Source: an uncultured Ignavibacteriaceae bacterium
Lineage (GTDB): Bacteria; Bacteroidota; Ignavibacteria; UBA10030
DNA length: 64,000 nucleotides
Reading direction: 5' to 3'
NCBI GenBank assembly: GCA_964362905.1
Contig: CAYIHQ010000002.1
Coordinates: forward strand, 46,076-110,075
The position numbers and the translations under genes are program-made. The notes under the pieces are model-generated. The model did not search any database and was not told the origin of the DNA. It worked only from the letters and a program-made list of their open reading frames with translations. Positions 1 through 64,000 of the stretch are shown here, one piece after another; the first letter of the stretch is position 1, and every line of letters starts with the position of its first letter.

Positions 1-2118
1 AATCAGATAGTAGTTACTCCAGTTGCCGCTGGCAATGGAGAATTACTCAATACTGCTCTTATTACTGGATCGGAAAAAATCGATGGGCGAGATGTTGAGT
101 TAACTCTCAGGAATGATACTTCTTTAGGCGGCGGACATCCTATTCCAAAAAGTCCCACAGAGCAACAAGCATTTGCTAATGGTGCTCTTATTGATAGTAA
201 TGGTACAAGATATCACATAAATGCTATATTCAATGATGTTATTAGTACGCAAGTAATTATACGTATTGACAAGGAACCAAGCCAACCCAATCCGCAAATT
301 ATAAATATTCTTCCTTTTAAACTGATTAAAAGAGAGGTATTTGTAACTGACGATGTTAATGGTGCTCCTCAAGGTAAGATGTATTGGCCAATTGCTACTA
401 TTGATTGGAATTCATCTCAATTAATCACTCATGACTCAAAGATTTCTGATTTACGAAATGTAATCAGACCTCTTCAACAATTTGAAGAAGAAATCAACCA
501 GAAAGTTGATCTAATTCCTACAGGTGGCGGAAGCATCAGTTTCGATGGTTCTGTTATGAGTTGGACTAGCATCTTTAAGTTAATAAGTGCTTATAGTGCC
601 TCTCAGCAAATTTCCGTAGGTTCTGCGGCCCTCCCAGATGGCGGCTCACTAGTGTATGAGCTAGATTTGGTCAATGGCGGCATTATTTCGAAAGGTAATC
701 TAGCGTTAACAGTATTAACCTCTGGCGCTACAATTACAATGGGAGCTTTAGATGATTTAACTAATATTAGAGTAGGAAATATTCTAAAATTAGGAGCAGA
801 AATAGTAAAGATTACCACAGTAAATAATGTGAATAAACAGATGTCAGTTACTCCTTCTTTAGTTGGAACAGGAGCTTGTACTGTATATCTGGATGCTTTT
901 GATTCACAATCGGCACCTCTTAGTCTTGATTCTTTCGTACTTGCCGTACGACAAGGAACTAAAATATGGGTAGGTGGCGGAGCATTAGAACTAGAAACTG
1001 GAGAAACTAGTCAATTAGGCGACGGTTTAACTAGCGCCATATTGACTTATTTAGGAGCTACCGACGAATTAGATTCTACTCCTAACTACAGCTCTATAAC
1101 TAATGTTACTCAAGGAGATCCTCTACCGGACGCTATAAGTGATTTAGATGCTGCTATGAACGCAGTTCAGAATGCTTTGGCCACTCCATTATATGACGAG
1201 AGGATTTTATACCCTACAGGTTTACTGGCTTCAACTAATATCACAATACCTAACAATTCTAGAGATTCTGGGAATCCTCATACATATACTCCAGGTTCTG
1301 GAGATATGATAGTATTCTTAAATCAGCAGATTAAATTTATCGGCATAGATTACTTAGAAGTTGACGGATCTACAATAAAATTCAACTATGCGTTGAGTAA
1401 TGATTCCGAAGTTCACTTTAGAGATGCGGTTATTGGTGGAGGTTCTGGAGGTGGTGGTGGAAATAGTTTACAAGATTCTTATAATGCTGGAAGAACTATT
1501 ACGGTTACTCCTGGATTTCCTGTAGAAATTTCTGGAGCTTCTGGGAAACTACTAAAAATTAACGGTGATATGGATGTTACTGGAGTTATCGACCCAAAAG
1601 GTATTACTTTTGACCCTCAAGGAGCTAACCCTTTAGGTTCAAATAAAGGTTTATGGATAAATCTTAGTGATGAGTTAATTTACGAGGATAATGTCGTAAG
1701 TAAAAATTTAACTCAAGCTATTGAGAATTTAGAATCTGGTTCTGGCGTATCTGCTTTAACTAGACTTATGTTTAACGGCACTGGAAGTACTATCCCTAAA
1801 GGTACTCCAGTATATAGTCCTTCTGCAGGCCAAATTGCTCCTGCTAGAGGAACTGTTAATGCTGAAGCAAGAGTTATTGGACTAGCTGCAGAAAATATTG
1901 CTCCGTCATCAAATGGCAATATTGCCATAGCAGGAACTTTAACAGGAATATCAGGTTATACTCATGGCTCTTACTTGTATCTCGGAGATGATGCAGGAGA
2001 GGCAGTTGATGTAGAACCTACTTTAGGACCATACCCATCAGGATTTAACGTTGTTATTCTTGGTGTTATTGAAAACAATAATATAATACTTCAGACACAT
2101 CATGTGGGAGTATTATAA
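1..2118 (+). CDS. tail fibre / tail spike protein, 5'-partial (frame open to window edge; first in-window ATG at 379)
   Basis: Frame 1 has no stop from nt 1 to 2118. Gly/Ser/Thr/Asn-rich with a poly-Gly linker GGGSGGGGGNS. First gene of the + strand fibre block. Confidence 0.6.
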   Translation, partial: NQIVVTPVAAGNGELLNTALITGSEKIDGRDVELTLRNDTSLGGGHPIPKSPTEQQAFANGALIDSNGTRYHINAIFNDVISTQVIIRIDKEPSQPNPQIINILPFKLIKREVFVTDDVNGAPQGKMYWPIATIDWNSSQLITHDSKISDLRNVIRPLQQFEEEINQKVDLIPTGGGSISFDGSVMSWTSIFKLISAYSASQQISVGSAALPDGGSLVYELDLVNGGIISKGNLALTVLTSGATITMGALDDLTNIRVGNILKLGAEIVKITTVNNVNKQMSVTPSLVGTGACTVYLDAFDSQSAPLSLDSFVLAVRQGTKIWVGGGALELETGETSQLGDGLTSAILTYLGATDELDSTPNYSSITNVTQGDPLPDAISDLDAAMNAVQNALATPLYDERILYPTGLLASTNITIPNNSRDSGNPHTYTPGSGDMIVFLNQQIKFIGIDYLEVDGSTIKFNYALSNDSEVHFRDAVIGGGSGGGGGNSLQDSYNAGRTITVTPGFPVEISGASGKLLKINGDMDVTGVIDPKGITFDPQGANPLGSNKGLWINLSDELIYEDNVVSKNLTQAIENLESGSGVSALTRLMFNGTGSTIPKGTPVYSPSAGQIAPARGTVNAEARVIGLAAENIAPSSNGNIAIAGTLTGISGYTHGSYLYLGDDAGEAVDVEPTLGPYPSGFNVVILGVIENNNIILQTHHVGVL

Positions 2119-2139
2119 TTATCTAATGGAGGAGAGAAC

Positions 2140-2334
2140 ATGGATAATTTAAAGGCTTTAGAAACTGTTATGGATCATAAGAAGGCAAAAAAAGTTCTTA
2201 TGTTAGCGGCTAATTACGATAAGTATATTAGCAAGTTTAGCAAAGAAATGAATGAATTACTTGGTTCTTCAGGTTTCGAAGTTAAAACGGGGATCGCTTT
2301 TGTTCAAAAAGAGACCCCTAAAAAATCTGAATAA
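2140..2334 (+). CDS. small hypothetical protein (64 aa)
   Basis: ORF preceded by the strong RBS GGAGGAG. Charged and helical, located between fibre genes. Confidence 0.45.
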   Translation: MDNLKALETVMDHKKAKKVLMLAANYDKYISKFSKEMNELLGSSGFEVKTGIAFVQKETPKKSE

Positions 2335-2344
2335 GGGGAAATAA

Positions 2345-4096
2345 ATGGCACAAATTACATCACTTGCAAAAGTGTTGAGCGGTTTGGTTAGGAATTACGA
2401 TTTTACCGCTGACGAATTGGTATTCGGCTCGGTACGATTTGGCGGATTAGCAGGTACAGAACTTACTAAAACTATTTTAGATAGTTTGATTGCTAATTCT
2501 CATGCATCTGGTTCTGATAACCAGAACGTTGTTGCTGGATCAGGTCTTACTGGAGGCGGTTCTGGCGCTACAGTCACATTAGATGTCGGCGCAGGTTCTG
2601 GTATTACTGTTAATGCTAATGACATTGCTGTAGATAGCACTGTTATTAGGGCTAGTGGAGCTAATGCTTTTACTGCCGATCAATCTATGGGCGGATTCAA
2701 GCTTACTAACGTAGCAACGCCCGTTTCTGGTACTGACGCAGCTAATAAAAATTATGTTGATTCTTCAATACAAGGTCTCGACATTAAGCAGTCTGTTAGA
2801 GCCGCTACTACTGCAAATATTACATTAAGCGGAGCGCAAACTATTGATGGCGTGTCTATTATTGCCGGAGATAGAGTTTTAGTTAAAAATCAAACTACTG
2901 GGTCTGAAAATGGTATTTATGTAGCCGCTGCTGGCGCATGGTCACGATCTTCTGACGCTGATGTTAGTGCTGAAGTCACTGCAGGAATGTTTACATTCGT
3001 TGAGGAAGGTACTGCAAGTGCTGATAGTGGTTGGACATTAATTACCGACAATCCAATTACATTAGGTACAACTTCTTTATCATTTTCACAATTCTCAGGT
3101 GCTGGCTCTATTACTGCAGGAGCTGGATTATTAAAAACTGGGAACACAATTGATGTACAAACAGCAGACGATTCTATTACAGTTAATGCTGATAGTATTC
3201 AAGTTAAACGAGATGCTGCAGGCGCTTTAGGTCTTACAGCTTCTGGAGTTAAGGCTAATGTAGACGGTTCTACAATTGAAATAGCTACTAATGCTCTACA
3301 ATTAAAGGCACTAGGAATTACTAACGCTCATGTTAGTGCTACTGCTGCAATTGCGTACAGCAAACTATCTTTATCAAATAGCATAGTTGATGCGGACATT
3401 AATTCTGCAGCAGCTATTGCTTATAGTAAATTGAGTCTTTCAGGCTCTATTGTAAACGCAGATATTAGTGCTTCTGCGGCTATAGCCTACAGCAAATTAA
3501 GTCTATCTAACTCAATTGTGAATGCTGATATTAATGCTTCAGCCGCAATTGCATACAGTAAATTATCTTTATCTAACAGTATTCAACTTGCAGATATGAC
3601 TGCTGATTCTGTTGATGAAAATAAGATTAAATCTACTTCTCATGATGCATCTCTTTCTGGCGGATCGGGCTCAGTACTTTCAGTAGTATCTTCTCCTTCT
3701 GGTAAGAAAACTATGGTAGCTGGAGAAGCCTTTGCTGCTAATACTTCTTTCTTAGTACGTTTTGCCGTTAGCGGCGAGACTGCGGGTCGAGTTTATAAAG
3801 CGACATCAGCTAGTGCTGTTGCTGACGGTAAATTCTGGTCTATAGGAGTAGCTATCGGTACTGGACAAGTTGCTGGGAATAATATTGATGTTATTCTATT
3901 GGGATCACATACACTAGGCTCTTCTGACACTGCTTTCGGTGCTGGCGATATTGGTAAAGCTTTATGGCTTACTACTGCTGGCGGATTCTCTGTTACTGCG
4001 CCAAGTGCTTCTGGAGATGCCGCATTTAGAGTAGGTTCTGTTGAAATTACTACTAAAATGTTCATTGACGGAAAACAATTGACTGGTATATCATAA
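2345..4096 (+). CDS. tail fibre protein with four tandem 20-aa repeats
   Basis: RBS AAGGGG. Gly/Ser/Ala/Thr-rich beta-rich composition. Internal repeat AAIAYSKLSLSNSIVNADIN x4. Confidence 0.65.
   Translation: MAQITSLAKVLSGLVRNYDFTADELVFGSVRFGGLAGTELTKTILDSLIANSHASGSDNQNVVAGSGLTGGGSGATVTLDVGAGSGITVNANDIAVDSTVIRASGANAFTADQSMGGFKLTNVATPVSGTDAANKNYVDSSIQGLDIKQSVRAATTANITLSGAQTIDGVSIIAGDRVLVKNQTTGSENGIYVAAAGAWSRSSDADVSAEVTAGMFTFVEEGTASADSGWTLITDNPITLGTTSLSFSQFSGAGSITAGAGLLKTGNTIDVQTADDSITVNADSIQVKRDAAGALGLTASGVKANVDGSTIEIATNALQLKALGITNAHVSATAAIAYSKLSLSNSIVDADINSAAAIAYSKLSLSGSIVNADISASAAIAYSKLSLSNSIVNADINASAAIAYSKLSLSNSIQLADMTADSVDENKIKSTSHDASLSGGSGSVLSVVSSPSGKKTMVAGEAFAANTSFLVRFAVSGETAGRVYKATSASAVADGKFWSIGVAIGTGQVAGNNIDVILLGSHTLGSSDTAFGAGDIGKALWLTTAGGFSVTAPSASGDAAFRVGSVEITTKMFIDGKQLTGIS
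3340..3590 (+). repeat. four tandem ~60-bp coding repeats inside the fibre gene
   Basis: Near-identical 60-nt units encoding ...AAIAYSKLSLS(N/G)SIV(D/N)ADI(N/S)... read directly from the sequence. Confidence 0.8.
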
Positions 4097-4116
4097 TATA
4101 CAGTGTAGAATTTTTA

Positions 4117-4147
4117 AAGGGGTTCTTGACAGAGCCCCTTTTTATTT
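4117..4147 (+). terminator. rho-independent terminator after the fibre gene
   Basis: Hairpin ggggttc-ttgaca-gagcccc followed by tttttatttg immediately after the stop at 4096. Confidence 0.5.
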
Positions 4148-4157
4148 GTGGGGAGAT

Positions 4158-4463
4158 ATGGGAAAATTTTTAAGACTTATTAATGGGCTTCCTGTAATGC
4201 AAGATGAAGCGGCTGGTGGAACACCTTATTCTGAATCTATTTATTATGTTTCTGGTTTAGCAGCAAATACAAATATAACACTTCCTAATAGTGGTTCATT
4301 TACTGATGCTAATGCCAAAGATTTGTTAGTAATTCTTAACGATCAAGTAAAAGAAGTAACTCGTGATTTTGATGTTGTTGGCGCAGGTCCCACATACACA
4401 CAAATAAAATTTATATATGATTTAACTAATGATAGTGTTCTTGTTTTGAGAAAGAATATCTAA
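4158..4463 (+). CDS. hypothetical protein sharing a ~70-aa domain with the C-terminal part of the first fibre ORF
   Basis: ATG at 4158 after a GGGGAG motif; the ORF track used a TTG at 4146. Motifs NTNITLPNSGSF...LVILNDQVK...IKFIYDLTNDS parallel STNITIPNNSRD...IVFLNQQIK...IKFNYALSNDS in ORF 1..2118. Confidence 0.45.
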   Translation: MGKFLRLINGLPVMQDEAAGGTPYSESIYYVSGLAANTNITLPNSGSFTDANAKDLLVILNDQVKEVTRDFDVVGAGPTYTQIKFIYDLTNDSVLVLRKNI

Positions 4464-4464
4464 T

Positions 4465-4659
4465 ATGTCTCTTAAAGAAACACTATCAACTCAATATTGG
4501 AATAATATTTTAAAAAAATGTAAAAACTGCAGTAAGGCAATTTATACAATAGAAAATAATGAAGTATATTACCATTGTAGTATGTATGGTAAATTTAAAA
4601 AAGATTGTAATCTTAATCTACCTAATAGAACTTTACCCAAACCAGAAGAGATCAAATAA
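4465..4659 (+). CDS. small Cys-rich protein (64 aa), possible zinc-binding
   Basis: CKNC...HC...C pattern. Start overlaps the previous stop (taatATG). Confidence 0.35.
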   Translation: MSLKETLSTQYWNNILKKCKNCSKAIYTIENNEVYYHCSMYGKFKKDCNLNLPNRTLPKPEEIK

Positions 4660-4677
4660 TAATAGGAGAAGTAACAG

Positions 4678-7653
4678 ATGAGCATAATTCCAAGTTCCCA
4701 AGGAGCGATTCAGGCTAGTAATATGGCCGTGCAAGATGCTTTGCCGCTCATTGGATCGCCATCAAGGGAAAATTTACAGAGTGTTGTGAATTCCATTGAT
4801 AGTGACCTGGCAAAGTTATTCGAAAATAATAATGTCCAACTAATAGATGGCGGACTAATAACTTATTTAGGTACTACTGTACAATTTACGCAAGCTTTAA
4901 AACTACATATCAACTCTAAAATAGCTGGTGGAGCGCCTGTAATTATTGATCTAGCTTCTACTACTAGAACTGTTTCTGCCGATGGTAGAATGATTTATGC
5001 TACTATTAATAGAACTGCTGGTACTGCTACAATTACTGATGATGCAAGTACTTTACCTACTGTAGTAGCAGCTAATAAAGAAGTGTTTTTAATTGCCAAA
5101 AGAATGGATTCTGGAGACGGAATCAAAAGATTGTACTTTAGAAATGGATCAGCTTTTGATGAAGGCCAAACAGCAAGATTAGGTTCTGCTGGTTCTGGTA
5201 CTGGAGTCGGAGGCGTAGATGTTCCTGCTCCAGGTTATAAATGGAAAGAATCTGATACCTTTGGAGATTTACCAACAGCTTCGGATAGTAAAATATTGAC
5301 TGCTTCGGGATATACTAGTGCTGTTCATAATATAGCTAAAAAACTATATGCTATGTCAGTAGATAAAACTAAAACTGTTGCTGCTGGTTCTACTGGAACT
5401 ACATTAAATATTTCTTCTGCTCCTAGTTTTACTGTTCAAACTGGAGATATTGCCTATATCCAAAAATATCAGAGAAGAACCTTGGCCTGTGGAACAGGGA
5501 CAGATAAAATCCTTTATTCCGACGATGGTACTACCTGGTCAGCATCAGGATCTAATGCCTCTACCATATTTACTACTAGAGTAAGAGATGCTGTATGGAA
5601 TGGTAGCAAATTTGTAGCAGTTGGAAATGGAACAAATACAACTGCATATTCTACTGATGGTAAGACATGGACTGGTGGAACAGATATTTTTAGTGCTGGC
5701 GGTGGTCAAGGGAGATCAATTGCTTGGAATGGCAGTATTTTTGTAGCTACAGGAGATGGGACAAATAAATTAGCTTATTCTTCAGATGGAATATCTTGGA
5801 CTGCAGCAACAAATCCTTTTACAACACGAATAAACACTGTTGCATTTAATGGTATTAGATGGGTAGTAGGCGGAAGTGGTACTGCTACTTTAGCTTATTC
5901 TTCAGATGGTGTTAATTGGACTACTATAAGCAGTCCCTTTACTACAGAAGTAGATTCTGTTATCTGGACTGGAAAAATATGGGTCGCTGTTGGTTCTGGG
6001 TCATTCACTTCTGCTACATCTACTGACGGTATTACCTGGGTAGGTTCAAATAATTTGATATTAACATCCGCTATGTTAGTATGGGATGGGTTAAAAATAG
6101 TAGCTATAGGTACATATTTAGGAACTAATTATGCTCACTCTGTTGATGGTATAAATTGGGCTCCTACTTATGTACCATCAATAGGAGCTATAACTGCTCC
6201 ATCTAATTTTGGTTTTGATGGGAATAAATTTTATCTTGGAGATGATACTGGAGCTAAATTTTCCTCATATGATGGAGCTACTTGGTCCTCAATGACGGGC
6301 GGTTCTCAAACTGCTACTAATGGAATATGTTGTTCACCAAGTCCCTATACCTTCCCTGCTATCGAGACTTTACTCCAAATTGAAACTTCATCAGCAGCTG
6401 GTCAATTTAGAAGAATATCAACTGTAGGATCTCAGACTAGTTTCACCCTCGATTCTGCCTTTACAGGTGGGGATGCAACTACTGGTGACAGAGTGATGAT
6501 TGCTCAGGCTCTATATACTAAGGATTTGGTGAATGTAGGTTCAAGTGCTCAAAGAACTAGAGCTAGAGATTATTTTAGTGGAAGTATTACTAATGTATTT
6601 TTAGATTATCAAGATAGTGTAACTTCTGGTGATGATGTTTCAGATAGAGTATTTTTAAATAGGATTGCGGCGTCAGCTTCAAATTCAGGTCTTGCTAGCT
6701 CTACTAGTGATCCAGTATCAAATACTTTTGGTCCCTTATTTACAAGGCCCATAAGAGCTAATACAATTAGCGATTACACTTTACTAACTAATACTACTCA
6801 AGAGAGGTTATTTTTAATATTCTTTCCAGACCCTCATAATCCAGATATTAGTTCTATAGCAAATATTTTAGATTATGAAGTTAGCTTCTTTGGAGATGAT
6901 TCAACTGTTAATTCAGGTGTTTTAGAAGATGCTATATGTTTTAGTGATAATTCTACAACACCACATAATTGTACTGTAGCAGTAGTAAGCAGTCAAACAG
7001 AAGTAACATTAGATTGGAGTTTCGTCCCTAATGTTAGAAATGGGGAATCTCAAGTTGAAGTCTATGTTGATGGTAAAAGAATAAATAAATTTATAAGTAC
7101 TCAAAAGACTCCCTCTACAGATACTTATTTTACTGAACAAGTTGATTCTTATGGTATTTATAGGAAGATTAGATTTAATTCTGATTTGAGTTCAACTCCA
7201 TTAGAAATTAAAGTTATTAAAAGACTTGGAGTTAATATTGATGTAGCTGTTTCTACTGTAAACAGAGTTAATCAATTAGTAGATTTTATAGTAGGGAGTG
7301 CTGCACAAGTTGCTAATGGGACTGCGACACACGCTACCCTAACAGATGCTATAACAGCAGCAGTTAGTGGACAAAGTATATTAATTTTAAATAATGTAAC
7401 TATTACTGATAGTCCTACAGTTAATAAAAAACTCAATATTTATGGTAAAGGCAATGGAAGTTCTATAACTGGTAGTTTGACAGTGACAAGTGCTGGAGCT
7501 AAAAGTAGTTTTGAGTTGTTAAGATTTAGTAGTTCAATTACATTTCAGGCTGGGGCAGACTATTGCTTTGGAAGATTGTGGCAAGCTACTGGACAGACTC
7601 TTAGTAATGATGTAAGTAATACAAGTAATGACTTGTCTGTGATACAGGAGTAA
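4678..7653 (+). CDS. large tail fibre / receptor-binding protein with six Asp-box (BNR)-like repeats
   Basis: RBS AGGAGAAG. Repeats YS(S/T)DGxxWT at roughly 40-aa spacing (LYSDDGTTWS, AYSTDGKTWT, AYSSDGISWT, AYSSDGVNWT, ATSTDGITWV, AHSVDGINWA, SSYDGATWS). Confidence 0.65.
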   Translation: MSIIPSSQGAIQASNMAVQDALPLIGSPSRENLQSVVNSIDSDLAKLFENNNVQLIDGGLITYLGTTVQFTQALKLHINSKIAGGAPVIIDLASTTRTVSADGRMIYATINRTAGTATITDDASTLPTVVAANKEVFLIAKRMDSGDGIKRLYFRNGSAFDEGQTARLGSAGSGTGVGGVDVPAPGYKWKESDTFGDLPTASDSKILTASGYTSAVHNIAKKLYAMSVDKTKTVAAGSTGTTLNISSAPSFTVQTGDIAYIQKYQRRTLACGTGTDKILYSDDGTTWSASGSNASTIFTTRVRDAVWNGSKFVAVGNGTNTTAYSTDGKTWTGGTDIFSAGGGQGRSIAWNGSIFVATGDGTNKLAYSSDGISWTAATNPFTTRINTVAFNGIRWVVGGSGTATLAYSSDGVNWTTISSPFTTEVDSVIWTGKIWVAVGSGSFTSATSTDGITWVGSNNLILTSAMLVWDGLKIVAIGTYLGTNYAHSVDGINWAPTYVPSIGAITAPSNFGFDGNKFYLGDDTGAKFSSYDGATWSSMTGGSQTATNGICCSPSPYTFPAIETLLQIETSSAAGQFRRISTVGSQTSFTLDSAFTGGDATTGDRVMIAQALYTKDLVNVGSSAQRTRARDYFSGSITNVFLDYQDSVTSGDDVSDRVFLNRIAASASNSGLASSTSDPVSNTFGPLFTRPIRANTISDYTLLTNTTQERLFLIFFPDPHNPDISSIANILDYEVSFFGDDSTVNSGVLEDAICFSDNSTTPHNCTVAVVSSQTEVTLDWSFVPNVRNGESQVEVYVDGKRINKFISTQKTPSTDTYFTEQVDSYGIYRKIRFNSDLSSTPLEIKVIKRLGVNIDVAVSTVNRVNQLVDFIVGSAAQVANGTATHATLTDAITAAVSGQSILILNNVTITDSPTVNKKLNIYGKGNGSSITGSLTVTSAGAKSSFELLRFSSSITFQAGADYCFGRLWQATGQTLSNDVSNTSNDLSVIQE

Positions 7654-7656
7654 TAT

Positions 7657-8559
7657 ATGGGATTAATTAAAACTAATCAAATATTAAAGAATTATATTAT
7701 TAATGGTAATTTTGATATTTGGCAAAGAGGAGATTCTGGAACAGCTGATTATGTTGCTGATAGGTTTAAGGTAATAGCGGCATCAAGTACTACTAAATCC
7801 ACTGATGTTCCAGGAAACGGTCAATCTAAATATTCTATGGATTTGGCACAGACGGCAGTAACTCATGGGTATTTTCAATATAGAATGGAAAGTGCCGATT
7901 CTATAAAATTAAATGGTAAAACAGTTACCCTTAGTTTCTGGGCAAAAAGCATTGTTGGAACCGGCACATTATATGTAGAAGGGGGTTACGCCAATGCAGT
8001 AGATAATTTTTCAGGTTATACTGGTGTCCTTACTACTATTTTTTTGGGAGTCCCTTCAACATCTTGGACAAGATATACTCTTACTTTTTTAGTTACCTCC
8101 ACTATGGCTACAAACGGAATATGGTTACAAATAGTAAGGAATAATAGTTCAGCTAATCAAACTAGATACTCGCAAATTATGCTCAACGAAGGTACAGTCG
8201 CAGCTCCATTTCAAACTGCCGGAGCAAATATTGAAGAAGAATTGACTATGTGTCAGAGGTATTATCAACGAAATCCTAGATTATGGGCTGAACAAGTTAA
8301 TGCTACTGAATATTATATTATATGGCAATTTTTAACGACTTTAAGAGCACCCCCAACAATCTCATTATTGACTACAACGCCATATTCTGAAAGAGTACCT
8401 CATGCTGCTGCCGCAACTGGAGTTGGCTCAACTATATCAAGTTTACATTCGGCGAATGATCATAGTTCCGCATTTAAAATAAATGGATTCTCCGGTTTGA
8501 TTGCTTATGATTTTGGATTTTTTGATGCAAGTCAATTAGCAGCAAGTGCTGAACTATAA
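7657..8559 (+). CDS. hypothetical structural / fibre-associated protein (300 aa)
   Basis: Lies between two fibre genes, is beta-rich, and starts 4 nt after the previous stop. Confidence 0.45.
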   Translation: MGLIKTNQILKNYIINGNFDIWQRGDSGTADYVADRFKVIAASSTTKSTDVPGNGQSKYSMDLAQTAVTHGYFQYRMESADSIKLNGKTVTLSFWAKSIVGTGTLYVEGGYANAVDNFSGYTGVLTTIFLGVPSTSWTRYTLTFLVTSTMATNGIWLQIVRNNSSANQTRYSQIMLNEGTVAAPFQTAGANIEEELTMCQRYYQRNPRLWAEQVNATEYYIIWQFLTTLRAPPTISLLTTTPYSERVPHAAAATGVGSTISSLHSANDHSSAFKINGFSGLIAYDFGFFDASQLAASAEL

Positions 8560-8570
8560 AGGATTAAGAT

Positions 8571-11048
8571 ATGTCAAAAACAACAAATGTTAGATCAGGT
8601 TCTGTATATCAATCTCCTACTCAAAATGGAGATAGATCTTTTATTCCAGATGGGTCAGTATCCTCTAATAAAATACAGGACTTAGCGGTTACGAAAGCTA
8701 AGTTAGCAGATAGTGCTAATATTTTCGAAATGATTAAGAATGGTTTTCAGAATTTTGTGGATCAATCAGTATTAATGACTGCTACAACTGCTACAGGAAC
8801 TCCTGCTGCAGGAACTTTCCACAGTACTGTTGTTGGTAGAGCTTCTATATCGGATTTGAGTCAGAATTTGAAGGTTCAAATGGGTCCTGAAAGAAATGTA
8901 ATACCAAATTTATATCAGTTACAAAATGAATTCGGCCCAAATGGGGAGCCTGTATTTGGTGTAGTTAATGATACTCTAGGACAAGTACGATTTGTAGGAA
9001 ATTGGTCTATGATTTTCGGTTCCGCAGGACAATACACTTATAACGGAAATCTAAGTGGATTTTATGTAGAAATTACTTTATATGGAACTGGACTAAATCT
9101 ACTAGCAAACGCTTATGGGGTATCACAGTCCTATCTAGTATCAGTAGATGGTGGTAGTGAATCCGCATTAGTAACCCCTACTTATTCTAACATCTTAGAT
9201 AATAGGTACTATAATTCTAATCAATACTTAAACATAGTTTCAAATTTAACACTAGGCGTTCATACTGTAAGAATAAAGATAAATGCCTCTTTCACTCTTG
9301 CTATGACAGGCTTCGAAATCCTTAACGAATCCTCAAGTTTAAAAATTAATCCAGGAACTAGTTATATTGATGGTCAAAAGATTACAAGTACTTCTCAATC
9401 CTCTATTGCTTACAATTCTGCTTTTGAATCAGGAACATTAGGGACAAAAGGTGGAAGAGTATTAGTATATCAAAAATTAGATAAAACCATTGCTAAAGCC
9501 TTAGCTCCAACCAACACTTCACAATTGACACTCACTTCAACAAATCATACTAATGAAGAAGTAGCTAGAATTTATCATTATAGAGAATTCGCAGCTGGAA
9601 GAAGTGATGATTTTGGCACAAATGGTGCTGTAGTAGATAGAGCTTTCACTCTAGATGATGGTACTACTACCTTAACTGGAAGTGGGATAAATTTTGAATC
9701 AGCAGTTGATGCGATAGGACCAGGTGGTACAAATTCCTTTATTACTTTTTCTTTTGTAGGTACAGGATTGGATTTTATCAGATTAGATTCAGCAAATGGT
9801 GCTTCTGCTGATACTTTTAGATATTTCATTGACGGAACACAAGTAGGATCTGATATTACTGGCACAGGATCTACAGCTTCTAGAATTATAAAAATAGTTT
9901 CAGGATTACCTTATGGTACTCACACCTTCATATTATCTAGGGTTGGTGCTGGTATTACTTATGATATAGGTATTAAACAATTCATAGTCTATCAACCTAA
10001 AAAACCAACCCTCCCTGTTGGAGCTATCGAATTAGCTGATTATAATATAATGGCTGACTTTGTAGCAAACACTACTGCAGGAGTGGGAACTATTGCCACA
10101 GGGATCCTGAGAAAATATTCCACTAGAGAAATGGTTTATGTGAACGGAACGGGTGGAACAAATGATTGGGCCTTTTCAGTTATGGACCCCGCCGCTAGAA
10201 TTGGTGCTTGGGAAGCAGCTTCAAATAGGGCGAATGCATATATTGAATACACCTTCATTGGAACAGGTTTTGAGTTTCGGTGTGCAACACAGAATAATAG
10301 ATCGGCTAATATTTCTGTGACCCTAAATAGTCTTGCTGCTACAACTGCAAATTTTGGATCTCTCGTGTCAAGCACTTATGGTGTTGGGGTAACTTTTGCG
10401 GCTGGGGTAATGGATCTATATGATGTTACTAATACCCCTGGCGTTGGGGTTAGAGTAAGTGGACTGCCTTTAGCTAAATACACTGTGCGCTTTAATAACA
10501 ATACTGCCGGTTCTTACATCGTATTGGATTGTCTAGACATTATCACCCCAATCTACTCAGCCAAATCAAACGTCTATGCAGACTACCAGAATACATTAAC
10601 AGTTGGGTCTAATGCAATTTGTGATAGTAGACAAGTATCTCCCCTTAAAAATGGAGTTTCTGTTAAAAAGAATTTGGCTCAAGCAAAGGGCATAGCTTTA
10701 AGTCCCACAACAACATCCACAACACCAGTTCCTATGCCAGACATGAGTTGTACTATAAAAACAGCAGAAGGTAAGATTAAAATAAGTGTATTTGCTACTG
10801 TTTGGCCAACTTTAGGACCTATAAATCTCACGTTGAAAGCCTTCGTTGATGGTGTTGGTATTAACCCACCTGTATTCACAAGTCTTAATACTACAGGTAT
10901 TCATTTTGAGACTTCTGGCGTTTGGATAGTTCCTGTTTCACCTGGAACACATAAAATTGATATATATTGGAGTACAAATAGCTCACAAATAAATGGGTCT
11001 GATGCAGGCGGTATCCCAATAAGATTACTTTTAGTAGAAGAGGTTTAA
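8571..11048 (+). CDS. tail fibre / receptor-binding protein (825 aa)
   Basis: RBS AAGGA. Thr/Ser/Gly/Asn-rich beta composition, size and context. Confidence 0.55.
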   Translation: MSKTTNVRSGSVYQSPTQNGDRSFIPDGSVSSNKIQDLAVTKAKLADSANIFEMIKNGFQNFVDQSVLMTATTATGTPAAGTFHSTVVGRASISDLSQNLKVQMGPERNVIPNLYQLQNEFGPNGEPVFGVVNDTLGQVRFVGNWSMIFGSAGQYTYNGNLSGFYVEITLYGTGLNLLANAYGVSQSYLVSVDGGSESALVTPTYSNILDNRYYNSNQYLNIVSNLTLGVHTVRIKINASFTLAMTGFEILNESSSLKINPGTSYIDGQKITSTSQSSIAYNSAFESGTLGTKGGRVLVYQKLDKTIAKALAPTNTSQLTLTSTNHTNEEVARIYHYREFAAGRSDDFGTNGAVVDRAFTLDDGTTTLTGSGINFESAVDAIGPGGTNSFITFSFVGTGLDFIRLDSANGASADTFRYFIDGTQVGSDITGTGSTASRIIKIVSGLPYGTHTFILSRVGAGITYDIGIKQFIVYQPKKPTLPVGAIELADYNIMADFVANTTAGVGTIATGILRKYSTREMVYVNGTGGTNDWAFSVMDPAARIGAWEAASNRANAYIEYTFIGTGFEFRCATQNNRSANISVTLNSLAATTANFGSLVSSTYGVGVTFAAGVMDLYDVTNTPGVGVRVSGLPLAKYTVRFNNNTAGSYIVLDCLDIITPIYSAKSNVYADYQNTLTVGSNAICDSRQVSPLKNGVSVKKNLAQAKGIALSPTTTSTTPVPMPDMSCTIKTAEGKIKISVFATVWPTLGPINLTLKAFVDGVGINPPVFTSLNTTGIHFETSGVWIVPVSPGTHKIDIYWSTNSSQINGSDAGGIPIRLLLVEEV

Positions 11049-11049
11049 A

Positions 11050-11394
11050 ATGTACGATATTAATTTGCAATGGCGATCATTCAATGTTTGTGTCCCCGAA
11101 ATTAAATCTGCAATTGCTGCTTTAATTACTTCAACTTCTATTATAGGAACATCCTGTAATTCAAGTTTACAGGTTCACTGTGAGGTCAAACCAACTGAGG
11201 CAGAATTAACCGCAGTTCAATCTTATTGGGATGGTTTAACAGAAATTTCAACAGAGTGTGTAAACTATAAGTCAGCTGCTCAGTTACAAACAGAAGCAGA
11301 AGCCTCTAAGTTAAGTTTATTAAATTCTGCTAGAGCTAAATTAATCGCCTTAGGGCTATCTGATGTTGAAGTTAAAGCATTAATAGGAGAATAA
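11050..11394 (+). CDS. hypothetical protein (114 aa), possibly a fibre assembly factor
   Basis: Start overlaps the stop of the fibre gene. Position only. Confidence 0.35.
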   Translation: MYDINLQWRSFNVCVPEIKSAIAALITSTSIIGTSCNSSLQVHCEVKPTEAELTAVQSYWDGLTEISTECVNYKSAAQLQTEAEASKLSLLNSARAKLIALGLSDVEVKALIGE

Positions 11395-11395
11395 C

Positions 11396-11647
11396 ATGTC
11401 TAAAATAGATGGAATTCATGTAGTAAATACTGATGCTACTAAAGCAGCTGCTAAAGTAGCGAGTCAATGGGAACAATTACGACAACAACGTAATGCTAAA
11501 TTATTAGAATGCGATTATACTCAAATACCTGATGCTCCATTAACTCAACTTCAAAAAGATGCTTATGCAACCTATAGAACTACATTAAGAAATCTTCCAG
11601 CTAATACTATTGATCCTATGAATCCTGTATGGCCTAATAAACCTTAA
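11396..11647 (+). CDS. hypothetical protein (83 aa)
   Basis: Tightly coupled ORF in the fibre operon. Confidence 0.35.
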   Translation: MSKIDGIHVVNTDATKAAAKVASQWEQLRQQRNAKLLECDYTQIPDAPLTQLQKDAYATYRTTLRNLPANTIDPMNPVWPNKP

Positions 11648-11659
11648 TAAGGAGTTACT

Positions 11660-12295
11660 ATGTTATTTGATTCATTTGGCCTTCCTAAAGATGTTGGAGC
11701 TACTGATAAAATGGATTCTTGTAGATTAGCTGGTTTAATGGCTATTATTAATCATTTACAAGCCCCTAATCTATCTAAATATATTATATATAATAATTTA
11801 GGAGTTAGGCATCCTTATGAATATCCCTCTAATAATCCCAATAACTTTACAAGAGACCAGTTATTGTGTTTAGTAGCAGGGTTATATAAACAAGGTAATA
11901 TAAACCTTTGTAAAAAGTTGTGTGCTGCAGCTAAATCTAGAGGTTGGAAGGCTCAGAATACTGAATATGATGTCCAAGGTTCAATTAAAGAATTTCCAAA
12001 TGGGCCCGATTGGTTATCTCCAAGTCATAGAATGATATTGAATATATGTGCTGGAAATAAAGGTAACTTATTGGGTTATATTTGGTTATTTATGGATATC
12101 ATATTTAATGCTGTATTCACTCCTATGAGAGAATCTAATCAATTACTAGCCGTACTATCTGTAGTTTCACCAAAATGGTTAAAATTTTACAAATTTGTAA
12201 CGCCAAAATGGAAACTCTCAATAAGGGATTATTGGGGCGGCTGGCGAAAAGAACCAGAATTAGCAGAACTTATGATAAATCATTTTGGGGATTAA
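11660..12295 (+). CDS. hypothetical protein (211 aa)
   Basis: RBS AAGGAG. No recognisable motif. Confidence 0.4.
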   Translation: MLFDSFGLPKDVGATDKMDSCRLAGLMAIINHLQAPNLSKYIIYNNLGVRHPYEYPSNNPNNFTRDQLLCLVAGLYKQGNINLCKKLCAAAKSRGWKAQNTEYDVQGSIKEFPNGPDWLSPSHRMILNICAGNKGNLLGYIWLFMDIIFNAVFTPMRESNQLLAVLSVVSPKWLKFYKFVTPKWKLSIRDYWGGWRKEPELAELMINHFGD

Positions 12296-12297
12296 TA

Positions 12298-12453
12298 TGA
12301 AAAAGGCTAGTAAAATAGCAATGTCTAAAAAAGTTTTAATTAAAGAACATAAAAATTTAATTAAAGTACTAAAATCTCCTGAGCACAAAGATGATTTAGA
12401 AGAAGCTAAAAAACAAGAATTAGAACTGAAAGAGTATAAGAGGAGACGTTAAT
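12298..12453 (+). CDS. small basic protein (51 aa, below the ORF-track cutoff)
   Basis: ATG at 12298 overlaps the preceding stop. Translates MKKASKIAMSKKVLIKEHKNLIKVLKSPEHKDDLEEAKKQELELKEYKRRR. Confidence 0.3.
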
Positions 12454-12709
12454 GAAAAAAGAATTAGGCGAAGTTAAAGAACAGCCAGGATCTAAACAGA
12501 AATTGGCTCCTAAAGATAAGAAGATGCCTGAAGTTAAAGAACCTAAAGGTCAAGAAAAAGAGAAGGCAGAATCTAAAGAACACGAAGCAAAGGAGTCAAA
12601 GTTTGAATCGAAGCTTAAGAAAGAGAAAGAAACAGAAGGGCATGAAACTGGTTTAAATCATCCAGCAGCTCAATATGAGTCTTATAAGAGACCTAGACGA
12701 GATAGTTAA
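12452..12709 (+). CDS. Lys/Glu-rich low-complexity protein (85 aa)
   Basis: Highly charged K/E repeats, predicted disordered. Confidence 0.35.
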   Translation: MKKELGEVKEQPGSKQKLAPKDKKMPEVKEPKGQEKEKAESKEHEAKESKFESKLKKEKETEGHETGLNHPAAQYESYKRPRRDS

Positions 12710-13127
12710 TATGATTACTCTAAAAGAACTTCTAAAAGGTAAAGATTTTAATCTATTACCTAAAGAACATCAAGATAATCTATTAATACTATTAGAACGT
12801 ATTAATAAAGTTAGAATAGCTTACGGCAAGCAATTTTTAGTCACTTCTGGATATCGTTCTATGGAAGATCATCTTGGCATATATAAAAGAAAAGGTATTA
12901 CGGATATTAACAAAATACCCGTAAAATCTAAACATCTTTTTGGTCTTGCTTGTGATCTGGCAGATCCAAAAAAAGAATTACAAACTTGGTGTCGAAATAA
13001 TCAAGATATATTGAGAAATTTGGGTATTTGGATGGAGGATTTTAGATATAGTTCCACTTGGGTACATTTTCAATGTGCTCCTTACGGGTCTTATAAGGAA
13101 GGTGGAAGTCTTTGGTTTATACCTTAA
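12675..13127 (+). CDS. peptidase M15-family cell-wall hydrolase (likely endolysin, L-Ala-D-Glu peptidase type)
   Basis: Motifs SGYRS, H-x6-D (HLFGLACD) and distal WVHF are typical of M15/VanY-like zinc peptidases. Alternative start ATG at 12711. Confidence 0.65.
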   Translation: MSLIRDLDEIVNMITLKELLKGKDFNLLPKEHQDNLLILLERINKVRIAYGKQFLVTSGYRSMEDHLGIYKRKGITDINKIPVKSKHLFGLACDLADPKKELQTWCRNNQDILRNLGIWMEDFRYSSTWVHFQCAPYGSYKEGGSLWFIP

Positions 13128-13543
13128 GAATGTTCTTTTAAATAATTAATTGCTTTTTGCATAAGTTCGGGATTATCATTAAATTGACCTAACCCCTTAT
13201 TGCATTTATCGCAAAGTAATTTTCTTACTTTATTAGTTTTGTGACAATGATCTACCACTAATTTATCTTTCCAAGGCCCAAATTTGTTTATTTCTCCGCA
13301 AATATAACATTTGTTATTTTGTTTACTAGACATGTCAAGATAATCTTGCGGAGTCATATTATAAAATTTTTTTAAAGTCCGCTCACGTAAACCAAAACCA
13401 TGCCGAGAATCATATAGTTTTCTTTGTTCATTTCTGCAGGTTTTGCAAGAATGTCTTCGCCGTTCAGGATTTTTAGATGAATATGAGTAATCATATTTTT
13501 CTAAGGGTTTTAATATACCGCATTTTCTACAAATTCTCATCAA
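13124..13543 (-). CDS. endonuclease VII-like (T4 gp49 family) DNA junction endonuclease
   Basis: CxxC ... VVDHCH ... R-x-LLC-x-x-CN-x-x-G pattern matching the Endonuclease_7 fold. Confidence 0.7.
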   Translation of the reverse strand: MMRICRKCGILKPLEKYDYSYSSKNPERRRHSCKTCRNEQRKLYDSRHGFGLRERTLKKFYNMTPQDYLDMSSKQNNKCYICGEINKFGPWKDKLVVDHCHKTNKVRKLLCDKCNKGLGQFNDNPELMQKAINYLKEHS

Positions 13544-13590
13544 TATAATATAGCATTAAAATTTAATAAAGTCAACAACAAAATTTAAAT

Positions 13591-13613
13591 AAAAATGCCA
13601 AAAAGGCATTTTT
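13591..13613. promoter_or_regulatory. 9-bp-stem hairpin flanked by A- and T-runs in a divergent intergenic region
   Basis: aaaaatgcc-aaaaa-ggcattttt between the divergent starts at 13543 (-) and 13677 (+). Could be a bidirectional terminator or an operator. Confidence 0.35.
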
Positions 13614-13676
13614 AATACTATTAGCTGCTGTACCTAATAGTTTATATAATAACAGTACAGTACAAAGGAATACAAT

Positions 13677-14177
13677 ATGGGAAAAGCATTAAAATTAGTC
13701 AATAAATTAAATCGTAGAGCTAAGACAGTTAAAACTGCTGCTAATGGATTTGATCGTATTGATAAAATTAATCGTAGTGAAGAAGTAATGGCTAAAAGCC
13801 CAAAAGCTTATCAATTAGAAAGAAAGATTCAACGAAGATTGGATCGTAACTTTGGTATTGATATGCTCCGCTATGAGCCTAAGGTATCTAAACGAATGAA
13901 GGTTGCTGTTTTGGAACGATTCGATTTTGATGCTGGTCCAGGAACAGACTATGGTATGAGACTTACTATGGCGGCAGGATTTATTACTGATATTGGTTTA
14001 CGACCAAATGATATAGTAAGAATTCTTCATGGTTCTGCTAAAGGTAAATATCTTAAAGTAATATCTATTGTAGATTCTACTCATGCTAGACTAGAAGATA
14101 TTTCTTCTTTTGGAGCTTCTGAAAATAACATACATTGTCGTTTTCAGCTCTCTGATGTCAAAAGTTCTTATAAATAA
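13677..14177 (+). CDS. hypothetical protein (166 aa); lone + strand gene in the minus-strand region
   Basis: RBS AAGGAA. Followed by a terminator. Confidence 0.45.
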   Translation: MGKALKLVNKLNRRAKTVKTAANGFDRIDKINRSEEVMAKSPKAYQLERKIQRRLDRNFGIDMLRYEPKVSKRMKVAVLERFDFDAGPGTDYGMRLTMAAGFITDIGLRPNDIVRILHGSAKGKYLKVISIVDSTHARLEDISSFGASENNIHCRFQLSDVKSSYK

Positions 14178-14218
14178 ATTTTAGATTAAAAATCGCTAAG
14201 GATTTGGTGGTTTTATAT

Positions 14219-14281
14219 CCAGATTAGTTCATCAACTCTCCTCGATGGCTAGTCTGGATTTTTTTTATTTTGTAGACATTT
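14219..14281 (+). terminator. rho-independent terminator
   Basis: ccagattag ... ctagtctgg stem followed by attttttttatttt after the stop at 14177. Located between convergent genes. Confidence 0.5.
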
Positions 14282-14313
14282 TTTGTATATTTTAAAGCCT
14301 TCTGGATTCGTTT

Positions 14314-14619
14314 TTACGATTCTGGGAGGCTATTTTTTTTTGCTGTAAACAGTAATTTTTCTGCCTTTGTCTCTTGCAACATTTCTACTAGTTGCTTAAC
14401 TTTTGCCCACAACCTGGGGTCATATTCTTCCCAATGGCCTTTATATTCTAACCAACCAATATCATATATAGTTAGTTTATGAAATGTAGCAGCTTCAGTA
14501 GCAGTAATATCTTGTACTTCATATTCAATTTTGCTTAGATATGCTCCATACTGATGGTCATAAGCATATTGTATATGATAATCAAATAACTCTTTAAAAG
14601 TATTATAAGTATAAGTCAT
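14314..14619 (-). CDS. hypothetical protein (101 aa)
   Basis: ORF in the minus-strand operon, overlaps the upstream gene by 4 nt. Confidence 0.4.
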   Translation of the reverse strand: MTYTYNTFKELFDYHIQYAYDHQYGAYLSKIEYEVQDITATEAATFHKLTIYDIGWLEYKGHWEEYDPRLWAKVKQLVEMLQETKAEKLLFTAKKNSLPES

Positions 14620-14927
14620 TTGTTGAAAAGTACCTTAGCAGCATCTTTATCTAATTTAACAAGATTAACTTTATCGCCTGCATCTCTATATCTACAAAAG
14701 AGATTAAAGGCATCTATACCACTAGTAACAGTCTTTTCTCCAGTAGTTGTATTTTCAATAAGAATATTATCTGTCTGGAGAGTAATAAGATACTCTATAA
14801 TTCGGCCTATTATTGGTATTGTCATACTATCGGAAGTACCGCAAGTATTTGAGGAAATAGTCACTGTTGTTGCAGTATTGGTATAGCCAGTATAAATACC
14901 TGTATTAACAGTATAAGTATCACTCAT
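14616..14927 (-). CDS. small protein with C-terminal ...AAKVLFNK (LYG-tail family)
   Basis: C-terminal motif shared with more than 20 other ORFs in this window. Confidence 0.45.
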   Translation of the reverse strand: MSDTYTVNTGIYTGYTNTATTVTISSNTCGTSDSMTIPIIGRIIEYLITLQTDNILIENTTTGEKTVTSGIDAFNLFCRYRDAGDKVNLVKLDKDAAKVLFNK

Positions 14928-14953
14928 TCGTAACTCCTATTCAGATAATAGTA

Positions 14954-15337
14954 TTATTTCTTCACATATAGTACTTTAGCTGCTTCAGTCATGGCTACAA
15001 TTTCTCTAAAAGAGATCTTTTTAATACCATGATTACAGGTAATGATATTATATTTAATATCTTCTAAATCATCTTCAGTAGTACCAAACTCAATAGATTT
15101 AATAAGAATATTACCAAATTCTATGTGAACAGCAACATCTCCCTCTTTAAAGGGTAGATTATCCCATATACTTTTAACTTCTTCTAGTCTTTTAATACGC
15201 TCATTAAGTTTATCTCGTTTATCTACGCAGTCTTGGATGCGTTGTTCTATACCAATAGTTTTATTATAGAATATTTCATTTGCCACTTGCCGCACCACCC
15301 TTTGAACTCTATGAACCTTAACTGCCCTACTTGCCAT
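14954..15337 (-). CDS. small protein with C-terminal ...AAKVLYVKK (LYG-tail family)
   Basis: C-terminal motif. Coiled-coil-like N-terminal half. Confidence 0.45.
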   Translation of the reverse strand: MASRAVKVHRVQRVVRQVANEIFYNKTIGIEQRIQDCVDKRDKLNERIKRLEEVKSIWDNLPFKEGDVAVHIEFGNILIKSIEFGTTEDDLEDIKYNIITCNHGIKKISFREIVAMTEAAKVLYVKK

Positions 15338-15569
15338 GTAGCATTACCATTGCTTTATTCCAACCGTAGAACTCAAATTCCTCATCTAACTGCTCTGTAG
15401 TATAATCTGAAGTTAAACCATTATCGTGACTTCTACATTGCAAATAACCAGTCCAAGGCATCTTGTGGCCCAACACAGTAATAAGGCCACCATGAATCCT
15501 AGAACGCAGTACAACTCCAATAGGATAGACTACATAAGTCTTACTCCTTTCCATATAATAGTGTTCCAT
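15327..15569 (-). CDS. small hypothetical protein (ends ...AMVMLHGK)
   Basis: Operon ORF with a weak version of the tail motif. Confidence 0.35.
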   Translation of the reverse strand: MEHYYMERSKTYVVYPIGVVLRSRIHGGLITVLGHKMPWTGYLQCRSHDNGLTSDYTTEQLDEEFEFYGWNKAMVMLHGK

Positions 15570-15861
15570 GAGGTAAGTAGTAAGTTAACTCGCTACTTCT
15601 ATGTTGATTGCAATGAGCACCCTTATCCCAATAATAGGAATTACCTTTAGTGTAATAACCACTACTAGCTAATACTGTGCTATAGTAACCTACATCTATA
15701 TCAGTATTAGTATTACTGTCATAGTTAACCATTATCTCAGTTATTTGTAATATTGCATATTTGTCTTTATTAAACCTATTTCTAAATAGAAGTACATCTC
15801 CAATTTTCAGAACCGTATCTTCTTTAAGGAGTCTTTTTTTCATCCAGTTCCTCCAATTCAT
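15541..15861 (-). CDS. small protein ending ...GTLLYGKE (LYG-tail family)
   Basis: C-terminal motif. Confidence 0.4.
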   Translation of the reverse strand: MNWRNWMKKRLLKEDTVLKIGDVLLFRNRFNKDKYAILQITEIMVNYDSNTNTDIDVGYYSTVLASSGYYTKGNSYYWDKGAHCNQHRSSELTYYLPHGTLLYGKE

Positions 15862-16123
15862 AGATAGAGTTTTCAGTCTTTAGGATAAGCTTTCGTGGAT
15901 TTACTTTATCTATTTTGATATTTTTAACCCAAGAAGTAGAAATAAGATCACTTAAACTATCTGTTACAATACAGCGTTGACCTAACTTAACAGGATTACT
16001 TATTAATGTGCCGATAACTTTCTGTCCTTCTACAACAAAGACAGAATATTCAATAGCTTTAACTTTAGTTAGTTTGTAAATACTATCTTCAGGTAGTTCA
16101 AAACTAATAATTTTTTGTCTCAT
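15824..16123 (-). CDS. hypothetical protein (99 aa)
   Basis: Operon ORF. Confidence 0.4.
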   Translation of the reverse strand: MRQKIISFELPEDSIYKLTKVKAIEYSVFVVEGQKVIGTLISNPVKLGQRCIVTDSLSDLISTSWVKNIKIDKVNPRKLILKTENSIYELEELDEKKTP

Positions 16124-16231
16124 AGTATTTCTTTCATTAATTTATTTGGGGTCTATAAATGCTAATAACAATATTAACATGACCAACAATACGCCAAATC
16201 CTTGTACAATTGTAATAAGAAAATCTTCCAT

Positions 16232-16882
16232 TCAAGTCCACCATTTTCTAGAATATTTCGCAATATACTTACCTAAGAGGTCTAGGTCCTGTTTTTTTTG
16301 ATAGTCTTCATGTTTCCACATTCTTTTGCGATCTTTAATATAATCTTTTCTTTGCTCCTTATTCATAGCTTCTTCTCTAGTACAAATCATAGTGCTATGT
16401 GGGCCACCAGGTTTATCTTCAGTATTTGGAATTTTGACAAATTTAATTTCAGATTTTCCATATTTCCTATCCATATAGGAGTGTTGCCAAGCATCATACT
16501 CTTCTTTTTGAATACGGTCAAATAAAGAAATTACTGCTTTAAGTTTTCTAGCTTCTTTGCGAGTGAAGATATGATTGCCTTTTACGTAACAACCCTTATA
16601 CAAATCCTCATATAACTTTTTATTAAATAGTAAAACAAATCCATGGTCCCAATTACGATGTTGCCATACTAAGGGGGCATATTCAATAAGTCTAGCGCAG
16701 TTATTAAAGAAAGTACAGATAGCATAGTAGCTATTAAAGGCCCAATCAAACATATCACAAGTATACAGAGTCATATAAATTCTATCGACAAGCGACTTAT
16801 CTTTATATAAATCCCAAGTGCCTATACTTTCATATATACTATTTTTTAAACCTTTAATTAAACTTCTACCACACTTACTCAT
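16232..16882 (-). CDS. hypothetical protein (~216 aa; start moved to the ATG with a GAGGA RBS)
   Basis: Track start at 16930 overlaps the upstream ORF. The internal ATG at 16882 is preceded by GAGGAATAAT and directly follows the stop of 16884..17093. Confidence 0.45.
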   Translation of the reverse strand: MSKCGRSLIKGLKNSIYESIGTWDLYKDKSLVDRIYMTLYTCDMFDWAFNSYYAICTFFNNCARLIEYAPLVWQHRNWDHGFVLLFNKKLYEDLYKGCYVKGNHIFTRKEARKLKAVISLFDRIQKEEYDAWQHSYMDRKYGKSEIKFVKIPNTEDKPGGPHSTMICTREEAMNKEQRKDYIKDRKRMWKHEDYQKKQDLDLLGKYIAKYSRKWWT

Positions 16883-16883
16883 A

Positions 16884-17093
16884 TTATTCCTCGGTCTCAA
16901 TAGGTACTTTATGTGGAGTAGTTGGATCAAGATAGATTATATCTCCATCAAATATCATTTCAATCCAATTATCGTCTATGTTATTAAATTGATGTTTAAG
17001 CATAAAATTAGCAGTAAACTTCATAGCCTCAAATTTAGAATAGAAAGAGCGTAACTTTGAATTACAACTTTCTACATATCTTACATAATACAT
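16884..17093 (-). CDS. hypothetical protein (69 aa)
   Basis: Operon ORF, translationally coupled to the downstream gene. Confidence 0.35.
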   Translation of the reverse strand: MYYVRYVESCNSKLRSFYSKFEAMKFTANFMLKHQFNNIDDNWIEMIFDGDIIYLDPTTPHKVPIETEE

Positions 17094-17107
17094 ATCTAAC
17101 TCCTTAT

Positions 17108-18157
17108 TTATTTTTCGTTTGTATAAGTCCCGTTCTCTTTAGTAGTATTGTTGCTAATTTTTATAAAAGTTGCTTTCTCTTGGAATTCTTTTAAATTAGA
17201 AGCTCCTACATAAGTGAAAGCTGACCTCAAACCACCTTCAATATCGCTAAGAACTTCTTTAGCCGAACCTTTTAGGGGTACTGTAGTACTGATACCTTCA
17301 GCAGTTCGCCATTCTGCTACCTTACCCTGCTCCCCATAAGAAACTAAGCTTGCAGAGCCCTTGTAGAGCTTTACAGGGCATACTTTTTCGCCCTCTGGAT
17401 AAATAATTTCTCCAGGAGTTTCAGTAGTACCAGCTAACATTCCCCCAATCATTACAGCACTTGCTCCAGCGGCTAAAGCCTTAGCAATATCCCCAGCATG
17501 TCTTATTCCCCCATCAGCCACTATAGGAAATCCTGCAGAAGCGCAGTCAATAATAGCATATAATTGAGGCACTCCTACTCCAGTTTTTAGACGAGTAGTA
17601 CATACTCCTGAAGGACCTAGCCCAACCTTAAAAGCATCAGGAAATAACTTAGTATCATTTAGTTCTAAGCAAAAATGTTTAATTGATTCTCCAGTAGCAA
17701 AATTACCTGCTATAATCTCAATATTATTTTTATACTTTTCTCGTAAAAATCTAACTTGCTCTACTACGGCTAATTGTGCCCCATGAGCAACATCAATAAA
17801 TACAATCTCAGCTCCACTATCAATAAGAGCTATTGCTCTTTCTTTTTCTCCATTAGTAATACCTACAGAAACTGCAACATTAGGAGTATGTTTGAGTACT
17901 TCTTTTAGGGCCTTAACATTTTCTTCTATAGAGCAGAATCTATGAAGAACTCCCATTCCTCCAGATTTAGCCATAGTAATAGCCATATCAACTCCAGTAA
18001 TAGTATCCATATTTGAACTAATTACTGGAAGATTCAAGTCCATACCTGATATATATACATCTTTACGACTTCTGATATTTGTATAGTTAGGAAGCAATAA
18101 CACATCGTCAAAAGTTAAATATTCGCTAGTTTTTATTCTCATTTTGCTATTCCTCAT
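17108..18157 (-). CDS. guaC: GMP reductase (IMPDH/GMPR family, no CBS insert)
   Basis: About 349 aa. Motifs [19 protein letters not shown], [17 protein letters not shown] and TFIKI align closely to GuaC. Confidence 0.85.
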
Positions 18158-18596
18158 AATCTGATAGAATTATTCCATGTAAATGATCTATTTCATGTTG
18201 TACTACAACTGCAGATAGGCCATTTAATTCTCGTATGACAATTTCATTATAAATATTCAAATACTTTACCTTGATTTTTTTAAATCGCTCTACTTTAATC
18301 TCTTTGCCTGGCAGACTTAAGCAACCTTCAATAGAATCACACGCATTTTCTCCATGTAGGATCTCTGGATTAAACATAATAGCAGTACTACCATTCTTTT
18401 CAACTAAAGAAGTATCATAAACTAATAATTGAACTTTTCTACCTACTTGAGGTGCTGATAAGCCAATACCATTAGCCAATATCATAGTTTGGCACATATC
18501 TGATGCTAATTTAACTAGTTCTGGAGTTACCTTCTTTACGGCCTCGCAAGGCTCACGCAAAATAGGGTTTCCCTCAAGGACTATTTTTAATTGCAT
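18147..18596 (-). CDS. def: peptide deformylase
   Basis: Three PDF motifs: GIGLSAPQVG, EGCLSLPG, HEIDHLHG. Confidence 0.85.
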   Translation of the reverse strand: MQLKIVLEGNPILREPCEAVKKVTPELVKLASDMCQTMILANGIGLSAPQVGRKVQLLVYDTSLVEKNGSTAIMFNPEILHGENACDSIEGCLSLPGKEIKVERFKKIKVKYLNIYNEIVIRELNGLSAVVVQHEIDHLHGIILSDYEE

Positions 18597-18795
18597 TTTT
18601 ACTGACCTTTGTAGTTTTAATATATTCCAATAAAGTACTTAGCTCATTTATTCTAGCTTCATTCTCAAAATAAACATGCATAATATCTACATCATCACTT
18701 TTAGTATTTTGTATTTCAACTAGTTGTTCATTTAGAGTTAATAGTTGATTTAATCGATATTCTATTGCTCTTATTGCTGCTTCAATTGTTTTCAT
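18574..18795 (-). CDS. hypothetical coiled-coil protein (73 aa)
   Basis: Operon ORF. Confidence 0.35.
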   Translation of the reverse strand: MKTIEAAIRAIEYRLNQLLTLNEQLVEIQNTKSDDVDIMHVYFENEARINELSTLLEYIKTTKVSKNAIKNSP

Positions 18796-19036
18796 GCTGT
18801 CCTATCATGTTTTTAACTCTAGCTAGAACTTTTTCAGGTTCTGCATAGAATTCATCTTCCCAGTCAACATTATGTAAATGTGCTGATGCTTGCTCTAATG
18901 GTCTTGTGTGTTTAACAAAACCATAGGAACTTAGAATCTGACTAAATCTAAGATCTGGATTCTGAGCTACTATTTTTGTTAGAATTTCTAGTAGTTCTAT
19001 GTTTTTTAATTGCCTTTGGCCCATATTAATTCCCAT
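18782..19036 (-). CDS. hypothetical protein (84 aa)
   Basis: Operon ORF. Confidence 0.35.
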   Translation of the reverse strand: MGINMGQRQLKNIELLEILTKIVAQNPDLRFSQILSSYGFVKHTRPLEQASAHLHNVDWEDEFYAEPEKVLARVKNMIGQHENN

Positions 19037-19400
19037 TCAATGTATTGCAGGTAGCTAATATGCTTAGCTGATCTTGCTCACTGAATTGTGATAAGTCTGC
19101 ATTTGGGGCACAGTAGGTGTCCATAAAAGTATTTGCTTGAATAGGGTTTATATTCACTATGTCAAGGTTATTGAATGTGCAATCTGCTATTGCCTTTTTC
19201 CAAAGTTCTAAAGTTTCATAATCTTGTTGTAGCAATTTATCTTGACAAAGTTGTCTAATTTGTTCAATAAATTCTAATCTAACTATTACATAATTATGAG
19301 ATTCTCCAGAAGATACTATCTTTTGATCTTCTGTTTTAGTTTTTAGGGTGCTATTGCAACCTACAACCAAGAATAATATTGCCGTCAACAAATATTTCAT
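19026..19400 (-). CDS. putative lipoprotein
   Basis: N-terminal MKYLLTAILFLVVGCNS is a signal peptide with a lipobox Cys. Confidence 0.5.
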   Translation of the reverse strand: MKYLLTAILFLVVGCNSTLKTKTEDQKIVSSGESHNYVIVRLEFIEQIRQLCQDKLLQQDYETLELWKKAIADCTFNNLDIVNINPIQANTFMDTYCAPNADLSQFSEQDQLSILATCNTLNGN

Positions 19401-19432
19401 TATTGTTATCCTCTAAACTTCCAGTTAAGTTT

Positions 19433-19648
19433 TTACTTTTCCCGACTTTCATTCATTAGCATAGAGTCGTAGACTTGTGCGCACACAGTCTTTTCTTCTA
19501 CAATTTCCCAACCTTCGGAAGTAATAGTGTGCTTGCGTTCTCCACGCATAATCTCATTAGTATACTGTTTGTTACGAGTCTTCGTAACTATTTTGAAAGG
19601 CTTTTCTCCAGGTTTAGAAACTTTACCGGACACTTGACAAATAAACAT
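19433..19648 (-). CDS. hypothetical basic protein (71 aa)
   Basis: ORF only. Confidence 0.3.
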   Translation of the reverse strand: MFICQVSGKVSKPGEKPFKIVTKTRNKQYTNEIMRGERKHTITSEGWEIVEEKTVCAQVYDSMLMNESREK

Positions 19649-19757
19649 CTTTATTCCCCTTTATATACTTTATGTACTAAATCCAAAATCACAATTATCA
19701 GTATTGTTACTGATATAACAATAATGCTATAAAATACTGCTTCTGACCATGCCATAA

Positions 19758-20186
19758 TTACTCCTTAATCAATTCGTTTAGATTCCAAATTTCTGATTTC
19801 TTAAATATTTCTTCCACAGGTTTTTGTGGCATTAATTTGCGTTTCTTAATGCACCATGCTGCTGGTCCTAATTTATTATCCTTTTTCCACATTTCGTATA
19901 ATTCAGAAATTTCATTATGAGTTATACTTTCGGCATCTGCGGAGCCCCAGACAAAGATATCATTACAATTTACATGAAGAGTAATGAAATCTTTAGGCCA
20001 CTCCTTACCCTCTTCTTTATACCACCAACCATTATTACAGAAAATAACATCTTCTAAAATAAGATGAGCTAATTTATACTCTATTTCATCATAATCAGAT
20101 TGGAGAGTGGCTTGACAAATATCAACAGATATTTTCTTATCCCATAAAGAATTGTCTTTCTGATAGCTTTTCTCTTCTTCGTTCAT
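19758..20186 (-). CDS. hypothetical protein (142 aa)
   Basis: Operon ORF, overlaps the dNMP kinase gene by 4 nt. Confidence 0.4.
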   Translation of the reverse strand: MNEEEKSYQKDNSLWDKKISVDICQATLQSDYDEIEYKLAHLILEDVIFCNNGWWYKEEGKEWPKDFITLHVNCNDIFVWGSADAESITHNEISELYEMWKKDNKLGPAAWCIKKRKLMPQKPVEEIFKKSEIWNLNELIKE

Positions 20187-20887
20187 TTAATGAACCTCTC
20201 TACCTTAACTAGAAATTCTTCTAGGGTACCTTTATTATCAATGACTAAATCGAACTTATAATTATCTAAATCTCTCTCACTAGGATCTGTACTATTTACA
20301 CTATCAAATCTATTAATACGAATAGTAACGAGATTTTTACCAAAAGCTTGTTTAAGTTGCTCTATTTCATTTCTGTATCTACAATCTGATATTACCACAC
20401 CTTCATGCCAATTACCAGTATTATTACAACTTGGGTCTTCTATTTCTGATTTTATATATTCAATAGCCCGATTAACCCAATAACCAGAATCTACAGCCCT
20501 ATTGGTACTACCTTTAAGGATACATAAGCTTCTCGGGGTCCAATAGAGTTGTTTAATATCCCTTCCTATAACTCCTAGGAAGGCCCCAGAATTGTCTATA
20601 TAGTAATCTGAGGGCATATGCCCTTCTGTAGTCCTAAACTCTTTATATAGCCATTTAGAAAGGTTTAAAGTGAAATCATCCTTAGGTATTACAGGATATT
20701 GTTCTAAAGGGGCTTCTTTTAGCTTAGGATCGTCGCAATGCTCTCGTGGTATGTTATACTCTACGGCTACCATATCCTTAAGTGGATCTGCGAATGCTAT
20801 TTTACAGAAATTATGATTTTTAATAAGATATTCTGCCGCAGTATCTTTACCAGATTGTTTAAAACCGCTTAGGGCAAAAATTTTCAT
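20183..20887 (-). CDS. deoxynucleoside monophosphate kinase (T4 gp1-like)
   Basis: N-terminus MKIFALSGFKQSGKDTAAEY matches the T4 gp1 P-loop MKLIFLSGVKRSGKDT. Length about 234 aa. Confidence 0.6.
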   Translation of the reverse strand: MKIFALSGFKQSGKDTAAEYLIKNHNFCKIAFADPLKDMVAVEYNIPREHCDDPKLKEAPLEQYPVIPKDDFTLNLSKWLYKEFRTTEGHMPSDYYIDNSGAFLGVIGRDIKQLYWTPRSLCILKGSTNRAVDSGYWVNRAIEYIKSEIEDPSCNNTGNWHEGVVISDCRYRNEIEQLKQAFGKNLVTIRINRFDSVNSTDPSERDLDNYKFDLVIDNKGTLEEFLVKVERFIK

Positions 20888-21126
20888 TAGTAATTCCTCT
20901 CTAGCATTTCGGCTATTTTATCGCAATCTGGAGGTATTTCCTTATTATATAGATGTTTAATAGTTTTAATGCTGCCCACAGAACAACTCTGAGCAGCTAT
21001 AAAAATTGTTTTTTCTTTAATTTTAATACCTTCAGTGTATGAAATAAAGGCAATAGTGGAAAGTATTCCAAATAGGAAACCATATATAAAAAATTCTATT
21101 TTAGTTGAACTGATATTAAATTTCAT
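20887..21126 (-). CDS. small membrane protein (79 aa)
   Basis: One hydrophobic TM segment. Confidence 0.35.
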   Translation of the reverse strand: MKFNISSTKIEFFIYGFLFGILSTIAFISYTEGIKIKEKTIFIAAQSCSVGSIKTIKHLYNKEIPPDCDKIAEMLERNY

Positions 21127-21202
21127 TTAATTTCCTATACAAACAAATTTACTGGCGGGCCCTCGTATCATAAAAATTAATAGATATCTCACAACAATCA
21201 TA

Positions 21203-21400
21203 CTATTCCTCTATTCCAATATACAATAATTTATAGCCCAGTTCCGCTATACTAGGCGCTTTTGAAGATAATTCTTTTCCAGTTTCCTTTTCAAAAAGAT
21301 CACTTAGACTTTCCTTAATAAAACCATTTTCATCAGGAATTTGATAAATACTTTTAATTCTACCATCAGGAAAAATTATATCATATCTATATTTTTTCAT
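21203..21400 (-). CDS. small hypothetical protein (65 aa)
   Basis: ORF. Ends ...YKLLYIGIEE, a weak tail motif. Confidence 0.3.
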   Translation of the reverse strand: MKKYRYDIIFPDGRIKSIYQIPDENGFIKESLSDLFEKETGKELSSKAPSIAELGYKLLYIGIEE

Positions 21401-21618
21401 CTAGTCTCCTTACAGAAAATAACTTTGGTAGGTTTATCTCCTCTAAGTTTATGTAATTGTATGATACTGTTAATAAAATTTTCACATCCCCAGGCATTAC
21501 CAAAAGATGCTATAAAATCACAGCCATCTCTATTACAACTCATGGCTTTATAGTAAATTTCGGGTTCAGCTCCTGCACAACCTACTATAAATAATAGACT
21601 AATTAAAAGATATTTCAT
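21397..21618 (-). CDS. putative lipoprotein (73 aa)
   Basis: MKYLLISLLFIVGCAGA is a signal peptide with a lipobox. Confidence 0.45.
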   Translation of the reverse strand: MKYLLISLLFIVGCAGAEPEIYYKAMSCNRDGCDFIASFGNAWGCENFINSIIQLHKLRGDKPTKVIFCKETR

Positions 21619-21887
21619 TCTAATGCTCCCTTTATAGTAGCAATACTACTTTTTAACTTAAAAAGTTCTGATGCTGCCTTAGCATTTTTATTTGAAGTTT
21701 CTATAATATTCCAAACCATTTTAAAATATTGTACGATATTATATCTATCGTGCTTAGTATTATAGTCTATATCTTTATCATCTACAATGATAATATCAAT
21801 AGGATTGATATGCAATTCTTTTTTAGTTTTGTCAGATAAAGCGTCATAACTTTCTTTGTCCATAATAAGAGTACTTATTAGTTTCAT
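21615..21887 (-). CDS. hypothetical protein (90 aa)
   Basis: Operon ORF. Confidence 0.35.
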   Translation of the reverse strand: MKLISTLIMDKESYDALSDKTKKELHINPIDIIIVDDKDIDYNTKHDRYNIVQYFKMVWNIIETSNKNAKAASELFKLKSSIATIKGALE

Positions 21888-21905
21888 ATTTGCTCCTTGC
21901 TACCC

Positions 21906-21942
21906 ATAAATAAAAAAGGGTAACTTTTTACAGATTACCCTT
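21906..21942 (-). terminator. rho-independent terminator (minus strand)
   Basis: aagggtaa ... ttaccctt stem. On the minus strand it is followed by uuuuuuauuua. Confidence 0.45.
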
Positions 21943-21968
21943 TATTTGCCAACTTGTCAATTTATTTT

Positions 21969-22124
21969 TATTTTTTCTTCTTAGCCTTTGGAATTTTAAG
22001 TCCCTTTTTTCTGGCTTCTCCAAAAGAAATAGCTACTTTCTGTTTTTGTGGTTTATCTTCGCCTTTCATTTTACTCATTTTTGAACTAATTACTTTTTGA
22101 GCTTTTTTACTTACTTTTGCCATT
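21969..22124 (-). CDS. small very basic protein (51 aa; below the ORF-track cutoff)
   Basis: ATG at 22124 preceded by AGGAGAAATAA. Translates MAKVSKKAQKVISSKMSKMKGEDKPQKQKVAISFGEARKKGLKIPKAKKKK. Followed by the terminator. Confidence 0.4.
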
Positions 22125-22132
22125 TATTTCTC

Positions 22133-23989
22133 CTATAGATTAATTTCACACACACCTCCTACACAAGCTAACATATCTATACGATTAGTGTTATCTTGTT
22201 CTTCCTTAACCTGTTTGAGGTCAATTTCTTTAACTAGCTTATTCATTTCTTCATATTTTTCCTTAGTGATATCTTCGAATGGAGCCTGAACATAGTTGCC
22301 GCCATTATAAGGCAGTAGACTAATACCAGAATATTGTTTACGATTATTCCACATTTCTTCTCGTAGTTCATTCCACTCATTATCTTTTACGGAAATGGTC
22401 ACAGATACATTGTGCTTATTAACTCCAAATCTATGCCCAGGTACTATCCAATTCTTATTATAGAATAAGGCTCTATCTAGCAGTCCCAATGCCGTTTCAC
22501 TCTCACGTACAATAGATCCTTCTGGACTTTCTTGTGGAATACTAACTACTACACCAGAACTACTAGTAACATCATCTTCCACTAGTTCAGGAATAGCATA
22601 TTTTAGGTATACAGCTAAAGCATCATCCTTATTCATACGTATGCGTCTAATATAGAAAGAAGCATGGCGAGCATGGATACCACTAGCGGAACCCAACACA
22701 CAGGAGCTAGTTCCTTCAGGCTTGATTGTTGTGGTTCTTGCTGCGAGATTAATACCGAGTTTCTTTGCGTATTTTTCGTTGACTTCTGTAACGAGTTGAG
22801 CGCCTTTACGTAGTAGAGCTGCATCAACAATATTATTGCTGTCAGCAATACCTGTAAAACTAATACCAAGCAAAGCCTCCTTTTCAGTGGTTTCTTGCCA
22901 AATAGGACGTAGATAATGGAAGTCTGTATAACTAGCTTGCAAAGTACCGATTAAAGCTGCTGCATAGACTCTATTAAGAAAATCTTTCTCAGAATCAATG
23001 CCAGTCTGATTAATAGTAGTCAAATTGCAGAACTGATAGGGGTTCAATGCCGTCTCATGGCAGGGATTAAATCCCCAATCAGGATCATCAGTCCAGCTAA
23101 AGCCAGGTTCTCCAGAACAACTTTCCTTACACATATTGAATATATGGTCAAACTCTTCTTTAGTCACTTCATTACGAGGCAATATAGCGGAATTATTAGC
23201 TCTAGCTCTCCAAGGAGCCGTATTCCACCAATCTCCATGTTTAGCTCTCAGCATTTCGTTATCATCCCTATCAAATAAACAAATTAGTGCAGCACGACGA
23301 ATTCCTCCAGCTAGAACTGCATCTGAAATGATACATATAATATCATGAACTTCAATAGAAGACAGTTTTCTTCCGATTGCCATTTTTAGCTTTTCTTCAA
23401 CAAGCTCTAGCATTTTTCTGAGGGGCTCTGGTCCTGGAGCTTTTGCTCCAGTTGTGACAAGATACGATCCTTTTGCCCTGATTTTTTTTAGGTCAAATTG
23501 AGGTTTGATTCGTCCATAGAAATATGACTCCACAAGAGTACTTACTGCTTGCGCCCAACCCTGAATGGAATCATGCACTACAAAAGTACCTTCTTCTCTA
23601 GGCATTTGTACTTTAGGTAAACTATTAATATGTCTTTTCTGCACTGAATAACCAAATCCTACACCAGATAATAATAAGAACATAGATTCACCGAAACTGC
23701 GTGGGTCATTGATTGGTGCGTAGGAACAATTATACTGTCTAGCATGATTTTTAAGTATAGCTTCACCAGCAAATTGTAAACTTCTCATAGAAGGCATTAC
23801 TTTAAGTTCATGTACTCTTGTGAATGCTTTAATAATATCTCTGGAAAGTTTTGGGAATCGTTCTAAATGCATAGTCATGTCACGATTAATAGTTTCTTCT
23901 AGAGATTCCCTACGTCCTAAATGTGGTAAATATTTAGCATATGTTCTAAATGCAGTAATATCCGATAGAAGTCTATTAGAAGAATTCAT
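22133..23989 (-). CDS. ribonucleotide reductase, large catalytic subunit, class II-like (no R2 subunit seen in window)
   Basis: N-terminal PSMRSLQFAG resembles the RNR SPTLFNAG motif. NPCHET resembles the NPCGE active-site loop. Length about 618 aa. Confidence 0.6.
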   Translation of the reverse strand: MNSSNRLLSDITAFRTYAKYLPHLGRRESLEETINRDMTMHLERFPKLSRDIIKAFTRVHELKVMPSMRSLQFAGEAILKNHARQYNCSYAPINDPRSFGESMFLLLSGVGFGYSVQKRHINSLPKVQMPREEGTFVVHDSIQGWAQAVSTLVESYFYGRIKPQFDLKKIRAKGSYLVTTGAKAPGPEPLRKMLELVEEKLKMAIGRKLSSIEVHDIICIISDAVLAGGIRRAALICLFDRDDNEMLRAKHGDWWNTAPWRARANNSAILPRNEVTKEEFDHIFNMCKESCSGEPGFSWTDDPDWGFNPCHETALNPYQFCNLTTINQTGIDSEKDFLNRVYAAALIGTLQASYTDFHYLRPIWQETTEKEALLGISFTGIADSNNIVDAALLRKGAQLVTEVNEKYAKKLGINLAARTTTIKPEGTSSCVLGSASGIHARHASFYIRRIRMNKDDALAVYLKYAIPELVEDDVTSSSGVVVSIPQESPEGSIVRESETALGLLDRALFYNKNWIVPGHRFGVNKHNVSVTISVKDNEWNELREEMWNNRKQYSGISLLPYNGGNYVQAPFEDITKEKYEEMNKLVKEIDLKQVKEEQDNTNRIDMLACVGGVCEINL

Positions 23990-24022
23990 CAGGTGCTCCT
24001 TTAAAATTGATTTTTACGACTA

Positions 24023-24361
24023 TTATTTGTCTTGCGACTTCTTAAGACTGTACTCGAATTCTTCGTATTTGTCCAGAAGAGTTTCGTGGATTGTATCTAC
24101 TAAAACTGCAAATGATGTACGCTCAGAACGCACTCCATCATTAAAACCAGATTCGTACACCGTATTTGGCTTTAGGTTATTAGCAGGAATTGGCTTCATC
24201 TCAGCTTTGAGATTCTCTAAAAAGTAATTAGATAAAAGAATTATATCCTTCATCCAAACTAACTTTCTCTCTGCAGAAATATAATCCCAGTTAGCTTTTA
24301 CGCCAGATTTAGCAGCATATCTGTTAAATATTTCTCTAGCCATTCCTTCTAATGTTTTCAT
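24023..24361 (-). CDS. hypothetical protein (112 aa)
   Basis: Operon ORF. Confidence 0.4.
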   Translation of the reverse strand: MKTLEGMAREIFNRYAAKSGVKANWDYISAERKLVWMKDIILLSNYFLENLKAEMKPIPANNLKPNTVYESGFNDGVRSERTSFAVLVDTIHETLLDKYEEFEYSLKKSQDK

Positions 24362-24639
24362 TTTAATTTACCACATCTATTCCATAAGTCGTCTATTTGT
24401 TTTTTAGTCACTTTATTTACTAATTGTTTTTTGAAAGCATCCATAGAATAAAGAATTCCGAAATGACAATCTATTACAGAATTTCTTTTAAGTTGTTCCG
24501 ACATGTCAGGACATTCATGTTCATTTTTTGAACAGCCTAGTAAAAACAAAAATAAAATAATTAAATATCGTATGGTATTAATGATTCCTCCAAAAGTCTT
24601 CAATGTCATCAGGATTTTTATTCTTTTCTGTAGAAGCAA
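24358..24639 (-). CDS. outer-membrane lipoprotein, o-spanin (Rz1)-like
   Basis: LFLFLLGCS lipobox. Small Cys-containing protein whose gene overlaps the 3' end of the i-spanin-like gene. Confidence 0.4.
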   Translation of the reverse strand: MLLQKRIKILMTLKTFGGIINTIRYLIILFLFLLGCSKNEHECPDMSEQLKRNSVIDCHFGILYSMDAFKKQLVNKVTKKQIDDLWNRCGKLK

Positions 24640-24913
24640 TTTCTTTTCGTTTGGCTTCTAAATCCAATAGTCCATTTTGTAGCTCTAATACTTCTTTGGC
24701 TAGCACTTCTTTACGATCCATGCGTTCTTTGATTTGAGCTTCAATCAAATCTGCCTCTTTTTGAGTTTTAACTAAATCTATTTGGCCTTTTAGTGCATTA
24801 ACTTCTTTGCGTCTATTACTTAATACATAAATTAATATAGCTATTCCACCAGTTAAAACTAACATAATAATTCCATAAAGACTACTAAAAAATTCTTTAA
24901 TTTTCGCCAACAT
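24578..24913 (-). CDS. i-spanin (Rz)-like: N-terminal TM plus periplasmic coiled coil
   Basis: TM segment LYGIIMLVLTGGIAILIYVL, then a charged coiled coil. Overlaps the lipoprotein gene. Confidence 0.45.
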   Translation of the reverse strand: MLAKIKEFFSSLYGIIMLVLTGGIAILIYVLSNRRKEVNALKGQIDLVKTQKEADLIEAQIKERMDRKEVLAKEVLELQNGLLDLEAKRKEIASTEKNKNPDDIEDFWRNH

Positions 24914-25550
24914 TCGAAATCTCCCAAATATTCGATTTATTTCTAATTTGTTTCAAAAGTTCTACTATCTTAAACATTTCTTCGCCAGTTATAAATTCAT
25001 TTTTAAGTCTATTACAATTAATACAACAAGGAACTACATTACCTACAATATAACCTTTATTGTTATCTACTCTATCCAAACTTAAACAAGTATCAGAAAT
25101 ATTATTTCCGCAAGCGTAATAACAATTTTTATTTTCTATAATTTTAGAGTATTCTTCAAAAGTCAATAAAAATTCTATATTCCTCTTTTTAGCTTCCCAT
25201 TTTCCATAATAATACTTACCTGAAGTGGAGTTTCTATGTTTTTTAGAAGACTTCAGCAAAATATCTCTACCTTTATCGGATTTTCTATATAATCTCTGTC
25301 TATGTTTAGAACAAAGATTATTTCCTCCACCTTTTTCATTACAAAATCTGTCGCAATTTTCCGCAGAACATTTTTTAGGTTCTTTTTTACTTCTTTTTAA
25401 TTTTAGAAAATTTAATTTGTATCCTACTGCTTCGTATGTTCTATTTATTTTTTCTGAAATTTCTTTATTCGATAGTTCTTCATAATTAGCTACTAAAAAA
25501 TCTATCTCTGTTTTTGACCAATGTTTATTTTTCGTCATCAGAATTCTCAA
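24897..25550 (-). CDS. HNH homing endonuclease
   Basis: LSLDRVDNNKGY...CCINCNRLK HNH motif. C-terminal module paralogous to 32836..33453. Confidence 0.7.
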   Translation of the reverse strand: MRILMTKNKHWSKTEIDFLVANYEELSNKEISEKINRTYEAVGYKLNFLKLKRSKKEPKKCSAENCDRFCNEKGGGNNLCSKHRQRLYRKSDKGRDILLKSSKKHRNSTSGKYYYGKWEAKKRNIEFLLTFEEYSKIIENKNCYYACGNNISDTCLSLDRVDNNKGYIVGNVVPCCINCNRLKNEFITGEEMFKIVELLKQIRNKSNIWEISNVGEN

Positions 25551-26058
25551 ATGGCTCAGCTTTATCTAAATTATCTATTTTTCTATGCTTTATGCCTTTT
25601 TCATTTATGCGCATTTCTTCATAAAATACTCTACCACTCTTGATAATATTTTTAATTGTTTTTTGTCTTTTGGACGGATTACTATTACCAGACTTAATTT
25701 CCAAAAAAGATATTGAGCCGTCGTCAAAATTAAATACAATAAAATCTATAGGTGCGCCGATAAAGTGCATCGTCTTAGGGTCATAAGGACATTCTTTTAA
25801 AAAAGGTATAAGATGTTCACTTATCTGACCTAACCTAGTTTCACTAGACTTCTTTTGCGATAATAGTGCTCTATTCTTCTCCCTTTCTTCCCCTAGTTCG
25901 TCCTGTAAATTTACTACATTCTCTTGTAATTCTTTTAATTGATCGTTAAATTTATTGTTAACAATAGCTAATTGAAGATTTCTTTTACCAAGTCTATTCT
26001 GCTGAATCACTTGATATATAAGCAACAATACTAAAATGATCCCTAATACATACTCCAT
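25525..26058 (-). CDS. membrane-anchored protein with PD-(D/E)xK nuclease-like motif
   Basis: N-terminal TM, coiled coil, then PIDFIVF ... FLEIKSG (D ... ExK). Confidence 0.35.
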   Translation of the reverse strand: MEYVLGIILVLLLIYQVIQQNRLGKRNLQLAIVNNKFNDQLKELQENVVNLQDELGEEREKNRALLSQKKSSETRLGQISEHLIPFLKECPYDPKTMHFIGAPIDFIVFNFDDGSISFLEIKSGNSNPSKRQKTIKNIIKSGRVFYEEMRINEKGIKHRKIDNLDKAEPFENSDDEK

Positions 26059-26066
26059 TTATTCCC

Positions 26067-26528
26067 CTATTTTGAACCGTGTGCGGCTGCGCCTATCGCA
26101 TACCCTGCCAATACTGTTAAACCTATCCCCATTAAAATAAAGGCAAAATCTCTTCTTTCTCGATTTTCTTCAACTGAAGTATATTTTAATGTTATAGTTT
26201 CTGCTCTAATTTTCCATAGTTCTGTTTTTTCCTGTTCTAATTTCAAAATTACATCGGATTCAGATTCTTTAATTTTGAGTTTTCTGATTATCGAATTTGT
26301 AGTTTGTAGTTCTTCTTCCAAAAAGCTATTATTTTTTATTTTTATCCGAGTCTCTAATTCTCTTTCTGGAGAAAATAAATAACCACGACAAGGAGCAGGA
26401 TTATTTTCTTCTAGTAATTTGACTGGAGTTAGGCATTCTGTAGCAAAAGAATTAATTGTCATAGCAAAACATAGAGCTATTATTAATAATTTTTTCATTT
26501 TACATTCTCCAATTAAAATCTCTAACAA
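26067..26528 (-). CDS. secreted/membrane protein (signal peptide plus C-terminal TM)
   Basis: MKKLLIIALCFAMTINSFA signal peptide. C-terminal hydrophobic segment. Confidence 0.35.
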   Translation of the reverse strand: MLEILIGECKMKKLLIIALCFAMTINSFATECLTPVKLLEENNPAPCRGYLFSPERELETRIKIKNNSFLEEELQTTNSIIRKLKIKESESDVILKLEQEKTELWKIRAETITLKYTSVEENRERRDFAFILMGIGLTVLAGYAIGAAAHGSK

Positions 26529-27501
26529 TTATCCTACAAAAATTTTCAATTTTAATCTTTTCAAAAATATTACTAATTGTCTCTGTTTCTGAATTGCATT
26601 TCTTTATGATGTTAGCCATTCGTTTTTTGTGATCTTTAGAGCCTTTGGCTATAATTTTGGTGTCTAGATTATAATTGGGGCGGACTTCTGTGAGAATAGC
26701 TGTTTCAACAGTCAAAAATGTTCTAACATATTCATAGGGTACTGCGAAAGCATAACCAAGCTCCCCACTTCCAGCAAATACAACGGCACTAAGTTCCTTA
26801 TTACTATTATAAATAGCTGAACCGCTAGAGCCAGGCATAATTGTTGCTGTAACTAATACTGCTTCATAAGTTCGAATAATTGGCAGACCACCAAAAAATA
26901 AACAAGTTTCGAATAAGTCAATGTCTTTCTTTTCAGCATCAAGACATTCTTTTATACCCATAAACACATCGATAATTTTATTTCCAGAAAAATGTCCCTG
27001 AGTAACTACATTTGGTAATAGGGCTGGATGTCCAGAAACAGTAGCTAATTCAAACATCTTTGGAGCAGAGGTTGCCATAGATACTTTACCTGGCAATTTT
27101 GCTGCAACAGTCATAAGACATAGATCGTGTAATTTTGATTGTTTAAAGCCAGTTACTAGATGCGTATTACCTTCATTCGTTTTTACTAATGCTCCATGTG
27201 CTGCAAATTCGCAAATATGATTATTTGTCAATACTAGACTTTTTATATCCGATGAATAGATAACAGATCCACTACCGCCGCCCCTACCATCCATAGTAGT
27301 AATCATTATAGTGGAATTAGTAATTTCTGACTTGTCAGATAATAAGACCGAGCCTATTAATGCGGCGCTAATCAATACCAAAGCCCCAATGCCTACTTTT
27401 AAAAAGGGGCCTACCGAATGTTCAAGTTTAGTAAATATAGAACTTAGTCTACCTTTTAAATTAGTTAGAATTTTCATTATCTGAGTTTCCTTTCCCTTCA
27501 A
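26500..27501 (-). CDS. trypsin-like (S1/chymotrypsin-fold) serine protease, membrane anchored
   Basis: TM near the N-terminus. Candidate His in LVLTNNHICE, Asp in HDLCLM, Ser in MPGSSGSAIY. Confidence 0.6.
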   Translation of the reverse strand: MKGKETQIMKILTNLKGRLSSIFTKLEHSVGPFLKVGIGALVLISAALIGSVLLSDKSEITNSTIMITTMDGRGGGSGSVIYSSDIKSLVLTNNHICEFAAHGALVKTNEGNTHLVTGFKQSKLHDLCLMTVAAKLPGKVSMATSAPKMFELATVSGHPALLPNVVTQGHFSGNKIIDVFMGIKECLDAEKKDIDLFETCLFFGGLPIIRTYEAVLVTATIMPGSSGSAIYNSNKELSAVVFAGSGELGYAFAVPYEYVRTFLTVETAILTEVRPNYNLDTKIIAKGSKDHKKRMANIIKKCNSETETISNIFEKIKIENFCRIIVRDFNWRM

Positions 27502-27766
27502 CTGTTACTGCGCCTTTTTGGAACTTACGACCAATATAACCAATGCCCACATAACTTAAAAGTTCAAGACAATGATCAAAGTTTAATCCTAGGCTATCTG
27601 CTCCCAACTTGAATGAAGAAATTACCACTAGTACAAAACTTAATAACATCATAGTATATGTTATTGATGGTTTTCCACTAACCATATCTCTCATAATAGG
27701 GGTTGGAATACCCTTTTCGTTTAAAGCTTTAATAAGTGCTTTAATTTTAGCAATTAATTCTTCCAT
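27461..27766 (-). CDS. small membrane protein (101 aa)
   Basis: Hydrophobic central segment. Confidence 0.3.
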   Translation of the reverse strand: MEELIAKIKALIKALNEKGIPTPIMRDMVSGKPSITYTMMLLSFVLVVISSFKLGADSLGLNFDHCLELLSYVGIGYIGRKFQKGAVTVEGKGNSDNENSN

Positions 27767-28428
27767 TAATCTCTCCCCAATTGATGACCTATATGGTCGT
27801 TAAACTTCATATCCGTAAATACAATTTTAGTATTATCGAAGCCTAATTTAGTTAGCCAACCCATGGCAATACCCATGGCATCATATAGATCGCTGGGAGT
27901 CTTTCTAGCTTGGCCAGTAATATTGGATACAGACTCTTCTGGAATAGTTACACGAGTTAACATATATTGTTTTGTAGGCTCTTTAAAATCCTTGTCTTCA
28001 TTTTTCTTAATCTTTAATTGCGATCTCCAAGTTTGAGGTAAAATAGAAGTAACTTTAACTCCATTTTCCCATGCCGCAGCTTTTATAGATCCCTGCATTT
28101 CAGATACTACATTAACTCCCATAGCTTTTTTAGGATTAACTGAATACTGCTCTACAACAATATAATCAATAGCTTCTACTACCCAAAAATAGTTACATAC
28201 TACATGATACATGTAGTTATATTTTTCTTGATGGGACCAATCTGGATTTAGCCAGATAGCACCTGCTTTTATAAATTGTACCTTTTTACTAGTAAAATTC
28301 ACATTAGCTATACAGTATCCGTTACAAGCTGAACTAATATCTAAAAATAAGATATTGATAGCTTCAATTACCTTATCTGTGCCCACATCTTTTTTAAGAC
28401 TTTCTAAGTCTTGAATCTGTTCCGCCAT
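27766..28428 (-). CDS. RuvC-like Holliday junction resolvase
   Basis: ILFLDISSACNGYC (first Asp), YIVVEQY (Glu) and DLYDAMGIAMGW (distal Asp) in RuvC order and spacing. Confidence 0.5.
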   Translation of the reverse strand: MAEQIQDLESLKKDVGTDKVIEAINILFLDISSACNGYCIANVNFTSKKVQFIKAGAIWLNPDWSHQEKYNYMYHVVCNYFWVVEAIDYIVVEQYSVNPKKAMGVNVVSEMQGSIKAAAWENGVKVTSILPQTWRSQLKIKKNEDKDFKEPTKQYMLTRVTIPEESVSNITGQARKTPSDLYDAMGIAMGWLTKLGFDNTKIVFTDMKFNDHIGHQLGRD

Positions 28429-28939
28429 ATTTGGTTTTAAACTCCGTTTGTAGTTTACTCAGTAATTGTGTGTTTTTAGCTTCACCTGCTTTACGAATAT
28501 CTCGTAAAAGTTGTCTTTTAGCCTTATCGTCACACAATTCTTTCATATCATTAATTCTTTGATCTATCATCTTAGCTCTATCAGTAGCAGTAATAATATC
28601 TTTATTTCCCTTTTTAGTATATATTTCTTTTAAAGAGTATACTAATTGTGCTTTGTCTGTGTTAGCTTCCTCATCAGCAAAAGTAAGCATATTTTCAATT
28701 TGATATAGAATATTATTGTATTCTTCTTTAGATTTGCTATTAACTAGATCATTTATAGCGTATTTCATTTTAGTTACGCCTTCACTAACTAAATTATAAG
28801 ATCTGATAACTTGAGCAATTTCTTTAGGTGTTAAAAATTTAGTGGGGGTTTTTGTTTTCTTAGAATCTAACCATAATAGAAATTCTAAATATAAACTTCC
28901 TAAATATGTACTATACAGCCAATTCACTAATTTTATCAC
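28394..28939 (-). CDS. hypothetical protein (181 aa)
   Basis: Operon ORF. Confidence 0.35.
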   Translation of the reverse strand: MIKLVNWLYSTYLGSLYLEFLLWLDSKKTKTPTKFLTPKEIAQVIRSYNLVSEGVTKMKYAINDLVNSKSKEEYNNILYQIENMLTFADEEANTDKAQLVYSLKEIYTKKGNKDIITATDRAKMIDQRINDMKELCDDKAKRQLLRDIRKAGEAKNTQLLSKLQTEFKTKYGGTDSRLRKS

Positions 28940-29298
28940 TCTATACCTTCAACATTCTTATTCCACTTTTGAAGTTTAGTTCTATTATCGCATTTGTCGC
29001 ATTTTCTATAATAAACTATACCATTCTGTCTTTCAAAAACTTTAAGTCGCATAATTCCGTCTTCACAATCATGACACTTCCACCGTTGTTCTTTTTTAGT
29101 ATCTTTAGCGAGGATTTCGGAAGCTTCTACATCTTGAGTATATTTATGGACAATTTCTTGTAAATTTTCCATCCTGCTAATATCTATTCTCGCTATTTGT
29201 TTTCTGAGTGAAGATACGGTGCGTTTAAGTTTCTCATTTTCATGTTTAATTTTTTGTAGACTATCTTGTTCTTTATGATTAAAATTTCTACGCTTCAT
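28936..29298 (-). CDS. coiled-coil plus zinc-ribbon protein (120 aa)
   Basis: CHDC...CDKC four-Cys pattern after a coiled coil. Confidence 0.35.
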   Translation of the reverse strand: MKRRNFNHKEQDSLQKIKHENEKLKRTVSSLRKQIARIDISRMENLQEIVHKYTQDVEASEILAKDTKKEQRWKCHDCEDGIMRLKVFERQNGIVYYRKCDKCDNRTKLQKWNKNVEGIE

Positions 29299-29311
29299 AA
29301 CTTTTCCTCAT

Positions 29312-29749
29312 TTAAACATTAGTACTGCCGAATCCCCCTTCACCCCGTTCGGTCTTATTCAATTCGGTTACTTCTTCAAATTCTATTTGTGGATAAGGAA
29401 TAATTATCAATTGTCCGATCCTATCCCCAAAACTATATTCCATATCCTCACGATTATCCTCGTACCTCATGCGAAGTTTAATTTCGCCCCGAAATCCGCT
29501 ATCAATAACTCCCACAGAATTAGCTAATGTATGTGGTGTTTTGCTGATACTGGAGCGTGGAAAAATAAGTCCAATAAAACCTTCTGGAATTTCTACAGAC
29601 AATCCAGTATTATATTCTATAAATCGATAATCGTGGTTTTTATGGCAATCGATGGCCGTTAAATCTAGTCCAGCATCCCCAACTTTTGCATATTCTGGAG
29701 TAAATGCATGAGGAACTAGTTTTTTAAATTTAACTTTTAGATTCTTCAT
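29312..29749 (-). CDS. dut: dUTP diphosphatase (trimeric dUTPase)
   Basis: dUTPase motifs AGLDL, PRSS, GVIDSGFRGE, RIGQLI, RGEGGFGSTN. Confidence 0.85.
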   Translation of the reverse strand: MKNLKVKFKKLVPHAFTPEYAKVGDAGLDLTAIDCHKNHDYRFIEYNTGLSVEIPEGFIGLIFPRSSISKTPHTLANSVGVIDSGFRGEIKLRMRYEDNREDMEYSFGDRIGQLIIIPYPQIEFEEVTELNKTERGEGGFGSTNV

Positions 29750-30065
29750 CCTTTTTCTTTCCTAATTGTATTACTGTGTTATCGTCTTTAACAATCTTAA
29801 CTAATTTATTATCTTCAGCAGATACGGCAGCTTTTTGAGCTGCTATCTTTTTGTTAATATCATTATACAAATTTAAAATAGTTTGCGTATTCTTTTCAAG
29901 TTCTCTTAGTTGCTTACCATTTTTAGTACCCAAAAGCATATGCAAAGTAACAGACACACTATATAACAATGTAGCTATTCCACCAATAACTTCTGCAACC
30001 TTAGTAAAGAACAAGCCCGTTATAAAAAAAGTCATAGGTAATATATTTTTTAGAAAATTAATCAT
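29730..30065 (-). CDS. small membrane protein (111 aa)
   Basis: Two hydrophobic segments. Confidence 0.3.
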   Translation of the reverse strand: MINFLKNILPMTFFITGLFFTKVAEVIGGIATLLYSVSVTLHMLLGTKNGKQLRELEKNTQTILNLYNDINKKIAAQKAAVSAEDNKLVKIVKDDNTVIQLGKKKDEESKS

Positions 30066-30981
30066 TTAATAGTTTCTCCCATTCTTCTTTATGATTTTCT
30101 ATATATTCTTTTTGTATTTTTGGATCATTTTCGTACACATCTTGTCCCATAAAAACAACTTCTCCAGCACAACTAACAGAGGAGAGATGATTTTTCTTTA
30201 GAACTACTTTACTAACTAAACCATAGTCAAAATAAGTATCTTTAACCTTTGTTTTTAATCTTTGACCTTCTTTAACCTCTACTGCAACACTAGTAGCAAA
30301 CCAAACTTTTTCACCACCTGCTGCGATAATTGGTGCAGGTGCCCCTGCTGGCCATTTTGGTTTTTCTCCTACATAAGCCTGATTAACCATGACTAATCCC
30401 AATATACCGTCATATTCTTTTCTTCTAGTTTCAGCTATCCTACTAGCTACTATATTACTATAGAAGCCTATAACATTAGCATTTTTTCTGTTATCGAAAT
30501 GTTTTTCTATCGTGCCATTTTTATCAACGCTGAATGATTCTTCAGAAGGTGATCCAGTAACAGAATCCCAAAAAATCATGGTTTTCATTGGTAATTTACC
30601 ATCAATTACTTCTTGCGCTTTTTCGGATATATAATTATATACTTGTTCTAAGTATTTGAGGTCTTCTACTAAAATTACTTTAGTTAGATCTACTCCAGCC
30701 TGAACTATTCTATCTCTAGTTAACTTATTTTCTGTGATTATTAAAATTGGCAATATATCTTGGTCTTGACAAGATTTCACTGCTGATAACAAAAAACTTG
30801 TTTTTCCAGAATCAGAAAATCCATAAATCATACTTATATGACCTAAAGCAAATCCTTCTATGCCCAATGCTTTTTTAAAAGGTTTTGGCATCTCTACCAC
30901 AGACTCTTCTTTATATTCTATAGTCGGTAGAGTTTTTTGCTGACTTTGTAAATATTTGGATACATCAAACTCTTTAGACAT
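30058..30981 (-). CDS. RecA/UvsX-like recombinase ATPase
   Basis: IYGFSDSGKTS matches RecA EIYGPESSGKTT. Walker B-like MIFWDSVTG matches RecA IVVDSVAAL. Confidence 0.65.
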   Translation of the reverse strand: MSKEFDVSKYLQSQQKTLPTIEYKEESVVEMPKPFKKALGIEGFALGHISMIYGFSDSGKTSFLLSAVKSCQDQDILPILIITENKLTRDRIVQAGVDLTKVILVEDLKYLEQVYNYISEKAQEVIDGKLPMKTMIFWDSVTGSPSEESFSVDKNGTIEKHFDNRKNANVIGFYSNIVASRIAETRRKEYDGILGLVMVNQAYVGEKPKWPAGAPAPIIAAGGEKVWFATSVAVEVKEGQRLKTKVKDTYFDYGLVSKVVLKKNHLSSVSCAGEVVFMGQDVYENDPKIQKEYIENHKEEWEKLLND

Positions 30982-30982
30982 C

Positions 30983-31363
30983 TTAACCTACCCTTGCTAG
31001 AGCATTCCCAATACGACGGCGATAAGTGCAGCTACGACCGTTCATAACTACTGTGCGGTAAGTGTTTACTAACTCTGTTATATCAATGGCGTCTGTGCGA
31101 TTTTCTCTCCGTTTTAGGATCTCTGGTTCTAAAATAGAGGAAACCACCTCAACAGTTTCAGCCATTCTTGCTACTCCAATGCCATTTAGATATCGAATAA
31201 CTTGACTAACTGTTAAAGTTCTATTATTCCTTGTTGAATCTCCTATAAAGACTTTCACTTCACGAGTTCCTTTTCCTCGAAACATTGATCTCAATTGGGC
31301 AATTGTATTAAAGGTACTTTGAAATTTACGCATTTTACACTCCTTTTTATTACTTATTAACAA
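30983..31363 (-). CDS. hypothetical protein (126 aa)
   Basis: Operon ORF adjacent to the recombinase. Confidence 0.35.
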   Translation of the reverse strand: MLISNKKECKMRKFQSTFNTIAQLRSMFRGKGTREVKVFIGDSTRNNRTLTVSQVIRYLNGIGVARMAETVEVVSSILEPEILKRRENRTDAIDITELVNTYRTVVMNGRSCTYRRRIGNALARVG

Positions 31364-31398
31364 TTTATAATTCTACTATACCACAAGTATATATTATT

Positions 31399-31749
31399 TC
31401 AATATTTCTTTTTACTTTTTTCATATAATATTTTAGCTCCTTTGGATTCAAAGGGAGTTAAACTAAGTTCTTTTATGCCTATCGTCCCCTCTACTTCCAT
31501 AGTTTTGGAATGGCTATTTTTTCTAATATGATATTTTATTAATTTTTGTAAAGCTTTATGTGTAGGAGCATCTAAGAATTCTATATTGCATGGCTCATCA
31601 ACTTTTTTATTTTTTGGCGCTCTCCAAAGACCATCGACAAGATCAGTACCAAAATAGTCTACTGATACTTTTATGCCAGTATCTTTTATGTAAAGATGCT
31701 CCCCTTTACAAATAGCTGCTATAATTTTATCTCTAGTACGCCAGTTCAT
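31399..31749 (-). CDS. small protein with ...GAKILYEKSKKKY tail (LYG-tail family)
   Basis: C-terminal motif. Confidence 0.4.
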   Translation of the reverse strand: MNWRTRDKIIAAICKGEHLYIKDTGIKVSVDYFGTDLVDGLWRAPKNKKVDEPCNIEFLDAPTHKALQKLIKYHIRKNSHSKTMEVEGTIGIKELSLTPFESKGAKILYEKSKKKY

Positions 31750-32315
31750 TTTACAAATATCTCATATAATGATTTTTTAAGTCTATTTTGTGAATTTAAT
31801 CCTAATTTAGCCAGTATCTCTTGGCCTCTTCTAAGATTATCTTCGACTAAAACTACTTCTTTACCCAAACGCTCTTTATTAATCTCTACTTCAATAAATC
31901 TACCTTTTTCTTCCATATTAATATCGTAGATAATATAAAATACGAAATTGATATAGTCAAGCCAAAAGATAAAACAATTCTTAAAAATAGAAGTATTTTC
32001 TTTATATCCCAACAATTCTGCGAACTTACTAACTACGGTTTTATTAACTTCTCTTAAAGGTAAGTCCACTTCTAGTCGTTGCCAATTATTATTTTGATTG
32101 GTTTTTCTTTTTATAGTTAATTCTGAAGTTTCAGAAGCTCTATACCTAATAAATTCATCTTTTAAAGAATCATTAACATAATATGTATCCCAACCACTTA
32201 CTTCTTTTTGTTTCACAATAGGTAGAGTTTTCATTAAATTAAGGAAATCTTGCAATTTAATGTCATCAGCTTTATATTTATATTCTAGTTCTAAAAATTC
32301 ATTCATAAAAATCAA
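31746..32315 (-). CDS. hypothetical protein (189 aa)
   Basis: Operon ORF. Confidence 0.4.
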   Translation of the reverse strand: MIFMNEFLELEYKYKADDIKLQDFLNLMKTLPIVKQKEVSGWDTYYVNDSLKDEFIRYRASETSELTIKRKTNQNNNWQRLEVDLPLREVNKTVVSKFAELLGYKENTSIFKNCFIFWLDYINFVFYIIYDINMEEKGRFIEVEINKERLGKEVVLVEDNLRRGQEILAKLGLNSQNRLKKSLYEIFVK

Positions 32316-32832
32316 CTTTCATCTTTCTAGCATAATATCTGATATTATTCTCTTTGTCAAGATAAGTTACTAAATAATACATTATATCTTCAGAATCTGA
32401 TGTATGTTGATAGCCATAGCAGTGTAGATATTCGTGTATTAGTACTGCCCTATAGATTATTTCGTCCATACCAGCTCGCACACGAATAGAGCATTTTCGC
32501 AAGTTTGGATAGGCTACACCTGCGGCATCAGGAAATAAACTCATATCAATTTCGGTCATTTCTGCGATATCTAAAGGTCTTCCATTTGCAATCTTATCGA
32601 AAGATACTATAACATCCTCTCCCATAGAATTAAATTCTTTTAGGATTTCTTTAGTTTTTGGATAAGATGGAGTTTTGATTGATTCAATATAAGTATTTTT
32701 AAAATATAGAAGACGCCCGAAGATAACTATTAGTTTAGGCCCTAAATACTGTGCTGCTATTAGCATATAAGGAAAGAATGCCACATATAGTACTAATCTT
32801 ATGAATAATTTTTTTAAAGTTTTGTTAGTCAT
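32299..32832 (-). CDS. membrane-anchored metzincin-like zinc metallopeptidase
   Basis: N-terminal TM. HEYLHCYGYQH fits HExxHxxGxxH. Confidence 0.5.
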   Translation of the reverse strand: MTNKTLKKLFIRLVLYVAFFPYMLIAAQYLGPKLIVIFGRLLYFKNTYIESIKTPSYPKTKEILKEFNSMGEDVIVSFDKIANGRPLDIAEMTEIDMSLFPDAAGVAYPNLRKCSIRVRAGMDEIIYRAVLIHEYLHCYGYQHTSDSEDIMYYLVTYLDKENNIRYYARKMKVDFYE

Positions 32833-32835
32833 TAC

Positions 32836-33453
32836 TTAGTCCCATATATTATCTTTATTTCTAAGTTTTTTTAAAAGTTCTATTATTTCTAAAGTTTCTT
32901 TTGGAGTTAAATAATTACCTTTCAAATTATTGCAATTCCAACAACAAGAAACTGAATTTTCTTCTGTATAGCCTAAATCGGAATTTAATCTATCTAAACT
33001 ATAACCCCCATTATTAAGTTTGCCTTTACAATAATAACAAATATCTTTAGTCATTTGTTCAATAAACCATTTTTTAGTTATTGTCCAGAGCATTCCTTTT
33101 TTCTTGGCGTGGCTTTTGCCACAAGTATATCTTCCTGATATTGATTTTCTTAATGTATTTTTTGTTATTTTTAATTTAGCTTTTCTAATTTTGGTATAAC
33201 GATTTTTATCATAATTTTTGTCTTGTTTATTAATTCTGTACCATTTGGAATAATGAGCATTGCATAAAGGAATACTGTCATCAGTTCTACCTTTAATTCT
33301 TTTATTGCAATTAATCGCTGAGCATTTTTGTACTGATTCGTCAAAATAACCCTGTAGTAATAATTTATTATAGCAAGATGTGCAATATCCTCGGCATTTT
33401 GAAATTTTTCCGCATTTACAAGGTTCGGTATTTATTATTTTATTTTTAGGCAT
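32836..33453 (-). CDS. HNH homing endonuclease (paralog of 24897..25550)
   Basis: YSLDRLNSDLGY...CCWNCNNLK. Shared C-terminal LKKLRNKDNIWD versus LKQIRNKSNIWE. Confidence 0.7.
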   Translation of the reverse strand: MPKNKIINTEPCKCGKISKCRGYCTSCYNKLLLQGYFDESVQKCSAINCNKRIKGRTDDSIPLCNAHYSKWYRINKQDKNYDKNRYTKIRKAKLKITKNTLRKSISGRYTCGKSHAKKKGMLWTITKKWFIEQMTKDICYYCKGKLNNGGYSLDRLNSDLGYTEENSVSCCWNCNNLKGNYLTPKETLEIIELLKKLRNKDNIWD

Positions 33454-33456
33454 ATC

Positions 33457-35739
33457 TCACTTAGCCTCCGCTAAGTTATTTGCTATTATCGGTTCGGCTA
33501 TTAAGGGAATACTAATTTTAGTAGTTGTTTCCATACAATCTTTGAGTATTTTTGCAGCTTTTTCAGCTTGTTCTTCTTTAACAACGCAAGTAATCTCATC
33601 ATGCACAGTTAAACCAACCCAACCGTTTATATTTTTATTTTTGAATTCTCTAGTTACTGAAATTAAAGCCCTATTAAGAATATGCGCAGCTAAACCTTGA
33701 ATACCAAAATTTTTTGCATTATTTAGCATATTTTTGTATTTAGCTCTGGTATCAGTATGTCCGTTTATTCGAGCCCACTTATTGTCCAGTACCTTATCTG
33801 TAAATAATAGATAAATTGATCTAACTTCTTTTAAATGTCTAACTCTGCCAAATTTTGTTTTAACATAACCGTAATTTTTCGCCATATAATCGCATTTATT
33901 CATATACTTTCTTAAATTAGGAAAACTATTTAAATAATTGTCTATAATCTCTTGGGCTTCTGAATAAGTTTTACCTGTTAATCTTGATATTTGTGCCGCC
34001 GTACCACCATAGGGTATAGCTAATGCTATAGCTTTGGCATTTTGCCTAATTTCTGGATATAGATTTTTTAGATAATTTGCATCTTTCTTATTTGCACTCG
34101 CACCAATAACTCCAAAAGTCTCTATACCGACTCTTGAATACAAATCTTCACCATTGATAAATACATTTCTTAGTTTTTCGTCTCCACTAACATCAGCGAA
34201 GCATACTGGTTCTAAACTGGAATAATCAGCATTTACTATTTTGTATCCTTTAGGAGCAATAAAACCTTTTTTAATAGAATTAACATATTTTAATACTAAT
34301 TCAGATAAATTTGATTCTTCATCTTTAATTCTTGGTATATTTTGAAGATTTGGATTTCTACTACTAAAACGATTTGAAGTTGTTCCAAATTGGAGCATAG
34401 AAGTATATATAATCCCAGCAATTTGTCTATCTAAAATTCCGTCAACATAAGTACTAAGTAATTTACTTAGTTTTCTGAAATCATAAAGTTTCAACATCCA
34501 AGGCTGAGAACCTTTATATTGTTCAATCAATTCATCTAATACTTCTTTATCTGTTGACGGCTTATTACCTTTAGTGAACTTAAAGGGATGAATATTCATA
34601 CAATTATATAGTAGATGTCCTATGTGAGCTGAACTACTTAAATTAAATATTCTAGTTTTTTCTGGATTATCTCTAAAAAATAGATGTTTTTGTGTTTTTC
34701 TGATTAAGTTTGGGTCCAGCGGTAGTCTAGGTTCTATTCCTAGAATATGATCATATAATTCTGAAAATTGGGGACATTGCTGTTTTTGAAGTTCTATAGC
34801 TTTAGCCGATAAAGTAATCTTGCCAGTCTTCTTATTAATAGGTAATGGAATATCACCAATTTCGGCATAAGTTTTTGGGAATAATGTTCCAGATAGTGGA
34901 TAGTCTTTTTCGAGAGTTTGTGCTTCAAACTGCTCTACCAAATGTCCAATATCTATATAAATTTCATTTTCTAATCGGCTAATCTCAATTTCTAATTCTT
35001 TCTTAAGAACTTGGAAATGTCCTAAATCTATATTGAAGCCTTTTCGTTTCATATTGATAGTAACTTCTTTATAAAGAGGCATAATTTCCTCGTCGTAAAA
35101 AAGTCTTTTAAGGTCTTCTTTTTCCAATTGAGCATCAAATTGTCTATATAACAGTAAAGTTAACAATACATCCCAGCAACAATATTCACCAAGAATATCA
35201 GTATCAGCAAGATACATATCTTTTTGGTCTTCTGTCCACCTACCGCCATTAGCTTTAACATTTTCGGAAAGTTTTTCTTGTGCTAAAGTTGCCCAACTTC
35301 CAAGTAACACTGGGGCTATATCTTTTAGCCCAAAAGGTTTCTCCTCGTCTAACGTGTGTTTCATAAGAATTGTGTCGGCATGAATAAAGTCATCCAACCT
35401 AAAACCGAAATTGTTCTCTGTTATTAACACATCGAATATGATATTATGACCGATTAATTTTTTACTGGTCAAAACATTCTTTAGCCATTCAATTATGCTA
35501 GATTGCTGCTCTATTGGCCACACCTCAGTACCATCTTTATTTCTCCAAGGAATATAGAAAGCCTTTTTGTCTGTAAAACAAATACCAATACCATAAATTT
35601 TAGCTAGCTTTTCTACCTCTGAATTAGTTTCTAAGTCATAACACACTATATCTGAATCCACATCATCAGAATATTTGATCAAGCTTTGAAAAAGCTCGAA
35701 GCTGTTAACAATGAAGTGTGAAAATTCGGGTTTAGTCAT
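33457..35739 (-). CDS. family-A DNA polymerase (3'-5' exonuclease plus polymerase domains)
   Basis: Exo I VCYDLETNSE. Motif A VNADYSSLEP. Motif C LTVHDEI. About 760 aa. Confidence 0.85.
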   Translation of the reverse strand: MTKPEFSHFIVNSFELFQSLIKYSDDVDSDIVCYDLETNSEVEKLAKIYGIGICFTDKKAFYIPWRNKDGTEVWPIEQQSSIIEWLKNVLTSKKLIGHNIIFDVLITENNFGFRLDDFIHADTILMKHTLDEEKPFGLKDIAPVLLGSWATLAQEKLSENVKANGGRWTEDQKDMYLADTDILGEYCCWDVLLTLLLYRQFDAQLEKEDLKRLFYDEEIMPLYKEVTINMKRKGFNIDLGHFQVLKKELEIEISRLENEIYIDIGHLVEQFEAQTLEKDYPLSGTLFPKTYAEIGDIPLPINKKTGKITLSAKAIELQKQQCPQFSELYDHILGIEPRLPLDPNLIRKTQKHLFFRDNPEKTRIFNLSSSAHIGHLLYNCMNIHPFKFTKGNKPSTDKEVLDELIEQYKGSQPWMLKLYDFRKLSKLLSTYVDGILDRQIAGIIYTSMLQFGTTSNRFSSRNPNLQNIPRIKDEESNLSELVLKYVNSIKKGFIAPKGYKIVNADYSSLEPVCFADVSGDEKLRNVFINGEDLYSRVGIETFGVIGASANKKDANYLKNLYPEIRQNAKAIALAIPYGGTAAQISRLTGKTYSEAQEIIDNYLNSFPNLRKYMNKCDYMAKNYGYVKTKFGRVRHLKEVRSIYLLFTDKVLDNKWARINGHTDTRAKYKNMLNNAKNFGIQGLAAHILNRALISVTREFKNKNINGWVGLTVHDEITCVVKEEQAEKAAKILKDCMETTTKISIPLIAEPIIANNLAEAK

Positions 35740-35783
35740 TATGGCTCCAACTATATTTTATGTATAAATGTGGCTCTTGTATA

Positions 35784-36386
35784 TTATACGATTTCGTCAA
35801 TAAGCCCTAAATTTAAAGCCTCTTCGGGAGTTAAAATTGTATCAAAACGAAGCATACTTTTTATTTTAGCTTTAGTAAAATCTGGATGTTTAATTTTAAT
35901 TTTTTCTAAGAGTATATTTTCAAATATTTCTTCGTCTCTAGCAAATTGTTCTACTAGGCGTTTATTTATTTCTGGATGATTATAACCTAAAGTATAATGG
36001 CCCGTATGTATCATTAAACGACTATTTTTAGTCATTACTCTACGATCCGCTGCTTGAAGAATCCAAGCAGCTATAGACATACCATATCCTTGAATCATAA
36101 CGGTAACATGATTTTTGCATAGTTTAATAGCGTCATAACAAGACATGCCATATAAAGAATCTCCCCCAGGACTATTTAAGATTATCGTAATGGCATTGTC
36201 TCCTGCTGGAGCGGATTTATCTAGTACATGTAATCCTTTTATTAGTTTTTCGCACATTAAAGAATCTACACCACTTTCATTACCATCTAAATCAGATTCT
36301 ATAGAACTTGCGTATATTGTTCTAGTATCTACATTTATTCCGTAATCAAAAAATCTATCCAGAGAATCTTTATTGATTCTTGCCAT
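35784..36386 (-). CDS. ClpP-family serine protease
   Basis: ILNSPGGDS, GMSIAAW (Ser region) and SRLMIHTGH (His) align to ClpP. Confidence 0.75.
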   Translation of the reverse strand: MARINKDSLDRFFDYGINVDTRTIYASSIESDLDGNESGVDSLMCEKLIKGLHVLDKSAPAGDNAITIILNSPGGDSLYGMSCYDAIKLCKNHVTVMIQGYGMSIAAWILQAADRRVMTKNSRLMIHTGHYTLGYNHPEINKRLVEQFARDEEIFENILLEKIKIKHPDFTKAKIKSMLRFDTILTPEEALNLGLIDEIV

Positions 36387-36954
36387 TTATCAATCCTTTT
36401 GTTAGATCCATCATTCTGAATAAAACTTTTGCTGTTAGATCTACATCATATTCTGCAGCGTGAGCTTTAGAGGCATCATATTCTACTCCTAGAACAATTG
36501 CCAAATCCCTTAATGATACTTTAGTATTAGGCAGTAGTATGCCTGTCAAGACTAAAAATCTTCCGATACTGCAAGTATCGAGCATTCTATGAGAAACTAC
36601 CTGATCAAAACCTGAAATACCATACTTCTTTAGTTTACTTTTGATAAAGCCTAAATCGAAGGAGATATTATGTCCTCCTAATATTAATTCGCCATTAACT
36701 TTAAGTGAAAGTAACCAATCGCAAAAATCTATAATAACCTCTATTTCCGATTTAAAAGATCTTATATCAGAGATAGTAAATCTATTAACTTTCAATGCTC
36801 CTAAATTAATTTCAGAATCTCTAGCATTACACCATGCATTAAAAACTGATACGACTTCCCTGGAAGAATTATATAGTTTAGCACAAATATTAATTATACC
36901 ATGAGTTTCACTATCCAATCCTGTTGTTTCTAAATCAATAATTAGTAAGTTCAT
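36370..36954 (-). CDS. DEDD (DnaQ-like) 3'-5' exonuclease
   Basis: LLIIDLETTGL, HNISFDLGF, YDVDLTAKV. Confidence 0.65.
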   Translation of the reverse strand: MNLLIIDLETTGLDSETHGIINICAKLYNSSREVVSVFNAWCNARDSEINLGALKVNRFTISDIRSFKSEIEVIIDFCDWLLSLKVNGELILGGHNISFDLGFIKSKLKKYGISGFDQVVSHRMLDTCSIGRFLVLTGILLPNTKVSLRDLAIVLGVEYDASKAHAAEYDVDLTAKVLFRMMDLTKGLINGKNQ

Positions 36955-36955
36955 A

Positions 36956-37237
36956 TTAAGTTAGTTTCTTATTTTTAGCTTCAGTAGCCCTGTCTAAAGC
37001 TAATTTACGGCCCGTTTCATAAGTGAATTGATCCTGAAGAGAACATAAAGAAATACCATAATATACTCTTGGCTGACCGTCCTTATCTTTGTCAAGCATG
37101 ATGCAGATAGAATGCCCAGATTTTTTACCTTTTTTATCTTTTGGATAAATAAAAAAATAGTTACTCATTGTTTTCTCGATCTTCATAAATTTTAAAATCA
37201 GGTCTTTTTGCGCCCTCACTTTTATAGGGATTGACAA
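36956..37237 (-). CDS. hypothetical protein (start uncertain; overlaps the next ORF by 77 nt)
   Basis: ORF. Internal Met candidates at about 37186 and 37168 would remove the overlap. Confidence 0.3.
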   Translation of the reverse strand: MSIPIKVRAQKDLILKFMKIEKTMSNYFFIYPKDKKGKKSGHSICIMLDKDKDGQPRVYYGISLCSLQDQFTYETGRKLALDRATEAKNKKLT

Positions 37238-37445
37238 AAGCTACAAATCCAATATCAACGCTATCACCCTCTTTATCTAAAAGAGCCTTAATTTTCTCTT
37301 TAGGAAGATTGATTTTAATGCTTAGAAATTCAGAATTATCTTTTCTTGATAGTCTTCGCCAAATAGCACCTGATTCTATTCGTTTATTTACGGTGCTTGC
37401 TGGAGGAGTATTGGCTACTCCAAATGTTGGTCTAGTATTGTTCAT
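37161..37445 (-). CDS. hypothetical protein (94 aa)
   Basis: ORF. Confidence 0.3.
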   Translation of the reverse strand: MNNTRPTFGVANTPPASTVNKRIESGAIWRRLSRKDNSEFLSIKINLPKEKIKALLDKEGDSVDIGFVAFVNPYKSEGAKRPDFKIYEDRENNE

Positions 37446-37900
37446 TTTATTATCTCCTTTATTGCACTTAATAAGTCATTAAAATATACTTGTTCTTTTG
37501 GAACTTGATAAAACATTTCCCCTTTAAAATTGTACTTATTGGGTATTTCCTTTATAGGCGAAGAGAGGAGATTTTGTTGTGGTATAGCTAAATACGCTGT
37601 TTGGTCTTTATTTAGCATAACAAAGACGGTAGGTTCTTCTAGAACCGCATATTTAGTTTTTCTTTCTGGAATTTGTACATTTTCGTAAGGGAATTCTTGA
37701 TTAACCCATACTATTTTTCTTTCGCATTCTATATTAGCTATATGCTGACTATCTTTATACAAAAGCATATCGACACCACGCTTCTTGCTATTTTCTATTA
37801 CTTGATACTCCGTACCTTTTAAGAGATTTTTGACAAAGTCTTTAGCGATTTTATCGTTTTCCTCGTATAATTTAGGATCAAATCTTTTTCGTATTGACAT
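37442..37900 (-). CDS. hypothetical protein (152 aa)
   Basis: Operon ORF. Confidence 0.35.
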   Translation of the reverse strand: MSIRKRFDPKLYEENDKIAKDFVKNLLKGTEYQVIENSKKRGVDMLLYKDSQHIANIECERKIVWVNQEFPYENVQIPERKTKYAVLEEPTVFVMLNKDQTAYLAIPQQNLLSSPIKEIPNKYNFKGEMFYQVPKEQVYFNDLLSAIKEIIK

Positions 37901-38465
37901 TTAGCATTATCCTTTCCATTTCATCGAATACTGTCAGTTTATCAGATATTTTCCAAAAAGTCAAGAGAGTGTTATGTGCGTCCGCTAGGGCATTATGCGG
38001 CGGCCCATATTTAAAATCCCAGGTTAGACCTAGATGCTTCATTGATGAGTCTAGTCCAGAAATTACCTTGCTATTAGGTTTAACCATTTGATATAATTGG
38101 TAAAATGATTTTATATCATGTCCTCTGCGTCTAAAGATATACTCATCCCAATCTAAATTTAGCTGCGTTATTAGATAATTGTGGTCTAATCCCCATTGAA
38201 GTGGATGTTTTGTTACTTGAAATCTGTCAATATCTTTACACATTTCCTCATAAGCAGTATGAATAGTATAATTAGAATTATCTACCATTTCTTGAGTAAT
38301 CCCAGTAAGTTTAATAATTTCTTTATTCAATTCTTCTAAAGGATTAATAATAATAGATTTAGTAACTTTAATAGCTTTATTTTTAACATTAGCTATAATA
38401 TAACCTAATTGAATTACTTTACCAGAAGGTTGATTAAATTCAAGATCTATGGAAATTATATTCAT
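37878..38465 (-). CDS. second DEDD-type 3'-5' exonuclease
   Basis: NIISIDLEFNQ ... HNALADAHNTL. Confidence 0.55.
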   Translation of the reverse strand: MNIISIDLEFNQPSGKVIQLGYIIANVKNKAIKVTKSIIINPLEELNKEIIKLTGITQEMVDNSNYTIHTAYEEMCKDIDRFQVTKHPLQWGLDHNYLITQLNLDWDEYIFRRRGHDIKSFYQLYQMVKPNSKVISGLDSSMKHLGLTWDFKYGPPHNALADAHNTLLTFWKISDKLTVFDEMERIMLNVNTKKI

Positions 38466-38689
38466 TTTAAATCTCTATTAGGCCCATAATAAAATATTGG
38501 ATTAGAATCATCTATATATTTTTCTTGATTATTTGGATAATGCGCCATTAAATATCCATGAATTATATTCAATACCTCATACCATTGTAGATCGTGGCCC
38601 GTTAACATTTCTTCTAATAGGGGCTCTAGATCGGATGTTATTTGCCCTAATGGCCGTAATTTTTTACTCATCCTCTGATTCCCAAGCAA
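38462..38689 (-). CDS. small hypothetical protein (75 aa)
   Basis: ORF. Confidence 0.3.
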   Translation of the reverse strand: MLGNQRMSKKLRPLGQITSDLEPLLEEMLTGHDLQWYEVLNIIHGYLMAHYPNNQEKYIDDSNPIFYYGPNRDLK

Positions 38690-38903
38690 ATATTTTAGAG
38701 AATTCTCCTGTAGCTCTAAACATTACAGTTGGTGGTAACATACCATGAGTTTCAAATAAATCTAAAATAAGATCCAAAGCTTCTGAATCAGTGCGTATAT
38801 TAGCAAAATTCGGTGAAGTTTGTGATATTTCAATTAAATCGTTTTGGATTTTTTCAATAAACTTACTTCTTTTCATATATCCTCCTTTCGACTTTCCCAA
38901 CAT
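38664..38903 (-). CDS. GMLPP-motif small protein, paralog 1
   Basis: MKRS...HGMLPP...WESEDE. Paralogous to 38907..39128 and 59562..59783. Confidence 0.45.
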   Translation of the reverse strand: MLGKSKGGYMKRSKFIEKIQNDLIEISQTSPNFANIRTDSEALDLILDLFETHGMLPPTVMFRATGEFSKIFAWESEDE

Positions 38904-38906
38904 TTT

Positions 38907-39128
38907 TCACTCATCTTCTGGTTTCCATGTTCTATCTCTTTTATAGCCTTCTCCTCGTACTTCTGCATCCGCATCATAATAATGAACTCGCTCGGGCGGC
39001 AACATACCATTATTTTCACATAATTTGAGTATGTTATTTGCCAATCTACCCCAACTGAAGCATATGGGAGTTAATACTTTAGGCTTAATATATTCAATTA
39101 AAATATTTTCCATTTCGCTTTTTTTCAT
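38907..39128 (-). CDS. GMLPP-motif small protein, paralog 2
   Basis: MKKSEM...NGMLPP...WKPEDE. Confidence 0.45.
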   Translation of the reverse strand: MKKSEMENILIEYIKPKVLTPICFSWGRLANNILKLCENNGMLPPERVHYYDADAEVRGEGYKRDRTWKPEDE

Positions 39129-39130
39129 TT

Positions 39131-39331
39131 TTACCCCTTTTTATCCTTCTTTTCTTCGTCATCTACGAATATTAAGAATTTACCAATTATAAAAGCGATA
39201 AATAGTGCGATAAAAGTCATAATAATTGGATGAAACACAAACCAAGAATAGACAAACACGCATGCGAGCCCAATTGGAATTAAAACCATAGGTGCCATGA
39301 GAGTATAACCAATCATTTTTTTTAGTGTCAT
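39131..39331 (-). CDS. small membrane protein (66 aa)
   Basis: Two TM segments. Confidence 0.35.
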   Translation of the reverse strand: MTLKKMIGYTLMAPMVLIPIGLACVFVYSWFVFHPIIMTFIALFIAFIIGKFLIFVDDEEKKDKKG

Positions 39332-39555
39332 TTTTCATCTCCATATCGTTCTCGCCAATTTTTATCCGCAATATAATCATATTCGTTCTTTTCAAATATC
39401 TTAATAACTTCTTTATTCTCGTCATATAATATAATCTGTATTGTTCCATTTGTAGATAATGTCATATTATAATATTTTACTTTAGTTATATCTGTAAATT
39501 CAGAAAATGCTTCTAATGGTATTTCTCCATTTTCGCTAACTATGAAAGTTTTCAT
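39328..39555 (-). CDS. small hypothetical protein (75 aa)
   Basis: ORF. Confidence 0.3.
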   Translation of the reverse strand: MKTFIVSENGEIPLEAFSEFTDITKVKYYNMTLSTNGTIQIILYDENKEVIKIFEKNEYDYIADKNWRERYGDEK

Positions 39556-39741
39556 TTACCACTCCTCATGCATTAGAATAACCTTATTTTGAGTTTCGCT
39601 GACAGCTATATCATTAAGATCGTATTCTAATTGTATTTGGTGTTCAGCGTCTTCTGGAGTTTCAATAAGCAATGAAATCTCTTTATTACCATGTTTCTCT
39701 TTTAGGTCATTTAATTTTTTAAGTAGTTGGTTTAGTGTCAT
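39556..39741 (-). CDS. small hypothetical protein (61 aa)
   Basis: ORF. Confidence 0.3.
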   Translation of the reverse strand: MTLNQLLKKLNDLKEKHGNKEISLLIETPEDAEHQIQLEYDLNDIAVSETQNKVILMHEEW

Positions 39742-40979
39742 TTATCATCCCTCATTCTTTTGAAGATCGGAAAGCGTAAGGAACCGTCCGAAGTTTTCTC
39801 AAAATATGAGATTTCAGCGATTTTACCCATAAATTTGTCTTTGTTTGTCCAAACTTCTTTTCTAAGAGCATCATCAAAACCACTCCCAACACTACAGGAA
39901 GTATTAGGATCAATAGCAACAACAATACTGCCCAAAGTTCCTTTAAGTTTTCCTTCACCTTCAACAACATTAATTATCTCCAAATCGTCACTCTTAAAGG
40001 GTTTTAATTTTATTAATTCACCTGATTTTATGGTGACTCTTTTCCACCTATACTTACCCTCTATAGCCCTAATCATACACCCTTCGTAACCATTTTTCAA
40101 GGCTTTTTTATAGATTTCTACTACTTCTGCGGCAGAATCTACTTTATCTGTGGGAGCATCTATAACCTTACTATAGTCTCCTATAGTGCCATTTACAATG
40201 CCTCTTAAAAGCTTTAAACGGTCAGTATAGCCGATTTTAGTGCTTTGGGCATCCCAATCCTTTATAGGTAAGCAATCGTAGACATAATACCTTAAATTGC
40301 TTGGAATAGGGCTTTCCTCAGAATTGAGAACTTTAGCTAAATCTTGAAATGGTTGATTATGTATGTACAATTCTCCATCTAATACATAGTCTTTAATTCC
40401 CGTTAAGCAATTAAAATATTTAGTTAAGTTATTATTAGTGTAAATAAGGCCAGATCTAGTATAAAATTGACCATCTTTGTAGATAGCTCTGAATCCATCA
40501 TATTTATTCTGGATATACAAAGGATATTGTAAATCTGTTAAATTAGGCAATTGTGAGGGAGCAAGTAGAATCTTAAATTCTGGTATATGATTTTTAATAA
40601 CTTTATTTACAGTAGTTGTTCCAATCCCTATAGCTTCTTTAAGTAATACTTTTTTATAAATATCATATTCATCATCGGTAAACATTCTAAATACTGTTTG
40701 GATGATATCTTTAGCTTTATTACCAGTTATATGCCTACTTTTTAAGTCATCAAGAAGAGTTATAAAAGCTTTATATCTATCTTTATCCGACCAAAGATCA
40801 TCATTAACTCTACTAAGTCTTTCTGGCATTTTCTTAATGTAGAAATTTTTATAGGGATCAAGAGCATAGTTAAGAATCTCCAGGACTTCTTTCTGGTCTT
40901 TGTATGTGCGAAGTATCTCTTCCTTCTCTTTCGTTGAATTTGTAGAGGATATTTTCTTGAAGAAATCTATTAGTTTCAT
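39738..40979 (-). CDS. ATP-dependent DNA ligase
   Basis: Motif I KYDGFR. LDGELY. EGCMIR. Conserved Lys-rich region LIKLKP. About 413 aa. Confidence 0.75.
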   Translation of the reverse strand: MKLIDFFKKISSTNSTKEKEEILRTYKDQKEVLEILNYALDPYKNFYIKKMPERLSRVNDDLWSDKDRYKAFITLLDDLKSRHITGNKAKDIIQTVFRMFTDDEYDIYKKVLLKEAIGIGTTTVNKVIKNHIPEFKILLAPSQLPNLTDLQYPLYIQNKYDGFRAIYKDGQFYTRSGLIYTNNNLTKYFNCLTGIKDYVLDGELYIHNQPFQDLAKVLNSEESPIPSNLRYYVYDCLPIKDWDAQSTKIGYTDRLKLLRGIVNGTIGDYSKVIDAPTDKVDSAAEVVEIYKKALKNGYEGCMIRAIEGKYRWKRVTIKSGELIKLKPFKSDDLEIINVVEGEGKLKGTLGSIVVAIDPNTSCSVGSGFDDALRKEVWTNKDKFMGKIAEISYFEKTSDGSLRFPIFKRMRDDK

Positions 40980-41142
40980 GTCCGTACCTCTTATACATTT
41001 TGTATTTTAAATATTGGTCTAACAAAGTTTCTGAGTATCTTGGTGAAGATGGGAAATATTCTGAAAGAAAGCTTGTTAAACTGATGATTACATATATTAC
41101 AAACACTGTAAGTATGCTATTATCTAGAATAAGTTCCCACAT
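40870..41142 (-). CDS. small membrane ORF overlapping the ligase 5' end (extent uncertain)
   Basis: Hydrophobic N-terminus. A 110-nt out-of-frame overlap with the ligase start. Confidence 0.2.
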   Translation of the reverse strand: MWELILDNSILTVFVIYVIISLTSFLSEYFPSSPRYSETLLDQYLKYKMYKRYGHETNRFLQENILYKFNEREGRDTSHIQRPERSPGDS

Positions 41143-41247
41143 ATAACACCTTTAATTGGTTTATTGCTAGAAAAAAATAAGGCAGCTTTGGGGGCCCAAA
41201 AACTGCCTTATCCGACACCGATCAACATAAAGGGAGTTGATTTGCGT

Positions 41248-43287
41248 CTAAACTTTATTAAATTTAGCCCTTAAATATTCTCGTTCTTCTTTTTCACGCA
41301 AAGCAGCATAGTCTGATAATTCATCTATATTCATATCTCTAACTAATCCTTTTGCGCCATCAAATCGAAGAATTTGTTCTAGTTCTTTTCCCATTCGGTT
41401 CTTGGCTAGAAACATACGAAGCACATCATCATATTCTGGACTACCCATAAATGGCCGCCATATAGTGATAACATTGGTTGCTGATTCTTCCCAATCTCCC
41501 GATTCCTTAGCTGCTCGTTTTGTCCGTAAAGGAGCGCAGCCATCCCCCACATTTCTAGAGATCTGGCTTATATAAATCCAGGCTGAATTAGTAATATTAG
41601 CCATCTCAGTAGAACGCAACGCATTATATGTAGCATTAGCATATCTATCTGAATATGGTCCAGTAACTCTACCTGCATAATCCACTACAACTAATTTAAT
41701 CTGATTTCCAGTTTCATCTTCAATCTTAAAAATCTTATCTCTCATTTGCTCTAATGTTAGTGTAGAGCTGAAATCAAAATAGGTTTTGCCGTATTTCTGA
41801 GCAATTAGTTCTTTAATCTCATCAACTTTTTTTGTATTCTTATATTTATAAAAATCTAAAATCTCACGCTGAGTATAGCTAGTTAATTTCTGAGCCAGCT
41901 TTAAATAAATCAAATTCTTATGCATATCCAAACTAAAGAACATTGTATGTTGGTTCAAAGCATTAGCATTTTCCATAATATTTAATGCTATTGTGGTCTT
42001 GGCGCTACCAGTTGCGCCCACTAATAAAGTGGTAGTGCCTACTGCAATATTCATATTGTCGTCAATAAAAGCTATACCAGTTTTAACCGTATTTCTGTCG
42101 AAGTTAGAAGCAAAATCTTCGAAACTCTCAGATACCGAATCTATTTGAACGGTAGTTTCTCTATTCTCAGCCCTCGAATGTAAGCAGCATTTTTTATGTG
42201 TTTTAGAACTGATTAAATCACAATATTTCTTAAGTAACTCATTATCAGGACTAGTTCCAGAAGCTCCAGGCATCTGTTTGAAGGATTTACTACCATATAC
42301 AGAATTAATAACTGTATTTTCTAACTCAGATTTGGTGTATGGATCTGCCTCTGGGTACAGCTTAGCATTCAACTCAGCAATGCCAGCTAGTGTGCTTAAA
42401 GCCACTTCTTTGGCCATACCTTGATTTCTATACCATGAAGCTAATCGTAGGAATAGCACATTACGCTCTCCCATACCAGGCTTCATAATACCTTTAGACA
42501 AAGCAAATATACAACGGGGAGTGGTTCTTGGGCACTCATTAAAATCAATAGTATCCAAACCCCTAATCCCATCAATCTCTTCAACTGACTCATAAGTTAT
42601 CGACTTAGGTCGTTCAGAGAATATAATCTTATAGGCTTTAATGAAATCTAGTTTATCCGTGGCCTTTACAATAAAATTGCTGGTAACTGGTGATTTAGCT
42701 AATTCTTTGATTTGTTCAATAGATTTTTCAACTAAATCATCTGGCCCAACTTCAATCTTATAGAGACCACTTTTAGGATTCTTAGTATTGTTAATTCTGT
42801 ATAGTCTAGTAGTGTTATAAATAACAGTATCTAGTGTTGTTAACCTAAGAATTTTCTTAAGATGTGTACTAAGTTCTTTACATTCTTCTGGAGTAAAAGT
42901 CTTAGTTGTATATAATTCTACATGAAACCCTTTAGAACTAGAAAAATAAGTTCTAACTGATTCTGCAACATTAATCTGTTGTTTTTGAAATTCTTGAAGA
43001 AGAGATATAGCATCTTTTTTAGCTATATCAAGATCAACTTTAGAATCAAAGTCGAATACCAGTTTCGATGTGCTGGCCCTACCATTATATCCTTTGATAG
43101 AGTTATCGTTCTTATTGAAGTATTCTTTAGCTTCCTTTGGAAAGGTGAATAAAGAAGAATACCAATCTGTATCTGGACTCTCTTTGATTATAGATTCCAA
43201 TTTAGTCTGATCTTGAAACTCAGAAATTGGAATTAAGCGTCCAAAGTCTTGAACGCTATTAGTTATGCGAATGAAATCTGTATCCAC
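41248..43287 (-). CDS. bifunctional primase-helicase (N-terminal primase with PriCT-1-like motif; C-terminal DnaB/SF4-like helicase)
   Basis: GERNVLFLRLASW resembles PriCT_1. Walker A GATGSAKTT. Walker B VVVDYAG. Confidence 0.7.
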   Translation of the reverse strand: MDTDFIRITNSVQDFGRLIPISEFQDQTKLESIIKESPDTDWYSSLFTFPKEAKEYFNKNDNSIKGYNGRASTSKLVFDFDSKVDLDIAKKDAISLLQEFQKQQINVAESVRTYFSSSKGFHVELYTTKTFTPEECKELSTHLKKILRLTTLDTVIYNTTRLYRINNTKNPKSGLYKIEVGPDDLVEKSIEQIKELAKSPVTSNFIVKATDKLDFIKAYKIIFSERPKSITYESVEEIDGIRGLDTIDFNECPRTTPRCIFALSKGIMKPGMGERNVLFLRLASWYRNQGMAKEVALSTLAGIAELNAKLYPEADPYTKSELENTVINSVYGSKSFKQMPGASGTSPDNELLKKYCDLISSKTHKKCCLHSRAENRETTVQIDSVSESFEDFASNFDRNTVKTGIAFIDDNMNIAVGTTTLLVGATGSAKTTIALNIMENANALNQHTMFFSLDMHKNLIYLKLAQKLTSYTQREILDFYKYKNTKKVDEIKELIAQKYGKTYFDFSSTLTLEQMRDKIFKIEDETGNQIKLVVVDYAGRVTGPYSDRYANATYNALRSTEMANITNSAWIYISQISRNVGDGCAPLRTKRAAKESGDWEESATNVITIWRPFMGSPEYDDVLRMFLAKNRMGKELEQILRFDGAKGLVRDMNIDELSDYAALREKEEREYLRAKFNKV

Positions 43288-43344
43288 TTTTTGCCCCCTA
43301 AAATTTACTAACTTCTCTGTTCTATAGAGAAATTTATACCGAAT

Positions 43345-43644
43345 TTACTCATCTTGACTTACTACAAACTGCACATCGGGCCCTTTTTCCGATTTTTTGT
43401 TTTCGTTAAAGAACATCGCAAAGCCCTTTACATCTACAGTTTCTCCGTTATCCATTTCCACAGTAATTTTACTTACTCCAGATTTTCCTGTTTTAGGGTT
43501 GCCTTTGGCTATAGTTGCTGATACATATTCGCCTTTGTTTTTACTTTGTTTTAACCAACCTACAGCTATTTCAATGTACTTACTCATTGTGATTCTCCTT
43601 AGTTTCCGCAACTTGTTGTTGCGTGTTGTTAATTTCTTGTTCAA
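43345..43644 (-). CDS. hypothetical protein (99 aa)
   Basis: ORF downstream of the helicase. Confidence 0.35.
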   Translation of the reverse strand: MNKKLTTRNNKLRKLRRITMSKYIEIAVGWLKQSKNKGEYVSATIAKGNPKTGKSGVSKITVEMDNGETVDVKGFAMFFNENKKSEKGPDVQFVVSQDE

Positions 43645-44149
43645 TTTTAGCTTGTTCTGTTTCTTTTTGCAAGCGTTTTCGTTCTTCTAAAATATGATAA
43701 TGCGTGATTAGATAACGATCAGCAATGACACGCTGTCCTAACGCAAATGCTGATTTTTCTTCCTTACTTTGTAGATTTACAGGCAAGTCATCTTGCGGTA
43801 ACTGAAGAATAGAGTTCATAATACGATTCATTCCTTTGCGGCTGATCTTGTAACTAGGACCATTACGACCTGCAATTAGATCATTTAAATGTTTCATATT
43901 ACGAACAAAAGACATACTCGCCCTAGAATACAGTTCTTCTGCGGAAGGTATTTCTATCTTTTGACCAGAAGCTTGTTCTTCTCTAGCTATTGATGTAACT
44001 TCTGTTGTTAGGATTTTATTCTGAACATCTTGGGCTGTATCTGAGTTATTAAGCAAATTAGAATCTGCTTTAATATCAGTATCTACAGTACCATTATTAA
44101 GAATATTCTTTTCGCTTTTAATATCTTGATCTGGATTTAATTGTATCAT
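43580..44149 (-). CDS. hypothetical protein (189 aa; 5' end may be shorter)
   Basis: ORF. 65-nt overlap with the previous ORF. Confidence 0.35.
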   Translation of the reverse strand: MIQLNPDQDIKSEKNILNNGTVDTDIKADSNLLNNSDTAQDVQNKILTTEVTSIAREEQASGQKIEIPSAEELYSRASMSFVRNMKHLNDLIAGRNGPSYKISRKGMNRIMNSILQLPQDDLPVNLQSKEEKSAFALGQRVIADRYLITHYHILEERKRLQKETEQAKIEQEINNTQQQVAETKENHNE

Positions 44150-44164
44150 TATAACTCCTTATAA

Positions 44165-44878
44165 TCATGGGAAATTTGGTTCTGAGTTTTTTACTGTTGT
44201 TAATCTTCTACCAAAACTAGGTTTTGCGATAGTTGTTGGTTCTGGTCGTTTTTCTACTACTTTGGGAGTATCATTAATTACTTTAGGAGGTTCTACAACT
44301 TCTGACTTTGGTGCTTCTGATGTAGTAATATTAGCTGCTTGAGCTGTGGCAGATCTAGAAAAACCTTTTGTTGGTGTTGTAGTAATTGGTTTTGTAATAC
44401 CATCATTTTCTGGATCATCTTCTGTGGCCACTAAGAAGTTTTTGGCTAAAAAATATTTAAAAGCACCAGTTAAACTTTTATACACAAATTTATCTGTTTC
44501 ATCCCAACCACTACCAGTAGATTGTACTGAATATGTAGCTCCACTTTCGGTATCACAAAAAGTATGTCTAGTATTAACTATGGACACCAAGCTTTCCTTA
44601 TTTCCACCCTTACCGTCTGGTTTGTTGATCTTAATAACTTCTTTAGTTTCCGAATCTGTTAAAATTACTATATTATTTTCCAATAATAAATTTCTAACTG
44701 CATTTACTAAATCTTGCTCGGTTGAATAATGATAATTTTGGTGTTTATTAAAACCAGATTTTTCTATTTTTTCGACTTTACTGACTACTGTATGTATCTT
44801 TTTAAATAATTTAGCTTGAAGAAGCATTAATTCTTTTACTCCTTGTGTCGATTGCGGTATCATACTTTGATCATGCAT
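44165..44878 (-). CDS. ERF-family single-strand annealing protein
   Basis: NYHYSTEQDLVNAVRNLLLENNIVIL resembles the ERF core. Followed by an exonuclease gene. Confidence 0.55.
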   Translation of the reverse strand: MHDQSMIPQSTQGVKELMLLQAKLFKKIHTVVSKVEKIEKSGFNKHQNYHYSTEQDLVNAVRNLLLENNIVILTDSETKEVIKINKPDGKGGNKESLVSIVNTRHTFCDTESGATYSVQSTGSGWDETDKFVYKSLTGAFKYFLAKNFLVATEDDPENDGITKPITTTPTKGFSRSATAQAANITTSEAPKSEVVEPPKVINDTPKVVEKRPEPTTIAKPSFGRRLTTVKNSEPNFP

Positions 44879-44930
44879 ATTTTATCTCCTTTTTAATCAT
44901 ATTAATGGCTTTTAAAGCTAAAAGCAAGTT

Positions 44931-46043
44931 TTATTTTTTCTTTTTCAACCCACTAAAATCCCCCTTGTGGCAGGCAGAGTAGAAAATGCATGTGCTTCCA
45001 TACCAGTTACGGCATTTAGATACATCCTTATAGTAGATATCATTTTTCATAGCTAGTATAACATTTCCCATGTCAGTAAGCAAGTCATCTATTTGTGCTT
45101 GTGTCTTTTGTTGAACTAGCACTTGTATTTGTGGATTGCATACTTTAGTACCTACCCAATTACCATTACATCTATTACCACTAGAATCCATATTATCACA
45201 AGTTTTATGTCTACCATTCTTTTTATGATTACATTTATCACAATGAGCTATCTCATCTTTTGGTATAGTCTTGCATAAAACAACATACCCAACTAAATCT
45301 GTATTATAATCTCTACCCTTCATAGCTGAATATAGTGTTAATTGTTGGGTTAAGTCAATGTCCTCTTGTTCGTAAGGTTGGGCGGCGGTTTTTAAGTCAA
45401 ATATTATGGGTTTATCATAACCTTCTAGCTCTAGAACCATATCTACAAAGCCAATAATACTATCTCCAGTACTTTGATCTGTTATAGATCCTCTTTGTTG
45501 AGTGCTGACCACTTTAGTTATCTTTGGGTAAAATTGTGTATTGAAGGCTTTTAATAGCAATTCTCCCTTTTTTCTTAGGGATAGCCAAGAAGCTCTATTG
45601 AAATACTTAAATTCAATATCTGATACTGTTTTGTAAGGATTTCTTTTTCTAGCTGATATATCTTTATATAAATCTATAGGATTTAATGCTGTTAATCCTA
45701 ATTCTACTACATAGCCTTCTAATTTTACTATATCTTTAGGTTCAAATACATCCTCGTCAAAATCTTTTTGGGCAAAAACTACATTAGGGTTATCGTATAT
45801 TTGAGTTGCTGTGCCGAAAGAGTAAGCTCTGTGCCAACGATCTTTGAATGTATTCAACCAAGTCGTTTTGCCTTCTAGCATTTCAGTTACGGCGGCATCA
45901 ATAGCACTGCCGAAAAATAAACTAGCACCAACAATCCCACTCTCCCACTTATCAACATAAGAAAGGTGCCAATGCTTGCTGCATGAAATAAATGTATTAT
46001 TCTGCGAAAAACTTGTTCGAAATGCCATTTTGATCCTTTTCAT
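44931..46043 (-). CDS. PD-(D/E)xK exonuclease with C-terminal Cys cluster (Cas4/RecB-like)
   Basis: GFVDMV ... IIFDLKTA (D ... DxK). C-terminal CDKC ... C ... C cluster. Confidence 0.6.
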   Translation of the reverse strand: MKRIKMAFRTSFSQNNTFISCSKHWHLSYVDKWESGIVGASLFFGSAIDAAVTEMLEGKTTWLNTFKDRWHRAYSFGTATQIYDNPNVVFAQKDFDEDVFEPKDIVKLEGYVVELGLTALNPIDLYKDISARKRNPYKTVSDIEFKYFNRASWLSLRKKGELLLKAFNTQFYPKITKVVSTQQRGSITDQSTGDSIIGFVDMVLELEGYDKPIIFDLKTAAQPYEQEDIDLTQQLTLYSAMKGRDYNTDLVGYVVLCKTIPKDEIAHCDKCNHKKNGRHKTCDNMDSSGNRCNGNWVGTKVCNPQIQVLVQQKTQAQIDDLLTDMGNVILAMKNDIYYKDVSKCRNWYGSTCIFYSACHKGDFSGLKKKK

Positions 46044-46743
46044 ATTCTATTATAGTTATTGTATTGGTGGGATCATAACATTCGTCACACGAACTTGCGT
46101 TATGATACATAATACCATCTTTCTCTACAGTCTTCCCACCCCAATTATGTATATGTCCGAATATGTGATGTTTAAGTTGTTTAAGTTCTTTAATTCGTTC
46201 CGATAATTTAACACACCCAGCAAATTGTCCTTTAGGATCTCCGCTAACATATACCAATTCGTCTAATATACCATACGGCGGTCCGTGGGTTATTAGTATG
46301 TTGGTGTCGTCAGGTATCATATCCCAATGAGGTTTAATTTCTCTTATTTTCCTAAATTGTGCTTCATTAATATCTCTAGCCCTATTAAAAGCCCAGTCGC
46401 AAAAAAAGGGAGTTACTGGAGAACCATGTATTTTAACTCCGTCAATAATCACACTACTGTCGTTTAATAGTATAATTCCATTCTGTTCACACATATCTTT
46501 GGCTAAAGAAGGATTTGTTTCAAACAACCAATCATGGTTTCCTGCTATTAAAATTCTATGCGAGAAATCTAATTTACCATACCATTTTAGAAAATTGGCT
46601 ACTTCGCTTATGGCACCTTGGCCTGTAGCATCGCCAGCATGTATAATAATATCACCGCCTAAAGCATTTTCTACCTTAAGTTCTTTAATAGCCTTATGCC
46701 TATTATGAGTATCGCTAATTGCAACAATAGCTAATTTACTCAT
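45997..46743 (-). CDS. calcineurin-like metallophosphoesterase
   Basis: AISDTH, GDATGQG, AGNHD, GHIH motifs. Confidence 0.75.
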   Translation of the reverse strand: MSKLAIVAISDTHNRHKAIKELKVENALGGDIIIHAGDATGQGAISEVANFLKWYGKLDFSHRILIAGNHDWLFETNPSLAKDMCEQNGIILLNDSSVIIDGVKIHGSPVTPFFCDWAFNRARDINEAQFRKIREIKPHWDMIPDDTNILITHGPPYGILDELVYVSGDPKGQFAGCVKLSERIKELKQLKHHIFGHIHNWGGKTVEKDGIMYHNASSCDECYDPTNTITIIEYEKDQNGISNKFFAE

Positions 46744-47055
46744 TTACAATCCTTGATTCTTCATATACTTTTGATATATATAATGGCAAGTAAGTTTAAG
46801 CGATTCTGAATGACCATTTTCCTTAAGATATTTACATAAAGTAATAAATCTTGTAGCTTCTTCTTTATCTAGTTGATCGTATATAAATTTAACTCGCAGT
46901 ACATCAAATTGTTCTAACATAGTTACATAATGTCCTCGTTCCTTAAGTCGTTTAATACGACCCTCATCTATATTAGTAACATTATCAATTTCTTGAGATT
47001 CTAGAAACTCATCTTGTACTACTGGTAAAATTTCGTTTTTAATATCCTTAGACAT
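46744..47055 (-). CDS. hypothetical protein (103 aa)
   Basis: Operon ORF. Confidence 0.35.
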   Translation of the reverse strand: MSKDIKNEILPVVQDEFLESQEIDNVTNIDEGRIKRLKERGHYVTMLEQFDVLRVKFIYDQLDKEEATRFITLCKYLKENGHSESLKLTCHYIYQKYMKNQGL

Positions 47056-47056
47056 A

Positions 47057-47290
47057 CTACTTTTGTATTTCCTCTAATAAATTAGACAGTGTAGAAATAG
47101 CACTTTTATGTTCAACTAATGTCATAGTGTGCTTCATAAGCATTGATTTAGCGTCATTATCCAATACTGAATTTTTCTTTTTCATAATGCTAAGTTCTTC
47201 TACAATTTTAGCTATTTCTTTTTTGTGTACTGCTATTTTGCTATTTAAAGTAGCTAATATTTCAGGTAATGTTTTCATGTTTTTCTCCAT
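47057..47290 (-). CDS. hypothetical coiled-coil protein (77 aa)
   Basis: ORF. Confidence 0.3.
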   Translation of the reverse strand: MEKNMKTLPEILATLNSKIAVHKKEIAKIVEELSIMKKKNSVLDNDAKSMLMKHTMTLVEHKSAISTLSNLLEEIQK

Positions 47291-47552
47291 ATAAAATCTC
47301 AGCTTGCTTAGTAAGTTCCATCACTACTTTAGTATTAATAGTGGATCTAGTAACAGGCATATTTAAAGTTATAGGATTATCCATAAATTGACCGCTGGCC
47401 AGTTCAGTAGTCATGCTATCATACTTATCTTCATATATAAATAAGAATCGGTATCCTTCTTTATAAAATTGATTCATTGTATAAGGGTCAACTACTATAT
47501 ACTTATCTTTAATCATAGAAATAGGACCTCTAGTGCCTGATTGTCGGGCCAA
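47262..47552 (-). CDS. small protein ending ...QAEILYGEKHENIT (LYG-tail family)
   Basis: C-terminal motif. Confidence 0.35.
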   Translation of the reverse strand: MARQSGTRGPISMIKDKYIVVDPYTMNQFYKEGYRFLFIYEDKYDSMTTELASGQFMDNPITLNMPVTRSTINTKVVMELTKQAEILYGEKHENIT

Positions 47553-48037
47553 TTAATTTTGCAAATCTCACATATAAGCTTTATGTATCTTCTGTCTGTA
47601 TCGACAGAATGTGTTACGCTTTCTATTTGCAGTAATGTATGAAATGCTATGTCAGAAGAATTATCAATAGCATCAACTAGTATTCTTTTTCGTAAGTTAA
47701 AAAACTCGTTATTGTTCATAGAATAATTTTCATTCTTAGCAGTTTCGTCTAATTCTAGCATATAGTCTTTCATGATTTTACTATCTCCAGATACAGAATA
47801 GGCATCTAAAACTGATTTAAACTTAATCATGGCAGAACTATAAGCACTATATTTACTTTTACAAAACTTATGAGCTACATAAACTACCCTATTTTTAACG
47901 CTCATGCAATTTAAAGCTACTCCCAAAGCGGAAGTATATTGTCGTGATCTAAATTGAGATAGAACCTCGCCTATACCGTTAGTAGGTAATTTCTTCTTAG
48001 AAATCCTGTTTCTAAATACTTGCTTAATATTGCTCAT
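47513..48037 (-). CDS. hypothetical protein (174 aa)
   Basis: Operon ORF. Confidence 0.35.
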   Translation of the reverse strand: MSNIKQVFRNRISKKKLPTNGIGEVLSQFRSRQYTSALGVALNCMSVKNRVVYVAHKFCKSKYSAYSSAMIKFKSVLDAYSVSGDSKIMKDYMLELDETAKNENYSMNNNEFFNLRKRILVDAIDNSSDIAFHTLLQIESVTHSVDTDRRYIKLICEICKINWPDNQALEVLFL

Positions 48038-48903
48038 TTAAACATACCTGGCACATTATAGATAATTTTTCCGCCTTGTTTTTTTACGAATATTGTCCAT
48101 TTGATATTATACCTTTTAATGACTCTTGTCAAGATTTGTTGTACAGCTTGCTTACTTATTTCTTCTATATTGGCTATATGCGCAAAATTAAAATTTGTTT
48201 GATATATCATAATTAGTATGCATCTTTGTTTATGAGTCAATTCGTCGCCGTGGTCTTTTATGAAGCTTCTCATTATAGCAAATTCACTTAATTTGGTTAA
48301 AGCTGAATAGAATTCATACTTTACTCTAGCTTGATTATTTAGGTCTAACTCTTTTGCTATGGTTAGAAAGTCTTTACTCTCATAAAGATATTTTTTAACT
48401 ACAGATTGCCTGATGTCTGATAGGCAGTCCCAAGGTACTTCTATATTATTTAAGGCAGTTGGTCTTACAGAATTATCAGTTACATATTGTTCAGCATGAT
48501 TTTCTAATGTATCTTGTAGAATCAAATCTGGTTCTTTATTTGACCCCCTATTCAAAAAATCATTGACTTGATAACAAGGGCTATTACAGATCTTAGCTAT
48601 GGAACATATATTGCAATTAGCTAGGAATAGCTCGTCATTTTGAATATTGTGTGTAATCTTGAGCTGTTCTAAATAGGGCTTTGCAGTTTTTGATAGCCAA
48701 GGTAATGGCCTACCAACACATGAGGTGGTTAAGCAAACTTTTCTTTTTGGGCACTCATCTATAGAATAACCATAAGCTTCTATAGTTTCTTGCCTAATTA
48801 TGCGCATAATATTATCTCTAATGTCTCTATGAATTAGATTATGCCATGGAGCCATAGTACAGGCAGGAAACTTATAAGTTCTTTTAAATGTCTTTTCGTC
48901 CAT
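48034..48903 (-). CDS. Cys-rich protein with C-terminal HTH-like segment (possible transcription regulator)
   Basis: Several Cys pairs in the N-terminal half. EISKQAVQQILTRVIKRY is helix-turn-helix-like. Confidence 0.3.
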   Translation of the reverse strand: MDEKTFKRTYKFPACTMAPWHNLIHRDIRDNIMRIIRQETIEAYGYSIDECPKRKVCLTTSCVGRPLPWLSKTAKPYLEQLKITHNIQNDELFLANCNICSIAKICNSPCYQVNDFLNRGSNKEPDLILQDTLENHAEQYVTDNSVRPTALNNIEVPWDCLSDIRQSVVKKYLYESKDFLTIAKELDLNNQARVKYEFYSALTKLSEFAIMRSFIKDHGDELTHKQRCILIMIYQTNFNFAHIANIEEISKQAVQQILTRVIKRYNIKWTIFVKKQGGKIIYNVPGMFK

Positions 48904-49330
48904 TTATCTCTTCCTGCAATTTCTTGGCAATTCCCATCCATTTTAAGGTGGATTGTCTTTCTTGAGTTAATTCTTCTCTTAGTCGATTGATGTCTAGTTT
49001 TGCGCAATATTCGAACCATTCAAGTGGGGGTTCTTGTGACTTTAGGTATCTATCAATCTCCTCATCAGTAGTACATCCCATCTCTTTGCTCTTGGCTACT
49101 CTAAAATATTTTTTAGCCATGGGATGATTGCTTCTATCTTTATTCAAACTCCAAGCTTCGATGATCCATTCATATTTACCGCCACGATTTTCATGTTCTT
49201 CTTCCGCTGATTTCTTAGCTTTATCCAAATTATCAAATACTCCTACGGTATAATGATGACCTTCTTCTGAACCCCATCTATTCATAACGACTACATATAC
49301 GAAGTTATAAAGTATTTTCTTAGCGTCCAT
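48884..49330 (-). CDS. hypothetical protein (148 aa)
   Basis: Operon ORF. Confidence 0.35.
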   Translation of the reverse strand: MDAKKILYNFVYVVVMNRWGSEEGHHYTVGVFDNLDKAKKSAEEEHENRGGKYEWIIEAWSLNKDRSNHPMAKKYFRVAKSKEMGCTTDEEIDRYLKSQEPPLEWFEYCAKLDINRLREELTQERQSTLKWMGIAKKLQEEINGRKDI

Positions 49331-49589
49331 ACAGAAGTTTTCCTATTTTAGTTTTTTTAATTAATCTATCTTTTTTGCGGCGTTCTAATTCTAAGTATAA
49401 AAATGGTAATATTCTTTTAGATGTTCTAGACTTAACATGTTCAATAATTTTTTTTATGTGTCTGGGTCTTAAGTTGCATATTGGTATAGTTTGTCCGTCT
49501 AAAGTAGTCCAAATTTCTCCATAGCTGTATTGTATCTCTGGATCAGCTAAAAGTCTTTTAGGATACTGTTTATACTTTTTCACAAACAT
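49320..49589 (-). CDS. small basic protein ending ...KIGKLLYGR (LYG-tail family)
   Basis: C-terminal motif. Confidence 0.35.
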   Translation of the reverse strand: MFVKKYKQYPKRLLADPEIQYSYGEIWTTLDGQTIPICNLRPRHIKKIIEHVKSRTSKRILPFLYLELERRKKDRLIKKTKIGKLLYGR

Positions 49590-50122
49590 CCCTTATACAA
49601 TATATCAAAAACTTCAGCTTTTATGTTATTTTCTTTTAAAATCAGCTTTATTAAATAGTTTTTATATTCTTGTTGTTTGGCTGCAATAGGAGCATTGGTG
49701 GCACGGGCGGAGGAGGAGTCACGGGCGGTGGAGATGGCGGCATAGTCAGTAGCATGGGCGGCAGACAAGGCGACGGTGGAGGTAGTGGTATTGACGACTG
49801 CATAGGCGGCATATGCTGTGGCATAGGCGACGGAGGAGTCACGGGCGGTTATGGAGGGGACACTGGCGGTGGCATGGGCTGCATTGGCGGCCGTCCTAAT
49901 ATCTTTTTTAGAAACTTCCTTACCCAAAAGTAAGTCTCCCAAAATTTTCAACACTTTATTTTGCTTAATATAAATTTCTTTATATTTTGCATGATCATAA
50001 TTGGCCCTAGTATCTTTTACTACAAATATAAGAAACTTATACAAAATATTTTTATTGTCGTATTCTGCCAAAATAGTTTTTATGTCAGAACTCATAAGAC
50101 TTCTAAGATTTAACTTTTTCAC
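49580..50122 (-). CDS. Ala/Tyr-repeat protein, paralog A
   Basis: Conserved N- and C-terminal modules flank a low-complexity A/Y/S/T/H core. Ends ...FDILYKGCL. Confidence 0.5.
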   Translation of the reverse strand: MKKLNLRSLMSSDIKTILAEYDNKNILYKFLIFVVKDTRANYDHAKYKEIYIKQNKVLKILGDLLLGKEVSKKDIRTAANAAHATASVPSITARDSSVAYATAYAAYAVVNTTTSTVALSAAHATDYAAISTARDSSSARATNAPIAAKQQEYKNYLIKLILKENNIKAEVFDILYKGCL

Positions 50123-50592
50123 ATATACCTCATAACTAACTGTTCATATTTTTTACGCTTAATTTTATGTGAAGTGTTATACCTACTCCAATAATTTGGC
50201 TCTTTATAGTTTTTCTTCAAATCTTTTAGAATTTGGGCAGTACAATTTATTGAATAATCAAGATCAATAAGTAATCTGTTCTTATCAAAATTATAATATT
50301 TAATAGTTTTGATATTTATTTGTCCTATAGAATAGTCATTGCTTTTGCTCAAAACATTCAATTTATATGACGATTCTTGCATTAACATAGCTGTCAGTAT
50401 TTTTGAATCAATCTTGTGAACTTTGTGTATTTTATCAATTAAACTAGATAGTTTCACGGCATAGTTTTTATCAATAGTGGGATTATTCTTAATAATTTGA
50501 TGAAAAATAGGACTTGCCTGGGGTGATGTTGTTTTAGCGAATACTTTAATGGATAGTATTAATAACATGCTGATTATTATATTTTTTTTCAT
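50119..50592 (-). CDS. lytic transglycosylase (SLT domain) with signal peptide
   Basis: Signal peptide MKKNIIISMLLILSIKVFA. LMQESSYKLN and YSIGQINIK are SLT catalytic-region motifs. Confidence 0.6.
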   Translation of the reverse strand: MKKNIIISMLLILSIKVFAKTTSPQASPIFHQIIKNNPTIDKNYAVKLSSLIDKIHKVHKIDSKILTAMLMQESSYKLNVLSKSNDYSIGQINIKTIKYYNFDKNRLLIDLDYSINCTAQILKDLKKNYKEPNYWSRYNTSHKIKRKKYEQLVMRYM

Positions 50593-51059
50593 ATGATCTT
50601 ATTTCCATATAGTATTGAGAATGCTTTGCAGTCAATTTTGTTATCCTCTAATACTAGCTTGATTAAATATTGTTTGTATTCTTGTTGTTTGGCGACATGG
50701 GCGGCAATGGTGGCGGCAATGGTGGCGGCATGGGAAGCGGAGTGGGCGGCATAGGCGGCGGAATTGGCGGCATGGGAAGCGGAGGTGGCATGGGCGGCGG
50801 CAAAGGCGGCGACAAAGGCGGCCTCAATATCTTTTTTGAGAACCACCTTACCCAAAAGCAAGTCTCCTAAGATTTCCAACACTTTATTTTGCTTAGCGTA
50901 AATTTTTTTATATTTACTGTGGGCATAATTGAGCATAGTATCTTTTACTACAAATATGAGAAATCTATATAAAATAGACTTTGAATAATATTTTTGTAAT
51001 ATACTTTTAATATCAGAATTAATTAAAGTTTTAATATTCAAAGTTTTCATTAATAACAA
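50589..51059 (-). CDS. Ala/Tyr-repeat protein, paralog B
   Basis: Same flanking modules as A. Core AAFVAAFAAAHATSASHAANSAAYAAHSASHAATIAATIAAHVA. Ends ...FSILYGNKII. Confidence 0.5.
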   Translation of the reverse strand: MLLMKTLNIKTLINSDIKSILQKYYSKSILYRFLIFVVKDTMLNYAHSKYKKIYAKQNKVLEILGDLLLGKVVLKKDIEAAFVAAFAAAHATSASHAANSAAYAAHSASHAATIAATIAAHVAKQQEYKQYLIKLVLEDNKIDCKAFSILYGNKII

Positions 51060-51649
51060 TCCTCTGGAAATCTAAGTAAGGTTATCTTAACAGTTTTAGC
51101 TCCATCTCTATATTCTTCGAATATACCGCCTCTATGAGAGAATAGTTCTTTTTCGCCGAATATTTCCTCTTCTGTTAATTTTCTTCCGAGTTTCTTTTCT
51201 ATTCGTTTAACTTGAGAAGTATCAGGTATAATAACTGAACAACTAGCTATAGGTAGAAATATTTTATTAGTAAAGCCACATCCAAAAATATCGTCAGGAT
51301 ATTTTTTGCTATATGCCCATCTATCGTATAATTCCATAAACATTGAATCAAAAGATATGTTCTTTAGATACTCCCATTGCTTTTCTTTGGGTAGTAAATC
51401 ATATTGATAAAATTCTTTTTCCCAAATAATGAGCCTATTTCCAGAACACTTCTGTAATCCGCTATCATCTAAAGTAAGTTTTGATAAACAATTAGGACAA
51501 AAAATAAAATTACTTCGAGTATTGTTTATTACTTTTTTATCTTTAGTTTTAAACTTCTGTACTATGACCTTTTGGCCACTTACTTCAGTTTCATATTCAG
51601 CTATTATGTCTTTGTTCTTTTTCTTCATCTTTTTGTAGAACCTTTCCAT
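51050..51649 (-). CDS. hypothetical protein with zinc-ribbon (CPNC ... CSGN)
   Basis: Four-Cys pattern. Confidence 0.4.
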   Translation of the reverse strand: MERFYKKMKKKNKDIIAEYETEVSGQKVIVQKFKTKDKKVINNTRSNFIFCPNCLSKLTLDDSGLQKCSGNRLIIWEKEFYQYDLLPKEKQWEYLKNISFDSMFMELYDRWAYSKKYPDDIFGCGFTNKIFLPIASCSVIIPDTSQVKRIEKKLGRKLTEEEIFGEKELFSHRGGIFEEYRDGAKTVKITLLRFPEDCY

Positions 51650-51806
51650 CTTGGATTACATAACCATTTTTGTTACAAAACCCGATGAAGCTTTCTATTA
51701 CTGCAATAACAATACCATTATCGTCTTTTCCATAATTCACCCAGTGGTTAATAGAATCAGATTTAATTTCAGAATATTGTTTATTACTAAGTTTAATTTC
51801 TTTCAT
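51597..51806 (-). CDS. small hypothetical protein (69 aa)
   Basis: ORF. Confidence 0.3.
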   Translation of the reverse strand: MKEIKLSNKQYSEIKSDSINHWVNYGKDDNGIVIAVIESFIGFCNKNGYVIQDGKVLQKDEEKEQRHNS

Positions 51807-52309
51807 ATATATAACATACCATAAGTTTTAGTATTAATTCCATTTTCTTCTAATACTAGCTTTATTAAATAGTTTTTATATTCTTGTTGTTTGGCTGCAT
51901 AGGCGGCATCGGCGGCATAGGCGGCGGCATAGACGGCATTGGCGGCATAGACGGCGGCATAGACGGCATCGGCGGCATAGACGGCGGCATAGACGGCATT
52001 GGCGGCATAGACGGCGGCATAGACGGCATTGGCGGCGGTGGTGGCGGCATAGGCGGCGGCATTGGGGGCATTGGCGGCTGTCCTAATATCTTTGCTAGAA
52101 ACTTCCTTACCCAAAAGTAAGTCTCCCAAAATTTTCAACACTTTATTTTGGGAATCATAAACTTCGCTATGGTTTTTACAGTCATAAGTGGCCCTAGTAT
52201 CTTTTACTACAAATATAAGAAATCTATACAAAATAGACTTTGAATAATGTTGCTCTAGAATATTTCCTATACCAGAATTTTGCATTTGTTTTAAATCTAT
52301 TTTTGACAT
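51803..52309 (-). CDS. Ala/Tyr-repeat protein, paralog C
   Basis: Core AVYAAVYAANAVYAAVYAADAVYAAVYAANAVYAAAYAADAAYAA. Flanks near-identical to A at the DNA level. Confidence 0.5.
   Translation of the reverse strand: MSKIDLKQMQNSGIGNILEQHYSKSILYRFLIFVVKDTRATYDCKNHSEVYDSQNKVLKILGDLLLGKEVSSKDIRTAANAPNAAAYAATTAANAVYAAVYAANAVYAAVYAADAVYAAVYAANAVYAAAYAADAAYAAKQQEYKNYLIKLVLEENGINTKTYGMLYI
51895..52075. repeat. 15/30-nt tandem repeat (ggcggcatagacggc / attggcggcatagac) coding for (AVYAAVYAA[N/D])n
   Basis: Read directly. Similar but degenerate tracts at about 49685..49900 and 50690..50830. Confidence 0.8.
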
Positions 52310-52323
52310 ATTATATTCTGGCC

Positions 52324-53787
52324 TTATCTTTTTACTCGTTTAGTAACAACAATTTTAGTTTTAGAACCGAAATTTATTGAAGAGTCTAGAGTGTGTGGCG
52401 GAGTTAAGCCCCATAAAACTTGATATTTAGGTTTTTTAATGTTTTCGTTCCAACATCCTCCATCAGTACAGTAAATTAAACCGTCAATTTCCAATTTTTC
52501 TTTTTCAATAAAATCAAACACTGGCTTAAATGCTGTTCCGCCTCGACCATGGACTTTAAATTCTTTGCGAGGGTCAAACTTATAAGGCTTATTATTAATT
52601 TGTGTATCACATTCAATTACAGTTAGATCAACTCCCATATTATGTAATCTGATCATTTCTGCATGAAATTGCCCTAATTCTTCATCCCCAACTGAGCCAG
52701 ATGTGTCAAGGGCTACAACTAATTGCAATTTAGGAAAAGTTTTATTTCCAGGGTATAAAATACCATATCGTCTATTTCTTTTCTTTCTTGTTGATTCTAT
52801 CAATATTTCAGAGCATCTAGCAGAGAATTTTTGTATATCTCCACGCCAGTCCTTTGGAACATAATTAAGTTTTTCGATAGCTGCAATAACATCACCTGGC
52901 AACTTACCCATATCTTTATCGGCTGTTTGTTCTGCTGCTTTATTGACAGCATCTTTTACCTTTTGAGTAATATCATCTTCAGTATTATCAGTTTCGTGCC
53001 AGATATTGTGGTCATCAAGAACTATATATTGTTCTGCGCCATTTTCTCCATTCTTTTCTTGTTGTTCTTTAAGAAATTCGTAGTAGTACTCCATTGTTTG
53101 TCTGTTTTCAATATTTGGGAATTTCTTTTTAAGAAGTTCGACGAATATCAAATCTGCCTCAACTGGCATACCAGCATCTTTATCGGGATTGGGGATATTG
53201 TTACCTTTTTCGTCCTTGATGTGAGTTGGTACATTAATAGTGTTACCATTATGGTCAAACATCTTGACCTTACGAGGAAGGTTGGGCAAATATTCATTTA
53301 TGGCAGCATCGGCAGCTTTATTAGTTGTACTGGCTTTTTGCATATCCATAATACGATCAAAAATTGATTTATCTACATTATCAAATACTTTAGGCTCAAT
53401 ATCTCTAAATCTAACAAAATGATTATTAATAACATGATGAGCCTCATGTTTCAAAACATCTACTCTCTGCGGCAAATTCATTGCACTAAAAAAATAAGGA
53501 TTAATATGAAGATTAACTTGATCCGTGACGCTAACTCCAAGCGTTGGCAATTTTACCGTGAATTCTCTGCGCATACCCATGATAAGATTAGCATAGAAAG
53601 GTTCAGCGAATATCAATTCCACAATAGTTTGTTCAAGCAGTTCTTCTGCCTTACCAGTAATTCTATTAAGTCTCTCTTGATCGAGAGGTTCTTGGTGTGG
53701 CTGTTTAGTAGCTTCTTTTTTAGTTTCTTTAGAGCGCATTTTAAACCTCTCATTAGTTAAAGGGTAACAGCAGCCTGTCAAACTCAC
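52324..53787 (-). CDS. vWA-domain protein with N-terminal HExxH putative metallopeptidase module (DUF2201-like partner of MoxR ATPases)
   Basis: LKHEAHHVINNH (HExxH). VVALDTSGSV fits the MIDAS DxSxS motif. Confidence 0.6.
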   Translation of the reverse strand: MSLTGCCYPLTNERFKMRSKETKKEATKQPHQEPLDQERLNRITGKAEELLEQTIVELIFAEPFYANLIMGMRREFTVKLPTLGVSVTDQVNLHINPYFFSAMNLPQRVDVLKHEAHHVINNHFVRFRDIEPKVFDNVDKSIFDRIMDMQKASTTNKAADAAINEYLPNLPRKVKMFDHNGNTINVPTHIKDEKGNNIPNPDKDAGMPVEADLIFVELLKKKFPNIENRQTMEYYYEFLKEQQEKNGENGAEQYIVLDDHNIWHETDNTEDDITQKVKDAVNKAAEQTADKDMGKLPGDVIAAIEKLNYVPKDWRGDIQKFSARCSEILIESTRKKRNRRYGILYPGNKTFPKLQLVVALDTSGSVGDEELGQFHAEMIRLHNMGVDLTVIECDTQINNKPYKFDPRKEFKVHGRGGTAFKPVFDFIEKEKLEIDGLIYCTDGGCWNENIKKPKYQVLWGLTPPHTLDSSINFGSKTKIVVTKRVKR

Positions 53788-53854
53788 AACTCTAGTATGG
53801 ACTAATTAACAATTAGGACATCAAAGCATGTGACGCTATTATATAAAAAAAGAA

Positions 53855-54952
53855 TTACAGGTCTTCGAGTTTCATGTTACGAGCATTAGCAAGAATCTTT
53901 AGTAGATCTTCGCTATTATCAATGATTTCACGAGCATTATCTTCTAGATATAGATTACGACATAAGTCGAAAGCCAAATCTTTTGGTATAGTTTTCAAGA
54001 ACTCCACAATATTAGAACTCTGTTCTTTAGTGGGCTTCTTTTTAAGTTCTTGAATCGATTCAAAGAGGCTATCACAAGTATACTTAAGCATATCTTGACG
54101 CCCTCCAGTTTTAGCATCAGAATACTTCTTAATTCTAGACGCTACTTTATCGTAACTATCAAGAATATCTTTACCGTTAATTGGCTTATCAGTGTCACTA
54201 AGTGACTTTATAAATGCCGCACTAGCCGCAGTGCCGACCAATCCAGATGTTAGTTCACGCAATAAATTGACTGGAGTCTTAATAGACATTAATCTATTAA
54301 CTGCTTCCCAAGAGCGTCTTGATGGTTTTACATCAACATCAAAAGATTCTAATTCAGTTTGTAGCAGGGTTGGCTGATCTTGTAAAAATTGGATTAATTG
54401 CGGTTCAAACTTACGAAACTTAGCATAATCAAAAAACTCTTGTTTACTTGGTGCTAGTTTAATATGACAGAAACGGTCCATTAAAGCTTTATCTGAAATA
54501 TCAGTAACAATATAATCTTCGGTATTTGGGTTCATCGCACTAATTACATAGAAATTGGATGGAAATGTTGTGGCGTGGATGCGTTTTTCTGTCAACAAAG
54601 GAAATATAACTTGTAACACATCTCTACGAGCACGATTAATTTCATCAAGAAACAGAATAGCCTTTTTGTCTGGATTAGCTAAACAAAACTCATTGATCTC
54701 TTTAGCCCAATCTGGCATCATAAATTGAGTAGATACATTATTACCGTCTTTGTCTTTCTTAAAGTCTGCTAGACCGATAATATCCCCTACTTCTTGGGTA
54801 CCCAAATTCAGGATTTTTAGAAGTGCTTTTTCTACTTTAGCATATTGACTCACGCCTTGAGTTTTGCCTATTCCATGATGTCCTACTAATAATGCTGGAA
54901 TTTCAGCCTCTATTAGATATGGTAATGCTTCTTTTAAGGTTTTAATGTTCAT
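53855..54952 (-). CDS. MoxR-type AAA+ ATPase
   Basis: Walker A LLVGHHGIGKTQ. Walker B ILFLDEINRA. About 365 aa, single AAA module. Confidence 0.7.
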   Translation of the reverse strand: MNIKTLKEALPYLIEAEIPALLVGHHGIGKTQGVSQYAKVEKALLKILNLGTQEVGDIIGLADFKKDKDGNNVSTQFMMPDWAKEINEFCLANPDKKAILFLDEINRARRDVLQVIFPLLTEKRIHATTFPSNFYVISAMNPNTEDYIVTDISDKALMDRFCHIKLAPSKQEFFDYAKFRKFEPQLIQFLQDQPTLLQTELESFDVDVKPSRRSWEAVNRLMSIKTPVNLLRELTSGLVGTAASAAFIKSLSDTDKPINGKDILDSYDKVASRIKKYSDAKTGGRQDMLKYTCDSLFESIQELKKKPTKEQSSNIVEFLKTIPKDLAFDLCRNLYLEDNAREIIDNSEDLLKILANARNMKLEDL

Positions 54953-54998
54953 TTTGCTCTCCTTCTAAGGTTTCCCTTATATTAATATGGTTAATATA

Positions 54999-55196
54999 CT
55001 AAGTCAATCTAATTTTATTAGAAATTTTTTTAAGTGTGGTAGCCAGCAAGATAACTCTTTGTAATTCTTCACTTTTATTGTTAGCTATATTCACAATAGT
55101 TTCTTTTCCTTTGCCCTTATAAACAGCTATACTGACATGTTGATTTATTTTCGTTACTTTAGGCTTATTATAGCCTTCGTATTCTTCAAATATCAT
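54999..55196 (-). CDS. small hypothetical protein (65 aa)
   Basis: ORF. Confidence 0.3.
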   Translation of the reverse strand: MIFEEYEGYNKPKVTKINQHVSIAVYKGKGKETIVNIANNKSEELQRVILLATTLKKISNKIRLT

Positions 55197-55402
55197 ACAT
55201 CTTTCTCCTGCTTATAATAATTTAGCCATACAGTATATTTGTCACAATGGGCATCGTATTTAATTATGTGTAATATATAATGTATGTCTAACATGTTAGG
55301 AGGCATGTAATCGATCAATTCAGAATCATATGTTACTTCTTTAGGACCAAAATGATACCTAATGAACTTCCTAATTTTTCTAAATATTCCGACTTTTCCC
55401 AT
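55193..55402 (-). CDS. small hypothetical protein (69 aa)
   Basis: ORF. Confidence 0.3.
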   Translation of the reverse strand: MGKVGIFRKIRKFIRYHFGPKEVTYDSELIDYMPPNMLDIHYILHIIKYDAHCDKYTVWLNYYKQEKDV

Positions 55403-55483
55403 TCAAACCTCTCACAGAATTCTATTGCATGTGTTGTGCCATAGGTAACTAGTTGGAAAGACTAGTCGAGGGATTCGAACTGT

Positions 55484-55723
55484 CTACCTTCTACTGTACA
55501 CTTGCCTGAAGTTTGTACGATTACTGCGCCTTATTAAAGAAGACTTAGGCACATAACCTTGTAGAATATTCCTTTTTATCGCTGGTAAAGCTTTCTCGGC
55601 GTCTGCCACAGTCGCATAAATGCCGCACAGGTAACCATCCCCGTCTGTTAAAATGGTCGCAACGGAGCCATCCCTAAGTGTTTTCTCTGTAATATTGAAA
55701 ATTAGTTCCCTTACTGCCGCCAT
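55484..55723 (-). CDS. small hypothetical protein (79 aa)
   Basis: ORF. Confidence 0.3.
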   Translation of the reverse strand: MAAVRELIFNITEKTLRDGSVATILTDGDGYLCGIYATVADAEKALPAIKRNILQGYVPKSSLIRRSNRTNFRQVYSRR

Positions 55724-55736
55724 AAATACTCCTCTG

Positions 55737-55976
55737 TTATTTTAAATCTTCATCTAATTGAGTTACCATTAATACTCTGGTTGTCTTAGTTTCATAAGTA
55801 TCCAGCAAAGTTTCATTAACAGTTTGCTTCACAATGTGAACAATGTTAATATCATCATTAATAACTAATGATTTAATATGTTGTCTAGCTTCTCGTAAGC
55901 TAGGGAATTTATCGATAATTTCATTGTTAACTCTTACGATATAGGTTGTTAGTATTGTTTTTACTTTTGGTGCCAT
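55737..55976 (-). CDS. small array protein (79 aa)
   Basis: First ORF of the tandem small-gene array. Confidence 0.35.
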   Translation of the reverse strand: MAPKVKTILTTYIVRVNNEIIDKFPSLREARQHIKSLVINDDINIVHIVKQTVNETLLDTYETKTTRVLMVTQLDEDLK

Positions 55977-56200
55977 AGTATCTCAAGTCCTTTACCGCAT
56001 TTACCCAAATTTACATAACTATGATCCATAAACAGCAAGAATTCGGTATGTAGTTTGCCAGTATTTACATTTTCTACTCTTATTGTAGAAAATGTTTTGT
56101 CTTCATATCCATGATGTATATATTTTATTTCATATAAAACGCAAGAATTTTTAGACTTTATTATATCTCCAATATTCCAATTATTTACTTTTTCTACCAT
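55961..56200 (-). CDS. small array protein, N-terminal IGDII, ends ...LEILWHQK
   Basis: Overlapping array ORF with a variant tail. Confidence 0.35.
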   Translation of the reverse strand: MVEKVNNWNIGDIIKSKNSCVLYEIKYIHHGYEDKTFSTIRVENVNTGKLHTEFLLFMDHSYVNLGKCGKGLEILWHQK

Positions 56201-56426
56201 ACAATACCTTGGTAGCTTTAGTATTTTTAACTTTGATACAATTATCTAATAACTTTTCTTCATAATATCTTTTATAAGATACTTCCTTGTTATTACTCAC
56301 TTCTTTTAAAGTATACAAATGCCCTTTAGGATAAGAACCTACATCATCCACAACAAAAGCTTTCTTTTCTTCTTTATGCATAAAAACATCGTTAATCTTA
56401 GCTTTAAATTTAGATTTCTTTGCCAT
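56181..56426 (-). CDS. small array protein ending ...ATKVLYGRKSK
   Basis: C-terminal motif. Confidence 0.45.
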   Translation of the reverse strand: MAKKSKFKAKINDVFMHKEEKKAFVVDDVGSYPKGHLYTLKEVSNNKEVSYKRYYEEKLLDNCIKVKNTKATKVLYGRKSK

Positions 56427-56578
56427 GTTTTTGCTCCAATTCTAGAATTAGTTCTTCGATCCATTCTAATTCTCTTTCTAATTCTTTTAATTGCCTATCG
56501 TCGGCTTCTATCATCATTGTACAAACATCGTAACGCTGCATTTCTAATTCTCGTAAAGTCACTTATTACTCCTATTAT

Positions 56579-57316
56579 TTAATAATTTTTTAATTCTCTC
56601 AATACTTTAGATGTTAGTAATGCTGCCGATTGAGAGGTGCCAGATAGAACTATCTCTGAGTCATTAATACCTAATCCTTTTACTTCTTTCCCGTCAAGTA
56701 TATAGGTATTTTTGCCGAAAGAATAATTACTAGTAGCATTAAGATCTTTATTATTTTTACCATTCATTACTACCATGATTCTTTTATCGCACATAGCAGG
56801 GTAACTTTTATATCTGTCTATGTTGAGGCTATTATTCCCTGCTGCGGCTATAACTTTTATTCCCTTGTCTAAAGCCCTAGTTAGTAGAGCGCATTCTAAC
56901 TTAGAATGATATAATCCCGAAATAGATAGATTAATTATTGCTACTTTTAAAGCGATTGCGTGAGAAATAGCCTTGATTACTGTCGATAAAGTATCAACTT
57001 TAGGGTTTTTATCAAAATATTTTAATTCAACTATACAATAGTTAATCTTATCATTACCAGAAGCTATTAAGCTACTTATATGAGTGCCGTGGGAGTGGTT
57101 GTCCATGACAGAAGTACCTGTAAAGTCTTTATGCCCACTTTTACATAGTTTGGGTTTACTTAGCTTAGAGTTGTGCCATTTGCTGGCAAAGTCAAATCCA
57201 GTATCAATGACTGCCACCTTAATTTGTTTAGCATGGGCATACGGCTGCACAACAAATACCGTCAAAATGCTAAGCACTATAATTGCCCATTTCTTATTTA
57301 TGTTTCCCATAAGCAC
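56579..57316 (-). CDS. subtilisin-like (S8) serine protease with signal peptide
   Basis: VAVIDTG (Asp), HGTHISS (His), GTSQSAA (Ser). N-terminal hydrophobic signal. Confidence 0.65.
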   Translation of the reverse strand: MLMGNINKKWAIIVLSILTVFVVQPYAHAKQIKVAVIDTGFDFASKWHNSKLSKPKLCKSGHKDFTGTSVMDNHSHGTHISSLIASGNDKINYCIVELKYFDKNPKVDTLSTVIKAISHAIALKVAIINLSISGLYHSKLECALLTRALDKGIKVIAAAGNNSLNIDRYKSYPAMCDKRIMVVMNGKNNKDLNATSNYSFGKNTYILDGKEVKGLGINDSEIVLSGTSQSAALLTSKVLRELKNY

Positions 57317-57341
57317 CTCATTATTATGCTATGCAATTAGC

Positions 57342-57590
57342 TTACCAGGCCCATTTACAGCTTATTTGCTTCTCTATAGCGGCTTTCTGTATAAGAAACA
57401 GCCAACTGCTGTATTCTTTGACGATCTTAGGGGTATATTGCTTATCTAAATGTTCAACTATCTTGTTTAAGCCCGATTGTATATATAAGGCTTCTCCAGC
57501 CTTTTTTATAGCCTCTTCCTCATTATTTGCCTTGGTTATCTGGCATGTCAGGAATAGCATCAGATTTAATAATACCATCTTTAGAACCAT
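57342..57590 (-). CDS. small secreted protein next to the subtilase (possible propeptide/inhibitor); overlaps the next ORF
   Basis: Signal peptide MVLKMVLLNLMLFLTC. A 68-nt overlap with 57523..57849 makes one of the two starts uncertain. Confidence 0.25.
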   Translation of the reverse strand: MVLKMVLLNLMLFLTCQITKANNEEEAIKKAGEALYIQSGLNKIVEHLDKQYTPKIVKEYSSWLFLIQKAAIEKQISCKWAW

Positions 57591-57849
57591 ATAACACCTT
57601 CATTACATCAGGATTAACTTTTACATAGGTTAAGTTAATAAGTTGTTTTGGCACCTTGAAACAATCGCAATCATCCCCTTTATCCTCATCTTCAAGCCTT
57701 AGCCACACATTAAGGGAGTCGATTTTGATAACAAAATATAATTTCTTATTGCCCTTATCCATAAGGAAATTATTTTTATGGATCTCTTCTTTTAGGGTAC
57801 TCATATTATACCTTCTTGTCAAATAAAATTTTGGTAGCTTTAGTATCAA
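57523..57849 (-). CDS. small array protein with internal ...VMKVLYGSKDG motif
   Basis: Motif about 20 aa from the C-terminus. Confidence 0.4.
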   Translation of the reverse strand: MILKLPKFYLTRRYNMSTLKEEIHKNNFLMDKGNKKLYFVIKIDSLNVWLRLEDEDKGDDCDCFKVPKQLINLTYVKVNPDVMKVLYGSKDGIIKSDAIPDMPDNQGK

Positions 57850-58063
57850 TTATTTCTAGATACTCATCATCACTGTCTCTAATATAAAATTCAGTACAAT
57901 ATACATCTTCTAGTTCCATAACGGAAAGTGTTTCTAAGGCTCTCCTATAATGCGCCAGCGCAAATCCTAAAAGAATATCAGCATCCCACGCATGTACCTT
58001 ATTACATAGGTCTTCGATAGCTTGTTCTTTGATTAGAGTAATCTTTCTTTTCTTCTTGCTCAT
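57806..58063 (-). CDS. small array protein ending ...ATKILFDKKV
   Basis: C-terminal motif. Confidence 0.4.
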   Translation of the reverse strand: MSKKKRKITLIKEQAIEDLCNKVHAWDADILLGFALAHYRRALETLSVMELEDVYCTEFYIRDSDDEYLEIIDTKATKILFDKKV

Positions 58064-58205
58064 CTTGAAGTTCCTTTTCTGCCTGTTTTAGCAATCGTTT
58101 AAATCTGTCGCCATCATATTGAGCCACATACTGTTGTCTAAACTTTAAGAAAGCTAGGCGATCTTGTGTCGAAATACAAACCATCAGTTCTTCTAATGCA
58201 TCCAT
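58002..58205 (-). CDS. small helical protein (67 aa)
   Basis: ORF. Confidence 0.3.
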   Translation of the reverse strand: MDALEELMVCISTQDRLAFLKFRQQYVAQYDGDRFKRLLKQAEKELQDEQEEKKDYSNQRTSYRRPM

Positions 58206-58804
58206 TACTTATTACTCCCATATAATACTTTTACCATTTTGTCGCCTTGAGTTTCATAGCCAGCAAGTAAGCTGTCTAAATCCAGACTGCTTAGTTCGGC
58301 TAGTTGAGTTTCCAATCCAGATCGTTCGTTATTATATTCTTGAATATAATTATCATGTTGCTCGGTGATAGATTTGATCTTCTCTGGTAATTCTTTTTGA
58401 ATCCTTTTTATGGACTCTGATTTGTTATAAATAGATTTTTCTATATTTAGCATAAGAGATTTTCTTACCTCATCTGGAGTTGAAATTTTAGTATTGGCAT
58501 TAACTTTTTTAATTGAAAGTGGTTTATTTAGTATATTCGCACCATTCCAATTTGAGCTAAACCAGTTATTAACAAAATATTTGCTAGCATTTTCATAGCT
58601 GTATTTGCACTTTTTACGGAGAGAATTTAATCTGGTAACTTCTGCTATCGCAGAAGCCTCATCGTAATAGATACAATCTTCATGAGGATAATTTTTTCGG
58701 CAAGTTATAAATCCTATGCGAACAAAAAATGTATTTCCATTATGTTTTTTAGTAATAACATAAGCGTTGTTAAGGTTTTTGAGTTTTAGATATTTATTTT
58801 CCAT
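58205..58804 (-). CDS. array protein (199 aa) ending ...MVKVLYGSNK
   Basis: C-terminal motif. Coiled-coil middle. Confidence 0.45.
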   Translation of the reverse strand: MENKYLKLKNLNNAYVITKKHNGNTFFVRIGFITCRKNYPHEDCIYYDEASAIAEVTRLNSLRKKCKYSYENASKYFVNNWFSSNWNGANILNKPLSIKKVNANTKISTPDEVRKSLMLNIEKSIYNKSESIKRIQKELPEKIKSITEQHDNYIQEYNNERSGLETQLAELSSLDLDSLLAGYETQGDKMVKVLYGSNK

Positions 58805-58806
58805 AA

Positions 58807-59037
58807 TTAACCTGCAATCTTTTTATTTTTGAAGTCAACATATACTATGTTTTTGTACTTAGGGTATTCTTCAAATAAGACAAACCTGTTATTCATAGTT
58901 TGAGCATTATACCTTCCATAAGTATTGTTTTCATACGCTACCGTAAAGAGCCCTGCTTTGAATTCTTCTAGTACTCCATTGAGATTTCTTTTTGTGCAAT
59001 AGACTTTGTCTCCCAATCTAAACTCTCGTGCTTTCAT
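58807..59037 (-). CDS. small array protein (76 aa), KOW/SH3-like start MKAREFRLGDKVY
   Basis: RBS GAGGAG. Lies downstream of a promoter-like element. Confidence 0.45.
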   Translation of the reverse strand: MKAREFRLGDKVYCTKRNLNGVLEEFKAGLFTVAYENNTYGRYNAQTMNNRFVLFEEYPKYKNIVYVDFKNKKIAG

Positions 59038-59056
59038 ATTTTACTCCTCATACAAT

Positions 59057-59116
59057 AATACTAATGCAGTATTGGTGCCAGTTCAGTCCTCATTATATTC
59101 GTTCTGAGTGTTTATG
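59057..59116 (-). promoter_or_regulatory. promoter-like element (minus strand CACTCAGAACGAATATAAT) plus downstream 6-bp hairpin aatact-aatgc-agtatt
   Basis: Perfect TATAAT about 45 nt upstream of the GAGGAG/ATG of 58807..59037. About 80% identical to the copy at 63822..63882. Confidence 0.4.
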
Positions 59117-59412
59117 TTGTTTACACTGTCCATATTTTGATTGACACTTTCGCTATAGAGTAGCTCAAAGGTCTTAGGTGGCGCTTTCACTTTTTTACCG
59201 AATTTTGTGTATAAAATAGCATCTCGATCTTCAAAAATACCCTTAGATATAAAAATTTTTTTATTTTCTGTAACATCCCACTCTTCAGTTACTACATAAT
59301 TAGGATTAAGTGGATCTATTTTAATAATTTTTACTAAAGTTCCTAGTATTCCCATATCAGTACTTTTGTATCCTACCACATCCATAAAATACCAGTCATT
59401 TACTTTTATCAT
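59083..59412 (-). CDS. small array protein with ...TFELLYSES motif
   Basis: Motif near the C-terminus. Its 3' end overlaps a promoter-like element. Confidence 0.4.
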   Translation of the reverse strand: MIKVNDWYFMDVVGYKSTDMGILGTLVKIIKIDPLNPNYVVTEEWDVTENKKIFISKGIFEDRDAILYTKFGKKVKAPPKTFELLYSESVNQNMDSVNNINTQNEYNED

Positions 59413-59561
59413 ATGCTGCCATTTCTTTGTAGTTGAAGGGATTATTTATGATGTCATTAGTATAATATTCCATACAATCTACTTGTTCCCCTTGAATTAT
59501 ATATTTAGGGTTTATAGCTTCAAGATTAGGACATAATTGTATAATTAAAGCAGTTATAATT

Positions 59562-59783
59562 TCAATTGTCATTTTCTAGTTCCCATACATTAAAGTCCAA
59601 ATATTCTCGTCCGTCAAAATCAGTTTCTCTACGACAACATTTACCTTTAGGAGGTAGCATTCCCCATTTTTCTAATTGAGCAAGTAATACTTTAGCCTGA
59701 CCGTAAGTCCCATCCATTCGCATAGTAGATTGATCTCTACCCAGCCATTTACCTATATTGGTTATCATTTCACTTCGTTTCAT
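59562..59783 (-). CDS. GMLPP-motif small protein, paralog 3
   Basis: MKRSEM...WGMLPP...WELENDN. Confidence 0.45.
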   Translation of the reverse strand: MKRSEMITNIGKWLGRDQSTMRMDGTYGQAKVLLAQLEKWGMLPPKGKCCRRETDFDGREYLDFNVWELENDN

Positions 59784-59994
59784 TATCAGTCTCCTGTTTC
59801 TTTACTTCATAAATGCTGTCGAACCACCAGAAAAATACAATCCAAAATGTGAATGCGGCGGCAATTGCAGAGAAACTATCTAGATGCTTTAAGGTATTAG
59901 AAATACCATTATACAATAGTATCATACAGATTAATGTGATTCTATTCATATTAATAACTCTTGAGTTGATAGCGATAATTACCTCTAGTATCAT
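59770..59994 (-). CDS. small membrane protein (74 aa)
   Basis: Two TM segments. Confidence 0.35.
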   Translation of the reverse strand: MILEVIIAINSRVINMNRITLICMILLYNGISNTLKHLDSFSAIAAAFTFWIVFFWWFDSIYEVKKQETDNETK

Positions 59995-60202
59995 AAACCT
60001 TAATTACGCTAGTATGCTCATCTTTTGTAATACCCCAACTTTCGGGGATCGGAACTTCAAGGCACTGCATCTCATTTCTTACAGCAGCATAAAAATCATC
60101 TATCTCGTAATTATTAATTTGAATTTCTCCAATATAGTTAGTATTATTGATACTTCCAAAGCGATCAGCATATATTTGTAGTACTTCAAAATTTTTATAC
60201 AT
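59951..60202 (-). CDS. small array protein (83 aa)
   Basis: ORF. Confidence 0.35.
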   Translation of the reverse strand: MYKNFEVLQIYADRFGSINNTNYIGEIQINNYEIDDFYAAVRNEMQCLEVPIPESWGITKDEHTSVIKVYDTRGNYRYQLKSY

Positions 60203-60387
60203 TAGTTCATCTCCTGTTTAGACATTTGTTTGAGTATCTTATCAATTCGATTGAATACATATTCAGATATATAACCTTCTTTATCTTTGCCCATAAGGGC
60301 GGCGATAACTAGGGCTAAAAACTCGCTATCGGCGTAGGTCTCTAATTCGCTGGAGGTTATTTTTTTAGTCGTTACCTTTTCTTGCAT
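60202..60387 (-). CDS. small hypothetical protein (61 aa)
   Basis: ORF. Confidence 0.3.
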   Translation of the reverse strand: MQEKVTTKKITSSELETYADSEFLALVIAALMGKDKEGYISEYVFNRIDKILKQMSKQEMN

Positions 60388-60616
60388 GATACTCCTCTCT
60401 TACTTCGTGCCAAGGCTTAATAGGCCATTTAGTAGTGGTGCGTTCTTTATACATTTTCATATATTCTGCAAGTATAATTAGCTGTTCGTCAAGCTTTTCT
60501 TTAGTTTGGTTGTCAATTTTTTTATCTTCGAGGGCCATCTCAAGAATGATCTTCATGTTAGCAATACCATTTAATTCCATATTAAGCCACCCAATTCCAG
60601 CCGTCGCATGGTGCAA
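60365..60616 (-). CDS. small hypothetical protein (83 aa)
   Basis: ORF. Confidence 0.35.
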   Translation of the reverse strand: MHHATAGIGWLNMELNGIANMKIILEMALEDKKIDNQTKEKLDEQLIILAEYMKMYKERTTTKWPIKPWHEVREEYHARKGND

Positions 60617-60827
60617 GATCTGTTAAGTCCCTTGTTCTAGACACGATATGACCCTTTAATTCAGACATATAGACATCGCCCATTTCAGTCTCAAAGCCCA
60701 TCACAACGCATTGAATCACATCATCCTTAAACTTATTATCAGTGACATAATATTCCCAGCCATTTCTCAAAATGATATGTTCTACAATATTAATTTGACT
60801 GCCATATTGATTCTGCATTTTTCTCAT
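60582..60827 (-). CDS. small hypothetical protein (81 aa)
   Basis: ORF. Confidence 0.35.
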   Translation of the reverse strand: MRKMQNQYGSQINIVEHIILRNGWEYYVTDNKFKDDVIQCVVMGFETEMGDVYMSELKGHIVSRTRDLTDLAPCDGWNWVA

Positions 60828-60837
60828 CTTGAACTCC

Positions 60838-61074
60838 TTAGTTAGTTGTTACATTATTACCATACAATACCTGTGCCATAGGACTATATTCATAATTCGT
60901 GAGTAATCTCGTGTAGCTGAGTGTATAATACAATTTATTAGGGCTGTTAATAGGTTGGACATCATACGCATGTATACCGTCCTCACTCTCAAAAACCTCA
61001 ACAATTCTAATTATGTATCCAATGTGCCGATTTCTAAAGCAATCGCCTATTTTATATACAGTCTTATTTTCCAT
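60838..61074 (-). CDS. small array protein: N-terminal YKIGDCF, C-terminal ...AQVLYGNN
   Basis: Motifs at both ends. Confidence 0.45.
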   Translation of the reverse strand: MENKTVYKIGDCFRNRHIGYIIRIVEVFESEDGIHAYDVQPINSPNKLYYTLSYTRLLTNYEYSPMAQVLYGNNVTTN

Positions 61075-61300
61075 ATAATAACCTTATAACCTCCGAATGT
61101 GTCCCTAATGGTCTATATAGCTCTATTAGCCTCTCCAATGGCATGTAACTAGTAACACCTTCGTTCTCAAACACCAAAGCCTTATATACCACATCGGCAG
61201 GTATTAACGGAGTATTAAGCATAATTACGGCTTTTACTACGGATATCTTATCTCTTACAGTATCGTATATAAATATGCCGTCATGATAAGGATTATTCAT
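61064..61300 (-). CDS. small array protein ending ...VIRLLYGK
   Basis: C-terminal motif. Confidence 0.45.
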   Translation of the reverse strand: MNNPYHDGIFIYDTVRDKISVVKAVIMLNTPLIPADVVYKALVFENEGVTSYMPLERLIELYRPLGTHSEVIRLLYGK

Positions 61301-61595
61301 ATAACACCTTCACACCTCTATCACCTTTAATCATAGCAGCTACAACCTTAAACTCTTCATCAACGGCCATTGCTACTAATCCACTAAACGTAGGAATCAT
61401 ATGCTTATGATAAAATAAATCAAGTCCTAGTTTATTGAATGTTTCACTTCGAATAGCTACAAAAGTCTGAACGGTGTCTTCAAAGCCCGCAGTATAATTT
61501 TTTTGTGGATATTCGTACACATTAACAATACATTCTAGTGGCATAAGAAACTTAGTCTTTCCAGTTGTTAGAGTTATACTATTACTAAAATTCAT
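61293..61595 (-). CDS. small array protein ending ...GVKVLYE
   Basis: RBS AGGGAG. Lies downstream of the AT-rich palindrome region. Confidence 0.45.
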   Translation of the reverse strand: MNFSNSITLTTGKTKFLMPLECIVNVYEYPQKNYTAGFEDTVQTFVAIRSETFNKLGLDLFYHKHMIPTFSGLVAMAVDEEFKVVAAMIKGDRGVKVLYE

Positions 61596-61618
61596 ATTTA
61601 TCTCCCTAGTATATTATA

Positions 61619-61657
61619 AGTAATACAATCTATTTTTAATAAATAGATTGTATTACT
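61619..61657. promoter_or_regulatory. perfect 17-bp inverted repeat (agtaatacaatctattt / aaatagattgtattact, 5-nt spacer) in a 195-bp AT-rich gap
   Basis: Read directly. On the minus strand it is immediately followed by TATAAT, then AGGGAG and the ATG of 61293..61595. Confidence 0.5.
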
Positions 61658-61789
61658 ATATTATATATATATATTATATAATACTTATTATATATATCCT
61701 ATAGTATATTATACATTGAATCACATATAAAACAATTAATATTTTACATTTATTATTACTTATTTGAATAATCTAATAATATTAAGTCC

Positions 61790-62044
61790 TTACTTTCCAT
61801 ATAATAGCTGTAGTGCTTTATAATTTATTTGACTTTCGTTATCTACTGATGCTATATAAATAGAGTCATCTGGTCTTGCTTTAGAATAAATTTTATCCTT
61901 TATACACCAACCAGTTTCTCCCTTATAATTAATGCATTTATGGTCAAGACTACAAAATATACGCCTTACCTTTATGGAATCTATCTCCTCATTTACATGA
62001 AAGCCAGTGCCATACTCCATTTTTTTTATAATATATCTAGCCAT
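61790..62044 (-). CDS. small array protein ending ...ALQLLYGK
   Basis: C-terminal motif. Confidence 0.45.
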   Translation of the reverse strand: MARYIIKKMEYGTGFHVNEEIDSIKVRRIFCSLDHKCINYKGETGWCIKDKIYSKARPDDSIYIASVDNESQINYKALQLLYGK

Positions 62045-62047
62045 ACA

Positions 62048-62329
62048 TTATTCCTTTTTTCCATATAGCAGTTTTAAACTATTTACATTACCTCTAAATA
62101 ACTGTGTTTGTCTATCAAAATCTGACACTTTATATTCATTAACCATATTTAAGTGCCTATGTGTAGGGGCTGTCATAAGACACCTAAGTTTATATTCAGA
62201 ATTTGTCTTTCTTGGAGAATTAAATATTTCGAATATTATAAATTTGGTTTTGTCTATAGGAAAGAATACAATAGCTAAATCTCCCTTTTTATATTTAGGT
62301 TTAATCTGCATATAAAACCTCAAAAGCAT
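62048..62329 (-). CDS. small array protein: N-terminal KKGDLAIV, C-terminal ...LKLLYGKKE
   Basis: Motifs. Confidence 0.45.
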   Translation of the reverse strand: MLLRFYMQIKPKYKKGDLAIVFFPIDKTKFIIFEIFNSPRKTNSEYKLRCLMTAPTHRHLNMVNEYKVSDFDRQTQLFRGNVNSLKLLYGKKE

Positions 62330-62654
62330 CTAATTTGTTACTAATATATTTCCACTTAACATCCTCAACCTTAAATGGTGGCAGGTCTCCAGTCATCTTC
62401 TTAGCCCACAGTACCTCCAACTTGAATAAGCCGTCATCACCCCATTGATAAAATGTACAGTCTTTTCTTCCCCAAGATAAACCCCATGTTAAATACTCTA
62501 ACACAGACTCTATGTTATTAGTTAAACTAAGTTGTTTTTTGTGGTCTATACTTTCATATTCTGATAATACAACAATATTACCGCAGCTTTTAGTAGTTCT
62601 ATAGTAATTAAAGGGGTATCCCTTTTGAGTTGTACTTTTAGTAAAATAAATCAT
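62301..62654 (-). CDS. small array protein ending ...AFEVLYAD
   Basis: C-terminal motif. Confidence 0.4.
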   Translation of the reverse strand: MIYFTKSTTQKGYPFNYYRTTKSCGNIVVLSEYESIDHKKQLSLTNNIESVLEYLTWGLSWGRKDCTFYQWGDDGLFKLEVLWAKKMTGDLPPFKVEDVKWKYISNKLDAFEVLYAD

Positions 62655-62655
62655 T

Positions 62656-62913
62656 TTATACCTTTCTGATTACCTTCTTACTATATAATAATTGTGCCGC
62701 TCTACTAACATATGTTAAAGTAGCAATTTCACTAGAAGTCCAAAGAAACGCCTTAGTACTGTAACTAGCATGAGGATATTGGAATAGATTGGTTACAAAA
62801 TATTTACAATAATCTTGGTCGCATAAATGCTTACCAACTATTTCAAGAATATCCCCAGTAAACTTATGCCTTAGAAACATGCCAACTTTATACTCACTCA
62901 CATCTGAATCCAT
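62656..62913 (-). CDS. small array protein: N-terminal YKVGMFL, C-terminal ...AAQLLYSKKVIRKV
   Basis: Motifs. Confidence 0.45.
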   Translation of the reverse strand: MDSDVSEYKVGMFLRHKFTGDILEIVGKHLCDQDYCKYFVTNLFQYPHASYSTKAFLWTSSEIATLTYVSRAAQLLYSKKVIRKV

Positions 62914-62921
62914 ATGAAATT

Positions 62922-63155
62922 TTATCCTTTTAAAGAATACAGTAAATTTAATATTTTATGCGGCTTGTAACATGTCAAAAATCCTTTTATACTTAACCTC
63001 CTAGAAATAAAACTACGGTAATTATCATGTCTATAGTAGCTATATAGTAGAGTGTTTGGCCATACTTCGTTAATAACTACTACATCATATATGTCTTCAG
63101 ACTGTTTAAGTATCCAATAAGTATTAGGTTTTATGTCTATTGCATTAATTTTCAT
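62922..63155 (-). CDS. small array protein ending ...ILNLLYSLKG
   Basis: C-terminal motif. Confidence 0.45.
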   Translation of the reverse strand: MKINAIDIKPNTYWILKQSEDIYDVVVINEVWPNTLLYSYYRHDNYRSFISRRLSIKGFLTCYKPHKILNLLYSLKG

Positions 63156-63157
63156 TT

Positions 63158-63436
63158 TTAGCTCCCATACAATAGTCTATAAGCTATAGGAATAGCCTTG
63201 TCATATTTATGAATCAATATAAACTCAGTACCTATTATATTATAAAAATCCCAACCATTATGTTTAGCACTACCTTTGGTAAAGAAGTTATATTTATTAT
63301 TTTCTTTTTGTGTTACAAGCACTTCATATTCGAACCAAGGGAATACATAGAAGGGACTTGATTTTTCAATTATTTTAGTAATTTTAATGACAACATCAAG
63401 CTTAGGATGCCATAAAATATTACCTACTTTAATCAT
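63158..63436 (-). CDS. small array protein: N-terminal MIKVGNIL, C-terminal ...YRLLYGS
   Basis: Motifs. Confidence 0.45.
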   Translation of the reverse strand: MIKVGNILWHPKLDVVIKITKIIEKSSPFYVFPWFEYEVLVTQKENNKYNFFTKGSAKHNGWDFYNIIGTEFILIHKYDKAIPIAYRLLYGS

Positions 63437-63438
63437 AA

Positions 63439-63666
63439 TTAGCCCTTTTGTAAAAATAAGATTTTAGCGGCTTCACTAAAAGGAACACAATGCTTTTTAT
63501 CGACTTCCCAGAACCCATTTAGATGTATAGATCTTACAAAGTTACTAATTATATACAAATTTGTGACTAGTATTTTACTGCTATGGTCTGCGTCAGAGTC
63601 GCATATACCAGAATAACCTTTTAAATAACCAGCAACAATTAATACTCTATCCCCTATTTTAAACAC
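63439..63666 (-). CDS. small array protein: N-terminal MFKIGDRVLIV (KOW-like), C-terminal ...AAKILFLQKG
   Basis: Motifs. Confidence 0.45.
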   Translation of the reverse strand: MFKIGDRVLIVAGYLKGYSGICDSDADHSSKILVTNLYIISNFVRSIHLNGFWEVDKKHCVPFSEAAKILFLQKG

Positions 63667-63788
63667 AAATTACACCACCCAAAAACACGACCACATATAG
63701 GTAATATTAACACTATAGCTAAGAAATCAGCACCATCTTTAATATTGACTACACAAACTGTAAGTAATATAACTGCGTAAGTTGTCAT
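63654..63788 (-). CDS. possible 44-aa hydrophobic peptide (below the ORF-track cutoff), first gene after the promoter-like element
   Basis: ATG at 63788 preceded by AAGAAAGGG. Translates MTTYAVILLTVCVVNIKDGADFLAIVLILPICGRVFGWCNLCLK. Confidence 0.2.
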   Translation of the reverse strand: MTTYAVILLTVCVVNIKDGADFLAIVLILPICGRVFGWCNLCLK

Positions 63789-63821
63789 AAATCACTTGCC
63801 CTTTCTTAAATATCTTATATT

Positions 63822-63882
63822 AATTCTAATGCAGAATCGATGCCAGCCTAGCTGCCACTATATTCGTTCTGAGTGTCTATAG
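63822..63882 (-). promoter_or_regulatory. second copy of the promoter-like element (CACTCAGAACGAATATAGT) with hairpin attct-aatgc-agaat
   Basis: Lies in the 210-bp non-coding region at the head of the minus-strand array. The hairpin stem differs from copy 1 but remains complementary. Confidence 0.4.
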
Positions 63883-64000
63883 CTTTTACATTGTATAATT
63901 TTTGGTTGACACCACAAATCCCAATGCGTAGCACACTTGCCTACCTTTTAAACAATTGTCTATTCTGTAGGCAGTTTATCTAAGTACAGTACTTTAGCTA

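Follow-up and report, generated by a model that had tools for sequence, protein, structure and literature searches.

Short terminal peptides which bring different proteins to one place are known from several systems. In phage T4, the tails of gp43, gp55 and gp33 bind one partner, the gp45 clamp. These three proteins are unrelated and have in common a near-C-terminal h-x-h-L-[FYL] tail (gp43 ends in ASLDFLFG, gp55 in DSPSLDFLYEAND and gp33 in TNTLDFLL), and the annotation notes of gp33 and gp45 tie gp33 and gp55 to gp45. Encapsulin cargo-loading peptides and the C-terminal helices of scaffolding proteins and of the HK97 protease are peptides of about 10 residues docking inside an HK97-fold shell, and MinD and FtsA bear a portable C-terminal amphipathic helix with an L-F-G-G-like end and basic flanks, E. 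coli MinD ending in KGFLKRLFGG. Among proteolytic signals, the ClpX-binding tail of SspB ends in ALRVVK and the Lon degron of SulA in NLYH. In T4, the internal proteins form a diverse set of small accessory or anti-defence proteins, whose one conserved part is a short terminal peptide for targeting, the capsid targeting sequence or CTS (PMC3012670).

In our study, the window (the whole stretch of 64,000 nucleotides that was analysed, belonging to an uncultured groundwater phage) was found to devote about one sixth of its genes to small proteins with a common 8-residue C-terminal motif, A-x-K-[VIL]-L-[YF]-G. The fuller consensus of the tail is [DN]-[STP]-K-A-x-[KRQ]-[VIL]-L-[YF]-[GS]. It is found on no fewer than 20 small proteins of 65-200 aa in the window, and on 32 or more in the 74 kb of genome read, whereas among the genes read it is absent from baseplate and fibre proteins, polymerase, RNR, ligase, helicase and other enzymes.

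Comparison with described terminal peptides

The tail resembles the gp45-binding tails of T4 in being a short hydrophobic/aromatic peptide near the C-terminus of unrelated proteins, and in its register, [ST]-(P)-x-h-polar-h-L-[FY]-[GE] (compare DSPVAKVLYLD and YSPMAQVLYGN here); a sigma-like gene also lies between tail-bearing genes here (48034..48903, 289 aa, with a Sigma70 region 4 domain, between 49320 and 47513). In T4, however, position -2 is Asp and -1 is Phe, whereas here -2 is Lys, Arg or Gln and -1 is Val, Leu or Ile, and the T4 bearers are replication and transcription factors, whereas here they are some 30 or more small proteins with functions unassigned. The T4 consensus [ST]LDFL[FYL] does not describe tails that are basic at -2 and aliphatic at -1, and the scores of the T4 tails under our position-specific matrix (PSSM) are low: among 143 T4 proteins no C-terminal match exceeds that of the gp55 tail, at just 5.0 bits, and gp43 scores -1.5. 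The bacterial beta-clamp motif (QL[SD]LF or QLxLxL) does not fit either, as the sole position with Gln is -2, where 7 of 70 tails have it, and the resulting Q-h-L-Y is one residue shorter than Q-L-x-L-F.

With the CTS of T4 the tail shares its occurrence on varied small proteins of which a short terminal peptide is the conserved part. The CTS differs in being N-terminal and cut off by the prohead protease at an L/I-x-E site, whereas the motif here is another one, exclusively C-terminal, found on far more genes, and carried by proteins known from their genes alone. The encapsulin and scaffold peptides are similarly C-terminal, about 10 residues long and borne by unrelated cargo proteins, with a different consensus of the L-x-I-G-S-L-K type in encapsulins. 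A sorting signal of sortase or PEP-CTERM type was rejected, because no hydrophobic stretch follows the motif and no N-terminal signal peptide was seen on reading the translations.

Distribution of the tail in the window

The tail-bearing genes of the window described here, like the sigma-like gene, lie on the minus strand. The main array of small ORFs (55961..63666) contains 15 with the tail, which served only as training set and context. The initial annotation had listed eight ORFs with tails outside this array, and their translations and coordinates were all reproduced. None lies in the main array, but several form a second mini-array at 14314-15861. It comprises 14616..14927 (103 aa, tail DKDAAKVLFNK, core 14622-14642, PSSM 12.0 and flank-only score 4.9), 14954..15337 (127 aa, tail MTEAAKVLYVKK, core 14963-14983, PSSM 15.0, the best outside the array) and 15541..15861 (106 aa, tail HGTLLYGKE, core 15550-15570, PSSM 8.8). 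The N-terminal part of 14954..15337 looks coiled-coil-like by eye. Adjoining 14616-15861 is 14314..14619 (101 aa), with a weak tail, ETKAEKLLF followed by 10 residues, which by score alone (6.2) is indistinguishable from chance. The small ORF 15327..15569 ends in a variant tail, NKAMVMLHGK, with His for Tyr and a weak score (3.2), and is probably a degenerate member.

Further members are dispersed. In the replication/recombination module lies 31399..31749 (116 aa, tail ESKGAKILYEKSKKKY, core 31420-31440), followed at a distance by 47262..47552 (96 aa, tail LTKQAEILYGEKHENIT, core 47286-47306) and the basic protein 49320..49589 (89 aa, tail KTKIGKLLYGR, core 49326-49346); all three are among the six best PSSM scores outside the array. 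Just downstream of the sigma-like gene is 47513..48037 (174 aa, tail DNQALEVLFL), and the order 49320, sigma-like gene, 47513 is kept in the contigs L009 and L010. The Ala/Tyr(His)-repeat protein 50589..51059 bears a strong tail (DCKAFSILYGNKII, core 50604-50624, PSSM 12.7); its Ala/Tyr-repeat paralogues 49580..50122 (EVFDILYKGCL, PSSM 2.8) and 51803..52309 (KTYGMLYI, PSSM 6.1) bear degenerate ones, and L-Y is invariant among the three. The earlier list had missed 47513..48037, the weak 14314..14619, the variant 15327..15569 and the variant forms of 55961 (LEILW) and 55737 (TRVLM). The host sizes were given there as 73-199 aa; strong bearers in the window measure 75-199 aa and the dispersed ones 89-180 aa.

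In a logo of 70 tails, Leu occupies position 0 in 70/70, because the filter required Leu or Ile there, and the aromatic residue at +1, also required by the filter, is Tyr in 55, Phe in 14 and Trp in 1. Lys, Arg or Gln is found at -2 in 57/70, Ala at -4 in 28/70 and Gly or Ser at +2 in 46/70, with N-cap residues at -7 and -6; positions -4 and -3 are mostly Ala. The motif stands 1-25 residues (median 5) from the C-terminus. The residues after it are variable, mostly polar or basic, and the chains end mostly in Lys, Asn, Asp, Arg or Ser, while two families (57523 and 59083) have long acidic extensions. The segment before it is polar, rich in Gly, Pro and Asp, and linker-like.

Statistical support for the tail

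The analysis has confirmed the C-terminal tail motif as real and beyond what chance would produce. A [VILM]L[YF] triplet within 12 residues of the C-terminus occurs in 25 of 122 genes against 4.6 expected from a uniform distribution, and in 12 of 94 non-array genes against 1.9 (Poisson p=8e-7), an enrichment which persists (p=3e-5) with the three Ala/Tyr paralogues collapsed to one. The PSSM was trained on the 15 array tails only and then run over the non-array proteins. Among 17,822 windows the top six were the tails of 14954, 49320, 31399, 50589, 14616 and 47262, all at most 8 residues from a C-terminus. With the h-L-[YF] core removed, the flanks of these six still scored 4.0-6.8, whereas 26 internal [VILM]L[YF] occurrences all scored 1.5 or less (Mann-Whitney p=1e-4). 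Residue shuffles gave on average 0.05 genes (maximum 1) at 11 bits or more against 6 observed, and only 1 of 179 non-gene ORFs reached 8 bits C-terminally, that one without the L-Y core. The dispersed tails had been considered open to dismissal as chance hits under position-specific scoring; six of them outrank every other non-array window, and by their flanks alone every internal [VILM]L[YF] occurrence. Of the remaining two listed, 15541 reaches 8.8 bits, and 49580 is degenerate by score though a paralogue of 50589. The tail-like end of 21203 (KLLYIGIEE), which the earlier list lacked, is apparently a chance occurrence, with a flank score of -7.3.

Conservation in related phages

Four related phage contigs contain 9-13 strong tails per 12-20 kb; three of them, for which GC was measured, have 28-31%. 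Orthologous tail-bearing proteins are ~27-77% identical, and across 14 orthologue families the identity is 72% in the tail core, 44.5% in the body and 38% in the post-motif extension. All 11 orthologues of 31399, down to 52% identity, keep K-[GA]-A-[KR]-[ILV]-L-Y. The 47513 orthologue in L009 ends in DNPAIKVLFGR (PSSM 14.2), those of 49320 in L009 and L010 end in AGKILYGR, and that of 47262 in L010 has a weaker tail, LSKACTALFGE. Searches of the tail-bearing proteins against Pfam, PHROGs, NCBIfam, PADLOC and PDB sequences gave only sub-threshold or low-complexity matches besides phrog_18326 (unknown function), which matches the Ala-rich repeat of 51803 (E=2e-4). In an exhaustive HMMER search the tail proteins were found in this clade only.

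Relationship of the tail-bearing proteins

Compared by sequence, the bodies which bear the tail appear mostly unrelated. In an all-versus-all BLAST the Ala/Tyr trio gave the only matches, and the tail-less array-family HMM found no match to 14954, 31399, 47262, 14616, 49320, 58205 or the Ala/Tyr proteins (E>3). On alignment of tail-less orthologue profiles by hhalign, one pair (55961 and 60838) reached 70% probability and all others stayed below 20%. The N-terminal parts had been described as unrelated, and this stands for most bodies; the exceptions are the Ala/Tyr trio, which are paralogues and therefore count as one event and not three, and 15541, whose body belongs to the array 'IGD' subfamily (leave-one-out HMM E=6e-4). 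Leave-one-out HMMs recover 60838, 15541 and 57523, and a common body is found in the array subset 55961, 60838, 15541, 57523 and perhaps 56181, so that part of the tail distribution is ordinary paralogy. For the rest, the body comparisons are null, and among orthologues conservation is higher in the tail than in the body, in keeping with the original preference for a portable tail over simple tandem paralogy. AlphaFold2 gave beta strands and a C-terminal helix at 65-72 (low pLDDT) for the 57523 family, and for the Ala/Tyr protein 50589 an all-alpha fold in which residues 141-148 form a short helix of their own (low confidence). These models (pLDDT 56 and 50) suggest that the bodies fall in beta-rich and all-alpha classes; their low confidence does not permit a choice between a free helix and one packed on its own domain.

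The common body of the array subset is also what would be expected if the tail were the final helix of a single small domain of common ancestry, packed on its own core in each of a set of deeply diverged paralogues. Such a domain would have expanded in this phage clade, the 'dispersed' copies being relocated or fused paralogues. The tail bearers are indeed grouped in arrays, in many array members the N-terminal part shows a shared pattern, h-x-h-G-D, and the tail is preceded by a strand-like segment, h-x-h-x-Y, a GDVAV...ISFREIV segment can be seen by eye ahead of the 14954 tail, and the fast evolution of these proteins leaves room for very deep paralogy. Most bodies, however, are without similarity even profile to profile, and the tail is also found on the Ala/Tyr trio, modelled as all-alpha at low confidence, and on 49320 and the C-terminal half of 58205, which to the eye look alpha-helical or coiled-coil. 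All 70 tails have Leu at 0 and an aromatic residue at +1 (partly through the filter) while the cores have diverged past recognition, which is unlike a helix co-evolving with its own core, and the linker-like pre-motif segment also speaks against such packing. We regard this explanation as rather unlikely.

Other possible functions of the tail

The tail could also be a degradation or protease-adaptor tag for host ClpXP or Lon or for a phage ClpP-like protein, serving timed turnover of the accessory proteins or their tethering to a protease; this would be a special case of docking. A ClpP-family gene is present at 35784..36386, with Ser and His in ClpP-like sequence contexts by eye, and the tail loosely resembles the SspB tail and the SulA degron end. 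The ClpP-like protein, however, scores about equally as head-maturation protease and as ClpP, and the DNA read showed no ClpX-like gene. Degradation by ClpP, ClpXP or Tsp, which had been put forward for checking, does not agree with a classical C-degron: the variable distance from the C-terminus and the polar or basic ends differ from ssrA-type C-degrons, in which a non-polar extreme C-terminus such as LAA-COOH holds a fixed position. A role as degron is thus improbable.

Targeting to the inner membrane by an amphipathic helix in the manner of MinD and FtsA appears very unlikely. In position and pattern the tail is like the E. coli MinD end, where position -2 is K, 0 is L, +1 is aromatic and +2 is G, with a basic stretch following. 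Its hydrophobic moment is nevertheless low, averaging 0.37, whereas the sequences of MinD and FtsA give 0.61-0.78; Ala is prevalent at -4 and -3, and long acidic extensions follow the motif in the 57523 and 59083 families. Leu-Tyr is also far more strictly conserved than in those proteins, and an invariant Leu with a strictly aromatic +1 would be needless for lipid binding.

Extremely improbable, and largely refuted as the main cause of the motif, is a nucleotide- or RNA-level by-product, in which a translation-initiation cassette (Shine-Dalgarno-like RRGGT, a spacer and ATG inside TAT-GGN) or recombination junction for the next gene is merely translated into the peptide: an ATG inside TAT-G does open a downstream gene in 8/26 window tails and 22/70 overall (~30%), with AGG, GGA or GAG 5-10 nt before the embedded ATG in 8/8 window cases and G-ending codons at position -2 in 10/19 against 23% genome-wide (p=0.005), but ~70% of tails have no start codon, the motif is kept without ATG in Phe variants (TTT, TTC) and with Ser at +2, Leu(0) falls in the would-be spacer but is conserved above all other residues, with TTR as well as CTN codons, the third codon positions -7, -4, +2 and +11 are low in information, and A(-4) and the N-cap residues are without a role in such a cassette.

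At the codon level, selection on the tail was shown to act on the amino acids. Its information is concentrated in the first two codon positions, and Leu(0) is encoded by TTA, TTG, CTT, CTA, CTG and CTC; TAT makes up 83% of Tyr codons genome-wide, so the dominance of TAT in the tails is codon bias only. The start-codon overlap at TAT-GGN is a secondary layer of coding and fails to account for the motif, although dual coding may lie behind some of the Y-G conservation. Examples are 15541, whose TAT-GGA codons contain the ATG of its downstream neighbour (15327..15554, MERSK...), 47262, with the start codon of 47057..47290, and 49320, with that of 48884..49330.

Proposed role of the tail

The reading which we prefer, and to which we give an even chance of being correct, is that the tail is an N-capped two-turn helix docking many small accessory proteins on one shared putative partner. 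The pattern has the look of a two-turn helix with an N-cap and a terminal Gly, ahead of 1-25 variable residues, and together with the two low-confidence AlphaFold2 models it leads us to infer that the tail forms a helix. The tail would bind a common partner, with the face formed by A(-4), h(-1), L(0) and Y(+1) sitting in a hydrophobic groove. By analogy with the gp45-binding tails of T4, the first candidate would be a protein of the replication/transcription machinery, ring-shaped or acting as a hub; the phage polymerase is of family A and without the tail, and no clamp gene (gp45/PCNA-like) was seen in the window, L006 and L015, which cover ~74 kb of the ~113 kb genome. The procapsid interior, with packaging for co-injection, would be the second candidate, and a protease or unfoldase the third. 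In each case, docking through the tail would bring many fast-evolving accessory proteins of this phage to the same place or machine.

Shared C-terminal tails on dispersed proteins

The eight ORFs outside the array of small ORFs (55961-63666), each reported in the initial annotation with its C-terminal tail, were all found to translate as claimed; single genes are named here by their start coordinates in the window. The tail is a motif of the type A-x-K-[VIL]-L-[YF]-G near the C-terminus, numbered from its invariant Leu (position 0), with the aromatic residue at +1. The core [VILM]L[YF] occurred within 12 residues of the C-terminus in 25 of 122 genes against 4.6 expected and, among the non-array genes, in 12 against 1.9 expected (p=8e-7; p=3e-5 with paralogues collapsed). 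A position-specific scoring matrix (PSSM) of positions -7 to +3, trained solely on the 15 array tails, was used to scan the 94 non-array proteins, and the top six of the 17,822 windows scored were all C-terminal (14954, 49320, 31399, 50589, 14616 and 47262), with 15541 at rank ten. Six genes reached at least 11 bits compared with a mean of 0.05 in residue shuffles, and 1 of 179 spurious ORFs in other frames reached at least 8 bits. With the h-L-[YF] core omitted, the flanks of the dispersed tails scored 4.0-6.8 whereas none of the 26 [VILM]L[YF] occurrences inside proteins exceeded 1.5 (Mann-Whitney p=1e-4). The dispersed tails thereby pass the scoring against chance matches that the initial annotation had set as a refuting test. 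The tails of 49580, 51803 and 14314 are weak or degenerate and that of 21203 is probably a chance match; the tail of 47513 is also weak in the window, and its orthologue ends in AIKVLFGR. The observation of shared C-terminal tails is confirmed.

Phage genome and its relatives

The window belongs to a phage whose genome measures about 113 kb, has 32% GC and was assembled many times over, from metagenomes of Hainich groundwater (0.1-um fraction) and from other runs. Its plus-strand genes (379 to 13127) are of baseplate, fibre and lysis type, and the remaining gene block lies on the minus strand from 64000 down to 13124; outward of the window towards the head genes, the stretch read holds baseplate genes only. 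No DNA similarity to the window was detected among 50,697 deposited phage records, and the nearest family-A DNA polymerase, from a Flavobacterium phage, is 33% identical. The host initiates translation by Shine-Dalgarno, since AGGAG-like elements precede the genes. In the 10 kb past the window end (contig L006 of the same phage, positions 1-9700), 12 further strong tails were found on small ORFs of both strands. Four clear paralogues are present among the bearers of this contig (8470-9477; LLLRCIKK...ITIGKLY...YKFEIV...AAKLLYG), and the window's long block of minus-strand genes appears to start from a divergent intergenic region at about 5550-6120.

Four contigs of related phages (L009, L010, L011 and L013) were reached through orthologues of the array gene 57523; the three measured (L009-L011) have 28-31% GC. 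The related contigs share the synteny of GP88 followed by the array, an S8 subtilase, a MoxR-type AAA_5 ATPase, a DUF2201/VWA protein, SLT, a sigma-like gene and a metallophosphatase, and each carries 9-13 strong tails in 12-20 kb. Across 14 orthologue families the identity was 72% in the tail core (-4 to +1), 44.5% in the body, i.e. the protein without its tail, and 38% in the extension after the motif. For the isolated gene 31399, K-[GA]-A-[KR]-[ILV]-L-Y is kept in all 11 orthologues, the most distant of which is 52% identical; L009 and L010 also retain the tails of 49320 and 47513. The most conserved array protein (57523-57804) has 63-86% identity between the window copy and its relatives (12 sequences, P0010-P0022), and its tail is followed by another conserved segment, G-x-K-x-G-x-[LI]-x4-I-P-D.

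With the array profile as query, HMMER was run exhaustively against 1.84 billion representatives and returned nothing beyond this clade, so the breadth of the family was not widened. The bearers had no match in Pfam, PHROG, NCBIfam, PADLOC or PDB, IMG/VR scans with the MoxR-like ATPase and the 57523 family as queries found nothing, and a full-text literature search for 'LLYG' gave noise only. A JGI metagenome scan contributed the short contig L013 and a spurious one, L014.

Other genes and elements in the window

The S8 subtilase (56579-57316) is embedded in the array and has an N-terminal signal peptide by eye; after it stand the MoxR-type ATPase (53855-54952) and the DUF2201/VWA protein (52324-53787). 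The positions of all three are conserved in L009 and L010, and L011, which ends earlier, has only the subtilase. A 289-aa protein (48034-48903) with a Sigma70 region 4 domain (Pfam 24.2 bits, cut-off 24.1), also matching UPF0122, is likely a phage sigma-like factor; it is conserved in L009 and L010, and its C-terminal end GGKIIYNVPGMFK includes a tail-like K-I-I-Y-N. When the array and L006 were scanned for sigma-70 promoters, no more hits were counted than in shuffled sequences. A very AT-rich gap of 194 nt within the array (61596-61789) contains, besides numerous TATAAT-like boxes, a perfect inverted repeat of 17 bp (61619-61657; AGTAATACAATCTATTT/AAATAGATTGTATTACT), and could be an internal promoter with operator or a terminator.

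A ClpP-family protease gene (35784-36386) lies between the DNA polymerase and exonuclease genes, outside any head module; its best NCBIfam match, below cut-off, is 'head maturation protease, ClpP-related'. Two paralogous Cys-rich proteins (24897-25550 and 32836-33453; 38% identity over 165 aa), HNH/zinc-finger-like by eye, might represent insertions of homing-endonuclease-like genes into the replication module. Lipoprotein-like N-termini, with a hydrophobic stretch and then an L-x-x-C lipobox, are seen in three small proteins (19026-19400, 21397-21618 and 24358-24639).

Anatomy of the motif and bodies of its bearers

When 27 tails were aligned on the Leu codon, information was present at codon positions 1 and 2 and third positions were near background; the Leu(0) codons are mixed (TTA, TTG, CTT, CTA, CTG and CTC). 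Both features indicate that the motif is selected as a peptide. The near-universal TAT at the tail Tyr is due only to the codon bias of the genome, where TAT makes up 83% of Tyr codons.

The motif anatomy was drawn from 70 strong tails. These have D or N at -7, S, T or P at -6, K at -5, A (28/70) or else V, I, T or M at -4, A or a variable residue at -3, K (42), R, Q or E at -2 and L, V or I at -1; Leu at 0 (70/70) and the aromatic at +1 (Y 55, F 14, W 1) owe part of their constancy to the filter for strong tails, which demanded L/I and Y/F/W at these positions. G (36) or S (10) at +2 and K, N, D or R at +3 follow, and 1 to 25 residues (median 5) remain after the aromatic. Read from sequence, the pattern would be an N-cap (often S-P, N-P or T-K), two helical turns and a C-capping Gly. 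The families of 55737-55976 (T-[KR]-[VI]-L-[MIT]-x-x-[QD]-L-D-[ED], without the aromatic) and 55961-56200 (E-[IL]-L-W) keep variant tails among their own orthologues.

The bearers are 65-259 aa long (median 96), and no recognisable enzyme or structural protein is among them. In an all-versus-all BLAST, the Ala/Tyr trio matched at about 50% identity and no further pair of bearers was found. As an array HMM that includes its own members is circular, leave-one-out HMMs of the tail-less array proteins were used in its place; these clearly recovered 60838, 15541 and 57523 only. An HMM of the whole array family without tails did not match 14954, 31399, 47262, 14616, 49320, 58205 or the Ala/Tyr proteins. 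When orthologue alignments stripped of their tails were compared profile to profile, the probability was 70% for 55961 versus 60838 and below 20% for every other pair. These matches show that a small 'IGD' body subfamily exists; for most bearers, the tail appears to be the sole shared element. AlphaFold2 models, both of low confidence, differ in class: beta strands with a helix at 65-72 (PDVMKVLY) for the 57523 family (pLDDT 56; no Foldseek match at E<=0.001), and, for an Ala/Tyr protein (pLDDT 50), an all-alpha structure in which residues 141-148 (CKAFSILY) form a short helix of their own.

The Ala/Tyr(His)-repeat proteins (49580-50122, 50589-51059 and 51803-52309) are paralogues with conserved N- and C-terminal parts and an Ala-rich middle of differing length between samples (139/153/164 aa in one copy, 158/168 aa in another). 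They are known from this phage only, and at the syntenic site L009 and L010 lack them; ORFs read in alternative frames of the repeats ('GGIGG' and 'PPMPP') are presumably repeat artefacts.

The initial annotation favoured a portable C-terminal tag over simple tandem paralogy. Portability is upheld and selection at the peptide level can be added to it, whereas the tag function stays putative and the IGD subfamily does share a body.

Possible role of the tail

A constant, conserved hydrophobic face, an accessible C-terminal helix and many unrelated, fast-evolving small proteins together form the signature of a docking motif. The strictly conserved face on the helix would dock the small proteins to one shared partner; we consider the chances of such a docking role, with its inferred common partner, to be about even. 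The tail could instead be a structural helix of deeply diverged paralogues, in keeping with the IGD body subfamily and the clustering of bearers in arrays; with so many bodies failing to match each other, we regard this as fairly unlikely. A degron or protease adaptor, for which the ClpP-like gene might be invoked, is highly unlikely, since the distance from the C-terminus varies and the ends are polar, unlike a classical C-degron, and this gene scores about equally with head-maturation protease and true ClpP models. An amphipathic membrane anchor is very improbable given a hydrophobic moment of 0.37 versus 0.6-0.8 in MinD and FtsA. Ubiquitin/Atg8-like exposure of a C-terminal Gly was dropped, as Gly is found in only 36 of 70 tails, and so was cleavage by the subtilase, which has the apparent signal peptide that the bearers seem to lack; tyrosine modification is unlikely with Phe or Trp replacing Tyr in 15 of 70 tails.

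The coding sequence of the motif also has a second use. The TAT-G(GN) of the tail holds the ATG of the downstream gene in 8 of 26 window tails (15541-15570, 47286-47306, 49326-49346, 56196-56216, 57586-57606, 61070-61090, 61296-61316 and 62307-62327) and in 22 of 70 overall. AGG, GGA or GAG lies 5-10 nt upstream of the embedded ATG in all eight window cases, and Lys/Glu-Val codons of the tail yield an AAGGT- or GAGGT-like Shine-Dalgarno element (K-V as AAG-GTN gives AAGGT); the codon at -2 has a final G in 10 of 19 cases versus 23% genome-wide (p=0.005). In such tails the motif codons compactly serve as ribosome-binding site and start of the next gene. That the motif is a by-product of these RNA signals is nevertheless hardly credible, as about 70% of tails have no embedded start, Phe and Ser variants have no ATG, and the invariant Leu, with its mixed codons, falls in the spacer. 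Dual coding is a real second layer which cannot be the cause of the motif.

Precedents and implications

The motif is a member of no known family. In sequence register and logic, the closest precedent to the putative docking tail is given by the clamp-binding tails of T4, whose ends were verified (gp43 ASLDFLFG, gp55 DSPSLDFLYEAND and gp33 TNTLDFLL). The gp55 tail is the best C-terminal PSSM match among 143 T4 proteins; it reaches only 5.0 bits and its charge at -2 is reversed, which makes this a resemblance and not membership. In biology, the closest precedent is the T4 internal-protein locus, where diverse small defence-countering proteins have a capsid targeting sequence as their sole common element (PMC3012670); that sequence is N-terminal, whereas the tail is C-terminal. 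As a kind, terminal peptides shared for targeting or docking are already known; what is new is the sequence, its C-terminal place on phage accessory proteins and the scale.

A wider reading, which we hold to be distinctly unlikely, is a proteome-wide address system in which one tag directs 30-40 fast-evolving small effectors to a single receptor and its codons also start the next cassette. These effectors would make up one fifth or more of the genes expected for the genome (roughly 150-190), and the system would parallel, in a phage, encapsulin cargo tags or eukaryotic sorting signals. The receptor might be the procapsid interior, which would let an anti-host protein set be co-injected with the DNA, or else a clamp-like hub.

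Should the tail be a docking tag, one peptide would give experimental access to dozens of uncharacterised phage genes at once. A synthetic peptide (e.g. NTKATKVLYGRKSK) could fish out the partner, the tag could be used for routing foreign cargo, and the tails could reveal bearers in metagenomes despite their orphan bodies. Short linear motifs are, to our knowledge, rarely documented in bacteriophage, and a docking tag of this kind would exemplify their logic there with unusual clarity.

Follow-up and report, generated by a model that had tools for sequence, protein, structure and literature searches.

The closest described systems are the contingency loci of bacteria and in-frame VNTR proteins, whose simple sequence repeats vary by slipped-strand mispairing. 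Their tandem repeats undergo frequent indels in genomes that otherwise match; units with a length divisible by 3 alter the length of the protein and do not switch it off. A second point of reference is the group of Imm5, Imm5_like and DUF6931 domains (PF14423, PF21805 and PF22011), which are predicted α-helical immunity proteins of bacterial polymorphic toxin systems. In the literature, Imm5 is presented as an adaptable α-helical scaffold able to bind different toxins (PMC3239186, PMC3482391), and the Imm5 literature that we found makes no mention of a repeat-encoded hypervariable core. The locus described here, three genes (A, B and C) within a 64,000-nucleotide stretch of DNA (the window), shares features with both. 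The coding repeats have periods that are multiples of 3 (30 nt in C; 12, 21 and 42 nt in B), as in VNTR proteins, and the products are small and predicted to be all-α, as are Imm5-type proteins. Unlike contingency loci, A, B and C are viral, non-structural accessory genes, three paralogs are involved at once, and the variation is a property of the whole family, with a putative adaptive role. Unlike Imm5-type genes, they belong to a phage early operon and adjoin no toxin gene (deaminase, CdiA-CT) or polyimmunity locus.

The positions of the genes and their repeats are collected in Table 1. As the original prediction had proposed, the three minus-strand ORFs encode paralogs whose ends are conserved and whose variable cores are repeat-encoded, and in the protein alignment the N- and C-terminal modules are invariant while the core varies in length. 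A, B and C share an N-terminal helical domain of about 75 aa and a C-terminal helix of about 30 aa, with the Ala-rich core between them. The products have pI values of 8.4–9.6, no transmembrane segment and no evident signal peptide (no hydrophobic N-terminal stretch). For B, the ATG is more likely to be the start than the upstream TTG because homologs and database calls open with MKTLNIK. For A, the GTG is the most likely start because it falls in line with the B and C starts in the alignment and overlaps the stop codon of the SLT gene upstream. The near-identical DNA flanks attributed to A and C were found only beside the core, where 57 of 60 nt match in codons 61–80 and 30 of 30 nt in the first 10 codons past it; the flanks as a whole are 75–80% identical. 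The genes reported as interleaved, the SLT lytic transglycosylase and ORFs of 199 and 69 aa, are present. Other neighbours are MoxR, VWA and sigma-like genes, and the 199-aa ORF has no significant family match. Rfam gave no matches over 47–55 kb, and the window carries no tRNAs.

Table 1. Features of the A/B/C locus, in positions of the window.
Feature	Position	Strand	Description	Evidence
Paralog A gene	49580..50122	(-)	180 aa; GTG start (most likely)	ORF list and alignment
A core	49679..49897	(-)	degenerated array (A/T/S/Y/V/D/R)	
SLT lytic transglycosylase	50119-50592			Pfam SLT, 1.3e-8
Paralog B gene	50589..51050	(-)	153 aa from ATG (more likely start); alternative TTG start 51059	
B array	50691..50825	(-)	Ala/His/Ser-rich, 12/21/42-nt periodicity, hypervariable	
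Two 20-nt exact direct repeats in B	50723-50742 and 50765-50784		+ strand sequence TGGCGGCATGGGAAGCGGAG; bracket the 42-nt indel	
Paralog C gene	51803..52309	(-)	168 aa; N-domain, repeat core and C-terminal helix	
C array	51893..52084	(-)	30-nt (10-aa AVYAAVYAA[N/D]) tandem repeats, copy number hypervariable	

The three arrays stand out with 63–70% GC inside a phage of 32% GC. In C, the GC fraction is 0.68 in the array and 0.26 in the gene flanks, GCC encodes 34 of 35 Ala residues, and TRF detected a period of 30 nt with 5.5 copies, 91% matches and a score of 253 at 51893-52057. The B array (GC 0.70, GCC in 21 of 23 Ala codons) was resolved by TRF into periods of 12, 21 and 42 nt at 50698-50822. 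The core of A gave no TRF match above threshold. It has kept the C-ending codons of the repeats (GCC 19, ACC 7, TCC 8, GTC 5; GC 0.63) and lost their tandem identity; its longest exact repeat measures just 18 nt (offset 120 nt). The motif GCCGCCTATGCCGCC, allowing up to 2 mismatches, occurs 25 times, always within the three arrays, with 0 occurrences expected. Ala makes up 34–51% of the A, B and C cores, and about 50–65% of most cores in the wider family.

Compared with the window, five independent assemblies of the phage show a single SNP over about 38 kb. Against this background we found three length alleles of B (139, 153 and 164 aa) and three of C (148, 158 and 168 aa), drawn from short-read assemblies in which the copy numbers of the longest perfect arrays may be partly mis-assembled. 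All of the length changes are in-frame indels within the arrays. Over 20.4 kb, contig L001 has 1 SNP outside the arrays, and its remaining differences are indels and substitutions inside them, including deletions of 60 nt in C and 42 nt in B. Three other contigs equal the window apart from a 42-nt deletion in B (L002, which ends at 51997, inside the C array), a 33-nt insertion in B (L004) and a 30-nt deletion in C (L005). The 42-nt indel sits exactly between the 20-nt direct repeats of B, and the deletion allele (P0005), found on three independent contigs, is the exact loss of one repeat and the spacer. No length variant of A was seen across the recorded contigs; its 180-aa product occurs on 7 contigs, and L001 and L002 have identical copies of the gene. 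The original prediction had called the locus slippage-prone and held that identical repeat lengths in related genomes would speak against this; the lengths differ for B and C, and the repeat-slippage mechanism is well supported.

An exhaustive profile search with A, B, C and close relatives retrieved 64 cluster representatives at E ≤ 1e-3, of which 16 were at ≤ 1e-10. The representatives all have the layout of N-domain, Ala-rich core and C-terminal helix. With a wider profile, the scored subset yielded at least 1586 proteins. Judged by the family profile, A, B and C are members of a large unnamed phage protein family, and PHROG 18326 (unknown function), which is matched by C (2.3e-4) as well as 10 of 40 family members, belongs to the same family. 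Searches of the INPHARED phage collection at the DNA and protein levels (with the locus, C and P0015 as queries), scans of IMG/VR and GTDB genomes with close-family patterns, and a word-indexed protein search with the N-domain alone gave no matches, and PADLOC and NCBIfam returned low-complexity noise only. We found nothing on the function of the family in the literature on its names, its repeat motifs or phage alanine-rich hypervariable repeats.

Repeat-driven length variation is general in the family, a property that the original prediction had missed. In a syntenic related phage, two loci (L006 and L007) are a 42-nt array indel apart, and in an unrelated 33-kb phage the 20.7-kb loci L023 and L024 are the same outside the array while the array lengths differ by 72 nt. 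Three further 90%-identity clusters contain 7, 5 and 4 length alleles that are 100% identical outside the array. Across the family, the composition of the core is conserved and its sequence is not. The Ala codon is uniform within an array and differs between lineages (GCC, GCT, GCG or GCA), and by these lineage-specific codons the arrays are young local amplifications. A universal need for GCC codons at the DNA level was considered and rejected, given that other lineages use GCT, GCG or GCA.

The N-domain gave a second result absent from the first account, a remote Imm5-like link. One protein, P0126, was retrieved with the family profile at 4e-18 and is also a bona fide member of Pfam Imm5_like, with 46 bits over a cut-off of 25. 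Full-length-profile hhalign against P0126 aligned the repeats only and was uninformative, so an N-domain-only profile was used instead; it aligned with P0126 residues 39-103 at a probability of 93% and E = 3.5e-7. The aligned motif consists of a hydrophobic helix (F-A-x-x-C-A-x-D), then Y-D/P-x, then a helix ending in W-L, and in both A/B/C and P0126 it runs into an Ala-rich helical region, which in P0126 itself has AAYAA and AAWSAA repeats. This supports a remote, superfamily-level relationship of the N-domain to Imm5-like/DUF6931 proteins through a single bridging sequence. A, B and C themselves gave no match at E ≤ 1 to the Imm5, Imm5_like and DUF6931 Pfam models, and only 2–3 of 40 relatives had sub-threshold Imm5-type matches. 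Literature searches on Imm5-like and DUF6931 proteins gave nothing relevant.

An AF2 model of C (pLDDT 79.5) is all-α, with helices at residues 72-111 and 115-155, although confidence in the repeat region is just 65–70 and three of the five models were poor; the single-sequence model of A (pLDDT 42) was unusable. Large residues recur with a spacing that peaks at 3.3–3.9 residues, as in an α-helix, in 26 of 36 cores from the family. The Ala-rich core is modelled as an amphipathic helical segment folded into a long antiparallel hairpin. Alacoil-type antiparallel Ala-rich hairpins and Ala-rich helical repeat proteins, among them type I antifreeze proteins and PE/PPE helices, resemble it in their high Ala content, in larger residues at α-helical spacing and in the helix-turn-helix hairpin predicted for C, but there is no sequence or structural match and the strict 5-residue period of C is atypical, which makes the comparison an analogy only. 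Foldseek against PDB and BFVD gave nothing better than E = 1.7, and PDB sequence searches gave chance-level matches only.

Taken as a whole, we consider it reasonably probable that A, B and C are paralogous all-α early proteins with a slippage-varied Ala-rich segment and act as putative binders or inhibitors of host proteins. The small, basic and probably cytoplasmic products would be made from the long minus-strand early/replication operon. Exact direct repeats of 20–48 nt grow and shrink by slipped-strand mispairing or short-homology recombination, possibly assisted by the ERF, exonuclease and RecA-like genes of the phage. Because long exact repeats expand and contract, the length and surface of the segment change far faster than the rest of the genome, whereas arrays decayed by point mutation, such as that of A, become stable. 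We propose that each protein works on its own to bind or inhibit host proteins, with defence or toxin effectors as the most plausible targets, that the variable segment is their tunable part and that the three paralogs broaden the repertoire. Against a binder role, no toxin or defence gene adjoining A, B or C was found in domain and PHROG searches, and no partner or neighbour gene is conserved across the distant loci.

The length variation could also be neutral. The N- and C-terminal parts would then do the work, and the array would be a low-complexity linker, a tolerated slippage-prone spacer. We regard this as rather unlikely. In its favour, the core is loosely constrained, keeping its composition and not its sequence; two family members (P0011 and P0031) retain both end domains around non-Ala cores; crude codon counts in the decayed core of A look roughly neutral; and a dN/dS of 0.2–0.65 indicates ordinary purifying selection on the flanks. 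On the other hand, an Ala-rich helical core of 25–100 residues persists in almost every member of a very large family, it is repeatedly regenerated by fresh amplification with Ala codons that differ by lineage, α-helical periodicity is maintained in most cores, and the observed indels are all in-frame.

That the alleles are assembly artefacts, with copy numbers mis-resolved in short-read metagenome assemblies, seems very improbable. Such arrays do break or distort short-read phage assemblies: contigs L002, L004 and L005 break at array edges, the indel in L007 lies inside an 80-nt exact self-repeat, and two GenBank "complete genomes", XapPhi1 and XapPhi2, end within a homologous array. The B alleles cannot come from k-mer collapse, however, since the 42-nt indel is flanked by only 20-nt exact repeats and the 33-nt insertion contains new sequence. 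In the L024 gene no exact repeat exceeds 58 nt, and contig names of the form k141_... are suggestive of an assembly at k = 141. The recurrence of the B deletion allele on independent contigs also argues against an artefact.

Phage fibre and decoration proteins commonly vary through in-frame repeats, and the tail-fibre-like ORF of the window has 22-aa repeats. A, B and C might by analogy be virion-associated fibrous or decoration proteins whose repeats tune length. This is very improbable in view of their context, as they lie on the strand opposite to the tail-fibre/virion genes, inside a replication/early operon with MoxR-VWA, a sigma-like gene, ERF, DnaB and ligase. Early/replication regions of phages, cultured Xanthomonas phages among them, also house the five distant member loci that we examined; genes for Cro, RecT, Dam, HNH, primase or DnaB are found there. 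No structural PHROG is matched.

The strict 5/10-residue sequence period of C had led to a comparison with pentapeptide or antifreeze-like repeats, that is, with a β-solenoid or ice-binding fold, which now appears highly implausible. Pentapeptide repeat proteins (PF00805) follow an A(D/N)LXX model and form a right-handed β-helix, whereas A, B and C have no Pfam pentapeptide match at E ≤ 1 and the AF2 model predicts helices. Type I antifreeze proteins are secreted single helices with an 11-residue Thr-X10 pattern. In A, B and C the core is flanked by globular domains. The period is 5/10 in C and 7 or 11 in most relatives (e.g. SAAWSAE, AAYAAAN), and the spaced residues are Y, N, D, W or R with no regular Thr; the family-wide α-helical spacing described above also disagrees with such folds.

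We give almost no credence to expression of the long Gly-rich opposite-strand or +1 Pro-rich ORFs that overlap every array, or to diversification by a DGR-type retroelement: the conserved N- and C-terminal domains are joined to the Ala frame only, relatives whose Ala core uses GCT (L003) or GCG (L008) give Ser or Arg in place of Gly on the reverse complement, and, of the reverse transcriptase, template repeat and adenine-specific substitutions that DGR variable proteins need, there is no reverse transcriptase among the scanned ORFs of at least 250 aa in the window (which covers all but about 49 kb of the 113-kb genome), no extra template copy of GCCGCCTATGCCGCC, which is confined to the three genes, and variation by indels. 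The Ala frame is the real product and the Gly-rich and Pro-rich frames are by-products, in line with the original prediction.

A broader and more doubtful extension of the host-binder reading is that these genes represent a widespread, previously unrecognised phage class of tunable accessory proteins, in which a slippage array continuously varies the length and surface of an Ala-rich hairpin on an Imm5-like scaffold. Such a class would be a viral contingency system at the protein level, selected in an arms race against defence or toxin effectors of the host, and the A/B/C set would resemble a polyimmunity locus. If the array variation is adaptive, phages would have a simple, DGR-independent way to diversify an intracellular binding protein, and candidate anti-defence or anti-toxin genes would be found among proteins now labelled "hypothetical". 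The family is very large, and its members in cultured Xanthomonas phages (KPhi1, NEB7 and the XapPhi series) make its function testable. The proteins of the Xanthomonas Kantovirinae phages (e.g. KPhi1 K1pha_60, APQ41939.1) are annotated only as hypothetical. They differ from A, B and C in an extra N-terminal domain of about 130 aa (the long form) and in degenerate arrays of SAA[WRE]SA repeats that are stable within clades, and they are encoded just after a primase gene.

Paralogs A, B and C lie in the minus-strand replication-gene block of a tailed phage of ~113 kb and ~32% GC, of which the window is a part. This long block encodes DNA polymerase A, ligase, DnaB, ERF, a PD-(D/E)XK nuclease, a sigma-like protein, ribonucleotide-reductase-like, GMP-reductase-like and RecA-like proteins, and a MoxR ATPase plus VWA/metallopeptidase pair; tail-fibre and virion genes occupy the plus strand at 1-14 kb. 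Stop and start codons overlap at every downstream junction of the paralog locus, indicating that the paralogs and the interleaved genes form one tightly packed operon. An early/replication operon is an unusual place for a murein hydrolase such as SLT, which is kept also in L006, one of two JGI contigs (L006 and L007) from a related phage. The synteny of these contigs is that of the window (MoxR, VWA, small gene, paralog, 199-aa-ORF homolog, small gene, second paralog, small gene, SLT), and the MoxR-DUF2201 VWA pair (52324-54952) adjoins a paralog there as well.

Coordinates of the paralog operon and of other features in the window
Feature	Position	Strand	Remarks
Paralog A	49580-50122	-	180 aa, GTG start
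18-nt exact direct repeat in A core	49712-49729 and 49832-49849		spaced 120 nt
SLT lytic transglycosylase	50119-50592	-	N-terminal signal-peptide-like sequence; interleaved between paralogs B and A
Paralog B	50589-51050	-	153 aa counted from ATG
199-aa ORF	51050-51649		interleaved with paralogs; without significant family match
69-aa ORF			interleaved with paralogs
Paralog C	51803-52309	-	168 aa
DUF2201 VWA/metallopeptidase	52324-53787	-	directly upstream of paralog C
MoxR-type AAA ATPase	53855-54952	-	
IMP dehydrogenase/GMP reductase-family gene	17108-18157	-	Pfam 6.9e-91
ORF with 22-aa repeat	2345-4096	+	
66-nt (22-aa) tandem repeat	3326-3604	+	~4 copies (AAIAYSKLSLSNSIVNADINAS...)
TA-rich microsatellite	61657-61713		~57 nt, (TA)n / TATAT

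Protein alignment showed that A, B and C have in common an invariant-rich N-terminal segment of ~75 residues and a C-terminal segment of ~30 residues (AKQQEYKNYLIKL...), with cores unlike in length and sequence. The tandem-repeat finder TRF resolved the C array into 5.5 copies of a 30-nt period with 91% matches and the B array into periods of 12, 21 and 42 nt; the A core was below its threshold. The original prediction of three paralogs with conserved ends and repeat-encoded, variable cores was thereby confirmed. The motif GCCGCCTATGCCGCC, allowing up to 2 mismatches, occurs 25 times (0 expected) and is confined to the three cores, whose GC content is 63-70% compared with 24-26% in the remainder of the same genes. 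GCC accounts for 74 of the 83 core Ala codons (13% GCC in background genes), and C is the prevailing third base at four-fold degenerate codons of the cores. The A core is a decayed array in which the C-ending codons (GCC/ACC/TCC/GTC) are retained and tandem identity is gone. Its 18-nt direct repeat encodes TARDSS twice, roughly symmetrically around the middle of the core; no 120-nt deletion allele of A was seen. A and C are (nearly) identical over ~60 nt preceding and ~30 nt following the core, compared with only 75-80% overall; either gene conversion across the cores or strong constraint could account for this pattern.

The conserved N- and C-domains are continuous with the Ala frame only. 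Among loci of relatives, the core Ala codons are GCT in L003 (13/13), GCG in L008 (29/30), GCA/GCG in L009 and GCC in L006 and L011, ruling out a general need for GCC as the origin of the arrays; this lineage-specific usage indicates that each array arose recently and locally, by amplification of a short unit. In relatives with non-GCC Ala codons the opposite strand would encode Ser or Arg instead of Gly. The ORFs rich in Gly or Pro, suspected from the start to be spurious, are therefore by-products.

Database relatives are few, and length variants are among them. Independent assemblies of the same phage were compared with the window as reference. The Hainich H52_R2 assembly (L001) has a single SNP outside the arrays over 20.4 kb aligned, with C shorter by 60 nt and B by 42 nt. 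The other three have no differences outside the arrays: Hainich H43 (L002; 11.4 kb aligned) carries the same 42-nt loss in B and stops within the C array, L005 (4.0 kb) lacks 30 nt of C, and L004 from a Logan run (1.9 kb) has 33 nt more in B together with an adjacent SNP. The alleles thus encode 148, 158 or 168 aa for C and 139, 153 or 164 aa for B, and all array changes in the two genes are in-frame; A was 180 aa in all 7 contigs recording it. The 42-nt indel in B is exactly bounded by two 20-nt exact direct repeats. This arrangement is the signature left by slipped-strand mispairing or short-homology recombination; repeats of 20 nt are too short to produce such an indel artefactually through k-mer collapse. 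In C, exact repeats reach 36-48 nt. The contig breaks of L002, L004 and L005 at array edges fit heterogeneity or graph ambiguity. These alleles among near-identical assemblies bear out the proposed slippage-prone locus, and the same behaviour extends to the family.

An exhaustive profile search at E<=1e-3 recovered 64 cluster representatives, and a word-indexed search with a wider profile at least 1586 proteins; nearly all of the 120 listed matches of the wider profile are without Pfam domain or name, and literature searches turned up nothing on the family or its repeats. Every inspected member has an N-domain (...kVxFAlyCAkD...YD.kKYP.vy....cleLv..WL...), an Ala-rich repeat core of the AAYAAAN or SAAWSAAESAAR type and a C-terminal amphipathic helix, and many carry an N-terminal extension of ~130 aa. 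The first paralog is 187 aa in one of the contigs L006 and L007 and 201 aa in the other, owing to a 42-nt array indel, the rest of the overlap being ~99% identical. Outside the array, 100% identity also holds among the members of each of three unrelated 90%-identity clusters: P0101 has 7 alleles (289-359 aa), P0144 has 5 (182-233 aa) and P0106 has 4 (205-253 aa). Two 20.7-kb loci of the P0106 cluster (L023 and L024) differ nowhere outside the array of this gene, whose longest exact repeat is 58 nt, and their array lengths are 72 nt apart. Degenerate arrays occur in cultured Xanthomonas phages, where they are stable inside a clade (284-285 aa or 327 aa) and differ from one clade to another. In-frame arrays gain or lose length when exact repeats of 20-48 nt recombine or slip, at a rate far above that of substitution; perfect arrays are variable and decayed ones are not, and new arrays arise again and again from seeds of a single codon type.

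The GenBank 'complete genome' records of XapPhi1 (L013, PP391659.1) and XapPhi2 (L022, PP391660.1) stop inside the Ala-repeat array of the homolog; the array is the probable cause of a broken assembly or of where the records end. XapPhi1, 2, 4 and 6 carry no annotation for the gene. Family members P0011 and P0031 have well-conserved terminal domains around a central segment that is not Ala-rich at all, making them candidates for fully decayed or replaced cores. In L008, a second ORF (8976-9671) ~500 nt downstream of the member P0162 is weakly similar to it (39% over 43 aa, E = 9e-7), so distant lineages may have paralog sets too. The distant members examined are located in phage early or replication regions, with neighbours including Cro-like genes, RecT, Dam, HNH, integrase, primase, DnaB and RusA; no conserved partner gene is common to these loci.

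An AF2 model of C built from a 7-sequence alignment is all-α (pLDDT 79.5, pTM 0.71), with helices at residues 24-41, 48-65, 72-111 and 115-155. The repeat core is thus predicted to form a long antiparallel hairpin returning to the C-terminal helix, with repeat confidence of only 65-70 and 3 of 5 models poor. In 26 of 36 family members, and without recourse to the model, non-small residues of the core show a spacing peak at 3.3-3.9 residues, the signature of an amphipathic α-helix. Transmembrane segments are absent from A, B and C, which are basic proteins (pI 8.4-9.6), and no structural or PDB sequence neighbours were found. The suggested pentapeptide or antifreeze-like fold was rejected on the AF2 helices, the α-helical periodicity and the lack of a match of A, B or C to any Pfam model; the pentapeptide repeat, type I antifreeze and DGR readings each failed their defining tests.

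A few relatives gave sub-threshold matches to Imm5_like, Imm5 and DUF6931. The family profile matched P0126, a bona fide Imm5_like protein (46 bits, cut-off 25), at 4e-18, and an N-domain-only profile, with the Ala repeats left out, aligned to its residues 39-103 with 93% probability (E = 3.5e-7). This bridge suggests a remote relationship of the phage-borne family to the Imm5-like superfamily; we would place the family outside the Pfam Imm5-type families. Imm5 is a predicted α-helical immunity protein against DYW-deaminase and CdiA-CT toxins, for which a role as a versatile scaffold that binds unrelated toxins has been put forward (PMC3239186; PMC3482391). A, B and C differ in lacking the toxin neighbour of Imm5.

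We infer that A, B and C are putative early-expressed binders or inhibitors of host proteins, namely defence or toxin effectors. The array would form a helical hairpin whose copy number sets its length and surface, three paralogs would broaden specificity, and the ERF, nuclease and RecA-like genes of the phage might promote array events. In the main alternative the array serves as a neutral linker that is tolerated, as favoured by the loss of Ala-richness in P0011 and P0031, the near-neutral appearance of the decay of the A core, and flank dN/dS values of 0.2-0.65 between paralogs, which give no sign of positive selection in the flanks.

Across the window (1-64000, 64 kb of the ~113-kb phage) no tRNA genes were found, despite the strongly atypical GCC/ACC/TCC codon usage of the arrays. 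The IMP dehydrogenase/GMP reductase-family gene is an auxiliary gene of nucleotide metabolism. The 22-aa repeat is a second coding repeat in the phage, unrelated to the paralog arrays, and the product of its ORF matches tail-fibre, head-decoration and virion-structural PHROGs (phage protein clusters). The TA-rich microsatellite was also located by TRF.

Follow-up and report, generated by a model that had tools for sequence, protein, structure and literature searches.

Two genes lie side by side on the minus strand of the window, that is, the whole stretch of 64,000 nucleotides that was analysed, as had been stated in a preliminary description of this DNA. Gene 1 (53855..54952) encodes a single-module MoxR-like AAA+ ATPase of 365 amino acids that belongs to the N4 gp24 / AR9 g028 family (phrog_1297). 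Gene 2 (52324..53739) encodes a 471-amino acid protein of the N4 gp25 / AR9 g029 family (DUF2201_N plus DUF2201, phrog_1314), in which a zincin-like metallopeptidase domain is fused to a vWA domain. The single AAA+ module with Walker motifs and the MoxR-type class previously attributed to the ATPase were both confirmed. The gene 1 product passed the Pfam cut-off for AAA_5 (41.9 bits, 1.2e-10, cut-off 22), and it matched phrog_1297 of the PHROGs collection at 1.4e-50 over residues 1-356 and N4 gp24 with an E value of 4e-15 in BLASTP. The cut-off of AAA_3, the model of MoxR proper, was not reached (18.1 versus 27 bits), so the ATPase represents a separate subfamily inside the MoxR/AAA_5 assemblage.

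The complete set of ATPase motifs was located on the minus strand. The Walker A motif GHHGIGKT (residues 24-31, 54860..54883) contains G27, G29 and K30, which are invariant in both the ATPase alignment (A2) and the cross-lineage alignment (A6). The Walker B motif ILFLDEINRA (residues 99-108, 54629..54658) contains D103 and E104, both invariant in alignment A2, and E104 is also invariant across lineages. Among the best 120 homologues, Walker A is kept in 117 and Walker B in 118. The region 54308..54541 includes sensor 1 (SAMNP, N141, 54527..54541), the arginine finger (MDRF, R160, 54470..54481) and sensor 2 (PSRRSW, R213 and W215, 54308..54325), and these four residues are invariant in the window family as well as in N4, AR9, phiFa, the Moorella phage and Atu_ph07. 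The AlphaFold2 (AF2) model of the ATPase (pLDDT 89.5) shows a short pre-sensor-1 hairpin ahead of strand 134-140 and a helix-2 insert forming a beta-hairpin at residues 55-82 (VGDIIGLADF...PDW, 54707..54790), with strands 62-66 and 72-77 placed between helices 55-59 and 81-92. Residue G60 of this insert is invariant, and an acidic residue is found three positions earlier in the nine lineage representatives compared (9/9). By analogy with NorQ/NorD (PMC13036017), the insert is presumed to be a pore-facing loop. A Foldseek comparison of the model revealed that NorQ (2e-9), CbbQ, McrB, CHU_0153 and RavA are the closest PDB folds, and BchI was also listed. When the ATPase profile was compared with PDB sequences, McrB was the best match (E 3e-4) and CobS gave 0.097; thus, the sequence alone cannot separate MoxR from McrB. 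The product of gene 1 is a MoxR-like AAA+ ATPase that belongs to the helix-2-insert clade and keeps all ATPase motifs intact.

The two genes are separated by an intergenic spacer of 115 bp (53740..53854, minus strand), similar in size to that of relatives, in which promoter- or terminator-like sites were not in excess according to a consensus scan. The preliminary description had placed gene 2 at 52324..53787, starting at a GTG codon. The HEAHHVINNH motif and the MIDAS-type vWA domain that it had recognized in this frame are real; GTG 53787 is probably not the start, and the gene most likely begins at ATG 53739, because a GAGAGG Shine-Dalgarno sequence lies about 8 nt upstream of this ATG and the database gene call is identical. 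The called protein (P0001, from a metagenomic phage contig of 113 kb) is identical to the 471-amino acid product. Both domains of DUF2201, a family named 'predicted metal-dependent peptidase' in COG that had been suggested for profile searches, scored above their Pfam cut-offs, with DUF2201_N (41.2 bits, cut-off 23.2) followed by DUF2201 (48 bits, cut-off 26.4). The gene 2 product also matched phrog_1314 at 1.1e-59 and, in an hhalign comparison, N4 gp25 over residues 47-462 with a probability of 99% and an E value of 3.8e-18.

The HEAHHVINNH motif (53419..53448, minus strand) combines an HExxH zinc-binding and catalytic motif with a downstream histidine (H98, E99, H102 and H107). These metal-motif residues are invariant in the 34 sequences of the family alignment (34/34), and H98, H102 and H107 are invariant over six phage lineages. 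The AF2 model of the protein (pLDDT 82) displays a zincin topology consisting of a three-stranded sheet (strands 57-79), helix 89-104 carrying HExxH and helix 138-148. A broader profile gave weak matches to HtpX/M48 and to the minigluzincin MJ1213 across the strand-plus-HExxH-helix segment, and the structure search of the AF2 model yielded no significant match between this domain and a solved structure. The NKAADAAINE helix (53293..53322, minus strand) is a candidate for supplying the third metal ligand, as suggested by conservation, since N140, D144 and N148 are invariant in the gene 2 alignment (A1), and D144 and N148 also across lineages. DnaJ-type CxxCxGxG fingers are present within the protease domain of five homologues, and such inserts fit the handling of polypeptide substrates.

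The conservation of the HExxH motif bears on whether the pair acts as a chaperone only, with the HExxH domain serving a structural or substrate-binding function while the pair remodels or assembles a phage replication or transcription complex. The catalytic glutamate is retained in nine of ten lineage representatives; the Atu_ph07 homologue contains HQxxH in place of the HExxH kept in the window family. This replacement may indicate that catalysis is dispensable in some lineages, which favours the chaperone-only possibility. The characterised MoxR/vWA pairs (NorQD, CbbQO and RavA-ViaA) remodel their targets without degrading them, and the ATPase is labelled 'putative transcription factor' in PBS1-type records. 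Against this, HExxHxxxxH does not vary in any homologue of the window family that is complete and free of inteins, nor in N4, AR9-like phages, phiFa and the Moorella phage. Among the best 120 homologues it is intact in 112, missing in one fragment and split in seven by an intein that lies inside HExxH, after E99 and before residue 100. Essential catalytic sites are the usual targets of intein homing. The homing of inteins into HExxH argues that the motif is functionally critical, and together with the retained glutamate it makes a pure chaperone quite unlikely.

An arginine-rich motif of the gene 2 product, RKKRNRRYG (52762..52788, minus strand), is located just ahead of the first vWA strand. 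Residues R318, R321, R323 and R324 are invariant in the family alignment, the pattern RxRR[YF]G was found in 119 of the best 120 homologues, and R324 is also invariant in N4, AR9-like phages, phiFa, the Moorella phage and Atu_ph07. The linker that contains this motif (residues 315-333) was modelled with pLDDT below 50. The following domain resembles PDB vWA and integrin I domains and carries a complete MIDAS (52459..52707, minus strand), composed of DTSGS (52693..52707), GRGGT (52534..52548) and CTDG (52459..52470). The intact MIDAS anticipated in the preliminary description was thus borne out: D345, S347, S349, T402 and D426 of the DxSxS...T...D signature are invariant in alignment A1 and across lineages, and DxSxS is present in all of the best 120 homologues. 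Gene 2 encodes a zincin-type HExxH metallopeptidase domain, with predicted peptidase activity, and, in the same polypeptide, a small vWA domain whose MIDAS is complete.

Public records offer another description of this protein, because phrog_1314 is labelled 'HNH endonuclease', a name now also carried by RefSeq records such as that of N4 gp25. Neither the window protein nor its N4 gp25 and AR9-like counterparts gave an HNH or nuclease Pfam match in searches with E values up to 10, and the label is contradicted by the domain searches and constitutes an annotation error. A nuclease system, with gene 2 acting as an HNH endonuclease or the pair working like McrBC as the McrB match of the ATPase profile could suggest, is exceedingly improbable, considering that the gene 2 motif is an HExxH of zincin-like topology, that the protein also carries a MIDAS vWA domain and that a McrC-like partner is absent.

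The two genes are divergent members of the already described and widespread N4 gp24/gp25 phage family, and not a new system. Homologues were retrieved by tblastn from AR9/PBS1, Atu_ph07 (ASV44729), phage G, PA5oct, Thermus phiFa, the Moorella phage, cyanophage S-TIM5 and N4-like phages, a wide but patchy distribution over unrelated lytic phages. The N4 gp24/gp25 pair belongs to the core genes of Schitoviridae, and jumbo-phage homologues have been described as a MoxR–vWA–metallopeptidase pair (Iyer et al. 2021); no biochemical study of any member of the family was found in the searchable literature. The window pair coincides with N4 gp24/gp25 in gene order, strand and short spacer, with full-length homology, and in both phages the pair precedes the replication genes. 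The ATPase shares with gp24 the Walker A and B, sensor and arginine finger residues, and the partner shares with gp25, itself a strong DUF2201-family member (3e-87 and 1e-46 in Pfam), the HExxH...H motif, the NxAxDxxxN helix, the RR-aromatic motif and the MIDAS. However, identity is only about 24%, and the window protein is some 90 amino acids longer than gp25, the extra length coming from a beta-rich insert at about residues 150-215 plus a low-complexity loop in the protease domain. Family and architecture are also shared with AR9 g028/g029 and with ASV44729.1/ASV44728.2 of Atu_ph07. The phage that carries the pair in the window belongs to a lineage of about 113 kb unrelated to N4; the best match of its vWA protein among deposited phage genomes is below 30% identity, and that of its PolA, in a Flavobacterium phage, reaches 33%.

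The ATPase gene was found adjacent to its partner, upstream and on the same strand, in all 11 testable metagenomic loci, and likewise in N4, AR9-like phages, phiFa, the Moorella phage and Atu_ph07. The exception to this adjacency is provided by Vibrio phage phiKT1024-like genomes, where the two genes are about 46 kb apart. No gene conserved beside the pair that could encode a third component was detected across the lineages compared. The pair is therefore a generic module, conserved in this phage lineage and in many unrelated ones as the preliminary description had contemplated, but it is not the CobS/CobT homologue considered there.

A role in cofactor handling had also been raised. Under this possibility, the pair would be a metal-insertion machine of the CobS/CobT, BchI/BchD or NorQ/NorD type serving a cobalamin-dependent ribonucleotide reductase (RNR). 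A class II (AdoCbl-type) RNR is indeed encoded in the window (22133..23989; TIGR02505, 1.1e-73, under the curated cut-off), about 28 kb from the pair and not adjacent to it, and no link between them was found. Structural or sequence comparisons of the ATPase list NorQ, CobS and BchI among its neighbours, and phrog_249 ('porphyrin biosynthesis'), the only CobS-type model matched, hits its AAA core (residues 11-162) at 1.6e-11, far from the 1.4e-50 of phrog_1297. The similarity to chelatase ATPases is limited to the shared AAA fold: none of the CobS, CobT, NorD, CbbO or chelatase-specific models of Pfam and NCBIfam was matched by the pair, and the Mg_chelatase model gave 19 bits, with a cut-off of 20.3, over the AAA core only. 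CobS/CobT, BchI/BchD and the window pair all combine an ATPase of the AAA+ helix-2-insert clade with a partner that contains a vWA domain. The window pair, in contrast, lacks a third (substrate-binding) subunit, with no CobN/BchH-type large gene among the window ORFs near it, and its partner carries a zincin domain, which chelatases and insertases do not have. A chelatase would have no use for a conserved zincin active site, which argues against cofactor handling. In addition, the pair is part of the Schitoviridae core irrespective of which nucleotide-metabolism genes a phage carries. CobS/CobT function in the biosynthesis of corrins and not in RNR loading. The pair is not a member of the CobS/CobT or BchI/BchD chelatases, and a function in loading the RNR is very improbable.

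Of the solved structures, those of NorQ/NorD and CbbQ/CbbO, in which an ATPase of the MoxR CGN subfamily has a vWA partner, come closest to the ATPase model. Single-module MoxR organization, the helix-2 insert and a MIDAS-vWA partner encoded next door are common to these systems and the window pair. In the cryo-EM structure of NorQD, one vWA protein is bound per hexamer, a finger reaches into the pore, and a C-terminal contact is also made; the authors of that work propose that the finger-in-pore scheme is general for MoxR/vWA pairs and that the MIDAS binds an acidic patch of the target (PMC13036017). Unlike NorD and CbbO, the window partner has a protease domain and a much smaller vWA domain, minimal in size (about 135 amino acids) and without an obvious NorD-like beta finger in the AF2 model. 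The ATPase has an extra C-terminal helical region of about 100 amino acids compared with NorQ and CbbQ, and Pfam and NCBIfam gave no match to a CbbQ_C lid in the ATPase or to a NorD/CbbO N-domain in the vWA protein. The targets of those systems, cNOR and Rubisco, are irrelevant to a phage. The pair is not NorQD or CbbQO, and the resemblance, judged from the models, is at the level of the fold only.

The location of the pair in an early region of the phage, as first described, agrees with the genes around it, with small ORFs upstream, and genes for a sigma-like protein, a PD-(D/E)XK protein, ERF, a primase-helicase, a ligase and PolA downstream. About one-fifth of the predicted proteins of this phage share a "K-V-L-Y-G" tail, and all of them are encoded in the early/middle gene block. 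Replication or nucleic-acid genes are neighbours of the pair in six lineages (the window and five others). Expression data are available for AR9, where a primary transcription start site with the early-promoter consensus has been mapped immediately upstream of g028 (PMC5312081). At 5, 20 and 40 min, FPKM values are 88, 464 and 378 for g028 and 77, 595 and 465 for g029, a pattern like that of the gyrase and helicase genes; virion genes show about 0-3 at 5 min, and 41 of 43 virion protein genes are late (PMC5312081). N4 gp24/25 are cited as middle transcripts (PMC4193335).

This timing bears directly on the published guess, also mentioned in the preliminary description as assembly chaperoning, that the pair is a virion-assembly chaperone and maturation protease by which capsid or tail proteins would be folded or assembled and then processed. 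Iyer et al. 2021 put it forward for jumbo-phage homologues, with the MoxR/vWA pair of the Acidianus two-tailed virus (ATV) as the analogue, and the Atu_ph07 proteins on which it was based (ASV44729.1/ASV44728.2) were recovered here as homologues. MoxR/vWA pairs generally act as maturation chaperones, and ATV ORF892 appeared as a weak, vWA-only structural match at rank 48. However, although p618 (MoxR-like) and ORF892 (vWA) of ATV also form a viral MoxR plus vWA pair, with a role in extracellular tail development of an archaeal virus, the analogy covers the vWA and AAA folds only and the ATV pair has no zincin domain. AR9 transcripts and gene neighbourhoods point to early or middle expression. 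The early promoter and early-type profile of the AR9 pair differ from those of the late virion protein genes, and the N4 genes are middle genes. The pair lies amid replication genes and not in a structural block in all six lineages, and in the window it is on the strand opposite to the structural genes at 1-14 kb. Early transcription is compatible with a job later in the infection cycle; even so, virion assembly appears rather unlikely.

Early or middle expression, as well as the wide and patchy spread over unrelated lytic phages, would also fit a counter-defence or host-takeover effector cleaving a host immune or housekeeping protein, a phage counterpart of the vWA-MoxR conflict systems of bacteria with vWA-fused peptidase effectors. 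The two-component logic of a MoxR ATPase plus a vWA-peptidase polypeptide is common to the window pair, the systems of Kaur et al. 2020 and a BREX preprint, although the peptidase is rarely a metallopeptidase in the former systems. Neither a VMAP, iSTAND, beta-propeller or FtsH third component nor a conserved third (sensor) gene was found here or across the lineages compared, and the window pair is phage-encoded and core-like, not variable. The suggested connection with conflict or anti-defence systems was not sustained by PADLOC, in which the vWA protein had no match and the ATPase one sub-significant match over its AAA core (E 0.0017), and bpMoxR gave 15.8 bits, under its 27-bit cut-off. Core status in Schitoviridae and active-site inteins are features found more often with essential phage functions of the housekeeping type than with accessory anti-defence genes, for which variability is usual. 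Such an effector, which would be a special case of the explanation that we favour, is considered unlikely.

That explanation, held with moderate confidence and partly by analogy with characterised MoxR/vWA systems, is that the pair works as a two-polypeptide, MIDAS-targeted and ATP-driven split AAA+ metalloprotease or remodeller that is produced ahead of late gene expression. As in NorQ/NorD and CbbQ/CbbO, the ATPase would form a hexamer on which a single copy of the vWA protein would dock, probably through its invariant arginine-rich linker and basic C-terminus against the conserved acidic helix-2-insert loops; the linker as an ATPase-engaging or pore element is a conjecture. The MIDAS metal would capture an acidic residue of a cytoplasmic target protein, ATP hydrolysis would strain or partly unfold this target, and the attached zinc protease would then cleave it. 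The combination of capture, unfolding and cleavage would make the pair a substrate-selective machine of the split AAA+ metalloprotease or remodeller type, whose substrate may be either a host factor or a phage protein.

The region 52324..54952 has been found to contain two consecutive genes, both read from the minus strand. The upstream one (53855..54952) encodes an ATPase of 365 amino acids with a Walker A motif GHHGIGKT (residues 24-31) and a Walker B motif ILFLDEINRA (residues 99-108), and is followed after 115 bp by a gene (52324..53739) coding for a zincin/vWA fusion protein. The preliminary description had recognized both open reading frames and their motifs, but it had placed the second gene immediately downstream and had taken 53787, the end of the open reading frame, as its start. 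Translation almost certainly begins at the ATG at 53739, which is preceded at about 8 nt by a GAGAGG ribosome-binding site, and a public gene call (homologue P0001) is identical to the resulting 471-aa protein, to which the residue numbers refer. This protein contains HEAHHVINNH (residues 98-107), an invariant NxAADxxIN helix (140-148), LDDHxxW (241-247), the arginine-rich RKKRNRRYG (318-326) and a full MIDAS formed by DTSGS (345-349), GRGGT (398-402) and TDG (425-427). Inspection of the sequences revealed no signal peptide or membrane segment in either protein, and a promoter and terminator scan around the pair gave no excess over shuffles.

The ATPase was above the Pfam AAA_5 threshold (41.9 bits, cut-off 22) and under those of AAA_3, Mg_chelatase and bpMoxR, and the vWA protein passed those of DUF2201_N ('putative metallopeptidase domain') and DUF2201 ('VWA-like domain'). 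Full-length matches were obtained in PHROGs to phrog_1297 (ATPase, 1.4e-50) and phrog_1314 (vWA protein, 1.1e-59), and only noise in NCBIfam for both proteins. The ATPase matched gp24 of Escherichia phage N4 by BLASTP (E 4e-15), and the vWA protein matched N4 gp25 at the profile level (99% probability, E 3.8e-18, residues 47-462), gp25 being itself a DUF2201-type protein with two domains (3e-87 and 1.4e-46). That the pair belongs to the N4 gp24/gp25 family can be considered practically certain. This family is very large and already recognized: an exhaustive profile search retrieved 21,259 clusters at 50% identity with E<=1e-3 (13,780 with E<=1e-10), both genes are included in the core-gene list of N4-like viruses (PMC7650795), and the same pair was explicitly described earlier by Iyer et al. 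2021 (PMC7824862). The 'HNH endonuclease' label carried by phrog_1314 is wrong, since no HNH model matches and the proteins consist of zincin and vWA domains; it has spread into many RefSeq phage records, such as NC_008720 EPNV4_gp25 (N4 gp25). A nuclease function, as this label would imply, can be practically dismissed because the label is an annotation error.

The window pair adds a new, rather divergent member to the family, and its vWA protein is distinguished by an insert of about 90 amino acids in the protease domain. A tblastn search of 50,697 phage records detected homologues at 21-32% identity in N4-like phages (LUZ7 'N4 gp25-like protein', Vibrio 1.097.O, Alteromonas AD45, Erwinia Pastis and others), in jumbo phages (AR9/PBS1/Internexus, phage G, PA5oct-like phages and Atu_ph07, ASV44729.1) and in Thermus phiFa, Moorella MTATph1, Vibrio phiKT1024 and cyanophage S-TIM5, while megablast of the 2.6-kb region against the same records gave no match. 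Among the best 120 matches of a search seeded with N4 gp25, all were N4-like phage contigs. Scanning of bacterial genomes with the alignment of vWA-protein homologues yielded a single match, and the 88-kb MAG contig carrying it probably represents a phage. No functional study was found in the literature on DUF2201, COG3864, vWA proteins of N4-like phages or phage-encoded MoxR, and the main texts of the papers on CRISPRi-ART and PA5oct make no mention of the pair.

The AF2 model of the ATPase (pLDDT 89.5) displays a Rossmann-type core and a helical lid, with a beta-hairpin within helix 2 (strands 62-66 and 72-77), a short hairpin preceding the sensor-1 strand and an additional helical region at the C-terminus. 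Its best PDB matches were NorQ and the NorQD cryo-EM structures of 2026 (2e-9), followed by CbbQ, McrB, CHU_0153, RavA and BchI. Single-sequence searches against PDB chains gave nothing for either protein and profiles gave weak matches, which for the ATPase were McrB (3e-4), CbbQ (0.076), CobS (0.097) and NorQ (0.9). From these fold matches and profile relatives, the MoxR-type assignment made earlier from the sequence is supported, the ATPase representing a distinct subfamily within the AAA_5 assemblage.

Noting a class II-like, probably cobalamin-dependent ribonucleotide reductase in the same region, the preliminary description had asked whether the pair could serve in cofactor handling. This AdoCbl-type enzyme is genuinely encoded in the window (22133..23989, minus strand; ribonucleoside-triphosphate reductase-like, TIGR02505 1.1e-73, under the curated cut-off), but it lies 28 kb from the pair, features specific to chelatases or insertases are absent, and a protease domain in the partner makes no sense in such a role, so that cofactor insertion is highly improbable. 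An IMP dehydrogenase/GMP reductase family protein is also encoded on the minus strand (17108..18157, Pfam IMPDH 6.9e-91), and neither of these two nucleotide-metabolism genes of the phage has an evident tie to the MoxR-vWA pair.

In the model of the vWA protein (pLDDT 82), the zincin-like N-domain consists of a three-stranded sheet followed by the HExxH helix (89-104) and a helix (138-148) with D144. It is followed by a lineage-specific beta-rich insert and a helical region, then by a linker (315-333) of low model confidence that overlaps the invariant arginine-rich motif, and finally by a compact vWA domain at the C-terminal end. With Foldseek, the C-domain matched vWA/integrin I domains (Cav alpha2-delta, the ArnB paralogue VWA2 and CLCA1) with E values of about 1e-4 to 1e-3. 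No significant relative of the N-domain was found among solved structures; in the segment comprising the strand and the HExxH helix, a broader profile weakly matched HtpX (M48) and the minigluzincin MJ1213. Predicted viral structures that matched over the full length included proteins of PBS1, S-TIM5, N4-like Pseudomonas and Klebsiella phages and a crAss-like virus.

The motif residues of the vWA protein were invariant in 34 diverse homologues (43-84% identical), and the ATPase motifs were likewise invariant among its homologues. When N4, AR9-like phages, phiFa, the Moorella phage, Atu_ph07 and the window family were aligned together, the residues conserved in all lineages were H98, H102, H107, D144, N148, W298, R324 and all five MIDAS residues in the vWA protein, and Walker A, E104, N141, R160, R213 and W215 in the ATPase, with an acidic residue of the helix-2 insert kept three positions ahead of the invariant G60. 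Seven vWA-protein homologues of 790-843 aa (P0020, P0028, P0037, P0092, P0093, P0115 and P0118) carry a LAGLIDADG-type intein of about 365 aa precisely within the HExxH motif (LKHE|C...HN|CHHV); the equivalent site of the window gene is 53440..53445, without intein. Inteins characteristically occupy the most conserved catalytic sites of important proteins, and their position thus provides independent evidence that the HExxH site matters and argues for a protease site that is probably essential. Five other homologues (P0095, P0104, P0111, P0114 and P0117) have paired DnaJ-type CxxCxGxG zinc-finger motifs in a variable loop of the protease domain, supported in P0104 by a precomputed Pfam DnaJ_CXXCXGXG match, which suggests that the substrates may be polypeptides; the window has only a short Gly/Asn/Glu loop at this position (about 53040..53080). 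The Atu_ph07 homologue ASV44728.2 (locus L012, 8196..9485), which the literature cites as a metallopeptidase fusion, has HQxxH in place of HExxH and may be catalytically inactive. This replacement would fit a pair acting as a chaperone without proteolysis, an improbable function in view of the strict conservation of HExxH elsewhere and the inteins within the motif.

In each of the 11 metagenomic loci with enough flanking DNA, the ATPase gene directly preceded the vWA gene on the same strand, and the same order was found in N4, Internexus/AR9, phiFa, the Moorella phage and Atu_ph07. In phiFa three small genes, one of them encoding RNase H, separate the two, and the exception is represented by the Vibrio phiKT1024-like phages, in which they are about 46 kb apart. 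The window genes are identical to those of the ENA contig 'Hain_H41_01um...length_113278'; the phage, of about 113 kb and, to judge by the record name, probably of groundwater origin, represents an otherwise unclassified lineage, and no close cultured relative was found by megablast against the 50,697 phage records or by PolA comparison.

Both genes are included in a 50-kb minus-strand block, with about 30 small ORFs upstream and with genes for an SLT transglycosylase, a sigma-like protein, a metallophosphoesterase, a PD-(D/E)XK nuclease, an ERF recombinase, a primase-helicase, a ligase and PolA downstream, and this synteny is maintained in relatives at 42-53% identity. The structural genes of the window are on the opposite strand, at 1-14 kb. 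Neighbours in the other lineages are again of the replication class: RNAP II, dCTP deaminase, rIIA/B and helicase in N4; RNAP, RNase H and DnaB in phiFa; a DNA helicase in the Moorella phage; DNA pol I, glutaredoxin and RNA ligase in Atu_ph07; and gyrase B in AR9.

Other genes of this block deserve description. A 289-aa protein (48034..48903, minus strand) carries at its C-terminus a helix-turn-helix resembling sigma-70 region 4 (Pfam Sigma70_r4 2.3e-05; phrog_1740 'RNA polymerase sigma factor' 1.9e-06). Relatives conserve it at a distance of a few genes downstream from the pair. A subtilisin-like S8 peptidase (56579..57316, Pfam 4.2e-15) and the SLT lytic transglycosylase (50119..50592, 1.3e-08), both on the minus strand and recurrent in relatives, have hydrophobic N-termini resembling signal peptides. 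Three paralogues of 156-180 aa (51803..52309, 50589..51059 and 49580..50122, minus strand), found in the window phage only and without any family match, alternate with conserved genes in the stretch just downstream from the vWA gene. They share N-terminal (about 75 aa) and C-terminal (about 30 aa) parts and differ in Ala/Tyr-rich centres encoded by GC-rich tandem repeats of 9-42 nt, such as GGCGGCATA; the window and the ENA contig have repeats of different length in the second paralogue. Another gene (51050..51649, minus strand) encodes a 199-aa protein containing a CPNC...C motif and comes after the vWA gene in six related loci, immediately so in L014 and L015. It has been rejected as a third gene of the module and is regarded as lineage synteny, because it is missing from more distant relatives and other lineages and matches no Pfam or PHROG family.

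The preliminary description had also noted that MoxR-vWA pairs are core modules of conflict systems and had raised an anti-defence role; a link to such systems is not sustained by the bpMoxR score below threshold, the lack of meaningful PADLOC hits for both proteins and the failure to find a third component. A host-directed counter-defence protease, a special case of the model proposed below, is rather unlikely, since neither Pfam nor PADLOC detected the signature of any known defence or conflict system, no third component was found, and behaviour as a core gene fits an accessory anti-defence gene poorly.

Expression timing was examined in published data. In AR9, a primary transcription start site with the early (virion-RNAP) promoter consensus is located at 21888, just upstream of g028 (Lavysh et al. 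2017, PMC5312081). The FPKM values at 5, 20 and 40 min were 88, 464 and 378 for g028 and 77, 595 and 465 for g029, a profile like that of the gyrase and helicase genes, whereas virion protein genes showed about 0-3 FPKM at 5 min and rose late only (PMC5312081). N4 gp24/gp25 are cited as middle transcripts in a further report (PMC4193335). The AR9 profile and the N4 middle-gene status argue that the pair acts before or during replication, and they fit poorly with the role in virion assembly and maturation proposed by Iyer et al. for the jumbo-phage pairs; this proposal, contradicted by both timing and gene location, is considered unlikely.

The established parts of the system are a complete MoxR-type motor, a partner with a conserved zincin active site and a complete MIDAS, obligate pairing of the two genes, and early or middle expression in the two lineages studied. 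In the NorQ/NorD system, the hexamer is plugged by a single vWA protein, whose finger enters the pore and touches the helix-2 inserts, the MIDAS binds acidic residues of the target, and ATP hydrolysis twists and stretches the linker of the partner (PMC13036017, PMC9976466). By analogy, the phage ATPase hexamer would hold one zincin-vWA protein, with two parts of the vWA protein as contact elements, namely its RR-aromatic linker motif, which is universally conserved, and its conserved basic C-terminus, facing the conserved acidic residue of the ATPase helix-2 insert. The MIDAS would capture a specific cytoplasmic protein, which the tethered zincin protease would cut while strained. We lean towards this composite reading of the pair as a split, substrate-selective AAA+ metalloprotease. 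Selective capture and cleavage of one cytoplasmic protein early in infection is put forward tentatively; possible targets would be a host factor, a defence protein or the phage's own early proteins.

Many early proteins of the window phage were also observed to share one C-terminal peptide, with the consensus [TS]-K-A-x-K-[VIL]-L-[YF]-G-K-K-stop, encoded by minus-strand ORFs within 14314..16200, 47262..52309 and 55737..63666. The motif [ILVM]L[YFW] was found in the last 12 residues of 23 out of 123 non-overlapping ORFs, compared with 3.0 +/- 1.6 (maximum 9) in 2000 residue shuffles and a rate of 2.2% in internal 12-residue windows, and the strict hL[YF]G was present in 9/123 tails versus 0/1533 internal windows. 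All 23 ORFs belong to the minus-strand early/middle block and none to the structural block. The N-terminal parts to which the tail is joined are unrelated. Because the codons of the tail vary freely, a DNA-level explanation has been rejected and the motif is selected as a peptide, which may act as a hub-docking tail or as a degron. It was found in some relatives (L008, 13/51; L014, 5/27; L013, 6/25) and was absent from the N4, AR9-like, phiFa, Moorella phage and Atu_ph07 loci. This distribution does not track the MoxR-vWA pair, making any connection speculative, and it is very doubtful that in the window clade the pair reads the '[TS]KAxK[VIL]L[YF]G' tail.

The window alone does not make the function of gp24/gp25 easier to answer or more testable. 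Its contribution is a divergent subfamily that helps to define the universal residues more sharply, together with the intein within HExxH as an argument for an essential protease site and the collected evidence that virion assembly misfits the expression timing, all of use in experimental design. The gp24/gp25 family is a core component of N4-like phages and of several jumbo phages used in therapy research, and naming the protein cut or remodelled by the pair would fill a long-standing gap in the infection programmes of N4 and AR9. If the tentative reading of selective cleavage early in infection is true, the pair would be a conserved host-takeover or timing device of Schitoviridae, AR9-like and other jumbo phages, and the window clade.
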